A DNA stretch of 64,000 nt from Rhizophagus irregularis (lineage: Eukaryota). Location of the stretch: positions 868,001-932,000 of the forward strand of contig NC_089434.1 in assembly GCF_026210795.1 (NCBI RefSeq). The letters are read 5' to 3'. The translations under genes and the position numbers were made by a program. Shown piece by piece: positions 1 to 64,000 of this stretch. The notes under the pieces are model-generated. The model was not told the origin of the DNA, made no database searches, and saw only the letters and a list, made by a program, of their open reading frames with translations. Position 1 is the first letter of the stretch; every line of letters starts with the position of its first letter.

Positions 1-1575
1 ATTCAATTTTTTAAATATGGTAAATTGATTTATATCCAGTCACCGCTATACAGTAACGTGTTCTATAATATATCGTTTTATATACAGTATTACATAATTA
101 TATTTACTCTATTTATATTGTACCATTGGAACCATTGCCGACTATTAGGCGTAGGAACTGCAGATCTAGTGAGTACAAAGTGTTATCTGCATGATTATTT
201 CCTGAAATTTTAGCAAGGTGGCTGCCGGCTTATCATGAAAATTTTTTTTCTTTTTTTCTTTTTTTTGTTAAAAAAAACAAAGCAAAATTTTAAAATCAAA
301 TCGCTTATCTTAAAAAGCCCTAACGAAAAAAAGAAAAACAAAAAAGAAAAGGAAAATTTCGGAAACCGATTTTCGATTCTTAAAAAGTTTTCATGAAATT
401 TGCCGTAACAGTTTCGGAATTCTGTGTACATTGTGATTACTGGGATGATTAGATAATATTATTGCATGGTAACACAACTCTAAAACAGCGATAAATGAGT
501 TAAAACGTTTATAAAAATGTGACATATTAAATTAATGACTCTATCAATATATGATTATAATTATTTGATATAAACCCTTATTATTGTGGAGCAGCAAATT
601 TCATGATTTAGAAGCACCAAATGACTCAAACGATAATTATTAAACGACAAAAATTTATCTCGGGAAATCTTTCTTTAAATTCTTTAAATAGATTAAATTT
701 ACCCTTAAGAGGTAAGTAAGCTGTATTTTTTTTTATTTTCCAAAGTCCGAAAGGTCCGATTACATAACTTTAATAATTCCTTCTCATGTGAATCATATTC
801 TTGTTTGCATTCTAGTTTTTCATTCAACCTTCTTTATTTGTCGATAAAACAAAGTGAATTTTAAATCGGAATTACCGGATTACTTTGTCTTTATATCCTT
901 TTTTTTTCTTTGAAAGAAGAATTTCCAACAAAGAAGAAAAAAAAAGGAAACTAAAAAAAGAACAAAACCGTGTCACTATATAAAAGATTTCTGATCTTTT
1001 CTCCAAAAACACCCATCGGCTACTGAATCCAAATTCGTTAATGATAGTTTTCATTATGAGATTTCATTTGGCGTATTTTAATAGCTGATTATATATTTTT
1101 TTATAGTGTACACGAACGTAATATATTATAGGATAATACGGATAACACGTCTGCGATTACGCATCCGGCATTAACAATAAATTTATTACATTATTACGGA
1201 GATACCTTTTTTAATTAAATGATTTAGAAACATCATATGTTGGCACAAAATTTTATAAAGGTATAAACGATAAACATATTATAATTTTTTTTTAATCTTA
1301 ACTCCGATAATCCGGTCTATACAACTTTACTTTTTTAGACATTAGAACAACAATCCTTTACCCCTTTTTTTCATATGTTCACAATAGAAAATTAACAATT
1401 AAAAAATAATAATAATAATGTGTATATATATATATATATATTATTTATTTATTTATAAAAAGAAATAGTCTAATATATTGTCGATAACACGTATTTTTAT
1501 AATATCATTAATTGTAAAAATTCTTCCTTGCGCCCGGTATATGTATAAATAGTAGTATATGTTTGTGCATTGCAA

Positions 1576-1625
<50 letters not shown>
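1576..1625. repeat. (AAT)n microsatellite
   Basis: About 16 perfect AAT units, which explain the poly-Ile ORF at 1453-1674. Confidence 0.95.
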
Positions 1626-1627
<2 letters not shown>

Positions 1628-2163
1628 GTAAATAATAAATGAATTTGGCTAGTGAGATGATTTTTTTTTTCCATACAAAATTCTTTTTTTTGTTAATAAA
1701 ACAAAGAAAATTTTTAAAACCGGATTATTGCCCCAACAAAAAAAAAAAAATAAAAAAAAATAATATATCTCGTCAGAACCCTTTATTGTGACAATAACGA
1801 ACATGATCTACCATCACTTCATGTGATATGTAATTTTATGTCGATGATAATCTTAACTATTAATAAAATTAAATCATAATAAAAAATTCATTTTGCATCC
1901 TTTTAAAGAAACTAGATTTAACTATAAAAAGTAAGCATATCAGATTTCATTTTTTCCATTTTTGATTATAAAATTTTTCGACCCTTTTTCTTCACAGATT
2001 TACACCCATATATTTCTATAAAAAAAAAATTTAATTTGTACTTTACGAAAAAAAAATATCAAATTGGTTTTTTTTTTAAAAAAAAATAAAATTTAAAATT
2101 TTAATTATTCAAATTTGATATTATTTACTTCTTATAACCCATACCCTTTTTCTTAAAAAAAAA

Positions 2164-2936
2164 ATGTCATTATCAAAAAAAAGAAAAGAATTACATCGAG
2201 ATCAATCAAATACTCAAACACACTGGAAACCCTTAGAACTTATTGGCGTCCTAACATTTCTAAATGAAAATTTTGATTTATGGAGTGTAAATCATCTTGA
2301 TGCTAGTAATAAGGCAATTAAGGAGACTAATATCAATCGTGATGGTAAAGCACTTTATAGTAAAATTTATAATATGGTTAAAGCTATGGAAGACTATGTT
2401 GAAAAAAATAATAAGTCAACTTCTTACACCATCATGTGGGAAAATAGTAAAATTTACGATTTAGTAAAAGAAATGTATGATAAAACCAAAGAAACAAAAG
2501 AAACCAAAGAAGGTGAAAGAAAAAAAGAAAAAAGAAACCTCAAATCATATGAGTGACGGTGATGGTGACGTCACAATGAAAAATAAGTATGATGACTTTG
2601 AAATTTCTAATTCTTTTTAAAATGCGATTAATTATCAAAGCAATGTTAAAATTTTATTTTTTTAATTTTAGTAATACGACGACTACAAATCAAATTGATG
2701 TTCCTCAATTACCTTTTACCATCGAAACGATTGACAAGGTTTACAATGAACAAGTTCAAAATTATGACCGATTGATAGTAATAAATAGAGATATGATTGA
2801 AAAGAGAAATAAAGAAGTTCGTGAATTGTACGAACAAATTTCTCGCCGCCAAGCTGAACTAATCAAATTAATTCAAAAAGCTAATAATAAATTAGATGAA
2901 TTGGGGAAAATTACTGGAAAATCTTACATGATATAG
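2164..2936 (+). pseudogene. Cluster paralog 1: Myb/SANT-like + coiled-coil protein with a +1 frameshift (pseudogene or homopolymer assembly error)
   Basis: Exon1 2164-2586, intron 2587-2671 (GTATGA..TTTAG), exon2 2672-2936. The spliced length of 688 nt is 3n+1. Removing one A from the A6 run at 2528-2533 restores KETSNHMSDGDGDVTMKN, homologous to paralog 2 KETPNCTSDGDDVVMN, and gives 228 aa. Confidence 0.75.
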
Positions 2937-4771
2937 ATTTATTTTTTTGTTTTCCTATATTTTATGTAAGCAAGATTTTAAAGTTTAACTTGTTTACGTG
3001 AATTTAAACAGAATTTAACTGAATAAATTTTTTAATTTTTAAGATGATTTTTATTTTTAAAAGTTTCTTTAATCGATCGCGTCTCATTTAAAAAAATTCC
3101 CACAGTATCGACGTTTTTGGTGACACGAATAACGTCATCTGCGTGGTGATCGAATGAATATCAGTTATAGAAATTATTTTCAGAGAATTTTGTTAAAGTT
3201 AAAATTAGATAAAATCACACATTTGCACTCTAATTATAAACTTGGCACGTGATATAGTCTAATATTAGATTCAGCTACATAAGTACCAATAAGAATCACG
3301 TAAAAAATCTGGTTTTGTCGTTACGAGGCTACACTATTTCGAAAATGGCGATAAACAAAATAAGCAATACTAAAAAGTTGAGTAACCGATATTATGTGAC
3401 GATTAACTTGTAAACTTCCAGAAATTATGATGATTGACACCCAACCTAGTAGAGTATCTGATGTTACAATATAAAGGTTCATTTTCTAATTTTCATAATT
3501 CTTTTTTTAATTTTTTATTTTTTTTTTCCTGGTAAACAAGGAGATAAACATATTTCATATTCCGAACATTAATACTAATTATATTTTTATGATACCATGT
3601 TTTGTGTATTTTAAGTATCTCTTTATCTATCAGTTTGTGTCACGAAAGATTTAGCTGGAAATCATCTGATTTTAATGTTCCACAAAATTATCAATTTCTT
3701 ATGATCAGCATTTTTGTGAAATTGATAATATTTTTCGTCATTGTTTTTTTTTAATAAGATGGTCCCCGCAGCAGGGATGCTGCGTCTTATTTTTTTTCAA
3801 AGAAGTTATGTAAGCTTAAAATTAAGCTGTATATATAAAATTATATTAATTGTTTTATGCAGAAGGGCTAATTAAAATGGATCAACGTATATGCTAAAAT
3901 CAGTCCAATCAGATGTAAATAATGTATCGCGCGCATACACTCAGATACAAATAAGGGATAGTAGATTAACAATACTAACAAACAAAATAAAATGTATGAT
4001 AAATTATTCAATGGATTCTCAATGGACCTTTCTCTCGATTCTTTTCTACAAGTACCTTGCTATTTATACATTTTTAGCCCTAATTGGTTAATGTTCAATA
4101 TACGATTATATTAAATAGCTATATTCGATATGTTTTTCGAAACATTGATCCGCAGTCACGTGACAAGCGGATTTTAGTCATCAATTTCGGCAATTGCATT
4201 ACCCGATAACATACCAGCAACACTATTTTGATTGATTGAACTTAAGATTACTTAATTGAATTATGAAATTTGTTTACAATACAAATATTGTGTATGATAC
4301 TATTATCTGTTTAAAAATTGAGTATACAGGCCTATCATTTTCTTAGGAAGGTTATTGGTAGGCAAAGAATTTTGTGTTTGATAACTTGAATAGGAGCCAT
4401 CTGCTAGAATTTTCGTGTTATTGAAAGTTTGTGTTCATATTTTAAGATGGTAACAACAATGAAAAAAATGTGCGCAAATAAAATACAGTTTAATGTAACA
4501 CAAAAAATAACAAACCACCAGCAATGAAATAAAAAAAAAATCAATATTTAGCTATTCTAATTATAGACCGTGGGACATGGGTATGAATGGCGGTAAATCC
4601 TTTAATAAAATATTTACGACTTGACAATACATTTTTTATTTACATTTCTTCGCCACCTAAAAAATTTTGTTGACATTTGATTATCAAGTTATAAAAAAAC
4701 AAATATTATTTACAAAAGATTATACCATATTACGATTGAAATAATAATAATGATATGCATAAAGCACTGTG

Positions 4772-4971
4772 GGGTAGTCTTACCACACCACCCTCGGTTA
4801 CACAAATATTTGTTGGGGTGTGATGTCCGAGGTATGTGACAAATAGAGATCAGGCTAGTAAAAAAAAACTAAGTCCCTCAGATAAATATAAAAAATGCGA
4901 ACGCGGATATCACGTGATAATGTGACGCTAAATGTCACTGTGTAACCGAGGGTGGTGTGGTAAGATTTTCC
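4772..4971. mobile_element. ~200-bp MITE with ~33-bp TIRs and an 8-9 bp TSD (Merlin- or MULE-like)
   Basis: TIR core TCTTACCACACCACCCTCGGTTACACA near 4778 with its reverse complement ending near 4965. Flanked by the direct repeat GCACTGTG(G) at 4764 and 4972. Confidence 0.85.
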
Positions 4972-4980
4972 GCACTGTGG

Positions 4981-5345
4981 TAGGACCCAGAAATATGTAT
5001 ATATATATATATAGGTAGGCGTTGATTTGCGTTTGTTAGATCATCAGATTGCATATTTTTTTATCAAAATTTTTGTATATCCAATTCGTGCAACACTAAA
5101 AAAAACGGTAAAGGACAATCAATACCTATTGTTCCGATTGGAAGAAATTTTCTAAGGTTTGAAAAGTATATTATATTTTAACTATCTTAACTATTTGAAA
5201 AATATTATTGAAAAAATGAAGACAAATTTTATTTTTTCATATTAGTATTTGGTTTTATAAATAATAAAAGCCAAGATAAAATAAATCATGTGAACTTTAT
5301 GTCTAAAATTGCAGGATTTTCAAAATCAGGTGTCAATTATGCGTA
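4981..5345 (+). mobile_element. Truncated copy of the TAGGACCCAG MITE family
   Basis: Starts TAGGACCCAGAAATAT. Internal blocks (TTGATTTGCG, TTTCTAAGG, GCAGGATTTTCAA.ATCAGGTGTCAATTATGCGTA) match the full copy at 21903-22396. No right TIR seen. Confidence 0.75.
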
Positions 5346-5839
5346 AAAAATTTTTTGTGTGATACAGGCAAGGGCTTTTAGCTGCATGATGAAAATATTA
5401 TTTCGTTTTGAGGCTATAAATACCTGTATGTATTGTACTGTATATGATTCTTTAAAATAATATTTTACGAGACGAATAATTAATAATTTGTGATAGCACT
5501 ATTATTAAAATTAAAGATACCCTAAGAATTGTTTCTAAATTTTTTTTTTTTATTTTAAACACTCATAATAGTATTAAATTATTGTTGTTCAACGTAGTCC
5601 GTGGTCTTCTATCAGGAAAAACAAACTCCTGAATCATATGTTTGGAGAAATCTATGTAACAAACATTTAACATTTTACAGGTTTTATTTGGTTAGTATCG
5701 AGGAATTCTCCTGTGGCGATTACTCGATTACGCATCGGCCCAGAACGTTTGTTTATTTGTTTATGGTACAATTAATATTTGAATTTATAAGGAAATTTCC
5801 AAGTTTAAAAAGATAGTTTTTTGTGTAAATTATTTTAAA

Positions 5840-6260
5840 GAATTCCCTTTTAATTTTCTTTAAAAAAAAAAGAAAGAAAGAAAGAAAAAGAAAAGGAAAA
5901 AGAAAAAGAAAAAGAAACATATTGAAGATTAAATAAAAAAAAATGTTTGTTCATGAATTCTCTTTTTGATTATTTGAAATTTTCTTAAAAAAAAAGAAAA
6001 AAAAGAAAAAGAAAATATTGAAGAAAAAAAATGTTTGTTCATAATCTAACAATGAATTCCCTTTTTAATTATTTGAAATTTTCTTTAAAAAAAAAAAGAA
6101 AAAGAAAATATTGAAGATTAAATAAAAAAAAAATGTTTGTTCATAATCTAATAATATTTTAGAATTCCCTTTTAATTATTTGAAATTTACTTAAAAAAAA
6201 AAAAAAGAAAAAGGAAAAAGGAAAAAAAGAAAAATAATTATAATTTATAATAATATTTTA
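5840..6260. repeat. Degenerate ~110-bp tandem repeat (3-4 copies)
   Basis: Recurrent GAATTCCCTTTTTAATTATTTGAAATTTTCTT(A)n..GAAAATATTGAAGA..AATGTTTGTTCATAATCTAA. Confidence 0.8.
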
Positions 6261-6651
6261 GTAATCTTATTAAAAGTAGGCTTGTAAATAGCTTATTGTA
6301 CTACGACTTTGTAAGAAGATCAGTTAAGCCACATCGCTTTGCAGTATGCAGAATTGTTTTGTAACTATTCAATCTATTCATTGAGTTTTCCAAAAAGAAA
6401 CTTTTTTTTTTTTAAAAAAAAAATAAAAAAATCTTAAGAAAATTTTTTTTCCCCCCGGAATAAAAAATTAAATAATCAAAGCGTCGCTGAGCGCTTTGGT
6501 CAGCGAATCTCGTATATAAATAGATAACGGAATTTGGGATCGTGTGGAGCCAGGTTCAATAAAATTGAACGCGGGTGTCAAATTTCTAAAATTAATGATA
6601 ATTATAATTAGTTATAGTACGATACATATATCAATAAATAAAAAAAAATAT

Positions 6652-7314
6652 TCACACTTGTCGTGAATCAGTGGTAACTGGGACATTGACATCCTTGATA
6701 AATACATCCCACTCCCCATTTCTATTTAAACGAAGTAATAAACAATATAAAATGTATAAAAATAAGAATTTCTTATTTTTAAAAATAAATAAATAAATAA
6801 AAATGAAAAATTATTATACTCACAAATTTGTATGACTTAAAGCTTTTTTATAAAGAAAAATACTCCACAAATTACGAATATCTCGTAAAATAAGGGATTT
6901 ATCGTCGTCTAGTAATCTTGAAGTATTTATTTTGTTATAAACAAAGTATGTTATTCCAATAAACGGATAAACATCTTTAAGATATGATATATTAGAATTT
7001 TTTAATAAGTAAGTTGTCCCAAGAACAAATTTCATAAACGTTGTTAACGACGGAAAATTATTATGAAAAATTTGTTGATAGATTTCGATGTTATTGGTTA
7101 GCGTAAGTAATTTTGGATCAATATCCCGACTAGTTACTGCATCAACAAATTTCCGAAAGTTAGGATCTTTTGGATTTAAGACGCTAGTTGTATCGATGTT
7201 TTTATGTCGACACCAATTCAAAATAGTTGGGTCCATATATTTGTTGAATAAATCGGCCAATATCCCTGAGACATTATCGATATTATCGTGGTAAATTGTT
7301 GAACGAGAATACAT
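6652..7314 (-). CDS. Hypothetical protein (186 aa, 2 exons), unrelated to the cluster family
   Basis: The 164-aa ORF ends at a GTGAGT donor (6823). Splicing to the AG at 6722 adds in-frame LNGEWDVFIKDVNVPVTTDSRQV*. Exons 7314-6824 and 6721-6652 total 561 nt. Confidence 0.6.
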
Positions 7315-9435
7315 TGTATTTTAAAAATCGGTATAAAAGAAACGAAAAAGTGAAAGAACGAAACTATCATAAATTAATAGAAAGGTTTTTAATCCATTTC
7401 ATAAATATTAACATATTTCAAGAACAGAAGCGATTTTTATATTTTTATTAAACGTCACGTGCAAAAGAAAACCGCAAAGAAGTGGAGTATTAAATATATA
7501 CATGATTCATATAATAAATATATACAAATGTAATTTAAAATTTAAAATTTAAAAAAAAAGTTGACAGATTAACGTTTTAGGGAAAAACATTATCAATTTA
7601 CGTAATACATCCTTTTTTAGTTTTTTTTTCAGCATGATCATTTAAATTATTCTGCGCTAAGGCTGGTACGGCTGGTGCATCCTTTTTGGGTTTTCATTTT
7701 GGAAGTCATCCCTCCCCTTGAAAATCTTCTGTGCTTTTTTCTTTTTCATCCAATAATCTGCCTTTTTTTTTATTTTTTTAATGAAGTAATCAGTTCTACA
7801 GATACTGTTTAAAATTGATCGTCATCATCTATAACACTAATTGTAAAATATATTTTTAAATAACATGTATTTTATATATACTTTTCTATTAAATGTATTA
7901 TATAACATCAAATTAAATAATGTAAAATCTCTTTACATAACATGTCTTTTGTGTTATGACTACTAGATGGGAAAAAACTTATCGGAAATCCGGATAATTA
8001 AAATACTAGATTTTCCACACTGAATTTCTACTGTTTCACAACATTTTATCTGCATGTTCTAGAGATCCATATGACAATATTTTTCATTCTGAAAAAAAAA
8101 AAAGATCCTAACGAAAAAGAGAAGGAAAAGAAAATGAAAACAATAGAATCGGATTTTGAACTCAAAACTTATTGTGTTTTGTAACATTTGGTGATTTTGG
8201 GATTTGTTTACGTATTTTAAATCAGCTGTATATTTTTTTAGATTATAAAAGGTTTTCATTAGTATTAATTGAGGTAACGCGTTAATTATAAAATGAGACA
8301 CGTTGAAACTATTTTTAATACACAGTATATTGACGATTATATTATTAAAAATTTTATTTGTATTTTTTCCTTTGCTGAGATGCCGAGATTAACCAATTTC
8401 TTTAATCATTGATTTAGAAGCACAAATGACTCATATTTTTTATTGAAATATCGGTACAAAATTTTACCCCGTATTTAAAAAAGGTAATTAGTGACTATAA
8501 GAAGTAAGTATATTAAAGCATTTTTTTACTTTTTTTTTACAAACTCCGATAACCTGATCATATATATAACTTTAAACTTTTTTTAATCATTAGTATAACG
8601 TTGTTTTAACCTTTTCTCATTGTAAAAAAATTATTCTTGGCACTCTAATGCATATTTGTGTATCGCAAAGAAAATATATAAAAAATAATAAATAAGTACA
8701 AATTCATGAATTTGGATTAGCAAGGACCTTTTTTTTTTTTGTTTTGTTAATAGACAAAGAAATCTGATTGTTGCCTCTTATATCTTTTCATTACGCCTCA
8801 ACAACAAAAAGGAAAACAAAAAAAAAGTATATCACGGATTCTAAGGATCGAATTTGGTATTACAATGAATTAGTTAAATACGCATATAAAGTAATTCATT
8901 TTTAATGAAATTATAATGAGATGAGAAATGATCTACAGATAGATAACACGTTATGTGTAATTTTAAAAACTTGTGTTTTTTTAACTGCATGTCGACGATT
9001 ATATCACACTATTATTATTAATAAAAATTTATTTGTATTCTTTACTTTTAGCTTTTATTTGATACTTTGGTACAGAACATAATAGATTATACATTTTTAG
9101 ATATCGCCGAGATTAACCAAATTTCTTTATAATCAATAGATTTTGAGGTACGGAGTTCCATGACCTTTGGCACAACTTTTTTTTATCTTGCAGCAAAGCT
9201 AACTATAAAAGGTAAGCAACCTTATATTTCATTTTTTCTAAATCTTGATCCTTAATGTCAAGTAGTCTCTGCGCCATCTTTAAATTTATTTATAAAAGAA
9301 AAAATTATTCGTGCTTTACGAAAACAAAAAAAAAACATTTTTAAAAAGAAAAATAAAAATTCAAAACATTCAAATAATTCAAATTTTGATATTATTTACT
9401 CCTTATATCAATTTTTTTTTTTAAAAAAAAAAAAG

Positions 9436-10188
9436 ATGTCAGTACCAAAAAAAAGAAAAGAGGTACATCGAGATCAACCAACTCAAATACAAATACGCTG
9501 GAAACCTTTAGAACTTCTTGGGGTCCTAACATTTCTTAATGATAATTTTGATTTATGGAGAGAAAATCATCAAAAAGCTTGCAGTGATGCGATTAAAGAG
9601 ACAAACATCAATCGTAATGAACAAGCAATTTATACTAAAATTAACAGTATGATTAAGGCTTTAGAAGAATATTTTGAGACGGGTAGAAAGTCGAATTCTT
9701 GCGCTGCCATGTGGGATGATGATAATAGTAAAATTTATGATTTGGTAAAAGAAATGTATGATAAAACCAAAGGAGGAGAAAAAAAGGAAAGTGAAAAGGA
9801 AACTCCAAATTGTACGAGTGACGGTGATGACGTTGTAATGAATAAGTATGTTGATCCTTTTGAAATCTCTAATTTTTTTTTTAAATTTATTAAAATTTTA
9901 TTATTCTATTTTAGTATAAATATGACGACTATCAATATAGATGTTCCTCAAATACCTTTTACCATTGACATGGTTGACAAGATCTACAACGAACAAATTC
10001 AAAATTATGACCGATTGGTAGAAATAAATAGAAATATAATTAAAAAGAAAAATAAGGAAGTTCGTGATTTGCATGAACAAATTACTCATCGTCAAACTGA
10101 ACTAATCGAGTTAATTCAAAAAGCTAATAATATATTAGATGAATTGAAGAAATTCACTGGAGAATCTTCAAAATCTCCTATGATGTGA
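9436..10188 (+). CDS. Cluster paralog 2: Myb/SANT-like + coiled-coil protein (227 aa)
   Basis: Exon1 9436-9845, intron 9846-9914 (GTATGT..TTTAG, 69 nt, read through in the ORF track), exon2 9915-10188. Motif RWKPLELLGVLTFLNDNFDLW..H..AC..A....NINR....Y.KI. Closest relative of paralog 1. Confidence 0.88.
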   Translation: MSVPKKRKEVHRDQPTQIQIRWKPLELLGVLTFLNDNFDLWRENHQKACSDAIKETNINRNEQAIYTKINSMIKALEEYFETGRKSNSCAAMWDDDNSKIYDLVKEMYDKTKGGEKKESEKETPNCTSDGDDVVMNKYVDPFEISNFFFKFIKILLFYFSINMTTINIDVPQIPFTIDMVDKIYNEQIQNYDRLVEINRNIIKKKNKEVRDLHEQITHRQTELIELIQKANNILDELKKFTGESSKSPMM

Positions 10189-12548
10189 TGTAGATTATTT
10201 ATTTCAATTTATTTTTTTATTTTATTTTTATATAAGTACCGATTAAATGATCGCTAAATTGCAAATAAATTCAAATATAATTTAACCGAAATAAATTTTC
10301 TTTAAAAATGACCTTTTTTTTATCTGACGTTTATTTTAAAAAAGTTCCCTAGTCGAACGCGTCTTTAAGGACGTCATTTAAACATTATATTAAAAAAATT
10401 TCCACGTCAATGTATATGACATAACATTCTGACACGTTTTAGTGTTTTAGTGATACGAATAACGTCATCTACATGATTCGTTGATTCAACAAACCAGACT
10501 ACACCATTTTGAAAATGGCGTTAAAGTACTCTTTATTTAATTTTGACAAAATTCTTTGTATTAATGTTTCTGTAGAATTCTCTTTTGTAATACGCGATAA
10601 AGCTTAACTATGTAAAGAAATCATATTCCATTTTTAACTATGAGTAAGCGGAAAAGATTGATTTTATTTTGCCGTCTCTATTATATGTAAATAGTAATTT
10701 AAATTATATAGATAAAAAAATAATAATGAAGAAAAAAGTCCTATTATTTGTATAAATAAATAAATAAAATTCTACACTACCTTCTATTTGTAAATTATAA
10801 AGGAAAACAAAAAGGGGACAAAAGTATCAAAGTTTTCTGATCTTGTCTCCAAAAATGCCAGTCGGATTTAATTTCTTTGTTTTATAACGAGATTTTAGTG
10901 GTGATTCTTCTCCAGCGTGGCACGACATGATCTGCCGGATAGCACGTATATGGATAGCATGTAATAGCTCGCTTTTATATATTAATTAATATATAATAGT
11001 TATTTATGCAGACGTCCAAGATCATGTTCCATATAAAAATTGTAAAAATCTAAATGACGTAATTACGTAAATGCGTCAAAAATATTAAAGATATGATTAT
11101 GCAATAATAATTTATCTAAAAAAAATAAGTATGTTAAAAACCTATTTGGCTGCATAATAATTCTTACTTTAATCATTGTTTGATGCACTTTTGCGGAAGA
11201 TGCCGAGATTAACTCATATGACCTATAATTTTTTTCGTTGCAGAATCCTTTATTTAAAAAAGGTAGAAATTGAGTATAAAGAGGTTAGCAATTTATGATT
11301 GTTTTTTTTTCTATTTTATTTTTCCAAACTCCGATAAACCCGAACATTTATTCATCGCAATAAATTATGAGAATTTTTTTTCCCATGCAACTTTCTTTTT
11401 TTGTTAATAAAAACAAAGAAAAAATCTTAAAAACCGGATTATTATCTTTTTATCTGAAAAAAAAATGCCCCCAACAAAAAAAAAAAATAAAGTATGCCCC
11501 GAGAACCAATGACATTTTTTATGTTAGAATTGAATTTGGTAATTTATTAAATGTCACGTACTATAAAATAATTTATGAAGATTATATTATGTGATATGTG
11601 ATAATTATGTGATGTGTGTAAAATTTGTTTTTTTACTGTACTACAAGCAATATGATCATGACCATATAATAATACTACTATTAATAAAATTCTTTGTTTT
11701 TTACTGTACTACAAGCAATATATCGATGATCATATAATAATACTATTAATTAAATTCTTTGTTCATGACAGATTAATACATTTTTAGTTATTCCCACGAG
11801 GTTAACCGGATTTTACGGATTTTAAATCATGTCTATATTTCCGCAGCTAAAGATATGCATGCATTAAATTTCATTTATTCCAAATCTAATCAAAAAATTT
11901 AGCAAATCACTTCCAACTTTACTCCTTATATTTGTATAAACCAATAAATAACATTTATTGGTGCTTTACGAAAAAAAATTTTTTTTTTTGAATTTTAAAT
12001 ATTTAAACTTTAAACTACCTGAAAAAAAAATGCCAAAAAAAAAACGCCATTTAAACATTATCTTCGCTAACGTAATTATAAAGAATCTTATTAATTTTTG
12101 AATACAACATTTTGTCCAACTGACGTCCAACTGATTGATGTATTGAACTTCTTTCCATTGTCTTGTAAATTGTCCGGCAAATCCGGTTTTCTTTTTTTCT
12201 TTAAAGCTACACCATTTGAAAATAGAGGTAAGCAAAATTCATTGTACTAATTCTGTATATCATGGATAGGGGAAAATTCTCTCCGATAGCTTAACTATGA
12301 AAGGAAACCATATTCCATATTAAATAATTAATTGAGTAAACGGAAAAATTTGATTTTTATTTTACCGTCCCTAATATAAAAAAAGTCACGTTATTTGTGT
12401 AAATAATATAAAATGGAGTTCTATTCCTATTATTTGCATAGTATAAATAATAAATTGTATTTTTTTTTTTGTAAAAAAAAAACTTTAACAAAAAAAAATC
12501 TATATTATAATTTTATTTTAATTTTTTAATTTTTTTTTTAAAAAAAAA

Positions 12549-13287
12549 ATGTCAAAACCAGTTCAACCAATACGATGGAAACCTTTAGAACTTATCGGCG
12601 TTCTGACTTATCTAAATAATAATTTTGAGCTGTGGTGTGCGAATCATCGTAATGCTTGCAATATGGCGATTAGGGAAACCAATATCAATCGAGACGAAAA
12701 AGCTACTTATGCTAAAATTTACAATTTGATTAGGGCAATGGAAGAATTTCATCAATCAGGTAGGAAGCCATCGTCTTATAATGTCATGTGGGAAGATAAA
12801 AATATCTACGATTTAGTAGAAAAGATGTACAACAAATCAAAAATGAAACAGGAAAGTGAAAAAGGTAAAGAAATTACAGTTGACGATGACATTGAGATGA
12901 GCATAAGGTATGTTAGCTTTAAATTATCAATTATATCAATTATATAACATTTAATAATTATTATATTATATTTTCATTTTTAGCGATGATCAAACAAATA
13001 TTGATATCATGTCGCAATCAATTGCGCCTTTATCAATTGAGGCAGTGAACAAACTTTGTGATGAGAAAATTAATCAAGTTTATGAAAATCAAGCCTTGGT
13101 TATCAAAAAGATTGAGGAAGCCAATGATACATTTGAAAAGTCAAATGTTAAAATTTTTTATTCGGCTGAGAGAGCTAAAAGTATATGCGACGAGAAATTG
13201 AGCAAAATCGGTCAACTTCGATCCGAACTTATCGAAATGATCAATATTGCTAATGCTAAATATGAAGAATTAAAAAACTTTCAATGA
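12549..13287 (+). CDS. Cluster paralog 3: Myb/SANT-like + coiled-coil protein (220 aa)
   Basis: Exon1 12549-12907, intron 12908-12983 (GTATGT..TTTAG), exon2 12984-13287. Spliced length is 663 nt, in frame. Confidence 0.88.
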
Positions 13288-14041
13288 TCGATTGGTAATT
13301 AATTCGTTTTTTTTTTTCGTAAATTTAAATTTTCAAAATTTGAATTCTTATTAATATTTTTATTTCTTTCGTTTAGTTTCAACATGAAGAAGTGTTTATG
13401 AATCTATTATTACTTAATTTTACTTAATACGTATTTCATATGTAATATATTATTTTTTTTTTGAAATTCGAAATTTAATTACCTTTACTCTATAGAACTT
13501 TAATAAAACGTTGTAGCGGTGTAGCCTATGTGCGATTTGCATATCTTCTTGTACGCCTTCAAGTTTTAATCCCCTTAAAAGAACACTGATATGTGTGCGA
13601 TTTGCGTATTTTCTTATACGCCTTCGAGTTTTAGTTTTAATCCCCTTAAAAAAGAACATTGATAAATTAGTTATATTTGATACACAAAATTGCACATCTT
13701 TGATGTAACAATATATCGATGTAACAATATTAGATTGGCATGTGAAATGTAAGGTAATTGAGAAAGAATTTCTTGTAAATAGAAATTTCTAATTGCCAAG
13801 CATAAATAAATAATGAATGTGCTGTACTACATCGCAACTGCTTTATTTTTTATATTATTATTGATGTTAAGATTAAAGTTATAAAATTATTGTGCAACTC
13901 GTTATCTATTGAATAAAATTTATAAAGATCTTCATATATCGCGTCTTTAGATATTTATGGTGGTTAAAATCTTTTGTTAAATAATACAAGTTGACATAAG
14001 CTTTGATGCAAGATGAATGTTCCCCATCACAAAATTATTTA

Positions 14042-14945
14042 ATAAATGCTTAAAAAAGATTTCAAAATAGCAGAATAGCTGATTTAATTCAGATGAAGCC
14101 ATGTGAAGAGCAAAGTTTTAAAGAATTTGTCTTTCATAATTTTTTGTTTATTTTTTCAGCCCTAACAAAATGAAATAATTTCCATTTAACGATTAGACGT
14201 TGATCGATAACGACACAAATTTCTTACAACAAAATAATTGGTTTCTCATGCTTAAAAAAGATTTCAAAATAGCAGAACAGCTGATTTAATTCAGATTAAG
14301 CCATGTGAATGAGAGTGAGAGAATTCCATAACTCTTTGTTTATTTTTTCAGCCCTAACAAATGAAATAATTTCCATTTAACGATTAGACAAAACAAGTCG
14401 ATTTATAACGATACGGCAAAATGATTGGTTCTCTATCATCAATAAATGATTAATAATAGTGAGAGACTTCCATAACTCTTTGTTTATTTTTCAGCCCTAA
14501 CAAAAATGAAATAATTTCCATTTAACGATTAGACGTTGATTCGATAACGACACGAATTTTTTTTATAACAAAATAATTGGTTCTCTATTACAATAAAAAA
14601 GATTTCAAAATAGCAGAACAGCTGATTTAATTCAGATCAAGCCATGTGAATAAGTGTGAGAGACTTCCATAACTCTTTGTTTATTTTTTTCAGCCTAACA
14701 AAATGAAATAATTTCCATTTAACGATTAAACGAAACAAGAGAAATAACGACACAAATTTTTTATGCAAAATGTTATTAAATAAATGCTTTAAAAAAAAAG
14801 ATTTCAAAATAGCAGAATAAGTTTAGATGAAGTCATATGAATATGGTAAAGAATTTGTCTTCCATGATTCTTTGTTTATTTATTTTAATTTTTTTTTTTC
14901 AGCCTAATAGAATAAAATAAAATTCATTTAATGACTAAACGAAAC
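14042..14945. repeat. Five-unit tandem repeat of ~150-205 bp
   Basis: Units start near 14042, 14248, 14441 (5' half deleted), 14592 and 14778. Shared GATTTCAAAATAGCAGAA.AGCTGATTTAATTCAGAT.AAGCCATGTGAA and CAGCCCTAACAAAATGAAATAATTTCCATTTAACGATTA. Confidence 0.9.
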
Positions 14946-15391
14946 TTCTTTGTTACTTGTTTTTTTTTACGAAAAATAAATTTTGCAGATCATATAATAA
15001 AATTATTATATTCTCTAATAACAATTATGCTAACCAAATCTCTTTGTTTTCATAGAATTTCATCAAACATATGAAACAAAATAAAAATTTACCATGGGAA
15101 TTTTTTCACCGAAAACTATTCTATTTTTGTAGTTATTATAAAAAAAAAATCCAAACTTTATTTCCCTTGTAAACTTTATTTTCTTTTTTGTACAACTTGA
15201 TTGAGGCAGATCATAACTTAATTGTCGTATGATGTAATTCCTGTTTTGCTATCCCCCCGAGATAAATAACATTTTGCGTTTAGCAAAAAAAAAAAAAATT
15301 ATTTCTAATTTATTCTTTTAACTTTGAAATTCTTAACTTTTTTTTTTTGAAAAAAAAAAAATTAAAGAACTTAAAAAAAAAACTCAAAATT

Positions 15392-15425
<34 letters not shown>

Positions 15426-15426
15426 T

Positions 15427-16158
15427 ATGCCACCAATTAGAAAATCAAAAGAAATATTTCGAGAACAAGTGCGTTGGAGTTCTAATGAACTTATTGGAAT
15501 TTTAGATTTTCTTGATAATAATTTTGAAATGTGGAGAACAAATCGAGTCAACGCTTCCACGAAAGCAATCGAAGCAACTAATAATAAACGGGATGCAAGA
15601 TCAGTTTATAATAAAATTCATGTATTAATTAAAAGTATGGAAGTATATCATAAAACTGGCGAAAAATCAAATACTGGTACCGTTATATGGAGTAATAAAA
15701 GAATTCAGGAATTGGTAGAAAATATTTATATTAAAACTAAAGAAAAAAGTGAAGAAAATCAAGAAATCGAAGTTGATGATAATAATAGGTATGATGATCT
15801 TCAGATATTATTAATTGTAATATATTATTTATAAATTATTTATTTCCTTAGCGATGCATCCACTATTCGAACTGAAATGGACGATGAACCAGCACCTTAT
15901 TCAACTGAGGCGATTAATAAACTTTATAGTGAGAAATTAATTCAACTTTCTCAAACTCGATCCACGGTTATGAAAACTATTGAAGAAACTAATAATACAT
16001 TTGAAGTATCAAAAGTTAATTTGTTACTTTACTCAAAAGAAGCGGCTATTGATATTTTTGACAAAAAAATTGAAGAAATTACTAAACTTCGAGATGAACT
16101 TTCCTATATTATTAATGATATTAACAATAAATATGAACAAATGAAAAACTTTCGGTGA
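15427..16158 (+). CDS. Cluster paralog 4: Myb/SANT-like + coiled-coil protein (222 aa)
   Basis: Exon1 15427-15788, intron 15789-15851 (GTATGA..CTTAG), exon2 15852-16158. Spliced length is 669 nt, in frame. Confidence 0.88.
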
Positions 16159-17197
16159 ATGATAGATTAGAATTTTATATTTTCCTTTTTTTTAATGATT
16201 TTTTTTTATTTTTTTTTGGAATTTTTGATATTTTATACATAATTTTTTTTATTTTTTGCATACAATACAATACTTAATCGATCAAAATGTGTCTCTAGAA
16301 AATTTTAATAATAAATCAACAACTTTTCACTTCTAAACAAACTTTAATAAAAATTTTTAGCGTTTTTCGTTCTTCATTTTTATGACTCATAAACTCTACG
16401 CTCAGATAGATTTGGGCAAAACTATGATTGGTGGTTCGTGAACGGAAAGCTGAGGGCGACTGTAAATTTTATAAATAATATATAATATAAATAAAATTCT
16501 TTCTGTATCGGAATTTACCCGTTTAATATTTCCATTTCGTGATTAAGTTTCATCTAACAATTCTGCTGATTAAAACTTTCACATGCTGTGCATGAACAAA
16601 TTTAAATATTCAGGATATTTTCAAGTTTATTTTAAAATAGTTTATATTAAAGTGATAAAAGCAAAGCAAAGGATATTGAGTATTGACAATAAATAAAAAT
16701 GTTGTATCATCGGAGTTTGTTTATCAAAACTGTTGATCCTTAGGCACCAATTGTAACTTACCTTGTACAAATGCACAAACTTTTTTTATCATGCATATCT
16801 TATATATATATCCTTTCTTAAAAGAAAGTTTTGATAAAAATTCTTTTTCCGGTTCTCCGTGAACTTAACTATTGAAGGAAACTTTATCCTGCTTTGTATT
16901 TTTTGATTATATTTTTTGTTTATAACCTTATGATTTATAACTTGATTGTTCATTTTCTAAAATCTATTGTTAAAAAAATTATTTTAAAATTATTTTCAAC
17001 TTTTCTTGTACAACGAAACGACTAAGCAGTTTAGATAAATAAATATTTTTCTTTTCTTCCTTTTTTAACAAAAAAAAAAAATTCTAAACAATTCCTTTGA
17101 ACATTTTTAACGTAAAAAAAAAAAAAACTTTTTTCTTAATATTTCTTTGAATATAATATATATATATTTTTCTTCTTAATTTTTTATAAAAAAAAAA

Positions 17198-18035
17198 ATG
17201 CCTAAAGATACACCAATACGTTGGGAAAATGCAGAACTAATTAAAATCTTAAGTTACATTAATAACAATATTGATATGTGGTGTACAAACCATCTTAATG
17301 CTTGTCTCAAAGCAATAGAAGCTACCAACAATAATAAACGTGATGCAAAAGCAGTTTATAATAAAATTCATAGTTTGATTAAAGCTATGGACGAATTTCT
17401 TAAAACAGGGAAAAAGGCTCAAACTTGCAGCATTATTTGGGAGGAAACAAAAATTCATGATTTAGTAAGAAAAATTTATGTTAAAACCAAAGATAGAAAG
17501 AAGAAAGATGACAATAAAGAAAAAAAGAAAAAAGACGAAAATCTAGAACGAAGGTCAAAAGAAGGAAGTCAAGAATCTAAAACTCGTGATGATGATGGTG
17601 ATGTTGAAATGTCAAATAGGTATGTTGATGAATAACCTTAAATTAAGTGTCGTTAATTGAATATGTAATTACGATTATTTATTAACATTCATGATTTCTT
17701 TTTCTTTTCATTTAAGCTCTGATCAACTAACGCCCACTAATCGATCGACTGTAAATGGACCTGTCTCTCAGTTACCTTTTTCTCCTGATTTGATTGAAAA
17801 ACTTTATAATGAAAAATGTCAACAAATTGCTGAAACTCGGACTAGACTTACAAAAATAGCTGAAAGTGCCAAGAGTGAATTTGATATGGTTAACTTTCAG
17901 ATTCCTTTTCAACTTGATTCAGTTGAGACTAACTGTAACGATAAAGTACATCAAATTACTCTTCTTCGAACTGAACTTATCGAAATGATTGAGAAAGCTA
18001 ATAATAAATATAATGAATTAAAAGCATTTCAATAA
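17198..18035 (+). CDS. Cluster paralog 5: Myb/SANT-like + coiled-coil protein (246 aa)
   Basis: Exon1 17198-17619, intron 17620-17716 (GTATGT..TTAAG), exon2 17717-18035. Spliced length is 741 nt, in frame. Long K/R/D/E-rich linker. Confidence 0.88.
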
Positions 18036-19439
18036 CTTTGAATTAGGTAATTATTTTTTTTTAATCATTTTGGATTTTATACGTTGCTGTACATGATTCT
18101 TATTATTATGATCTTTCTATTGTAGATAATAAAATATTTCGAACACGATGGTGATTGGAGTATATTAATTTTAATGAATCTATTTAATTTTCTTTCCCTC
18201 TTTTTTCTCTTTTTCTTTTGATATCTTTATTTATACATATACACATTATTAAGTAAACTTGCATAGTCTAATCTCTTCACTGGTTAAAGTGTGTGTTTAT
18301 AATACCTCTTGATCATTTTAAATTTAGAATAAAAGGCCCTTTTTTTTAAAAAAAAAAAGAAAAAAGAAAAATTTATAGTAATAATTAATTCTTCACTGTA
18401 CGTATTGTACGTTATATTTATTCAAGAAGCGCATCGTCTCGTTTACTCAACGAGTTTGTCATAAATTCATCCGCGTGACCTTCATAATCTTCTGTTTAGT
18501 GACAAAGCATAAATAACGTTAAATTGAGCCGTTCAGTCAATTTTTGCTTAGTTTAGATTTTGTTTAACGTTGGCTTAGTTTAGTTTGCTTATCTTATGTT
18601 TAGATTAGTTTTAGTTTAGCATTAGATTAGCTTATTTATCCGATTATATACCATGTTTTTGTTATTGTAAATAAATAAATAATCATATATAATCACTCGT
18701 TTGATGTTGAACCAAATCCATGAGTATGCATTTATACAATAGTATATACATCGTACGTTAAAGATCGGAGAAAGCATACCGGTTAAAGTTTCATAACTAA
18801 AAAACAATAAGGCACAATACCGTAACAAATGCATAAAGATTAACACCTAAATGGCTAAATCGATGGTTAACTGATTGATAACCTACAGTACCTTTAAGTT
18901 CCTAATCTAATTACCTATTTTTTATCCTAACCTAAATCCTAATCCGGACGTACCAGTCGTACCACGTCTGGAAAGTCCGTACCTGCGGGTACCGAAAATT
19001 GATCCAACAAATCACATGATCAAACAATGATTCCATCCGTTTTAAAAAAAACCGTTCAATATAATATTTTTTTTTAAAAAAAATAAAATTTATAAAAACC
19101 GTTCAAATGTTCATTATGTTCATTATATAATAAATACTTTTTAATAAAATTTATTGGTGTCATTAGCGTCGATTAATAAATACGGTTTGTCGATTTGTCT
19201 ATATTAAATGAAGCAAGGGATAAAAAAAAAAAAATTATGGAAATTAAACATTAATTTATAATCTGTAAAGATACGGCAAAAAAAAAATGGGAATTTGGCG
19301 TTAATTCGTAATCCGCGGAAGCTACAGCAAGAAAAATAGGAATCTGGCGTTACGACAAATAAATAACTGTATTATATCACACAACAGAAAAGGCATCATA
19401 AATTGCATCTGAAATCGTATATGAATTTTTTACAGTTTA

Positions 19440-22400
19440 CAGTCAAACCTCTATATACCGATTATACCGATACAGCTATTTTTGGAAAAAAATATCGGTA
19501 TATCAAATTATCGGTGCAATTGTACATTATGAAAATTTTATATACCGAACTGGGCAGGCATGATGGTAGCTAGTTCTTTTGAACGCTAAGTCTTAAGTCA
19601 CCAATTTTATTATTCGATCTTGTGTATAACTAGATTAGTCTATATGTTTTAATTTCAATGTAATAACTAAATTAGTCTATATAATTTTATTTCAATAAAT
19701 TCTTTTTGTTTTCCTTTGTTTTAAAAAAAGAAAATTTTATATACCGATATTTGTATAAAAATTATTACAGTATATTAATGTATTAGATGTGTATTAGTAT
19801 ATACAGTGACACAGTGTACAGTGTACAAAAACTATACTAAAGAGTTTGAAAAAAACTATCTAACGTAGTCTGCTTTGAGTTATTAATATGTGATTTCAAT
19901 ACTTGATGTCTTAACTTCTGCAATACATTTTGATTCATTTGAATTAATACAAACATCCGATGAATGTTTAAAAAATCATCCAAATAACCTAAAGCTTTTG
20001 TTACAGAAATTACTACTGGAGGCACTTCGTTTGGATCTACTTCTGGTTCATTATTATTATTTGACTTTACCATAGATACAAATGCATCATCAGTTAACCC
20101 TTCGTTACTTTTTAAACAATCATCAATACGAAGAAACTCATCTGCATCCATAGGATCATCAAATGGTAGTTTGCTAATTAAATCTTGTAATTCCATTTCA
20201 TCCCGAGATGCGTGATCCTTAATTTCATCAATTTCGCCTGTTTCACTTATTGGTAAGTTCCCTGTATGTTTTGACTTAAATATTCATGATTCTATTGATT
20301 TCAGCATAAATGCTTGGAATTCTTTAAGTTCTTGTGACATTTCATAGCTTCAATTCTATTTCTAACAAGTAATATCTAGTACCGTGCTTATATTAATGAA
20401 ATTTTATCATAAATTAAATTTTGATTTTGTAAAAAAAAAAACCTTTGCAAATTAACAATAAAAATACTAACCTTAAAAGAATTAATTATTCCTGCATCAC
20501 AAGGCTGTAGATGAGATGTAGTATTTGGCGGCAACCACATTGGTTAAATTTATTTCTTCATTTATAATATGTACGGGACTAACGGGTGCACTATCAACAA
20601 GCAAAAGGATATTGCGATTTTGTAATCGCATTTGCATATGCTCGTGGATTCTGGTATTTATGAATAAACAATGGCTTTAATTTTTCAGTACCAGTAGCAT
20701 TGTATGTAAAAAGCAGAGTAATCCGTTTTTTAGATTTCTTTGTTCCGGAAAGAAGCCCTTGCCAATGTTTTTGATGGTTCCCAACCCAAAGAAAGTAGTC
20801 GACCACGCTGGTGGAGGAAATTAAAAATTATGATGTTAAAACCCTTGTCTATTTTTTGCGTGGACAGAACATTCTTACTATGAAAATTATGAAAGCGAAT
20901 AAGATTCTTACCATCCCAATACAATCCTAAAATAAACAAAATTATAAATATAGAAAATAGAAGCCTTTTGAAAAAAAAAATTTACCAGTCAAAAACGTCA
21001 TTTAAGTCATAATCTTTGATTATTTCACGCAAAATATCTCTTTCTTCATCTAAAGTTTCCAATAGCGCGTTTTTTGCTTCACTCAACTTAATATATCCTT
21101 TTAAATTATGACGCTTTTTAAACTTATCGATCCAACTATTAGAAACTGAAAAATTATTGACTTCAAATTGTCGTGCAAAATATTTTCTTTTTCGCGTAAA
21201 ATATCGGTGTTAATACCCTGTAAAAAAAATTCTGGAAAAAACTCCGATAAATGATCGTTTTTCTGAAAAATTTTTTATAGGGACTGCAGCAAGCGCGTTC
21301 GTTATCCATAATGAAAGAGCTTCTTCTACTTGAGGAAAATAAATAGTTTGTTTACTTACATCTTCTGAGTCTGGATTACGAGTAACCACTTGCTGAAACA
21401 GTATTTTGTTTAATTTTATATAAAGCTACAAGTTCTGTCGTGAGAATCTAGACAGAGTTGACGTTTTTTGTGCATGTGTTAAAAATTACTCCTTTATTTG
21501 GTTTGGAAATATCTTGAACAGACTTCACGACGCGTTAAGCAAAAAAAAGTTAGTATTATATGCTGGTGTAACTTAGATTTATCGGTATATACTAAGTCAG
21601 AACTCGATGATTTTAGGTCGTTATACTGAGAGTTCGGTAAAACAAATATTCTTGTTACACCGAACTTAATATGTAAATTTTTTATAATTCGGTTTATCAA
21701 TTTTTTTTTTATAATAGACGCCTTATTTATTATATTATATTGGGTCATTATATTGAACTACAGATAAAGTAACACGTTTATTTGTATAATAAAAGAGTAA
21801 AAGAGTTAATAAAAGGGGCGAGATATTTAACTTACATCTGTTACATTACTCTCTTTGGTGAAGATCGAATAAAAAAAAAATTTTTTAAAACGATGATCGG
21901 TATAGGACCCAGAAATATATATACAAGGGGTAGGGTACACCATCATAGTGGAATTAGACGGAGTAAAGTTTTGATTTGCGTACAATTTTACTATAGTTAG
22001 GTCATCAAGATTGCGTATTTTTTATCAAATTTTTTATATGTAAAAAATTAGTTTGCGTATTTTTGACCTAAATTTGGCTAATCTTATATATTTACTGTAC
22101 GTACTTATTTAATTAACCGAATTGTAAGAAATTTCTAAGGGTTAAAAAGTGAAATTTTAGAAAAATATTATTAAAAAAATGGTAAATTCTATTTTTTCAC
22201 ATTAGTATTTATAATATAGAAGCCATGATAAAATAATTAATAACTTAATGTCTGAAATTTTATTTGCGTATTTTTGCAGGATTTTCAATATCAGGTGTCA
22301 ATTATGCGTACTACTCATATAAAAAGTCTCTGCGTACAGCTCATAGTAAAAAAATTTTTCGCCACCTGACCCCTATATATATATTTCTGGGTCCTATCGG

Positions 22401-22570
22401 TATGTAGAAAAAAAAATCGGTATCGGCTTATCGTGAATAATACAATGTAACTGGTTTACAGCTTAACGTCGGTATAGCTATATCGCGAAATTTATAATAA
22501 AATCGGTATATAGAAATTAATTATATACGTGGGGAAAAAAAATCGGTATGAGTCAAAATCGGTTTATCCC
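19440..22570 (-). mobile_element. Decayed pogo/Tigger-type (Tc1-mariner) DNA transposon with a fragmented CENP-B-like transposase
   Basis: TA|CAGTCAAACCTCTATATACCGA terminus at 19440 and multiple TCGGTAT subterminal motifs at both ends. Minus-strand fragments at ~19837-21400: PQVEEALSLWITNA, VSNSWIDKFKKRHNL, KKSKKRITLLFTYNATGTEKLKPLFIHKYQNPR, LLVDSAP, PPNTTSHLQPCDAGIINSF, KQTTLDSFF. Many frameshifts. The right boundary is approximate. Confidence 0.8.
21903..22396. mobile_element. 494-bp MITE with TAGGACCCAGAAATATATATA TIRs and a 6-bp TSD, nested in the pogo relic
   Basis: Perfect ~21-bp TIRs. Direct repeat TCGGTA at 21897-21902 and 22397-22402. Confidence 0.88.
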
Positions 22571-22715
22571 GAATTTAAATTGCGAATTATAAATTTTATT
22601 TTATATATAAAAACAGTAATTTCAGTAATTTTTTTTACCGATGAGAATATATCCATAAAAAAAAAAAATTTCTAATGCTAATCTCAAGAATATCTACATC
22701 ACTCTATCCAATCAA

Positions 22716-23417
22716 TCACTGATATTGTTTTAGTTCTTCACATTTATTATTGATCTTATTATTGGCGTCCATAAGTGTTTCAATCATTTCGGATTGGATT
22801 TGGGAAATTTTTTCAATATCTTCTTTTCGTTTTGTTTCAATTCCTTGTATTCTTTCGTTACATAGAGTTTTAACCTCTTCAATTACTATAGGCATCTGAA
22901 AACTACCCATTTGATTCATTTGATTTGTAGATGTCTCACCTACTGTTGTTACTTGATTAGTTCTAAAATAAAATAAAATAAAATAAAATTAACAAAATAA
23001 ATTGTTTATTTTTTTTTTGTAAAAAAAAAAGTCACCGTACTCTATATTAACTTTAAAGTCACCACCACTTTTACGGTTTATTTTCTTTTCTTGACTTTCT
23101 TTTATTTGAGTTCTTTCTGTTCTTTCTCTAGTTTTGATACAAATTTTTCTTACTAATTTGCTTATTTTTTTGCTTTCTCTAAGAATATTACAAGTAGGTG
23201 ATCTATCCGCTTCAATAGAATTTTCCATATCTTTTATTAAAGTATGAACTTTACTATATATTGACGAAGCATCTCGATCGATATTTGTATTTTTAGACGC
23301 TGCAGTGCAAGCCTCCATATGGTTTTCAAACCATTTATTAAAATTATTATTAAGGAATTTAAGAACCTTAACTAGTTCCGTATAATCCCAGCGTTTCATT
23401 CTGTCAGCCCGAGGCAT
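22716..23417 (-). CDS. Cluster paralog 6 (inverted): Myb/SANT-like + coiled-coil protein (207 aa)
   Basis: ATG at 23417 (MPRADRMKRW) after a poly-A leader like the other paralogs. Exon1 23417-23041, intron 23040-22963 (GTACGG..TTTAG), exon2 22962-22716. Spliced length is 624 nt, in frame. Confidence 0.87.
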
Positions 23418-23469
23418 ATTTTTTTTTTTTTTTTCACGAAAAAATACGGTTACGAAAAAAATATGGGGA

Positions 23470-23500
<31 letters not shown>

Positions 23501-25136
23501 GAGTAGCTTTCAAAATTACTTTTTGTCTAAAATCGTATTTTTTTTTCACATACTAAATTCTTTATGTTAATATTTTCGATGACTCATTGTTTGTTGTACC
23601 AACATTTTTTATCTATGAAAGATATATTTTTAAAGAAAGAAACCATTTATTTTTTTAACCGCTGATCGGACTAAATTAAAATTATCAAACACGCTTAATG
23701 AATACCACTCACATACCGATCCTAGTTTATTAACAAGTAAAATACCGGATCTTTAACAAACTTTAAATTGTACGAATTGTACGAACATCATTAATTTTTG
23801 TCATATAGTAAGGTATAAAAAAAATCGGTAAAAAATAATAAAATAATCCAACATTATTATTATTTCTTTTGCAAATAGATTAAATAAATTTCTGATTTGA
23901 TGTTTATTTATATATTATAATTTTTTTAATTATTAAATTTATGAATACACGTAAATTATTTAAAACGAACTAAATTGTGTAGAAACATTTTTATATAAAT
24001 GCTTTAGCAAATATTTCATCTCTTCGTTTTAATTGTCTTTACCAAGAAAAGATTTGTTGCATAAGGTGTAGATCATTTAAACGTATAAAGTTCCTGGAAC
24101 CGTCTTTGGAATCACAGATGAACATACCACATCAGTAGTATTGTCACATGCGCATATTTAAAGGAATTTCATAATGCCAGCCTAGTATTACTAAATGTGA
24201 TAAAATTTCAGTTGACATTATCCAAAAAAAGGATTGATTCACTTTATTTTTGTTTTTTTGGCTTAACTTTAATAACTGTATTAGTATGTTCTTTAAACGC
24301 ACTGTTTGGTTGTACAAAACTTAAATCATTCTTATTTGAGTACTTCTGCGGAATCAAATTTGTGCTGGGGACCAGGGCCCAGGGGGGCGGGGCAGAGGGG
24401 AACAACCGGGAGTAATGACTGATTAAACTTTATTTATATTTTAATTATTTTAATTGTGTACTTTATGTAAAAGTATGATAATGAAATGAATATAATTATT
24501 TATTTTATTTATTAATCATTTAGTACATAATTTTATATAATTTATATAAGAAAATAGAATGAGAATGAAAAATGTGTATTCGGCTTTATATTTTGTAAGG
24601 GGAAAAAAAATTTTTTTTTTATCAATAATAAAAATTCAAATAACCACGATATAAAAAAATAAAATTCATAAAAAAAAATGCACCAAAAAAAAAATACCTC
24701 TTTATGATGGAGTTGGTCTTGTAAAATGTTTACGATGTATGGACAAAGAAAATATCTACTTGGAATGAATTCTTTAACGATTAAGTATTAGTAGTATTAA
24801 TATATACTGTAACTATTATATATTTTCTATTAGATGAACGATTTTAAAAATAATAGGTTGATATTTTTTTCTCTTTTACTTAAAAAAATTTTTTTGTGAT
24901 ACCAGATACCCGCCAATATTTCCTATTAAAGCTAGTAACTAGTATTTAAGGAGTTATTTCTCCGGCATTTATTTGATTCTTTCCATAACAAATTTAAAAC
25001 GTTTTTAATACTTGTACGTTCTCACTTTTCTAAAAATTATAAATTTCGTTCCTTTTATTTTTTATTTTTATTTTTATTTATTTTTATTTTTATTATTTTT
25101 ATTTTTTTTATTTTTTTTAATAACAGGTAAATAATA

Positions 25137-25964
25137 ATGACTGGAAAAAGCTGGAAGACCACAGAGATAATTAAAGTTCTCGAGTTTATTAATGAAAATT
25201 TTTCTTTATGGTGCAAACATCGGATAAATGCTTGTACTAAAGTGGCCAAAGTTCATAATCTTGATAGAGATGCTAAATCAATTTATAGTATGGTTAATAA
25301 GTTGCTTCAAGCTATTAAAACTCCTAAAAGACGTAAAGCTTGCAAAACTTTAAAGAGGAGAAAGATTAGTAGTTTAGTAAAAGAAATTAATAAAAAAACC
25401 GAAGTTTTGGACGAAGGATTAGACGACAAATGTAAAGGAAAAAAAAAAATTACGAGTGACAATAAACAAAAAATTACAACTAACAGTAACACTAATATGA
25501 CTACAAAGTATGGTAACTTTATAAGTTAAATATTTTAATTATCAAAATTATACGTTATCCATTATTTTTTTTAATTTTTTTTTTATTTTCTTTTTATTTT
25601 CTTTTTTAGCGCTAATCAAAAATCCGCAAGTCAAGCAGCAACAACATCCGCAAGTCAAATAGCAACAACATTCGCAAATCAAGCGGCAACAACATCCGCA
25701 AGTCAAGTAGCAGCAACATTCGTAAGTCAGGCAGCAACAACATCCGCAAGTCAAGCAGCGACAACATCCGCAAGTCAAGTACCAAATACATCTGCAAGTC
25801 AAGTACCAACAACATCCACAAGTCAAATAACGTCTGTAATTGAGGGTGTTTATAAAGAAAAGGTTAAACAAATTGATACTAGGCGTGATGAAGATATCCA
25901 GAATATTACTCAATATACAACTGATATTGTCAATAGTCTCCTGTTAAAGGGAATTCTTAAGTGA
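25137..25964 (+). CDS. Cluster paralog 7: Myb/SANT-like protein with S/T/A/Q octapeptide repeats and a short coiled coil (241 aa)
   Basis: Exon1 25137-25507, intron 25508-25609 (GTATGG..TTTAG), exon2 25610-25964 (no ATG-initiated ORF, so absent from the track). Spliced length is 726 nt, in frame, ending ...LLLKGILK*. Confidence 0.82.
25623..25830 (+). repeat. Coding 24-bp minisatellite (~8.5 units; SASQ[A/V/I][A/P]TT) in paralog 7 exon 2
   Basis: Repeats of TCCGCAAGTCAAGCAGCAACAACA and variants, in frame. Confidence 0.92.
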
Positions 25965-26817
25965 TCGGTTGATATTTGAATTATGAAAAATTATGTTTTA
26001 TACGTGATTTTGGCATCTTTTCGTTACTTTTTACGATATTAGAAATATGATTTGATGTATATATAGTATGAAAATAAAATTATTTTATGTTTTTATCGCC
26101 ATTTAAAGTGAAATTATATTGTCAAATAAAAAATATGATTTGTTGTCATAATATGTGATATAATTGTAGGATGAAAATTTCAATACAAAAAATAAAAAAT
26201 AATTTATGTGATGTCGATGGGCGGAATGATAATGTTTAAAATGTTGAATAGATTATCTTAAAACAGAATATAATCATGATGTAAAACATATAGTTTTTTT
26301 CTAATTGGTACTTAAATGATATATATTATTTATATTATTATATATTGTTCTTTATTTTCTGCTTATTAATGTTCTTTTCACAAAATGTATATAATATTCT
26401 AATATATATAACGCTAAATTTGATTCTATAAAAAATTTCTGTGGCACAAGAATACATCATTGAATACCATATTTGATTGTATTTAAATGGTACAAAGAAA
26501 CATAAACAATAACAATAATTTATACCTTATTAAAATTGATAGGAGTTTTTCTCCGTGAACTTTAACTAAGGAAGGTAATCAATTAACATATAACTTCTAT
26601 TTCTTTTCGTGCTACTTAATGGTACAGGTCAGCAGGTAGATAAATAAACCATCCATTCTACTTTTTTAGGAACTTTTTCAGATGATTCTTTGTTGATATT
26701 TTCTAGATTCATTTCATTCCATTTCTTTTCTTTTCTTTTTCATTTCTTACTGTTTTACTTTATACTTTATTCTTTATTTTTTATTTTTATTTTTTATTTT
26801 TTTTTATCTTAAAAAAG

Positions 26818-27444
26818 ATGCCTCGAGATAAACCGAAACGTTGGGAAACTCAAGATACAATTAAAGTCCTTAATTATCTCAATGATAATTTTGAACTTTG
26901 GTATAAAAGTCCTTTCGTTGCATGTGTTAAAGCAATAGAAGCAACTAATATAATTCGAGACGGAAAACAAGTTTATAATAAAGTTCATGGTTTGGTTCAG
27001 GATATGGAAAAATTTCTCGATACCGGCAAAAAAGCAAATAATTCTGCCGTTATTTGGGAAAATGAAGAAATTCATAGTTTGGTAAGAGCAATGTGTGTGA
27101 AATCCAGAGAAAAAAAGAGAAATGAAAATCAAGAAACTTCAAGTCGTATGAGTGACGGTGATGTTGAAATGAAGTACGTTGTTGATTCATTAAACATTTC
27201 ATTATAATTATTAAATTATTAACAAATATTTCTTTTTAGCATCGATCAAATAACGGTATCATCTGAGGAATCTACTAATCAAAATGACACAAATAGGAAC
27301 ATTCCTAAATTATCTTTTACTGTTGAAGAGGTTAATAATGTTTATAATGAAAAAATTAAGAAATTTGAAAAACTTCGAGCCGAACTTATCGAGTCTATTG
27401 AGATTGCCAATAAAAAATTTGATGATTTTAAAAAATTTCAATGA
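26818..27444 (+). CDS. Cluster paralog 8: Myb/SANT-like + single coiled-coil module (186 aa)
   Basis: Exon1 26818-27173, intron 27174-27239 (GTACGT..TTTAG), exon2 27240-27444 (absent from the ORF track; ...LSFTVEEVNNVYNEKIKKFEKLRAELIESIEIANKKFDDFKKFQ*). Spliced length is 561 nt, in frame. Confidence 0.88.
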
Positions 27445-28636
27445 TTTAATTGGAGCATAGTAAATGGTAAATCAAAAATTTTCTTCTTTTTCTTGAATTG
27501 GTTTTACTGTACCATTTGTACGTGATTTTTATTAATATCATATCTTTTTTTTTTCTTTCGATAAAGATTTCAAATATATATGCGACGTATCACGCATATC
27601 ATTTGTAAGTTTAATTATTATTTAGTTAAGGTTGGGCAAATTAAGGTGCCCAAAGAATTAAAAGAATTTTTAAGATATTTGTACCAATATTCTTTCCTGT
27701 ATAGTTTAATTGTTCGTTTGGATATTGACATTTGAAAATTCTTCGATTCTTTAGATTCTTAGCTTAAGAACGATACTCATTTAATTGTATCCCTAAAAAC
27801 ATTACATCCTACGTTTTGATTAATATTATTCTGTACAAAATTTTATATTAAATCAAGATTTTAATTAATAAAAAAATATGTGTATATTCAATTATTAAAT
27901 TTTAAATACAACCGATATAAAATTTCGCGTCAAAAAAAAATATTTCTCAGTTGCTGCGCTTGACGACGGATTATGGATAATTATAGGATAATTTTTCGGC
28001 GGTGGCGTTATCAATGCATGTCACGATTTTCATATTGGTTCTTTTTAAATAATAAATATGGGCATATCGATTCATTTGATTGTATTAATGAAATTATCAT
28101 AAATTTGATACAGTACATTTATTTCTATTTTATTATTGTTCTTTTCTATTCAATTCTATTCTGCCCGTATATTCTGCCGATTATTTTTTTTCACACACTA
28201 AATTTTTTTTGGTAACATAGATGATTGAGATGACTCACTTTTACTTGTATAATCTAAACAAATTGACAGTTGAAAACAAAATAATATCCTTATATGGGTA
28301 GAAGCCATCCATTTATTCAAATGAGTTTTAAACACAAGAACACCAATAAATATCAACAATTATTAATATAAACTTTTATCTGCATATCTTACAGAAAATA
28401 TGGTAATGATGACGCTGATTAACAGGAAATCATATTTCCACTTTTATATTAGATACTTTATTTTTAAAAAAAATTCAAAGAACGTCGTTAACTTCCTTTT
28501 ATAGCTTAATTCGTTAGATAACGATTTTATATCCGCTCATCTCATTTCACAGAAAAAAAAAACTTTTTTTTTTTTGCGTTCTTTTACATACATACAAAGA
28601 TACGATCGATTTATTTTTTTACTATTAAAAAAAAAG

Positions 28637-29332
28637 ATGCCTAGACCTGAGAAACCAAGACGATGGGAATCTTCAGAAATAGTGGTAGTTTTAAATTATC
28701 TTTATGATAATTTTGACACGTGGTATGATAGTCCTTATGTTGCTTGCGCTGAAGCAATAATGGCTACTAATGTTAAACGAGGAGGTAGTTCAGTTTATGG
28801 TAAAGTTCATAATATGATTAGAATTATGGATGATTACCTTCGGACGGGTAAAAAAAATTCGAATACTTGCGACATCTTATGGCAGAATAAAAAAGTTCGT
28901 GATTTGATAAAAGAAATGTGTTATAAAAATACAGAAAGAAAGAGAAAAGATGAAACTACGAAAAATCGTAAGAAGAGGTATGACATCATTATATCACATT
29001 TTATACTAACAGTATTACAAATTTATATTAACCATCAATTCTCTAGTATTAGTAAAGCGATAACAACTGTAACAACTGAAGCATCTACGACTACAAGTCA
29101 GATAGATGTTCCTCAGATGCCTTTTTCAATTGAAACGATTGATGAGATTTATAATGAACAAATTAAAAAAGTTGAAAATTTGGTATTAAAATCAAAAGAG
29201 ACTATTGAGACAAGAAATCAAGAAATTCGTGATTTATATGAACAAATTTCTCATCGTCGTTCTGAACTTATCGAATTAATTGAGATGGCTAATAATAAAT
29301 TGAATGATTTGAAGGATTTTTCTATAGTATAA
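28637..29332 (+). CDS. Cluster paralog 9: Myb/SANT-like + coiled-coil protein (208 aa)
   Basis: ATG 28637 (MPRPEKPRRW). Exon1 28637-28977, intron 28978-29046 (GTATGA..TCTAG, 69 nt, read through in the ORF track), exon2 29047-29332. Spliced length is 627 nt, in frame. Confidence 0.88.
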   Translation: MPRPEKPRRWESSEIVVVLNYLYDNFDTWYDSPYVACAEAIMATNVKRGGSSVYGKVHNMIRIMDDYLRTGKKNSNTCDILWQNKKVRDLIKEMCYKNTERKRKDETTKNRKKRYDIIISHFILTVLQIYINHQFSSISKAITTVTTEASTTTSQIDVPQMPFSIETIDEIYNEQIKKVENLVLKSKETIETRNQEIRDLYEQISHRRSELIELIEMANNKLNDLKDFSIV

Positions 29333-29387
29333 AAATTGGTATAAAAAATTGGTATAAAATTGGTATAAAATTGGTATAAAATTGGTA
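29328..29387. repeat. 11-12 bp tandem repeat (GTATAAAATTG) x5 overlapping the paralog 9 stop codon
   Basis: Directly visible. Confidence 0.85.
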
Positions 29388-29926
29388 ATAATCTCTTATC
29401 TTTAATTAGATTGATGTTTATTTTTGTAATATGATTTATTGATTAATTTACGTAATTTTTTTTTTTAAATAGAATAATAGGATTCTTTTTTTTCTTTCTT
29501 TTACATAATAAGAAATATGGGCTTAGCTTTTTGTATTATGTATATATTCTTTTTTACTTAAGCAAACATATGATTATTTATTATATAAGCGAAATTAAAT
29601 TGAGCACGATCGAAGAATTTTTATCATCATCAAATTCTTTTTTTTTATAGTTTCTTTTATAGTTTTATTTGAGGAATTTGGTATTTAAAATTGTAGTTTA
29701 TTTTAAGTTGTTAGTTAAATGAAAATTTTAAATAAAAAAGGGTTATTAAAATTTAACGATATTGATTTTTTGTATCATTAAATGTAACGTAAAAGTTTGT
29801 CGATCGACGATCATAAATTTGCCCATCTGCCAATCAAAATAAGAGGCGTTACTACCAGATTATGACGTATCAACTGGGTGAAATTAACAAAGTAACGTGA
29901 TTTTTAATGGTATTTTTTACAAAAAT

Positions 29927-30075
29927 GAGCATTGCTAAATCTCACCCGCAGGTGATCCTCACCAGCATTAGCAAATATTAATGGGCAGAGTTTCATAACA
30001 TTTTTAATTCCGCCCAAAATTCTACCCTAATTCTAGTAAGGTGACAATCGCCAGCGGTGATATTTAGCAATACTC
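29927..30075. mobile_element. 149-bp MITE-like inverted-repeat element with GAG...CTC termini
   Basis: GAGCATTGCTAAATCTCACC versus the reverse complement of the right end, GAGTATTGCTAAATATCACC (18/20). No clean TSD. Confidence 0.7.
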
Positions 30076-30589
30076 TTAAAAATAGATGTATGTTTTAAAT
30101 TCTAAACCCATATTGTATTAGTGTGATAATTAGACTAGCATAATTGATTTACCGAGTAAATTATTTCTTTATGCGCGTTTTCTTTTTTTTCTTTAATTTT
30201 AATTTCAGTAATTTCGGCCTAATCATGTAAGTTGTAACGTTATAAAAAAATCGATGACGAGTCTTAGTCGTTTTATCATTTCGAAATAAAATAAAAAAAA
30301 TGTTTTTTTTTTTCAGTTAAATTATTTTCTCACGATTTTTCTTTTTTTGTTTAATGAGTGAATTTTTTTTTCACGTACTAAATTTCTTTTGTATAATTCA
30401 TTAAAAATTATTATGATATAATTTGTTTTATTTGTTTATTCTTTTGATCTTCTTACTTTTTTACCGTTTCTACTTTTTTTTTTTATTTATATATAAATAT
30501 AAAAATCTTATTAAACCAAATTTCTTAGCTAAAAAAAAAAAAAAAAAAAAAAGTAAATCTCTTAAATTCTTTTATACTTAAAAAAAAAG

Positions 30590-31358
30590 ATGTCTCAATT
30601 GGGTGGGGGAAAACGATGGAATGCTTCAGAGTTGATCGAAATTTTAATTTACCTTAATAATAATTTTAGAGATTGGTATGAAAATTCTTATGGAACTTGT
30701 AATAAAGCGGTAGAAGCCACAAATAATTCTCGAGGTGCTAATTCAGTATATTGTAAAGTTCATAAGATGATTAGAGCGATGGATGATTATCTTACAACTG
30801 GTAAAAAACAAACTCGTGATATTATTTGGAAGGATCAATTGATTTACGATTTGATAAAAAGAATTCATAGAAAAACTAAAGAAAGAAAGGCAAGAGAAGA
30901 AAATGAAGAAGCTATAAAGAGAAGAAATTTAAGTTATCGCATTATTGAAGATGATACTGAAATGCAATTGGAAAATATAAAGTAAGGATAGTAAGGATGA
31001 TGTTTAAAATTACTAATTTTTTTTTCATTATTTTTATCAATTTATTTTTATGGTTTTTTTTTTTAGTAGTCAAATGACAGCTGGGACAGAATCCACTAGT
31101 CAATTGAAAATTGAAGTTCCACAACTACCTTTTTCAGTTGATACTATCGATAGCCTTCGTAGTGAACAAATTCTAAAAACCGAACGTCATGCTCGAGAAT
31201 TAGTAGCATTATCAAAAGAATCAATTGATGCTAGACATAAAGAAGTTCGTGAATTAACTGGAAAAATTTCACAACATCAAATTGAACTTGAGAAAATGAT
31301 TAAAGAAGCCAATGATAAGTTAGAAAAGTTGAAAGATGTTAATAGCTTTAATGACTGA
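30590..31358 (+). CDS. Cluster paralog 10: Myb/SANT-like + coiled-coil protein (227 aa)
   Basis: Exon1 30590-30981, intron 30982-31066 (GTAAGG..TTTAG, with a NAGNAG alternative acceptor 3 nt downstream), exon2 31067-31358. Spliced length is 684 nt, in frame. Confidence 0.88.
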
Positions 31359-32836
31359 CTGTTAGTATAGTACTGATAAATTGATCTGACTTTCTTTCTT
31401 ATTAAAAGAAAAAAACGAAATTATGATTTTGCAAGTATTCTTTTATTTAATTATGATTTTCATTTGTAAATACGGATTTCAAAGTATAATATCAATTAAT
31501 TTATTCAACTTTATGATTTTATAACAATTTATATAATTATCGTTATATATAACATAATCGAGCAAAATAGTAACAATATTATTACAAGGTTTAGAACATC
31601 TTATTTTAAAATGTATTATTTTTTTAAAATAAATTTAGGGTAAATCTAGATCTCGCACCCGTATAATGCTTTTAAATTTTGCATTCCCTATCATGTGATT
31701 TACTGTACAACTAAAATTTAATTGGCTAATTTAACTTGATTGGTTAATTTTTTTATAAAAAATGTATAAAAAACAGCTTAAATTATAAAAAATTTTTTTT
31801 TTTTAGAAAACTGTAACCAACTTTACAATTTTTAAACAGTTTTTTTTATTGATTCATTTGATTGTAAGGTTTTTTTTAAAAAATTGTACTCCTGGTTTTA
31901 TATTTTTTTTGAACATCACTAACATTCTTTGAACAACTACTGGACTTGAAATTTAGCAAAATGGTAGGTTAAAAAAGTGTGTGTTATACTTATTTTTTGT
32001 TGTAGAGACGTCACTAACGTTCCTTTTCTCTTTTTTCTTTAAGAACTCCTGAATTTGGAATTTGATGAAATGGTAGATTATAGAAGTGTGTATTGTAATT
32101 TTTTTTTTTGTTATAAGAACATTAACGTTCCTTTTTCTTCTTTTCCCTAGATAAAGCTCAAGTCAGCTTAAGTCCATAACAAGAAATAAAAAAGAATAAA
32201 AAAGAATTATAAGATAAGGAATCAAGATAAGAAAGAACTGTAACAATAGTAGGAAAAGAAAAAAAAACCAAAAAGAAGGATCTACCTCAATAGTAAGGTC
32301 TTAAATTATATTCTTGAAAGAAGAAAAACAATATCAACAAAAAGTAATTAAACAAAAAAAAAGTAAAAGCAAATAAAAAAGCTTTAAAGTAACAAGGAAA
32401 ATGCATTTAAAAAAAAATCATCCCGGCTGATAAACAAAACTGAATTATTATAGAACCACGTGATAAAAAGTAACTTTAAAAATAAGAACATTTTTTTTAT
32501 AATTTAATAAAAATTCAATAGTTTTTCGTTTAATAAAAATAAAGAAATTTTTTTCTATAATTTAATAAAAAAAAATCGAAAAATAGAAAAAAAATTTGAA
32601 TCATCTAACACGCTTTATTAAAAATAATTTTAGTCGTATACAACTATAGCGATAGGTGCCTCGGAATTGCTGAATTGAAATTATGACATCACAAAATATG
32701 GATTTTACCATTTAAATATTTAACAAATCATCGAGACCAACATTATAAATTTACGGATTACAAATTATCTACGGCATAACCAGAAAAAAATATAATTTTT
32801 GTATTTTTGACATCGGTATTGTGGCGATTTAATATA

Positions 32837-32910
32837 CAGTCAGACCTCTTATGTACCGATATCCTATGTACCGATAATTGCCTGTACCGATAAATTTTCT
32901 ATGTCCCGTT
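32837..32910 (+). mobile_element. Solo pogo-type terminus
   Basis: TA|CAGTCAGACCTCTTATGTACCGA followed by repeated TGTACCGA, resembling the 19440 terminus. Confidence 0.55.
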
Positions 32911-33407
32911 TCATAATTAATAAAAAAACCTCATTGTACTGAACTACTGATGTTATATATAGTTTCACTAACAATTGTAACATGTACTGATACTTTAGGT
33001 TACACTGGTATTAATTCGGGCCAACACTATAAATTTGTGCCAGAGTTAACATAAAGGTTCCATCCAAATCACATGACAATTTAATATGTTAGCTAATCTG
33101 GAGTTTTCATAATGCTGGCAAGAATTGGATTTTGGCCCGTATTATGATTCACTGATGACAGTATAGTCGGTATATGTAACGATAATTTGATATATATATA
33201 CAACTATCCTAAAAAATAATGCTCACTTCCGACGAACAATGAAGATGTGAAAAATGATTTATAGTTAATAAAAAAATCTATTTAATTTTAATAAAAAAAA
33301 AGTGACTTTTTTATAATTTAGTAAAAAAATTCTACACGTGGCCAAAATTCAGCCATTTAAGCATAATTCAGGTTTCAACTTTCAGTCAGCCATGCCGAAA
33401 CTGAAAC

Positions 33408-33765
33408 AGGACTCAGAAATATATACATATACAGATATTGATATGTTGCCATCATAGTGGAGTAAAGTTTTGATTTGCGTACAATTTAAGATTTTTCGTC
33501 CATAATCATCAAGATTGCATATCTTTTATTAAAATTTTTATATGTAAAAAATAGGTTGTGTATTTTTGACCTAAATTTGGCTAATCTATGTATTTATTGT
33601 ATGTACTTATTTAGCTAACTGCATTGTAAGATTTAGCAAATTTCTAAGGGTTGAAAAAATATTATTTAAAAAATTTCTTTTTATATTAGTATTTGGTTTA
33701 ATAAATAATATAGAAGCCATGATAAAATAAATAGCGTGAACTTAATGTCTGAAATTTTATTCGCA
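33408..33765 (+). mobile_element. Third, degenerate copy of the TAGGACCCAG MITE family
   Basis: AGGACTCAGAAATATATA..CATCATAGTGGA..GTAAAGTTTTGATTTGCGTACAATTT..TTTTGACCTAAATTTGGCTAATCT matches 21903-22270. Confidence 0.78.
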
Positions 33766-34249
33766 TATCATAATAAATTAATTAACAGATGCCTTTTCCA
33801 GTCGTACTTTTTTATACATGTTTATCCGAACAATTCAAGAATTGAGGCGCATTACTATTCAAAAGGACGTTCATATTATAACATTATTTCGTCCTTCTAC
33901 ACAAAATTAACTTAAAAATCCACTCAAAAAATCAAAGATTAATACCCAATACCTGATAATTACGTAGAAACAGAATTTTTTGATCGAAGTCTTAGGTGTA
34001 AAACAAGGGCATGTAGAGAGGAATGTCAATAGTACAAAGACTTCAACAACAGCAGTTAACAATGTGTAATTAATAATTATTTATTAAATCAGCAAATAAT
34101 CAAAATCAATCAACAAATTTTCTGGACCACTATTATTTGGATTTGATATTGAACCATTGCATCATTTTCGTCATCTTATTGCAACTCAAACAAAAAATGA
34201 TAAAATAAAGAGACCATTTGAAAGACATTGCTTCTTGATCACAACACAA

Positions 34250-34765
34250 TAAGCGATTGAATAGCTTCGGTGATGTTCAACAAGTAGTTAGTCAATTAAC
34301 AAATTTAAATTCATTGAATTAGATTATAAAGAAAACCAAATTTATATTAAAGATTCTAATTCTGCAACTATGAACTACCAAAAAAAACTTGATACTGTTG
34401 TACGAGCATGTGATGAAGCGTGATGGATGCCGCCATTTAGCTGCAGTCATACCATCATACCAGCTATTTTTCGTGAATACTCAGTTGCTAATTATCGAAT
34501 GAATAAATAAACTCAAATACCTATAAGTATTTTTAATTTAAATCAGAAAAATTGATGATCAACCTAATGATAATAATTTAAATGAAAATACCAATGATAT
34601 TTTTCGATCTTTCTTAAAATTACTTAAAGTATTGATTCCTATTAAGAAAGGAGGTGAGAATCCCATAATAAATTCAGGAGATATATTTTTATAAAAATTG
34701 GTGGAGATGGAAAAAATCTAGAAAGGAAACAGAATCATGTATTATTGCTTTTTGTTTGTTAAATA
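34250..34765 (+). pseudogene. Heavily decayed transposon-like coding relic
   Basis: Broken frames read LDTVVRACDEA, LLKVLIPIKKG and KIGGDGKNLERKQNHV..FCLLN, resembling a repetitive Glomeromycota TE-associated family (from memory). Confidence 0.35.
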
Positions 34766-36859
34766 AACCACCCTCTATCTCTATATGCAACTACAGTAAG
34801 TGCACACCCTCTATGTTCTACACGTGCAAGCAATTTTGATTGTAATTTTTGAATTCTGGAAATGTTTTTAACCAGTGCATTGTACTTCTTTATCGCTTCG
34901 TTAATAGTACTTTATCGCTTAGTTAACAATATTTATTTAGTTATCGACGGATTGGCAGATATTACAGAAAATATAGAAATTATTTGTAGTACCCGAGTAT
35001 ATTCATACTTGAAACAAAGATATGTTTTCATTTTAAATTAATTAGTGTTGAAGAAATTAAGATAACGTCGAACAATTTGACAAATATGAGCGAGAAACAA
35101 TATCTTGTATTAATAGACTGCTTAAAAATTAATTTTTGAAATTGAATTACGATCAAATATAAATTGATTTATCAGACAACGCGTTTCAACTAGAGCTGCG
35201 ACCCGCCAGAATTTCTGGATCCGGATCATACACCCGACTCCATAACGGGTATTACCCGTTTATACTCGTTTACTTTTTTATCAGATATGACTCGAGTAAT
35301 ATCCGGGTATTACCCGGATAAAATCAATTTTTTTCTAATAAATAATATACACTAATACACATCAAGATATTTATTGAAATTTATAACACTTTTTATTGTT
35401 TAAACTTTAGAAATTAAAAAAAAATTAAAATAAGTGTTGCTAGTTACGGCCAAAAATTAAAATCAATATAAACCTTAATTCTGGACGGCAATAAAATTCT
35501 GGCCAGAATTACAGCTATTAGGAGAAGATATATATCACGTGATATATATATATGATGGCGTAGTATATAAAAGTATAATTTAATTATGTTATATTAAAAT
35601 TTAATTAAAGTACACCCGTGTTATTTTCTTTTCTAATAACCCAACTAGCCGAGTTGCTGTAACATAACTCTGGCAAAATTAATTTTCGGTTGGAGTGGTT
35701 GGAGTAATTACCCGCCGGGTTGCATTACAGTAACATAAAAACGGATACAAAGCAGGTATTACTCACTTTTACCTGTTTGCTATTATCCGAGTAAACGGGT
35801 AAAGGGTCGCATTTTTATCTTCATATCTTCTTTACAGTAAATGATTTTTTTACACTCGATTCCTTCATTTTCATTCCATAATCTTATCGTTTTCATACAT
35901 TATCTGTTATCTTCGATTTTATTTTCTTTTGACTTCCTGTTTTTTTTTCTTCAGTCTCGACAAATTCACTAAACTCCCTTTTAACTTTAATTTTTTCTTC
36001 TCGGTCTTAATAACTTCAAATTCATTCTCACCCTTGACTTTAATTTTTCTTTTCGGTTTTAATAACTTCAAATTCACTTTCGATGACTTTTCTATCTTTA
36101 ATGGGTAACATCAAGAAGAATATTTCTTGTACGTAGCCAGGATACTGGTCTATAATGAATATGTAAAACAGCTACTGGAATCGTTAAAGTATTTTTGAGC
36201 ATTTTATTCAAAGTTATTTTAACTTAATATCTTGACTTTTTTGAAACTTCATTGTAGAAATTTTTATTCCCATTCCAATTCCAATTGATTCAGGAACTTG
36301 TACTTTTTCTACTTAATTTTTAACATAATTATCCAACCTTTCAACTTCTTCAGCTATATAAAAGTAGGCGGATATGGCATCAATTCCTCCGAACATTGAT
36401 TTTGCTTCGTTATCATTTATCTAAACGGTTTTGTCGTTTTTATCAATGAATCCAACCTCCGATGTTGTATAGTTGACGAAAATCTATACAGTATAGTTGC
36501 AAATTAACTATACTCTGAGTACTGGAGTATGGAAATTTTTAATACCACATCAGCTATACTGTTATACTTTATAGATTCGGGACATATGGTCATTAGACTA
36601 CTCGACTACTCGATAGACTGTATATCCATTATCCAATAAAATTTTTCTAACTGTATTTATTGTATAAAAAATAATCTAAACAAATATTAAAATTTAACGA
36701 TTATTACTTATAAAAGTAGAAAAAATAGATACGTTTGTGACTTTGTGTTAAAGAATTTTTAAATTAATTTCGAATTTTTTTTTTTTTTAAAGTAGTAACG
36801 CGTTTTTAATTAAGAACAATTATACAATTGATTACATAATTATTTAAACACCTGGAAAA

Positions 36860-37480
36860 TATTATAAATTAAATTATAATACCCTCTAAAACCAAGTTCA
36901 ATCTAATCTAATTCTAAATAAAATAACTTATAACCCAGACTAAAATATCAACTAAACTATTTTAACTATCATACTCCAATAATTTTTAATCGAATTCCCT
37001 TCTGTTATTGTTCCTATCATTCTATACTTCGTTACTATCTTTAAATTTTTGATTAATTTTTTTTCATTTATTTCCTTTTCATTTGTTTTTTTCAGATTTT
37101 TTGTTATTTTTATTGTTATTTATATCCTCTTCAAAATCTCCTATTGACTCCTTCTCTACTTGCCTTTTCCTTTTCTTTAAATCCTTTTTCATTAGACCTC
37201 TTTCTTTTTCGATTTCGTATATCGTTTCGCATCTTTTTTCCATATTTTTTTAATCTAATATGTTCGTAATACCACAAATTTTTTATCGCTTTTTTATAAT
37301 CCTTTCTTTTTGAGATTTTATTAAAATTATGATTATATACGCCCCTTAATAATTCCCACTCTCTATTTTTCCCAAAATTCTAATAAATTCAAAATTTATA
37401 TCTTTCACTATTTCTGCTTCTTCCTTTTTCTTTTCTTCTATTAATCTCAATTCATATTCATAAACAGCATGGCGAAGACG
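36860..37480 (-). mobile_element. Probable decayed 3' end of a non-LTR retrotransposon
   Basis: Strongly purine-rich minus strand with broken frames (..IKNLW..RCETIYEIEKEKGL.KKDLKKRKR..), similar in layout to the C-terminus of the LINE ORF in this window. Confidence 0.35.
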
Positions 37481-37789
37481 TTTTTTATTAGTAATTAAAT
37501 TAAAAAAACGTTTTTCGCAACATTTTTTTAATTATGTTTTATTAAAAAAAAGTTTTTGCACATTTTTTTAATTGCCCTAATAAAAACATTGTGAAAACAT
37601 TATCGATCAAACGGTCGGTCAAACAGTCAGTCAGGCGGTTGGTCCATAGCAGTCGGTCAGAACGGTTGGTCGGTCAAAGGTTCTTGACCGGTTATGACTG
37701 ACCGATGACTGACCATGACCGACCATTGCCATACATATATAAAGTATAAATAATTGATTTTGATTTACCTGTGTGTGGTGTGAGTCTAT

Positions 37790-40250
37790 GGCCATTTTTG
37801 ACTTTTACATTATACCATTTTGGCCAGCAGAAAGCCATAATCATCATTAAATCTGCATTATGGTAATGACTACCATTATCAGACATTATAATAACAGATT
37901 CTGGTTGTGAATCTAATGTTTCAAGAATAGCATGTAAGGAAGAGGCTGTAAACCAAAAATCTTGTCGGGTATCTGGAGACTAGTGGTCAAATGCTTAAAC
38001 TTGAAGTTTGGTTGAATTAGGTATTGTTATTGTATATACTAAAACAGAATGTAATGACCAGCCCTTTTTGCCAAACCAATCACTTTTTGTCTTCCAAACA
38101 GTTTTTGGCAAAATTTTTATTTTGTAATCAACAAGAATAAGAGCAGTCTTTTCGTTTAATGCTAACAAATTGGCATTAAATTGGGCACTTTTCTTGTTTG
38201 ATGTGTGAGATAATATAACAAATGTTCCTTCATATCTTGAAGATCATTATAATTTGTTTCATTACTATGAGTTTCAATATCAGCAAAAAAGTTGAAGAAT
38301 TCTTGGCATTTATTACATGTAAATGTGTGAGATTCTGTGCACTGGTTAAAAGCATAAAGTAAACAATGGTTTATACATAGATCATGGAAAGCAATGCCAT
38401 TTGAAGTTACATGAAAATGTTGCTTATAATCACATTTCAAGAATCTTTTCAGATTTTCACAATGTGCTAATAATTGTTTCCAATGTTAAAAAGATAGAGA
38501 TCTTATAATTAGTATTTCGTATTTAAAGTTCAATAAATCAAATAAATAAATACCTGTATAAAAGATTGCATAATATACTTGTTAATATATTCAGTAAAGA
38601 TCTGAAAAAATTTCATATCCATATTTTTGACAAGTTAAACACAATCCACCTAAATTTTCATGATAAATATATTTATTTCCTTCTAGCTTAGTGAAAAATG
38701 TAGTTCGTTGAACTCCATCAGGATATTGTTCATGATATTTTTTCCAAAGTGCAGTTTTTGTTTGCTTGAGATAATGCACAGGTTCATTAGTTGTTATGTC
38801 TGTTTTATATGAACTCATTACAACATTTGCTTTATCCATTAAAAAAGCCTGCAATTGTTCTTGCATTTCAATTGATAGTTTTTCACGTGTTATTACAGGT
38901 TTATCCCAAACTTGGCCACCAACACCATGTACATGAGCATGATTTAGGTAATTATAAAACTTGTAGTGTATGCTTAACGTTGTATGTATTGTATGCTTAT
39001 GTATGCTTTGATTGTGCCCATACATGTATGGATATTAAAAATGATGTATGGTATACTTATTTTTGCCATACATAATATTAGAATTTACAAAAAAAAATTT
39101 AAGTATTTTTATTATAAATAAAATAACTGTTCCTTATATTCATAGATGATGACTCAAGGAATTAAATTTCATTTTCAGATATAGTTTTGTCATTAGGAAT
39201 AGTAAAGAATAACAGGATTTACTTTAGATATAGTAATAAACGTAATAGAAATATTTTAAATGAAAGAAAGAGAAGATTGTAGTAATAAAACCACGTAGAA
39301 ATATTTATATTTGTTTTTTTTAAATGAAAAATTATAGTAATAAACATGGTAAAAATATTTATTTTTAAATAAAAAGAAAATATTATAATAATACGCGTTG
39401 AATTGTTTTAGCCAGTACATGAAAAATGTGTAAATAGTTAAATTTGGTAATAAAAAGTGTAGCAAGAAGGCAAAAGTATTGGACTTGACCCACGATATGG
39501 TGCTAAGAAGTTATCCTTAAATCAAATAATACATGAAATTACCACATTTATCATACAATACATACATAATTGGAAAAAGACTATACATACATTAAAAAGT
39601 TTTGATAATACAATACATACAAAGCTAACCATACAATACATATTTGCTATATACCCGCATGATTTTGTGCATAACGAATTGCATCATTTGATACCTAAAA
39701 ATTGATATTAGAAATTATTAACAATCAACTAGCCAGTTAATGTAATTTCAATTTACATTCAATTGACTTTTGATTTCATCGTAAGTAAATTTTTTAGCGA
39801 TAATTGATAAAATACGAGATTTTCCATCAAATCCATTTTTGTTAATATGCATTGCCTCCTGAAATGAATCCCAAAAGATCTGAGTTTTATTTTGAAAATG
39901 AATGGGAATTGGATTAATAAATCCTTGTTTGTATAGTATTTTCAGATTTTCTTAATTAATTGTAGGAGTAGGAGATCTAGACCAAAACTCACACTAAAAT
40001 AAAACAAAAATTAATTAATGTTCACTAATTATTCAGTTATTTTTACCAATTTACTAACCTCTGACTGTTCCTTATTAAAAGGAGTAACCTTCCAATTATA
40101 TATGGATGAGCCCATTTGGTACAAATTTATACAAAAACTATTTACTGGGATGATGAATTTAAGGGCTCATTGTAAAAATTTATATTAGTACATATCGTTG
40201 TGAATCATAAATTTTAAACATTGATACAGTTTAGTCAATTTCATCAAACA
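37790..40250 (-). pseudogene. Decayed intron-containing DD(E/D)-type transposase (possibly Sola-like)
   Basis: Fragments FWDSF..NKNGFDGKSRILSIIA, VVMSSYKTD..PVHYLK, GGLCLTCQKYGY, CINHCLLYAF..C..H..C..C, ILVDYKIKILPK..DWFGKKGWSLH and IMSDNGSHYHN, with stops and frameshifts. 3' part missing, next to (CGGT)-rich repeats at 37610-37730. Confidence 0.6.
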
Positions 40251-40540
40251 ATTTATATTTATGTCAAAAGAACATATTATAGACTACTGAATTGACTTTG
40301 ATTTTAAATTTTATAAGTATTGCATAAAGAAATAAATTTATTTAAAGTTAATTTATATGATAACTAAATTGAATGAATAATTTAAATTACAAACTAAGAA
40401 ACATTGCTAAGTATTTTATCTTGCTACTCTAATCTCAGTGTTTAAACTATTCAGAAAAAAATATAAAAATATAAAATAAATTCAAAGAAACCAAAATCTA
40501 TAAAAATTTAGTAATTTAACATCATATAAAATTTAAAATA

Positions 40541-42639
40541 TTAAATACTATCAGGAATTTCCGATTCATCTTGTTCTTCTGAATGAAGATTTGGATTATT
40601 ATGTATTTCATTTTCGTCTGTAAGATAAATAAATTAGAAATTATGATATTATTGAATTGATATGATTTGATATGTAAATACCTTTAAGATTGATATTCTT
40701 AATCTGTTGTTGCATTGTTTCAATTTCATGATCATTTTGAGCGTCTTTACTATTAGCTAAAAAAGTTTAAGATATAAATTAATACCTTATTTGTAATTTT
40801 AAAAGATCTAATATTAGTAAAATTAGTACCTTTAATAATACTACTCATTTTTGATGTACTATTATTTTTCCAATAACTTGAATTATTAAAATCATCAACT
40901 ATAAAGCAAAATTCAATTAGTAAAAATGATTAGTGAATATCATATCATAATAGACACTTACTATTATCAGGAATTTGAAAGACATCATATGATTTACTAT
41001 AAAATGCTACAAAGAACTAAAATCATTAGATATTATAAGTAAATAACTTTCAAATAAAAATTGTTCATTCATACCTTCTTGTTCTTCTATTATAATTGAG
41101 AATTTGAAAAAATATAAATTTTACAATATTAATACATTTTAAATTTTATAAATAATGTTAAGTATATGATAATTAATACCTTCTGTTGCATTTTTCGGTT
41201 CAGGAAAAAATCCAAATTGATGAACTTTACTTGTAGATAATTTGCTACTTGCGTAGTTTGTTTTAAAACTACTTGTTTTATTTGTTTCAAAATTTTTATT
41301 TATTTCCAATTGAGTTGGTTCATTTGATTTTTTTTGATAATATAAATTAATTTCTCTCAATTTAATATGCAGTGTATGAGCATCAGGTCTTTTTAATGGA
41401 TCAGCATCCCAACATTGTTTCATTAAACTTTCATATTCTAAAGGAGTTCCTGATACTATTCTTGGTCTTATACCATTAATAATATTCAATATAAGATCAT
41501 AATCATGTTTGCAATTAAAAAATGGTGGTTGTCCAGATGAAATTTCCCACATAAGCATAGCAAAACTATAAATATCAGATGCTTTTGTAGCCTGTTTTCC
41601 AGCTATAACCTCAGGTGCTATATAAGGAAGATTTCCATATATACTTTTTAATGGTTTATCTGCAGGGCCACAAAATCCAAGATCACTAATAAAGAACCTA
41701 TAACTTCTTGCAGAATGTAATATGTTTCCAGAATGTAAATCTCTATGAATTGCATTCTCTTTATGAATATCATCAAGTGCATAAATTATACGAACAGCAA
41801 TTTGAATCCTTTCTTTCCATGTAAGTTGATTAAGATTTTGCTGTAAATATTCTCTTAAATTTACATCCATTTCATTTAATACAAGCATGAAATTTCCATT
41901 TGATGGATCTTGTGTTAAGCCATAACAGTTAACAATAAGTGGCCATTTATTGCTTATAGTTAAGTGTGATTTAGCCTATAAAAAAAAACAATTTTTAAAA
42001 AAAATTTATATTAAGGACTTTCTAATTATACATTTTTGAAATACAAACCTCTTCAAACCAACTTTGATTTGCATTTTCAACATTTTCTAATTTTTTAAGT
42101 ATTACTTTTTGTTTTCCAAATCTTTTTAATTGTTGTTTTTTAGAATTCCATTCAATATAATATCCATCAATCCAACTTGCTGTATAAATTTTAGAGAATC
42201 CACCTTCTGTTAGGTATTCAAGATTTTGTAAATTATTATATGGTATCCATTCAATTATTTGTTTCGGGATGAGTGTTTCTGATTGACATTTTTGTATTAA
42301 ATTATCAATATTATCATTTCCAGACGTCCAATTTGAAAAATTTGCTTTTAAATAATTTCGAACACAATATTCACAAAATAATGTAGCTAAACATTCTTGA
42401 TTACAATTCTCACAAATTCTTTTTGTTCCTGAATTATTAAAAACTTTATCTCTGTCATAAGTTTCAGTTATTTTTTTTATTGCTTCAGTTTTTTCATCTA
42501 CTGTAAGAGAATTATCAGCAAGAAGTGTTTGTTTTTTAAATTCAAAATGTTTATGTATATTATTATGAATAGCAGTATCTATTAATGAAAATGCTCTATT
42601 AATTGCTGCATTAACTACTTCTTTTCGAATATTAGACAT
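40541..42639 (-). CDS. TKL-family protein kinase with an N-terminal CxxC/CxxC region (expanded Glomeromycota family)
   Basis: Exon1 42639-42049 (CENC..CEYC, EGGFSKIY, VILK), exon2 41975-41180 (HRDLHSGN, DLG, YIAPE, DIYSFAM), then about 5 small exons (EEQE; FYSKSYDVFQIPD; ...NPNLHSEEQDESEIPDSI*). The 3' end is approximate. Confidence 0.9.
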
Positions 42640-43247
42640 AATGTAATCTTATATTATCTTTTTACAAACTAAGAAATTTGTAGAAAAAGAAGGTTCAGTT
42701 TCGTGATCGACATTTTATTAACTTTGATTAAATAAGCAGTTAGGTGTAACAAAATATTACGCCATGGCAGATCAATGACCACTATATCGAGATTTATTAA
42801 AAACAATTGTAAATTTATTAAGTTTTTTCAGTAGTTATATATTTTTTCTCGATATTTTTCTTGAACATTACAAAAATTGCACTCTTTCATTATAAATTTA
42901 CGTTTTGTTCTTTAAAACATCATCATATAGGAAAGAAATATTGTCGACTAAAAATTTTTTTATAAAAGTCACCGGAAATGTCACATGCAGATCATTTTCA
43001 TATTAACCAATTTTGTGCAACATTAATCGGTATGGCATTTACTTCGCCCATTTTTATTATGTAATAGAATGGTTTGTTTAGGCTGTTCCAAGTTGATTCT
43101 TCGTTTAACATAACCCCCCCCTATTTTAGCAAATTTAAGACGAATATTATACATTATACGTGACCAATAGAATTGCGACATTTCAGTCATGTGATGATAT
43201 TTTATTGATTATTTTATATATCAGTGATAATGTACTTTTTTAAAGAA

Positions 43248-46200
43248 TCGTGATCAAATCAATCAGATCGCTAAATCAAATGATCACGATATAATTTTAA
43301 GACATTATATTACAAAAGAAATTTTTTATGCACAAAAAACTGAAATTTACAAATTATATAATCATTTAAAACAAAAGAAGGATGACTTATTATCACAATG
43401 GAAAGTAGAAAGAATTGACCATTTCATTAACCAAAGAAACTTTGATCTATCTACCAATCAAACAAGAATGATCAATTCCATATTACAGCGTAAACCTAGA
43501 CAAATCACTTTGGATCGGCTTATTTTTAAAGATGATAACGATCAAATTATATTTACTAACAATCCAAAAATTATACAAAAAGAAGCCATCAAACACTATC
43601 AAAATATAGGAAAACACGAAAACCCATTGATTTATAATTCGTTTAACGACTTACCAACGCCGTGGCGCGACATTTACGATCCTAGTAACAACTCCATAAA
43701 TAACAATTGCTGGATTTTGCTCCAACAAAAAATAGAGGTTACTGATGTAATGAATATCCTTAAAAATTCCCCTACAAACAAGGCCCCTGGTCCATCACAA
43801 ATCACCTACGAAGATTTGAAACATCTCCATCCAGATGTGCTCGCACTTTTAACTCTTATTTTTAATCTATGTATTCACTTAGATACAATACCATCAAAAT
43901 GGCGTGATGCTTTACTATTCCCTATACCAAAACCACATGATTGGGATAGTAATCTCACAAACACTCGTCCAATTACGCTCTTAGAAACTCCTAGAAAACT
44001 GATGGTTTCAGTTTTTTCGCAAAGATTAAATCAAACACTAGCAAAATACAACATCCTACAGTTCAATAATCGAGCTGGCATTCTAGGTCAATCATGCTTA
44101 GAACCACTTTTCCAAATCCAACATTTAATCGAACATGCAAGAATATACAAAAACCCATTATGGATAGCAATACAAGACCTATCAAAAGCTTATGATAGAG
44201 TAGATATAGCGCTATTACAACTAGCACTACAACATATTAAAATTCCTGCAAAAATCATAACTTTTATTATCAATTTATTTTCTAATAGATATAATTCTAT
44301 CATCCTACCAAATGGTAATTTAGCACCATATAAGGTCTTACAAGGTATAGATCAAGGTGAAGTTATATCACCGCTACTATGGAATATTTACTACGACCCC
44401 CTATTCAGTCACATCAACAAACAATCAGACCTAGCGTATAAATGTGACACAATAAAAATTAAAAATATATACCAAAAACATTTAGATATTACTCATAGTT
44501 ATGAGTTATCATTAGTAGGATACCTTGATGACACCACTTGGTTCAGTCCATCTTTAGAAAAACTAGAATTGAAACTAGATATTGCACATTCATTTTATGA
44601 CATGGCAAAGATCAAAGTGAATATTGACAAATATAAGATTCTAACGAATCAAAAATTAGCTAATAACATCAAAAGTACTCAACTTACGATCAATGGACGA
44701 CAAACGGATGTAGCTATAGTTCCCAAATATAAGGGCACGAGAATTTTAGGTTTATACATTAATCCTTTAGATAGACATCATCAAACTCTAACTAAAGCAC
44801 GCTCTATCATCATGGCTCACGTTATCACAATGAGAAACAAAAAAATCACACATTCACACGGCATATATATTATTAATAGAGTTATATTTCCGAAGTTGGA
44901 ATATCTTTTCCAACATACTATTTTAAATTACACACAGGCTCAAAAACTAGTGGCACCACTTAAAAAATTGTTCAAAATTTTTTTTTCGTTACCGCTAAAT
45001 ACGGCGGATAACATTATTTATAATAATATGTTTCCCCATATCGATAATTTACTGGATCTATTAGTTAAGTCACAAACTAATTCATTATTGGCCTTATTCA
45101 ATACTGATACTTTAAGACCGATAGCAATACAAAAATTGGATATATTAACACAAGAATTATGGTACCCGGGTATACCTCAAGATATTAATAAATATATAGA
45201 AAAAATTTCAACACCTAGTTATTTATCAAAAAGTCTAGCGTTGATAGAACAATATCAAATTCACCTAGACCTTACTGTTAGTTATGGTATCATGGGAGGA
45301 TATACACCTATAGTGGATTATCTACCGAACTTATCGTCAAATGATTATAAATCTTTACGTAATAAACGAATAATGTATCTCGACCAACTTGTTTCGCCTG
45401 ATGGCAACTACCTTTTAACTTGGAATGAAGTTAAAAGACTTAACAACAACAACTTTAAAGAACCTAAACCAAAGTGGTTTAATCTATTAGAAAATGATTT
45501 CACTTTAAGTAATTACCGTATGTTAACGTACCCGCTCACTGACAATTACTCCATTCCTACGCGTTTACAAAATATCCCGGAACTTTCATTAGGTAGTCAT
45601 AAAAAATATAATGAATGGACATACCATTGGAATGCTAGTATACAAAATTGTGTTATTGGAAAAACATATCTACAAGATACTGAAACACATAGTTCTATTA
45701 GTACTATGGAACATTATATACCTATCAATAACTCCTTATTAGTGAATGATCCCTCCTTTCAATCATCACGATCATCACCTTTAATTTTAATCCCTTGTAT
45801 GGGTTGCCATTTAAACGATTATAGTTTAGTCTTGCAAGACGCACGTATTAAATGTACAATTTCTATTCGTATAAATCGTTTATCAGTTTTTAATATATTT
45901 CACCATTCAAATCAAGTACATAAAAGATATGCAAACCTCCTTTTGAAAAAATATTTTGTTAGTACCAAACCATTACATTTTATTAGATACAGCGCACATA
46001 GTATATATTTAGCTCAACATAATATTAATACTATCACTCCTGTTCACACATCATTGTCCGCTAATTCACAAACATCTGATAATGATGATATCATTAAACA
46101 ATTAACTTTACCCATACAATCTGCCCTTTTATGTAAAGACTTCATCAAATCATCCCTTATAGACATAGCTAAAAAATTCTTACCCTTTACTAACTTTGAA

Positions 46201-47961
46201 TTTTATTCAGATGGTTCCGTTTCCAATATAGGTACAATCAACAGTAAATCTGGTTTTGGATGGCTACAAACCAACCCATCAATACCACAATTATCTTTTA
46301 ATGGTTCAACTATATTTTTTCCTTCCTCGTTTAAGAGTGAAAGTTTAGCTATTTTAACAATTTTATTAGTTTTACCTTTTCATGCCACCTGTCATATATA
46401 TACAGATTCACAAAATTGTATAGATATTTTTAATCAAAAATTACTTTCACCTACTATTAGTCCACGTCGTAGACTCAAACAAAACAATTTTTTAATTTGG
46501 GATTTTATCTTTTGGTTAATTTCCCATCACCACTTAACGGTACACCTCGTTAAAGTCAAAGGACACAGTAACAACAAAGGCAATGATCAAGCTGACGCTC
46601 TAGCTAAAAAAGGTCGAATATCGGATGACCCGATACTGATAAACCACAAATTCTTTCAACAAAGCTCGTTGGCTTTATTCAATTATAACCATATATATAT
46701 AATCGACCGCAACATACGAAAATGGAGTGATACACCTATTCAATCGCGAATTTTTAACATGGCCGTGAACAATAGTTCATTGTCTCCTATTAATCATCAA
46801 ATTACACATGGAGATATAGATTGGCATTATACCAAACAATGGATCAATTTTAATCCAACGGATACACCTACATCAACGAAATTACGAAATATTAAATCGT
46901 CTAAAATTAAAAAATCTACTTTCAACCACCCTACTGGTAATATACTACAACGCAATTATCCAGATCTTTACCCTCTTGGACGAATTAATTGTACTGAATG
47001 TTCTTTCGATGAAGACACTAATTCACATATAGGCTTATGCCCTGCTCATCGAAGCGCCATCGAACCACTTTTATCAAAATTCAAACAAAAATTAATTGAC
47101 CTCATTAAGGACGAACATACTAGCAGCTTCTCATTCGATATTGAATGTAGAATCAATAATTCAAACATGTTCAAGTTACTTCCCAACATTTTAGACACAG
47201 CACGGCAGGCTGATCCTACTACTTTGATCCGTATTCCGCGCGAACAACCGTGGATTTTATTACTGCATCATTTGATCCCTCGAGATCTTGCAGTATTTTT
47301 CGATAATTATTTTAGTAAAAAGAATGAACGATCACGATTTTTAATTCGATTTGTATCTGAATTTATTTCTGAATTAACTACCATAACCTGGTCATCACAT
47401 TCCCGCTCATTTAAACGGTGGGAAAAAAGCCTGGATATCACGCTTAAAAAGAAGAAAAATTACCGAAAGAATAAATCACCTTCTCGCCTACAACCACCTT
47501 TATCAGCAGATGAGACGCCTCTTATAGCTCCATTTCAACGCCGCCGCCAATATACTCGTTACTACCATAATAAAGTCCTACCTTATTTTAAACAATTAGT
47601 CAATATTGACGTGTCCGCTTGTATAAGATGGACGACTTGTAATTTTCTACATAGTGGTACTTGGGAGTCATATAGAGACAGTTTCTTGTTTAATTTAGAC
47701 CAGTTTTCACCTATTCAATCCTTGTTAGACTCATATAATCCACCTAGAACTTAGTCCTTCAGTCTGTTCTTTGGTTTCTTTGGGATTGGTGTCGCAATTG
47801 GGACCCACCCTTGTTTCTTTTTTTGTACCAGAGTGACGCCATCCTCGGGCGGTTTGATTATAGCATAGTATTAGATAGCGTTTGACTTTTGTTTTATCTT
47901 TTGTTCTTGTCTATCTTTCTGTAATCTAGTTCACGTGGATTTAAAAATAAAAAATAAAAAA
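43248..47961 (+). mobile_element. 5'-truncated non-LTR retrotransposon (LINE) with RT and RNase H
   Basis: Perfect 15-bp TSD TACTTTTTTAAAGAA at 43233-43247 and 47962-47976. (TAAAAA[A])3 tail. The reading frame is already open at the 5' junction. Confidence 0.93.
43249..47754 (+). CDS. LINE ORF2 (5'-truncated): reverse transcriptase, RNase H, CCHC knuckle
   Basis: KAPGPSQI, RPITLL, DLSKAYDRV, QGEVISP and YLDD (RT). FYSDGS..E..YTDSQ..KVKGH..GNDQADALAK (RNase H). CTEC.8.H.3.C. The frame is open for 73 codons upstream of ATG 43468 and no endonuclease domain is present. Confidence 0.93.
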   Translation, partial: RDQINQIAKSNDHDIILRHYITKEIFYAQKTEIYKLYNHLKQKKDDLLSQWKVERIDHFINQRNFDLSTNQTRMINSILQRKPRQITLDRLIFKDDNDQIIFTNNPKIIQKEAIKHYQNIGKHENPLIYNSFNDLPTPWRDIYDPSNNSINNNCWILLQQKIEVTDVMNILKNSPTNKAPGPSQITYEDLKHLHPDVLALLTLIFNLCIHLDTIPSKWRDALLFPIPKPHDWDSNLTNTRPITLLETPRKLMVSVFSQRLNQTLAKYNILQFNNRAGILGQSCLEPLFQIQHLIEHARIYKNPLWIAIQDLSKAYDRVDIALLQLALQHIKIPAKIITFIINLFSNRYNSIILPNGNLAPYKVLQGIDQGEVISPLLWNIYYDPLFSHINKQSDLAYKCDTIKIKNIYQKHLDITHSYELSLVGYLDDTTWFSPSLEKLELKLDIAHSFYDMAKIKVNIDKYKILTNQKLANNIKSTQLTINGRQTDVAIVPKYKGTRILGLYINPLDRHHQTLTKARSIIMAHVITMRNKKITHSHGIYIINRVIFPKLEYLFQHTILNYTQAQKLVAPLKKLFKIFFSLPLNTADNIIYNNMFPHIDNLLDLLVKSQTNSLLALFNTDTLRPIAIQKLDILTQELWYPGIPQDINKYIEKISTPSYLSKSLALIEQYQIHLDLTVSYGIMGGYTPIVDYLPNLSSNDYKSLRNKRIMYLDQLVSPDGNYLLTWNEVKRLNNNNFKEPKPKWFNLLENDFTLSNYRMLTYPLTDNYSIPTRLQNIPELSLGSHKKYNEWTYHWNASIQNCVIGKTYLQDTETHSSISTMEHYIPINNSLLVNDPSFQSSRSSPLILIPCMGCHLNDYSLVLQDARIKCTISIRINRLSVFNIFHHSNQVHKRYANLLLKKYFVSTKPLHFIRYSAHSIYLAQHNINTITPVHTSLSANSQTSDNDDIIKQLTLPIQSALLCKDFIKSSLIDIAKKFLPFTNFEFYSDGSVSNIGTINSKSGFGWLQTNPSIPQLSFNGSTIFFPSSFKSESLAILTILLVLPFHATCHIYTDSQNCIDIFNQKLLSPTISPRRRLKQNNFLIWDFIFWLISHHHLTVHLVKVKGHSNNKGNDQADALAKKGRISDDPILINHKFFQQSSLALFNYNHIYIIDRNIRKWSDTPIQSRIFNMAVNNSSLSPINHQITHGDIDWHYTKQWINFNPTDTPTSTKLRNIKSSKIKKSTFNHPTGNILQRNYPDLYPLGRINCTECSFDEDTNSHIGLCPAHRSAIEPLLSKFKQKLIDLIKDEHTSSFSFDIECRINNSNMFKLLPNILDTARQADPTTLIRIPREQPWILLLHHLIPRDLAVFFDNYFSKKNERSRFLIRFVSEFISELTTITWSSHSRSFKRWEKSLDITLKKKKNYRKNKSPSRLQPPLSADETPLIAPFQRRRQYTRYYHNKVLPYFKQLVNIDVSACIRWTTCNFLHSGTWESYRDSFLFNLDQFSPIQSLLDSYNPPRT

Positions 47962-48099
47962 TACTTTTTTAAAGAAAGCCCCTCGTGATATTTACAAAAT
48001 AGATATAGATCTACAAAATTTAAATATATTTTCGCGATTTTTTATGTAAAACGCGGATGCTTTTAATTAGTCTTTTACAGTAAAATATTTGTGCAAAAT

Positions 48100-51000
48100 A
48101 TGCTTTATCTTTTGGTTCAAGTTAATGAAAGTATTAAGTGTGTTATTTCTGAACGTGTAGTGAGTATAGAAGCCATAGATAATAAATTTTCTGACCTTTT
48201 TGATGCAATAACATTAGGACAATATAACGATAGGGAGGTTAAAGTTTTTATTAGACAAGAAAAGTCTGAAAACTGGCGAAAAGTTGATAATGGACTAAAA
48301 GGAGACTTAAAAATACTAGAAGTTTTAGGGTTTTTGCGAGTTAAATTTTGTTTTGTTGAGTCAAATTTAAATACACAAGATATTCCTATTCCGACTCAAA
48401 ATAGAGAAAGTGCTTTTAGCATTTTAATGCAAAATTCAAGAAAACTTTTACTTCCTCAACGTATTACTGAATATAATAATTGTGATCGACTTTATAATGA
48501 AATTATCGAACTTCTTCAAGATCTAAAAGTTGGCTGGATGGGTGGTGTGCACGATACGATTGGCAAAATATTTGTAAATCGTATTAAGGATGCAATCTGG
48601 TATATTGATCCACATCACTCCACATTAAATGCACGTTCATGTCACTTGCCTATCCTTTTCACACAACTGAAAACCTATCAAGATGGTGATACATATAACC
48701 AATATTACCATTCCGGTCATCATAAAAAAATTCAATTGTCACAACATAAACTTCTTCAACTTTCAAGTTTTCTTGGATTATCTATTAGTCAACCATGGGC
48801 AAGTAATGATATATGGAATCAAGTAGTTCCAGCAATTCTTTCGCTAATTGGAATTCTGGAAAAATATGTTCAGTATCTAAATGAAGCTACTATTATTATG
48901 ACCAAGCATCACCATTGTGATGAAAGTGCTCGCAGTCCTGAAAATAACTGTATTATGTATCGGACTGCTGCTTGTAAACGTGATAACCTCAAAGATAAAT
49001 ATAAACAACTGAACAATCTTTTATTTGAAAAACAAGTTTATGAACATGTTAACATTCAGCAATATCTTCCAAATGATGTTATGAAAAGATACCGATTTAT
49101 AAAAGAATTGCAGCTCATGTTTCCAATAGGCATATATAGGTTCAAATATAAATCTATAACATTATATTAATTTATTTACATTATAAATTTATATAATAAT
49201 TATTTATCATTTTTAGGTATCATCAAGGCAGTCATTTGGGAACCATTAATTTTGTATGGAAAATTCCAGAAGCTGAAGAATTTAATGATGAACAAAATGA
49301 AACGTTGAAAGCACGAATGCTTGCTAGGATTCACGAAGGTTTACCTCATTATTTTACACGACAAATGCAAAAGAATGTGCTTAATAAGGTAAAAATAATG
49401 CAATAGATGTTTAACAAATATATTATTTTATCTCACTCATAATAATTTTTATAGTATTCGTACATTCAGAAAGTTACACCAGCTGTACTACGTATGCTTC
49501 ATTTTGATCTCACTGGTAATGCTGCCGTATCTTCAAATTCTATCAGTCGTGAAGTAGAAGAGAGATTACGATTGATGTTAACTTTGGCAGATCCCACCAT
49601 TATATCTGATTTGCGAACAAATAATGGTTTTGATGGAACAAAATTTAATATATTTTGGGATGAAACAGAAGCATATTTCAATGAACAGGTTGGACTTTCT
49701 ATTGTTTAATTTGTTATAAAGTGTTCTAATTCACTAAAAATAATAAAATTATTTTATTTGGAATTAATAATAGAACTTGCTTGCAGTAGATGAACGGAGA
49801 CATGAAACTATTCTATACATGCCATTAGCCTTATCTGTTCGTGATCTTCGTGAAATAATAATGGAAAAATTATATATCATCCATGGTAATCCTCTTCCTT
49901 TTACTATTCATATTCCATCAGAAGAATGGATCCGCCTACAGTTTTGCCCTACAAATGCTATTGCAACACGATCTATACATCACACTGGTCGATTCAACGT
50001 AAAATTTAAGGTACAAGGTCGGTTGCTTCGGAAAAATAGTGATGATGCACATTATTGTGCAGCATTTTTCCGGTATCTTAGAGAATTTTGCATTAAGTAC
50101 CATCAGTGGACTTGTTTGATTTCTGCAGATGACAAACATAAAGTTCCTATTGGAGAAGATATTGCAGTTTCTACAGGTGTACGAAACCGGCGCTCTATGG
50201 TGGATCAAAATAGTACATTGGCTGCTGCAGATCATGACTTCACAAAGCTATCTTTAACACCATCAGTTACGTTTTTCATATCAATCCCTGAGGATATTTT
50301 TGGATCATTTTATGATGGTCAAGTTTTTGTATCTTATAAAGATACAACCTTTGAGCCAAGTTCTGCCATCAGACATTCAACTGAGTTTTTAAATGCGCTT
50401 AATATCCAATATGAACATCAAGTAACGCCACCAATACTATGCCTTTATACTGATGGAGGGCCGGATCATCGATGCAATTATGGATCTGTGCAGATTGCAT
50501 TGATTGCTCTTTTTCTACAGGGGGATTTTGACATGCTCATTGCAGTTCGCACTGCGCCCAATCATAGCTGGACAAATCCAGCTGAACGTATTATGAGTAT
50601 CTTGAATTTGGGTTTACAAGGTGTAGCACTTAAGCGTAATCAGATGAGTCCTGAATCCGAAGCTTTGTTTGAAACGGCAAATACCTTAGATGATATACGT
50701 AAAAAGGCTCAAGAATTTAATGAATTAAATTCTGAATTAATAGAGAGTATAGCAAATATTCAAGACATGTTAAATAATCGAACAGAACGGCTAGTATTAA
50801 AAGATAAGAAATTCAAATGTCATGGATCAGCAAGTGAAGAAACAATTACTAAATTATTTGAGGTAATAATCAATTTCGTATGATAATAAATATTATTATT
50901 GAATTAAACTTTTATAACCACAAAATTTAATACTATATACACCATGAAATTCTATCTGTTGAAATGCAAATTGATATTAATATTATTTATTATTTTGAGA

Positions 51001-51971
51001 AGTCAATTTTTGTTATAGACCCCACTTTGAAAATTGACGAAACCACACAATCGCAAATACGTCGTCATTCTGCATTGATTGAATTTATGGATACTCATTG
51101 CCATGCGCGCGCCTATAGTTTTCAGGTTTTGTGATGACTATAGTAAAATTCATTTAAAATATTTTAAGCAGAATTGCCAAAGATATTATTATCCCCCCTA
51201 ATATACTCCATTGACATTAAGATAAAAAAGTGCAATAATCCTACTTGTCCATATTGTAAACCAATTCGTCTTCCTTCACAAGAATTTCATGATTTGAGTT
51301 TTCTTCCAGATCCGATCCCTTCGCAAGGTATCTATTAATTATTATTTTGTATGTTTAATATCAATTGTTATTTCATAAGTTTAATGTAATTCAACATATA
51401 AACTCCCTTTTAAAAAATAGAGAATACTGACCATTACGCGGCTTTTCAAAGTGTCTATGGAACTGAAACTACCGAAGAATATAGACCAACATATATGCAA
51501 TCACAGGCGAACGCAGAACCTATTCCAAAATCTATTCTAGTTGTAGGGAAAATCCGTGGTTATATTGATTGTGAAGATTGTAAAAAGCGTCGCTGTGTGT
51601 ATAGTGACAAATTCTTGAATAGTGACGAACAACAAGATTTTCAACAAGTACTAGAGTCATATTCATACTCCTGCGGTGCACCAATTTTTCCTGATGATCA
51701 CTACTTGAAAGAAGTAGTGTTTGTACGAACACGTATCAATTGTGACTCACCAATTGAAGTATTGTATTATTCAAGCCGTAAATCAGGAAATTATCCAATT
51801 TGTTACTATTGTGGAGAAAGTGAAGGTTTGGTGGCACCTCCGGAATCTTTGAAACAGCGTTTCAAACAAATTTATCCACTATGTGAGATGTGTATAGAGA
51901 ATAGAAAAGGTTTTCATACTAAAGGAGAGATTAAGACTAACGGACGTGCCTCAAAGCGCCGTAAAACATAG
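48100..51971 (+). CDS. Zator-type DDE transposase, 7 exons, ~1104 aa, apparently intact
   Basis: Exons 48100-49139, 49217-49388, 49455-49688, 49774-50862, 51003-51125, 51222-51327 and 51421-51971 total 3315 nt, in frame. Motifs SADDKHKVPIG, AADHDF, YTDGGPDH, APNHSWTNPAERIMS, C-terminal CxxC clusters and KRRK. Confidence 0.85.
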
Positions 51972-52718
51972 ATTATATTGACAAATAGTGTAATTAGTTT
52001 TAACATACAATTATACAAATAAATAATTTTAAAATACTTTAATTATTTTTATTTATTTTTCGTTTAATACATTTTTAAATTACATCATACATCTAATAAA
52101 ATTGCAGTATAATTATCACGTGAAATTATTATAGTTGTATTATTTTTAGTATCCCCCCCCTCTCACCGTTCTACTTATGTTATGTTAAACGAAGAATCAG
52201 CTTGGAACGGCCTTACGTAATAAAGAACATTTATTTTTGAATTAATATCATTTAATTAAAATTATGTCATACGGGGATACGGGGTTGGGAATTGTTTTTT
52301 AAAGTGCGTATTTAAAGTTTCACTAAACTATATTAAGGTTGTTTTCATAATATTTATGGATCGAAATTTAACCAGGACCGATAAGTCAAGACGTCTATGA
52401 GCATTGAGGGCCGGAATTACATAATGCCAGCTGGAATTAACCGAAAAGGAAATATCGGCATTATTTCATAAAATTCCGAGTCCTTTCCTTTTATGTATAT
52501 TTTGGGTCTTCATTATCCCGGATTTTAATAATTAAATCATGCAACAAAAAAACATTATACAACATCACATTCTTTGTGAACCCTGGCTAAGGTGAATTCA
52601 TTTTAATAATGACAAATTTAAAATTTTATAGCAAAGCAGCAAAGGGTAGACACATATAAATAAGCACCAAGTGTCAAAGTAAAATGAAATTCATCAAAAT
52701 ATTCGTTTGTTTGATAAA

Positions 52719-54903
52719 ATGTCTAAAGACGCTTCATCTCCCACCAAACCCATCAGTGCTCTTGATGATTATGTTTTATTGGGCCCTAGTGGATTAAGAG
52801 TTTCTCCATTATGTCTTGGCGCTTTGGTAATATAAATATTATAAATTTGGCCAAAATTATGACGTTAATTATAGGAAATTCCTTAATTTTTAATTTAATT
52901 TCTTATATTTCTTATGATGATCTGTTTTGATTTAATATATGAAAAGACTTTCGGAGAAACATGGGTAAGTTCATTTGTTAGAAAAAAAAACCGGTTTCGA
53001 TTAACAAAATAATATATAACATAAAAATATAAATAGGGATTAGGTTCTAACTATGAAGAATCGAAAAAAGTTTTTGACCTTTATTATGAAAAAGGTGGAA
53101 ACTTCTTTGGTAAGTAATTTATTTATGTTCGCACGGTCACGATACGTTACAGTTATTCTACGTTTAGAAGATACTTTAATATCATAATGTATATTACTTT
53201 TAGACACCGCTTGCAATTATAACATGGGTGAAGTAAGTATGATCATCTGCGCAATATTAATTTTGAAATTTTTTTTTTTTTTTAGCTGATAAATATTTAA
53301 ATAATAATTAAAAAATCAATTTAGAGTGAACGTTTCCTTGGGGATTATGTTTCCGATAAACGATCCGATGTCGTAATTGCAACAAAATTTTCAGGTGTTG
53401 AACTTTTTCTATTATGTAACATCGTTTAAATTTTTGATTTTAAATAATTTTCTAATTTTTTTTTATTTTATTTTATTTTATAGCTAATGTAACTAATATG
53501 CAAAAGGATAAGAGGTACAATCCGAATTCTGGTAAGTTGGTACTAAACTAATCATTGTTATATTAGTTGATGATCACGATCGAAAATACTTATAAATATA
53601 TATATTAATATCAATATATTTAGGAGGAAATCATCGAAAAAGTCTTGTGGAAAATTTGGATGCAAGTTTAAAAAGATTGAATATGAGTTATGTTGATATC
53701 TTATACGTTCATTTCTATGAATATCGAACTCCAATTGAAGAATTTATGAGATCATTAGATGATGTCATTCGAAGTGGAAAAGTAAGTCTAATTAAAATTT
53801 ACTCAAATTTGATATATATATTTCTAAAATATTATTAAAATAAAACAAATAGGTTTTGTATGCCGCTGTAAGCGATATGCCGGCTTGGGCACTCTCTCGT
53901 TCTAACACTATTGCTGAATTACGTGGATGGAGGTACAAGATTATGCGTGATAATAATAATTTATAAATAAATAAGCTTTTAGGTTAACAAATATCTATTA
54001 ACTGTATTTAGCCCTTTCATTGGACTTCAAACGCGTTATAATTTGTTGGAGCGAACGATGGAAACCGACCTACAACTTGCCTGTGCTGAACATGGTGTAT
54101 GTATTATAAGCGTTTGCCTATACTGATAAAAAGAAACAAATTAAATATTTTTTTTCAAAAAAAAAATAAAATAAAATAACATTTTAGGTTGGAATCATTC
54201 CATGGGGTGTTGTCGCAGAAGGGTAATTAACCATTGATACTCTTTTTTTTCATTTTTTCTTATACATTAAAATATATATTTACAACTTTTTTTTGTTTGT
54301 AACCAGGTTTCTTACCGGAAAATATTCAAAAGAAAATTCAGAAGCAACATCGGAATTTCGTAATAGATTTATCGCAGAACATTCGAAATCTGAAAAAAAT
54401 TGGAAAATCTTGGATGAAGTTAAAGCTATTTCAGAAGAGATCGGAAGAACACCAGTTCAAGTAATAAATTATATATAATATTACAAAATTTACTTTCTTT
54501 ATAAACTGATAATGTTATATATATATTATAATACGTAGGTTACTTTGAATTGGACCATGCAAAAACCTGGTATTACTTCTCCTTTAATTGGTGCTAAAAC
54601 AGTTAATCAGCTCGAAGAAAATCTTAAAGCACTTGAATTTAAGTAAGTGCATACTATTTAAATAAAAAAGAATTTTTTTTTTTGTTTCTTAAAAAAAATT
54701 AATTTATTAAAAATAAATATTTTTTTTTTAGATTGACACCTGAACAAATGAAAAGACTTGATGATGTTTCTGAAGTTGAACATCCATTTCCTTATAAATT
54801 AATTGATTTAATGGATTTAAATCTTGGAAAGAACATTAATATACCAACTAGATTTGAACCTTTTGCGGCTAAATTTGATTACGGAACTCGGCGTAATTTA
54901 TAA
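52719..54903 (+). CDS. Aldo-keto reductase (aryl-alcohol-dehydrogenase-like), 13 exons
   Basis: Spliced: LLGPSGLRVSPLCLGAL|TFGETW|..GGNFF|DTACNY..|SERFLG..VIATKF|..GGNHRKSL..SLKRL..YVDILYVH..|PWG..|SPLIGAKTVNQLEENL. The catalytic D/Y/K/H tetrad is present. Stop TAA at 54901-54903. Confidence 0.93.
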
Positions 54904-56979
54904 TTTTTATTAACAAAAAGATATTTAAAGCTTTAAGGATAATAGTAATAAATTATAGTTAATTTAGTTTAATTATTGTATTGTGATCTCTAATGCATAG
55001 TTATTTATAATAAAATGCATGAATAAAGTTGGTAAAAGGCCAATAAGAATTTATTAGGATTATTATTGTATATTATTTTGTTTGTTAACATGACGAAAAA
55101 CCTGTGAAAAGTGAAATGTTGCCTAACTTTATTTGATATTTGATATATGATCGTACTAACCAATGAACTCGGTTAAAAAATTAGTATACGTAATAAAAAT
55201 TCATTTTATTAAATGTCCATTGCCAAATATAGCCTTTTTAAAGTAAAGATAATACTTTTTTGGTAAGAATATTCATTGTCATTCTTTTTTTAAAAAAAAA
55301 TCTTAGCCATTTAAGAAAAACTAAATTAATTGATATCACTTGTCAAATTATTATACGTTAATAATATTGTTTGTATATTTTTAATTAAATAAATAATTTG
55401 AATACAAAAATATATATAAATTTTTTAAATAATACTTTAAAATCTTTTGATGAAATATGTTTAAAAAAACTATACAATATGTAATAGTTATTTCACGGGG
55501 AGTCATGAAAATTATGATATTTATGCGACACGTGAAATAACTCTTTTATCTCATGGAGACTAACGTCCAGTGATGGGAAAAAGTGGGGAAGGTATAAATA
55601 AACTATAAAAACACGTGAGCATGAAAATATAATCAGAAAACTTACAGGCATGAATATTTACGTCATGAAAAAATTTATAATTTATGTAAATTTTCTATCA
55701 TTAAAATTCATTTTCATAGTATTTATAAATTGTAAAATCATTTTATAGATATCAACGAAAAAAATTGTTTTGGGCTATTTTTTTTCTCAATAAATTATAT
55801 ATTCATATAAAAATTAAAAATATTATTAAAAAAAAAAATTTAACGAACAATTAAAGTTTTTAGACTTTTATACTGACAGATTAAATCAGATTAAATAAAA
55901 TTTGATCCAATTTGTATAAAAAACCAAACCCAACAATAATTTATATAATAAAAATCATTTCTATATTTTAGCTGACATTATATCAAATTCCGATCACGTT
56001 TTTCCTGATTTCCTAATTAGATCTGACCTACGAATCAGAAAATTCTTCTTTTTAAAAAATTAGCGTTAATGGCAATAACATAATAAATTTTATATGATAC
56101 TTTTTTTAAATGATAATTTTTTTTAAAAATAATGGATTTATTTATTTACAGATTCACACGTGACTTCGGATAATGTTACATTCATTGTGTACATCAATCA
56201 TTCAATAATGCTTTCCAAAGATGAAACTTTGTATTGAACTTTCATCTTTTCTTAGAAAAAAGATCGTCAAAATTGAAGTGGCTTATCACAATTACAATCT
56301 ATCTCAGAGGGTGATGGATATTACTTTTATACTACAGGTTTATCCATTAATTTCAGTTGGAGAATTCTCAAATCGCAAAATTAGCAATCCACTAATAACT
56401 TAATATTCAGTTGTTGAGCATGAAAAATGTTTATGTTATTGAAAGACAGTTAATTATAATTTTATATATAATGAGAGTTTTGTGTATAATTCTGATTGTA
56501 TTTTAATCTTTATTGATTTCTAATTGCATTTAAGGCCAAAGGGCTGTTAAAACTTAGTAGAATCATTTAATAAAATCTAAAAACCATTTATGGTTAAAAA
56601 ATGTTTGCTCAGAATTTCAAATCACTGATTATATGGCATTAGAAAATAGAAGAATGATGGCAAAAACATGACAAGATTTAATAATAATATAATGTATTGG
56701 GAATGATAATTAAACTTTATAATTGGAAAAAAAAAAAAATTTTGAATTTTATTGTAATCACCATTTTTTCCGGGAGACGCTAAATTGCAACAGTATCACC
56801 ACAAAAAAATTCCATCCACACGTGATTTTGTGGCGTCTGAATTTTAATTGGCGCAATGTTATTTCACACGTTTATCTTAGGAAAAAAATCAAAAAAATCA
56901 AAAAAAAGTAAACTGATATTACTGATATTTTCCCTTTAACATGCTAATCATTTTATTACTTTTACAATAAATACACTTG

Positions 56980-58528
56980 CCCTATAAGAAATATGTATAC
57001 GGAAAGGATACGTTTTGTATACATTTTATGTACGTTTCTATAGATTCCGTATACAAATTCCGTATATTTAATAAGCAATTCATTTTTGAACATTTTTTAA
57101 AAAAACTAATGTATACGGAAAAAATTAATCATGCGGAATGTATACGGAATTTTTAAACTTAATATTTTTAGAAAATTTTACAAAAATCCCGTATCATTAC
57201 ACGAGATCACGTGATTGTTTATTGATTTGTTATGATACGTTTTTTGTTTTTTTATATAAACCCTTACTTTGATGAGTTAGATCTTCCGATCTTCCTTTCT
57301 GTCTTTCCTTTCCTTTCTCTTATCTCTTGTCTTATTTTTGTTATTTTTTCTAAAATTTTCTTCTTTCTTTATCATCCCCCTTTTAAAAAAAAAATTTTTT
57401 TTCGTACCTCACTTTAAAAAAGTTTTTTTTTCGTCACTCTCCCTTAAAAAAAAAATTTTTGATTTTATTCTTTTATTCCCACTCTTCTTTTTTTAAAAAA
57501 AATTTTCTTATTTCTATTTCTATTTCCTCTTTATAAAAAATTTTTTATTATTCTAACTTTGACGTCCTCCCTTTAAAAAAAAATTTTTTTTAACTTTCCT
57601 AACTTCGTTACCCCTCTTTTTAAAAAAATATTTTTTTGATTTATTCTTTATTCCCTTTTCTTTTTTTATTTATATTTATCCCTTTTTTTATTTCATAGGC
57701 CAGCAGATTTTTTTTTGTGAGAAGATTCAGTTTTCTTTCTTCTTTTTTGTAGATCAGTTTGGGAGTCTTTTCCTTTTTGTAGGATGGTTCAGGATTTTTT
57801 CTTTTTTTAGGTCAGTTCAAATTTTCTTTTTTTTTTTTGTAAGTTGGGTTCAGATTCTTTTCTTTTATAGGTTATTACAGTTTTGTTGCTTCGGAGTCTT
57901 CTTTTTTTATAGGTCAGTTTTGGATTTATTTTGTTGTTTTGGTTTCTTTTCATCAGACACTTCATAATTCTTTTCTTTTATGTAGGTCAGACATTCTGGA
58001 GTTCTCTTTCTTTTTTTGTAGGAATGCTAACCTTTGGTGACTTGGATGATTGCAGATACTATATGAGGGGGGGGTTTTGTTTCCAATTTAGTTAGACGTT
58101 CTTATTGTTTCTTTTTTTTTTTTTTGTTTTTTTAGGTTATTTGATTCCAAATGAACCTGAACTTATAGATAATTTTGGTTGCAATAGGTGGTTTTAATAG
58201 GGAGGGAATTTTCATAATATATTTGTATTTTGTTTATTTTTTATTTTTTATTTAATTTAATAAAGTAAAATTAGATTTATGAAAATACAATTATAGTAAA
58301 CTGTAATACAAATAGTAAATTCAGTGACCAAATCGTATAAATTTCGTGATAAAAACAGTGATCAAATCATGTAAATTCCATATGAATCCCGTGCAAATTC
58401 CATATCCAAACCATATTTTTAGTGATACGGAATTGTGCATTTTTCCGTATCCTATTATGATACGTTATTTCTAAGGAAAAAAATCGTATGAAAACTTTAT
58501 AAAAAACGTATCCAATTTTTTTATAGGG
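56980..58528. mobile_element. Probable non-autonomous DNA element with imperfect CCCTATAA TIRs
   Basis: CCCTATAAGAAA..GGATACGTTTT at the left and AAAACGTATCC..TTATAGGG at the right. Repeated ATACGGA/TCCGTAT subterminal motifs and a T-rich non-coding interior. No TSD established. Confidence 0.5.
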
Positions 58529-59454
58529 TTGAAATAACCCTTTTCACTTTATTAAATTTAATTTTAATAAATAAATAAATATTATTGATATTTAGAGTTA
58601 AGTACACTATTGTAAAAAATGCTAATTACTCCATAAAAATTTAATAAAAATTTATATCTAAGTAATCCCACACCTGCTAACAACTTTACTTAATCTCCAA
58701 TGGCTTGTTTTATTTAACAAAAGTACCAAAATTACGCTGTAAAGTGAAAAAATCAACCGCACACGGTACAGTAATTTCCATACAAAATATTCATACTATT
58801 GCAAATATTCAAGATATTTTGATAAAAATCAATATTTGGGTGGTTCCATACCTGCTAAACAACTTTGTCTAAGCTACCTAAACCCATTACATTTAGCTAA
58901 AGTCCTTACATTACACTACAAAAATAAAAAAAAACAAATGCAACTCAATTTCTTTTTAAAAACGGCAATATTTTCACGAAAATAATGTACATACTTGTTA
59001 AATAACTTTCTTCAATGCTCAAACCTTGTTTCATTTAGCTAAAATATTCAAATTAATATTACAAAATCTATAAAAAAGCGCGTTTGTTGTAAATAAAAAA
59101 TTAACTATAGCTTTATAACAATACTCTACACTCAAGCTTTTTCTAAATACTTAATTTATTTTATTGTTTAAAGGATTTTTAAAAAATGTTTTAACGTGAA
59201 AAAAAGTGGAGAGAAAAAAGGGAGAGAAATAGGTAATGAATAAACAACTGAATACTGATTACGCCATCGCGTCACAAAAGTCACGTGGGGTGGAAAATTT
59301 TGGTCGAGTCACGTGATTTTTAATGCCGGCCAGCTCTACCGATGTTCCGCCAACACTATGATTAACTTCGGATATCCGGACATCCGTAATCGGATATATG
59401 GATAAAATTGTATGTTTTTCAATCTGTGATGGATTGATTATCTACGGTTATCTG

Positions 59455-59700
59455 GGCCATATAAGTTAAATGTGATTTAGCCTTCAAAAAAATAAAACTA
59501 TTTTAAAACCTCACTGTTTAAACCACTTCAATCCAACTTATATTTGCATTTTCAACATTTCTAGTTTTTAAGTATCACATTTTAGCTTCCCATCCTTTTT
59601 ATTTTCTGTTTTTAGAATCATGCTCATAAATCAAATTGCTATATAGTTTACTTTCACATTTTGATTATATGGAATCCATTAAACTATTTTGTATTTACAC
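59455..59700 (-). pseudogene. Fragment of a TKL kinase pseudogene
   Basis: Degenerate match to 41950-42260 (TGTGATTTAGCCT, TTTGCATTTTCAACATTT, TATATGGAATCCAT = WIPY), including an intron remnant. Confidence 0.6.
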
Positions 59701-60762
59701 TTTGTCACGGGATTTACTGACGATCAGAAACTTTACAACACCCTACGCTTACAATGCTGATCATTCATTATCCCAATCATTATCCAAAAATGAGCGTCGG
59801 GTTTGTATTGTCTGATCATCGAGATTTTAACGGCTCCCCGAGCTAAACTAAAATTATAGAAAAAGAAGGTTTGATAAAGCTGCCAGTTGTATTTATTTTA
59901 AAATTTGTGCAATGTTAGCATACTTGTATACAACGTTGTATTGGTAAATAAGTGGTAAATACAGTTGGCAAATTTATTAGTATAGTAAAGTTGTATTGAT
60001 GTATTGTAATAAATACAGCATTTGTTCACAACTTTGCGCCGCCATGACAGACCAATCACTAATTGAAAGTAAGCATATAAGCAATGAAACGTATGGTGAT
60101 TAATGCCACGAAAAATAAATTTATTCATCCCCAGTTTAAACAAATTATGATTTATGGATAACTAGATTTTAGATTTTTAATAGTTATAGTATTTATTTTA
60201 TTTCTTCCAAAAAGTAAATAAAATTTTATTTTATTTTCATGAACTTTATCAAATTATCTCTCTTGAATTGTGAATTTTATTCTTTAAACAATATAATACA
60301 TATACTTGCATATATATTATGATATTCATAAGCGAATTATTTTTAGGAATCATTAGAGTAATACAAAGTTGAAATCATACAAATTTTTTTACGGGAGAGC
60401 ACCCTATCAGTAATATAATTTAGCAAATAAATTTTTATTTTTCTGCGTTTCAAATTATTCGCACTTTAATCTCACTTTTAGAAGCAATTTTGTCACAATC
60501 ATCGATATTATTTTCGTTAAAATAGTTGGTTAATTTATATAGGACATATTAGCATCACGTATAGCATTTGAAAATATATTTAAATATCTTATATATAATA
60601 TCTTCACATGTATACTAATTATAGTTTGCAGTCAGTTCCAGGTTTTGTTTTATCTTTCATATATTGTTAATTAACAGTACCACTTGAGTTTAATTTTTTT
60701 TTCTCGTTCGTAAGTTTCACTTATTATTTTTTTTATCGCTTTAATTTTTTCATCTTTTGTAA

Positions 60763-60917
60763 TAGTGAATCCGTCTATCAGCTACCCGCGGAATATCTTA
60801 ATCCATCGGATATCCTCAGATATTTTCGGATATACGGAACGGATACTAGTAATACGGATAAATGGATTAAACGAATACGGATAGGCGGATGACGGATACC
60901 CGCGGATTGGAACACTA
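60763..60917. mobile_element. 155-bp hAT-like MITE (TAGTG...CACTA)
   Basis: Termini TAGTG-AATCCG / CGGATTGGAACACTA with internal CGGATA repeats. Degenerate 8-bp TSD TTTTGTAA / TTCCGTAA. Confidence 0.65.
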
Positions 60918-61584
60918 TTCCGTAAGAGATTTATCACAAAGATATGTTTGTTTTTGATATTCAAATTGCTTATGTACTGTACAGTCAAAACTCAAAACTC
61001 GATATGATGACTAGTATTGACTGTATTATCTAATAACTATTAAGTGCTGTGAAAACTGCATTTCAATAGCAGACATAATGTATTAATTTTGAACTAAAAA
61101 GTAATGGCCATTTTAGTGTATATAAAGATGAGTGTTACACAACAATAGGTTTCTCTGGTGTATTCGGAAAATGTGCCGGATAACGGATAAATAGAATTTA
61201 TATAATTGCCCGAGATTTTCTGTTTTTTCCGCACACGTGTAAATAACAATTAAAATTTTGGATCTTTTGTAACTATTTTTTGTATTTTTGTTGTGATTTA
61301 ATTGTCCGAAGCTTCAAGTACACTCTCACGTCGCGTGTATGGCCAATGAAATTTTAGAATCAATAAATACTAAAGAAAATAAAGTTTAGGAGTTTATAAA
61401 ATTAATAATTATATTTATGATACAAAATTGTACAAAATATTAATATTTAGCACAAAAGTGATTATTTAGCAGGAGTTGTTTATATTAAATTCAATAGAAT
61501 GTCCATTTGGGATAACAGGATTCATAATATTGGAATTCGAGATATGAGTATTTAGGATAAAATAATTCGGGAGAAAGAATTTGG

Positions 61585-61722
61585 GGAATTGGACGGTTCA
61601 TGTGATTCCCATAAATTAGGATTCGGGAAATAGGTGTTCGGGGAACTGGAGTTCGGGAAATTGGCATTCGGAAAATTGACTTCAGGAAAAGGTATATTCG
61701 AGAAAGAAGGATTTGGGAAATC
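61585..61722 (-). repeat. 15-bp degenerate repeats (FPNxx pentapeptide on the minus strand), probably a terminal exon of a decayed gene
   Basis: FPNPS FSNIP FPEVN FPNAN FPNSS SPNTY FPNPN. An AG acceptor lies near 61755. Confidence 0.55.
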
Positions 61723-63345
61723 GTACTGTAACACGCTGGAGGATTTATGTTATCTAATTATCAATATAAATAGTTTAAATTAATATTTAATTTACTCTCA
61801 TAAATTGTAAAACATTACTCAAATTTTTTTTAAAGTTTCATCCTTAATAGTTAATTATACCATAAAGCGCTTTGTGTTCTTGGATATAGGGAGTAAGAAA
61901 TATACATGCAGGAGTGTTCCAAAGAAGTTTTCTCCTTATTGTAACATTGAATATGAAATTTAAAACCATTGACCATTATATCATACAGATAGCCACGGCT
62001 ATTTATTACAATGAATTATTCGAAAATGGTTAAAAAAAATCCTAAATGATTCTAACAAGAATATTACCTTTATTACGTGCATTGCATATAATTATTTTCA
62101 CGTTCACAGAACGAATCGACAAGTAATATCATGAGCTTTCAACCCTTTTCACGTTTCAAAATAAATTAGAAATCGCTTGGCTTTCTTGATTTCTTTCTTG
62201 GTTTTTTTGATCGCGTTGTAAATCTTTCCAAAACAAGAATAATAAATCTTTATAGCCACACCTGCCACATCTTTATAAATTGTGCATATTACACAAACAA
62301 GATAATGATAGTCATTTCCCAAAAAAGAAAATTAACGCATAAATTTATTTTTAAAGAAAGTATTTTTATATAACTAATTAAGTATAGCCATATTCGGTTA
62401 AGTTAACCTTACACATACTTTTTTTTAAAGTACCCAATTCTTAACAATCACAGATTTAGCAACATTTTATTACCGTATGAAGAAAGTTATTATGGGGTAA
62501 AAACAATATTTTTTTAGTAATGACTAGAGGTCTGCATTTAGTCATATTTTTGAAACCCAGGATTTTATACTATTGTCTTTTTTACATTTTTACTGTTTAA
62601 AGTTATATTATTTTATTATTTTAGTGCTTTAAAGTTCAATTTTAATTTTCCTTTTTTTAATAAAAATGTTAAAAAAAAATTAGTGACATAGATCACATTA
62701 ATTTTGTGATTTTACATAACTTTACACTAAATTTATCATTCAGTATTTAAAATATCAACATTTAATAAGATAAAATTATTAAACATTTGAAAATATATAA
62801 CAACAATTTTAGGAAAAATGATGATGTTTGGATAATAATTTAAATTTCGGCCAGAATTAAATAAATAGTTTGGCCAGAATTAAAGAAAATCTTGGCTTAC
62901 ATTACCCGGCCCGAAAATAGTTTGCCTCGGCCCGAAAAATTTTTGAAAATAGATTGATCGGCCCGGGAATAGATTGATCGGGCCGGATCAAAATTTTGTG
63001 CCTGTACATCTATACCATAATTAGGATCTGTAAATCATACTACATTTGTGCAGTACGATTTTGCACGATGTAAACAATTGGTTTTTAGTAAAGATCTTTT
63101 TTTGACTTAACTTTATCGTTTCATCATTGAATTGTCTCATATTTAGATGTGTCAAATAAAAAAAAAAAATTCTATAAATATGTCATTTTTCTTCTCAAAA
63201 AAATAAAAAATAAAGTAATTTCGTTTTAAAAAATATTTTGTTATAATTACTTTCTACACTTTAAAAAAAATCTAAAAAAAAAAATAATTTTGTTATAATT
63301 ACTTTTCTACACTTTAAAAACTTTTTAAAGAAAAAACTTAAAAAA

Positions 63346-64000
63346 ATGTCGGTTGAGCGTGGACAAACGACTTCTTCCTCAACCTCGCAGGATAAAGTAC
63401 CTGGTCAATCCAAATTAAAAACTATTTTAAGGGTCGTATTAATGATACTTCTTGAATTCGCCCTTCCGATTGTTCTTTATTATGTTCTCAGAATTTTTAT
63501 GCAAGAAATATGGGCATTTCTCATATCGGGTGTCCCACCATTTATTATCGCTATATACGGACTTGTGGGTAGAAAGCGTGTGGAAATTATAGGAGTACTC
63601 GTATTAATCTGTCTTATTTTCAGTGCTATAGTATCATTATTTTATGACAATCCAAAGATTCAACTATTACAAAAATTTATGAGTTTGAATCTCCTTCCCT
63701 TTAATATAATAGCAATGATTAGCATAATTCCGATAAAAATTGGTACCTTTAAAATGCGACCATTATTATTCTATATTTGTAAAGATTTGACAACAGGTGG
63801 ATCCTTTGGTTCTTTAAATTCAGAAGTGGTAGATGAAAGTTGGGACAGGAATTGGGTTTCTTACCAATATTTTCGACGTGGTTTTATCTTTATGACAATT
63901 ATCTGGGGATATGGTCTTCTTTCTGAGGTTTTAGTTCGTGCTATGATTATTTACAATCTTACGCCCGTCAGAATGTCACCTGATAAAGCACTTGCTGCGT
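63346..64000 (+). CDS. Multi-pass membrane protein resembling the VC0807 family (runs off the window end)
   Basis: Open frame of 218 codons with no intron: EFALPIVLYYVL..WAFLISGVPP..RKRVEIIGVLVL..DNPKIQLL..RPLLFY..W..YQYFRRGFIFMTIIWGYGLLSEVLVR. Several hydrophobic helices. Confidence 0.8.
   Translation, partial: MSVERGQTTSSSTSQDKVPGQSKLKTILRVVLMILLEFALPIVLYYVLRIFMQEIWAFLISGVPPFIIAIYGLVGRKRVEIIGVLVLICLIFSAIVSLFYDNPKIQLLQKFMSLNLLPFNIIAMISIIPIKIGTFKMRPLLFYICKDLTTGGSFGSLNSEVVDESWDRNWVSYQYFRRGFIFMTIIWGYGLLSEVLVRAMIIYNLTPVRMSPDKALAA

What the first reader, a model, noticed from the sequence alone, without database searches (positions are those of the whole stretch)
2164..31358. Tandem cluster of ten diverged Myb/SANT-like + coiled-coil genes: a candidate undescribed transcription-regulator family array
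Seen: ten paralogs in 29 kb, nine on + and one inverted. All share RW...E.+.+L.[FY]+..N[FI]..W.....A...A....N..R....+Y.K+..++..M. Eight of the ten also have a downstream [IML]W...+..L+..+..K helix (W absent in 6 and 7). A K/R-rich stretch follows, then one phase-2 intron at the same place and a helical C-terminus mostly ending R.EL+E.I..AN.K..EL. Nine of ten splice to exact multiples of 3 with no stops despite deep divergence, which suggests purifying selection on each copy. No transposase, TIRs or signal peptide belong to these genes. Knowledge: Trp-anchored three-helix domain + basic NLS + coiled coil is the layout of trihelix/MADF/Myb-SANT-like regulators and of Harbinger-derived Myb-like proteins. 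Inference: this is a clustered family of nuclear DNA-binding regulators that may hetero-oligomerise. I do not recognise a described family for it.
Basis: partly seen in the sequence, partly recalled or inferred. Interest (0 to 1): 0.9.

Follow-up and report, generated by a model that had tools for sequence, protein, structure and literature searches.

The report
Conserved array of Sap1-like Myb genes
A mycorrhizal fungus carries ten neighbouring, old and conserved genes of an unnamed family whose predicted shape matches a known class of DNA-binding proteins (best match: fission-yeast Sap1), so they are likely an overlooked set of chromatin or gene regulators of these fungi.

Summary
Ten paralogs lie at 2164-31358 (nine +, one -), each with one phase-2 intron; six match Rhizophagus irregularis database proteins letter for letter. 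Copy 1's frameshift is most likely an assembly error: 4 of 4 runs laid lack it, and both polyA runs show the spliced form. The N-domain is under purifying selection (omega 0.21-0.39). No Pfam family reaches its cut-off. Two AlphaFold models give a four-helix Myb helix-turn-helix with a C-terminal extension helix. The top PDB match both times is the S. pombe Sap1 DNA-binding domain (Z 10.2 and 9.5, 12% identity), and plant telomere protein NgTRF1 is the next Myb-type match. Sap1 shares the layout of binding domain plus coiled coil. Basic residues on predicted helix 3 are conserved. Relatives with a species name are all Glomeromycota; accession order suggests the array is colinear in R. clarus and Glomus cerebriforme and extends upstream of the window. 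No Harbinger transposase was found nearby. DNA binding, nuclear location and oligomerisation are inferred, not shown. Verdict: a real, apparently undescribed lineage-restricted family with a known fold and layout; moderate interest.

The parts
2164..2936 (+). g1: exon 2164-2586, intron 2587-2671, exon 2672-2936; 229 aa in database versions; the window copy is frameshifted in A-runs at about 2519-2527, probably an assembly error
   Evidence: spliced joint 2586>2672 in 2 of 2 RNA runs; 4 of 4 runs differ from the window there
9436..10188 (+). g2: intron 9846-9914, 227 aa
12549..13287 (+). g3: intron 12908-12983, 220 aa (identical to P0002)
   Evidence: full-length model
15427..16158 (+). g4: intron 15789-15851, 222 aa
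17198..18035 (+). g5: intron 17620-17716, 246 aa (identical to P0048, listed as GLOIN_2v1722824)
   Evidence: N-domain model
19837..21425 (-). broken pogo/Tigger (Tc5 HTH + DDE_1) transposase remnant inserted in the array; not a family member
   Evidence: HTH_Tnp_Tc5 at 20985-21209, DDE_1 at 20597-20827, both above cut-off; outer limits approximate
22716..23417 (-). g6 (inverted): intron 23040-22963, 207 aa (identical to P0068)
25137..25964 (+). g7: intron 25508-25609, 241 aa (identical to P0091); the most divergent copy, with a 24-bp x 8.5 repeat (25622-25826) in the linker
26818..27444 (+). g8: intron 27174-27239, 186 aa (identical to P0084)
28637..29332 (+). g9: intron 28978-29046, 208 aa (identical to P0059)
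30590..31358 (+). g10: intron 30982-31066, 227 aa
   Evidence: tblastn with P0062

Best explanation
The ten genes are a selected, tandemly expanded family of small proteins whose N-terminal domain is predicted to fold as a four-helix Myb-plus-extension domain, and which likely bind double-stranded DNA as coiled-coil dimers in the way fission-yeast Sap1 does. Shown: gene structures, selection on the N-domain, splicing of copy 1, relatives in other Glomeraceae. Predicted: the fold, a disordered linker and long amphipathic C-terminal helices. Inferred: helix 3 enters the major groove, with conserved R48, K56 and K62 gripping the backbone; the basic arm before W9 contacts the minor groove; the C-terminal helix pairs two domains so that they read repeated sites. 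Variable exposed positions on helix 3 (50, 55, 58, 59) would give paralogs different preferences, making them sequence-specific chromatin or transcription regulators.
For: N-domain model of g5 has pLDDT 85 with helices 11-23, 25-43, 50-70 and 84-106. Against 48,161 chains the top match is Sap1 6ext (Z 10.2, rmsd 3.5, 96 aligned), then NgTRF1 2qhb (Z 8.9, rmsd 3.4, 86 aligned); only these 2 reach Z 8, and most of the next rows are Myb/SANT/homeodomain folds. Foldseek ranks Sap1 entries 1-4 for both models. The full-length g3 model again ranks Sap1 first (Z 9.5, rmsd 3.7, 95 aligned). ESM Atlas structure neighbours are mostly Myb_DNA-bind_3/4/5 clusters at TM 0.61-0.76. Among 35 aligned members R48 is basic in 91%, K56 in 94% and K62 in 83%; the N-domain is net +4 to +12 in 8 of 10 copies. 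Sap1 has a four-helix Myb domain followed by a coiled coil that is needed for DNA binding (PMC6053445). Omega is 0.21 (GY) or 0.39 (MG) on 98 codons, with lnL -2479 against -2555 at omega = 1. Copy 1 is spliced in 2 of 2 polyA runs. The g5 gene is listed as differentially expressed in a published RNA-seq table (log2FC 1.02, adjusted P 0.0006; PMC12276329 supplement).
Against: No sequence-level link to any DNA-binding family: 0 of 20 exon pieces reach a Pfam cut-off, and the only Myb hit is g2 to Myb_DNA-bind_4 at E 0.28; no Myb family is among the 25 shown of 121 families hit by 35 members; the profile finds no relevant PDB sequence. Foldseek E-values for Sap1 are not significant (0.75, 0.21), identity is 12%, and the tool warns that Z under about 13 can be a common arrangement for helical domains; unrelated helical hairpins tie with Sap1 on the C-terminal part. 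ESM feature scores for named Myb clusters are under 0.9 (leads only). N-domains of g1 and g2 are net -1 and -2. A heptad signal beat shuffles at 15 or fewer of 300 in only 6 of 10 proteins (database relatives stood in for g1, g2, g4 and g10). Simple NG86 omega is higher (median 0.53 exon 1, 0.73 exon 2). R. clarus orthologues are only 57-76% identical in the N-region, fast for a core transcription factor (recalled expectation). None of the locus tags searched appears in a published proteome table (PMC8647823).
Confidence: 0.7

Rival explanations
1. They descend from the Myb-like DNA-binding partner (ORF2) of a PIF/Harbinger transposon, were domesticated and duplicated, and act as targeting adaptors for transposon control or chromatin complexes. 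This concerns origin and is partly compatible with the best explanation.
For: Atlas structure neighbours include NAIF1-like, zeste-like and Myb_DNA-bind_3/4/5 clusters. The helix-3 pattern R-x3-[S]-[VI]-x2-K-[IV]-x2-L resembles the trihelix/MADF/Harbinger pattern R-x3-Q-C-x2-K-W-x2-L (consensus recalled). Fast divergence between species would fit a role against transposons.
Against: No Harbinger transposase domain in 70 of the 120 stop-to-stop frames of 52 aa or more in 1-34000 (those outside the genes were chosen), and no inverted repeats shared by the copies' flanks (self-blastn). No Pfam membership. The solved GT-1 and Zeste domains match only about 64 residues (Z 5.1-5.2).
Confidence: 0.2
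2. They are true functional counterparts of Sap1 or plant TRF-like proteins: general regulatory factors that evict nucleosomes, block replication forks, guide retrotransposon insertion or bind telomeric repeats, rather than gene-specific transcription factors.
For: Sap1 and NgTRF1 are the only solved structures that match all four helices. Domain order and size are alike. Sap1's roles are described in PMC6053445 and PMC5368702.
Against: 12% identity and no sequence link; no bridging relatives outside Glomeromycota among named hits. Sap1 is described as one essential protein, whereas this is a diverging multi-copy array. The top rank may only reflect how few four-helix Myb structures are solved.
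Confidence: 0.12
3. The domain is a SANT-like protein-interaction module (histone tails or partner proteins), not a DNA reader; the proteins are scaffolds.
For: g1 and g2 N-domains are net neutral. The domain also occurs at the end of kinase-Sel1-MACPF-like proteins. SANT and SANT-SLIDE structures appear at Z about 5.
Against: The conserved surface residues on predicted helix 3 are basic, and 8 of 10 domains are net positive.
Confidence: 0.1
4. Decaying duplicates or chance ORFs.
For: The window copy of g1 is frameshifted; one soil-metagenome relative (L002) is frameshifted too.
Against: Omega well under 1; orthologues in other species; spliced transcripts; the g1 break is absent from 4 of 4 runs.
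Confidence: 0.02

Closest known systems
Schizosaccharomyces pombe Sap1 (switch-activating protein 1; PDB 6ext, 5b7j)
   Same: Predicted four-helix Myb HTH with a long fourth helix over about 96 residues; short basic arm before helix 1; C-terminal coiled-coil region.
   Different: 12% identity, no sequence-level link; here a linker of about 30 disordered residues separates helix 4 from the C-terminal helices; multi-copy array against one essential protein; no binding site known.
Plant TRF-like telomere proteins with Myb extension (NgTRF1, PDB 2qhb)
   Same: Four-helix Myb-plus-extension fold (Z 8.9, 86 aligned).
   Different: 10% identity; there the domain is C-terminal in a long protein (residues 574-659); no telomere link shown here.
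Myb/SANT-like families Myb_DNA-bind_3/4/5 and MADF (trihelix GT-1, Zeste, NAIF1/MSANTD, Harbinger ORF2)
   Same: Similar predicted fold (Atlas TM 0.61-0.76), Trp-x3-Glu start, helix-3 Arg/Lys pattern, N-terminal domain plus coiled coil.
   Different: Below every Pfam cut-off; the usual helix-3 Trp is Ile/Val and the helix-2 Trp appears to be Cys (comparison with recalled consensus); no transposase partner found nearby.
Tandem arrays of small Myb-like genes noted in ascomycetes by this scan (e1-7653711, e1-7566228; unchecked notes)
   Same: Old array of diverged, intron-containing Myb-like genes.
   Different: Those notes name PF22980, PF13921 and PF00249; none is among the matches.

Membership tests
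Sap1 | Four-helix Myb HTH plus extension helix | tested here: met
   Predicted models only: Z 10.2/rmsd 3.5/96 aligned and Z 9.5/rmsd 3.7/95 aligned
Sap1 | C-terminal coiled coil that dimerises | tested here: inconclusive
   Long helices 138-173 and 181-217 predicted; heptad signal in 6 of 10; pairing itself not established
Sap1 | Detectable sequence homology | tested here: not met
   Family profile against all PDB sequences, which hold Sap1 chains, gave 3 unrelated hits at E up to 10; 12% identity in the structural alignment
Sap1 | Binds repeated sites, blocks forks, essential | not testable with these tools
   Needs experiments
Pfam Myb_DNA-bind_3/4/5, MADF (trihelix/Harbinger-type) | HMM score above the curated cut-off | tested here: not met
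   Best 12.1 bits against 27 for PF13837 (g2); none among the 25 families shown for 35 members
Pfam Myb_DNA-bind_3/4/5, MADF (trihelix/Harbinger-type) | Myb/SANT-like fold | tested here: met
   Atlas TM 0.61-0.76 to such clusters, under the tool's bar for naming a family
PIF/Harbinger element | Adjacent DDE transposase gene and terminal inverted repeats | tested here: not met
   Only a pogo/Tigger remnant among 70 frames scanned; no shared inverted flanks; shorter or decayed remnants could be missed
Plant TRF-like / telobox proteins | Myb extension fold | tested here: met
   2qhb Z 8.9, rmsd 3.4, 86 aligned
Plant TRF-like / telobox proteins | Telobox sequence motif and telomeric DNA binding | not tested
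   10% identity; motif not compared; binding needs experiments
Canonical SANT (histone-binding) | Acidic surface, no basic recognition helix (recalled) | tested here: not met
   Conserved basic helix-3 residues and net positive charge in 8 of 10; no electrostatic surface was computed

The most novel reading that the evidence does not exclude
These are the first Sap1-type general regulatory factors outside fission yeasts, expanded in Glomeraceae into a colinear array of more than ten genes whose coiled coils mix to give a combinatorial code of dimers that mark nucleosome-free regions, replication barriers or transposon target sites in a transposon-rich, multinucleate genome; one copy has been captured at the end of a kinase-Sel1-MACPF-like protein as a sensor or targeting domain.
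Probability: 0.12. Interest if true: 0.8.

Novelty: new variant of a known kind. Interest (0 to 1): 0.5.

Why it matters
These genes are annotated as hypothetical and escape Pfam, so catalogues of mycorrhizal-fungus transcription factors built on Pfam would miss them. If they bind DNA, they add more than ten lineage-restricted regulators in one old, ordered array, each small enough to express and test by DAP-seq without transforming the fungus. A real link to Sap1 would give that protein relatives outside fission yeasts.

Tried and rejected
No whole genome is held for this window, so the upstream part of the array could not be read; synteny rests on accession order and contig lengths. The homodimer prediction for g3 gave no answer (score 0.00, alignment not used) and is not counted either way. 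The metagenome scan returned only 2 short loci (1.4 and 3.0 kb) from 336 pattern matches, too short for synteny or orthologue dN/dS. Pfam hits of the C-terminal exon (Prefoldin, DegS, HMMR_N and others) are all below cut-off and were rejected as generic coiled-coil matches, as were helical-hairpin matches and HTH_MCM7 (below cut-off, 27 residues). Database fusions of neighbours (P0001, P0062, P0090) and of g6 with the Tigger remnant (P0070) were taken as gene-model errors. Locus-tag searches found nothing in main texts or in the supplements held for PMC11035146 and PMC6920215. One requested Sap1 paper is not held, so DNA-contact residues could not be mapped. The sequence and place look-ups of earlier findings were empty.
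Full report
Observation. The window is AT-rich (GC 0.24-0.34) and from Rhizophagus irregularis: six of nine spliced models equal database proteins of that species residue for residue. A six-frame search finds exactly ten copies of the N-terminal domain, all within 2119-30982. Nine splice through one phase-2 GT-AG intron to clean ORFs of 186-246 aa. Paralogs are a median 40% identical in exon 1 (26-66%, 45 pairs). A relative on metagenome contig L001 has a phase-2 donor at the matching place.

Copy 1. The window copy is out of frame near the end of exon 1. All four runs laid on 1900-3400 (two polyA RNA runs of one study, two DNA runs) carry two more A's there. Both RNA runs join 2586 to 2672 across an 85-base GT..AG intron and have no depth inside it. 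Database versions from several assemblies are 229 aa. The break is therefore most likely an error in A-runs of the assembly; a strain-specific lesion is not excluded. Only this copy was laid with reads.

Selection and expression. On 98 codons of the N-domain, codon models give omega 0.21 (GY+F3X4) and 0.39 (MGK+F3X4), and fixing omega at 1 on the same tree lowers lnL from -2479 to -2555. Simple counting agrees in direction but is weaker: pN < pS in 43 of 45 pairs for exon 1 and 36 of 45 for exon 2, median omega 0.53 and 0.73. A 220-aa spliced-length relative of g3 is called on a 1,020-base Logan contig (P0046), which suggests a transcript. The gene identical to g5 is listed as up-regulated in one contrast (low phosphate, with against without the bacterium; log2FC 1.02, adjusted P 0.0006) in supplement 3 of PMC12276329; I saw only matching rows and headers, and the file was cut when stored. 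Against: the locus tags searched do not appear in the proteome table of PMC8647823 (supplement rows only; one file not searchable; tags partly inferred from neighbouring numbers).

Fold. Pfam gives nothing above cut-off for 20 of 20 exon pieces; the only Myb hit is E 0.28. AlphaFold2 on the ten-copy alignment gives a confident N-domain (pLDDT 85) with a three-helix core and a long fourth helix. Against 48,161 PDB representatives the best match is the Sap1 DNA-binding domain (Z 10.2, rmsd 3.5, 96 aligned, 12% identity), then NgTRF1 (Z 8.9, rmsd 3.4, 86 aligned); the third row is at Z 6.0. Foldseek ranks four Sap1 entries first, but with E 0.75-2.0. A second model, full-length g3, shows the same domain (pLDDT about 90), a disordered linker at 106-133 and helices 138-173 and 181-217; Sap1 is again first (Z 9.5; Foldseek E 0.21), with generic helical hairpins tied on the C-terminal part. 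ESM Atlas neighbours are mostly Myb/SANT-like clusters, as leads. PMC6053445 (parts 1-3 of 5 read: abstract, introduction, results, discussion, part of methods) describes Sap1 as a four-helix Myb domain whose fourth helix corresponds to the Myb extension of NgTRF1, with helix 3 modelled in the major groove, N-terminal residues in the minor groove, and DNA binding dependent on a C-terminal coiled coil. PMC5368702 (passages) adds its roles at fork barriers, in nucleosome eviction and in Tf1 targeting.

DNA-binding surface. In 35 aligned members the conserved non-core residues sit on predicted helix 3: position 48 basic in 91%, 51 in 66%, 56 in 94%, 62 in 83%, and S52 in 25 of 35; position 8 in the N-terminal arm is basic in 65%. 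Positions 50, 55, 58 and 59 vary. The N-domain is net positive in 8 of 10 copies. This is what a recognition helix would look like; it is an inference, and no surface or complex was computed. A simple heptad score on the last 90 residues beat shuffles at 15 or fewer of 300 in 6 of 10 proteins.

Range and age. A profile search of 1.84 billion representatives found 58 at E up to 0.001. I looked up 20 of them: 15 carry a species name, all Glomeromycota (R. irregularis, R. clarus, Glomus cerebriforme, Funneliformis geosporum, and one distant Acaulospora morrowiae hit at E 3e-8), and 5 have none. The three word-based searches add R. diaphanus and no other named lineage. In a tree of 69 domains (101 columns, 25 of 66 branches open) g6, g7, g9 and g10 each group with an R. 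clarus protein with starred support, and G. cerebriforme members fall with different subgroups. So the duplications predate these splits. Accession order on contigs of equal length suggests colinearity: R. clarus GES79983, 79989, 79994, 80001 (g6-like), 80004 (g10-like); G. cerebriforme RIA89518 (g9-like, 92/89), 89520 (g6/g7 group), 89523, 89527, 89528, with the founder-like RIA81382 close to duplicates of the last two. In R. irregularis two more members carry numbers upstream of g1 (OCT59_025943 against 025954; CAB4478839 against 4478846), so the array runs past the window's start. This order is inferred; I did not see the DNA. The founder-like subfamily also holds the Funneliformis protein.

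Surroundings. No Harbinger transposase domain was found in 70 non-gene frames scanned (of 120 listed); the only hits above cut-off are a pogo/Tigger remnant between g5 and g6, and a published table lists a CENP-B-like gene overlapping DNA/TcMar repeats under an accession between those of g5 and g6 (PMC8647823). Self-blastn shows no inverted repeats shared by the copies. Elsewhere in the genome the domain ends kinase-Sel1-MACPF-like proteins in both R. irregularis and R. clarus.

Comparison with what is known. It works like Sap1 or a trihelix/MSANTD-type protein in layout and predicted fold, but it is not a member of either by sequence. Searches of the paper library (listings only) and passages of PMC10234402 and PMC8778642 (no occurrence of 'Myb' in either main text) found no description of the family or array. 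Most subscription papers, bioRxiv supplements and several scanned supplements were not visible, so this is limited. Unchecked notes from this scan report similar arrays of other small Myb-like families in ascomycetes, so the array as a kind may not be unique.

Verdict. Real, selected, old and apparently undescribed; known fold and layout; function inferred. New variant of a known kind; interest 0.5.

Noticed in passing
P0012, P0013, P0110, P0126 (outside the window): The family domain plus its helical tail ends long kinase-Sel1-MACPF-like proteins in R. irregularis and R. clarus (Pfam PK_Tyr_Ser-Thr, Sel1; MACPF_1 above cut-off only in P0126). A shared motif precedes the domain in both species. 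One annotation (P0011) calls the domain as a separate gene, so the fusion needs long-read proof.
   Followed up: partly
window 19837-21425 (-): Broken pogo/Tigger transposase inside the array, next to the inverted copy g6.
   Followed up: yes
window 21900-22395, 4981-5400, 33415-33770: Related non-coding repeat (74-78% alike); the copy at 21900-22395 has inverted ends by eye and looks like a MITE.
   Followed up: partly
window 4761-4975: Short element whose two ends look like inverted repeats by eye.
   Followed up: no
window 43231-47754 (+): Intact-looking 1,507-aa frame with reverse transcriptase and RNase H domains, LINE-like.
   Followed up: partly
window 41139-42648 (-): Tyrosine-kinase-like protein kinase gene of the type expanded in these fungi.
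   Followed up: partly
window 48067-51971 (+) and 37692-39034 (-): Several long frames without Pfam match, some Cys/His-rich; likely DNA-transposon genes or remnants (impression only).
   Followed up: partly
window 14030-14945 and 5887-6261: Imperfect tandem duplications of about 200 bp and 100 bp units in the spacers.
   Followed up: no
window 6820-7320 (-): 166-aa frame between g1 and g2 with no Pfam match.
   Followed up: partly
L002:1373-2090: Soil-metagenome relative with a frameshift early in exon 1; pseudogene or assembly error.
   Followed up: partly
PMC12276329 supplement 3: Two locus tags numerically near the array (GLOIN_2v1722856 and 1722750) are up-regulated in the same contrast as g5; whether they are family members was not checked.
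   Followed up: no
window 63265-63999 (+): Start of a multi-pass membrane protein gene running off the window's end.
   Followed up: no
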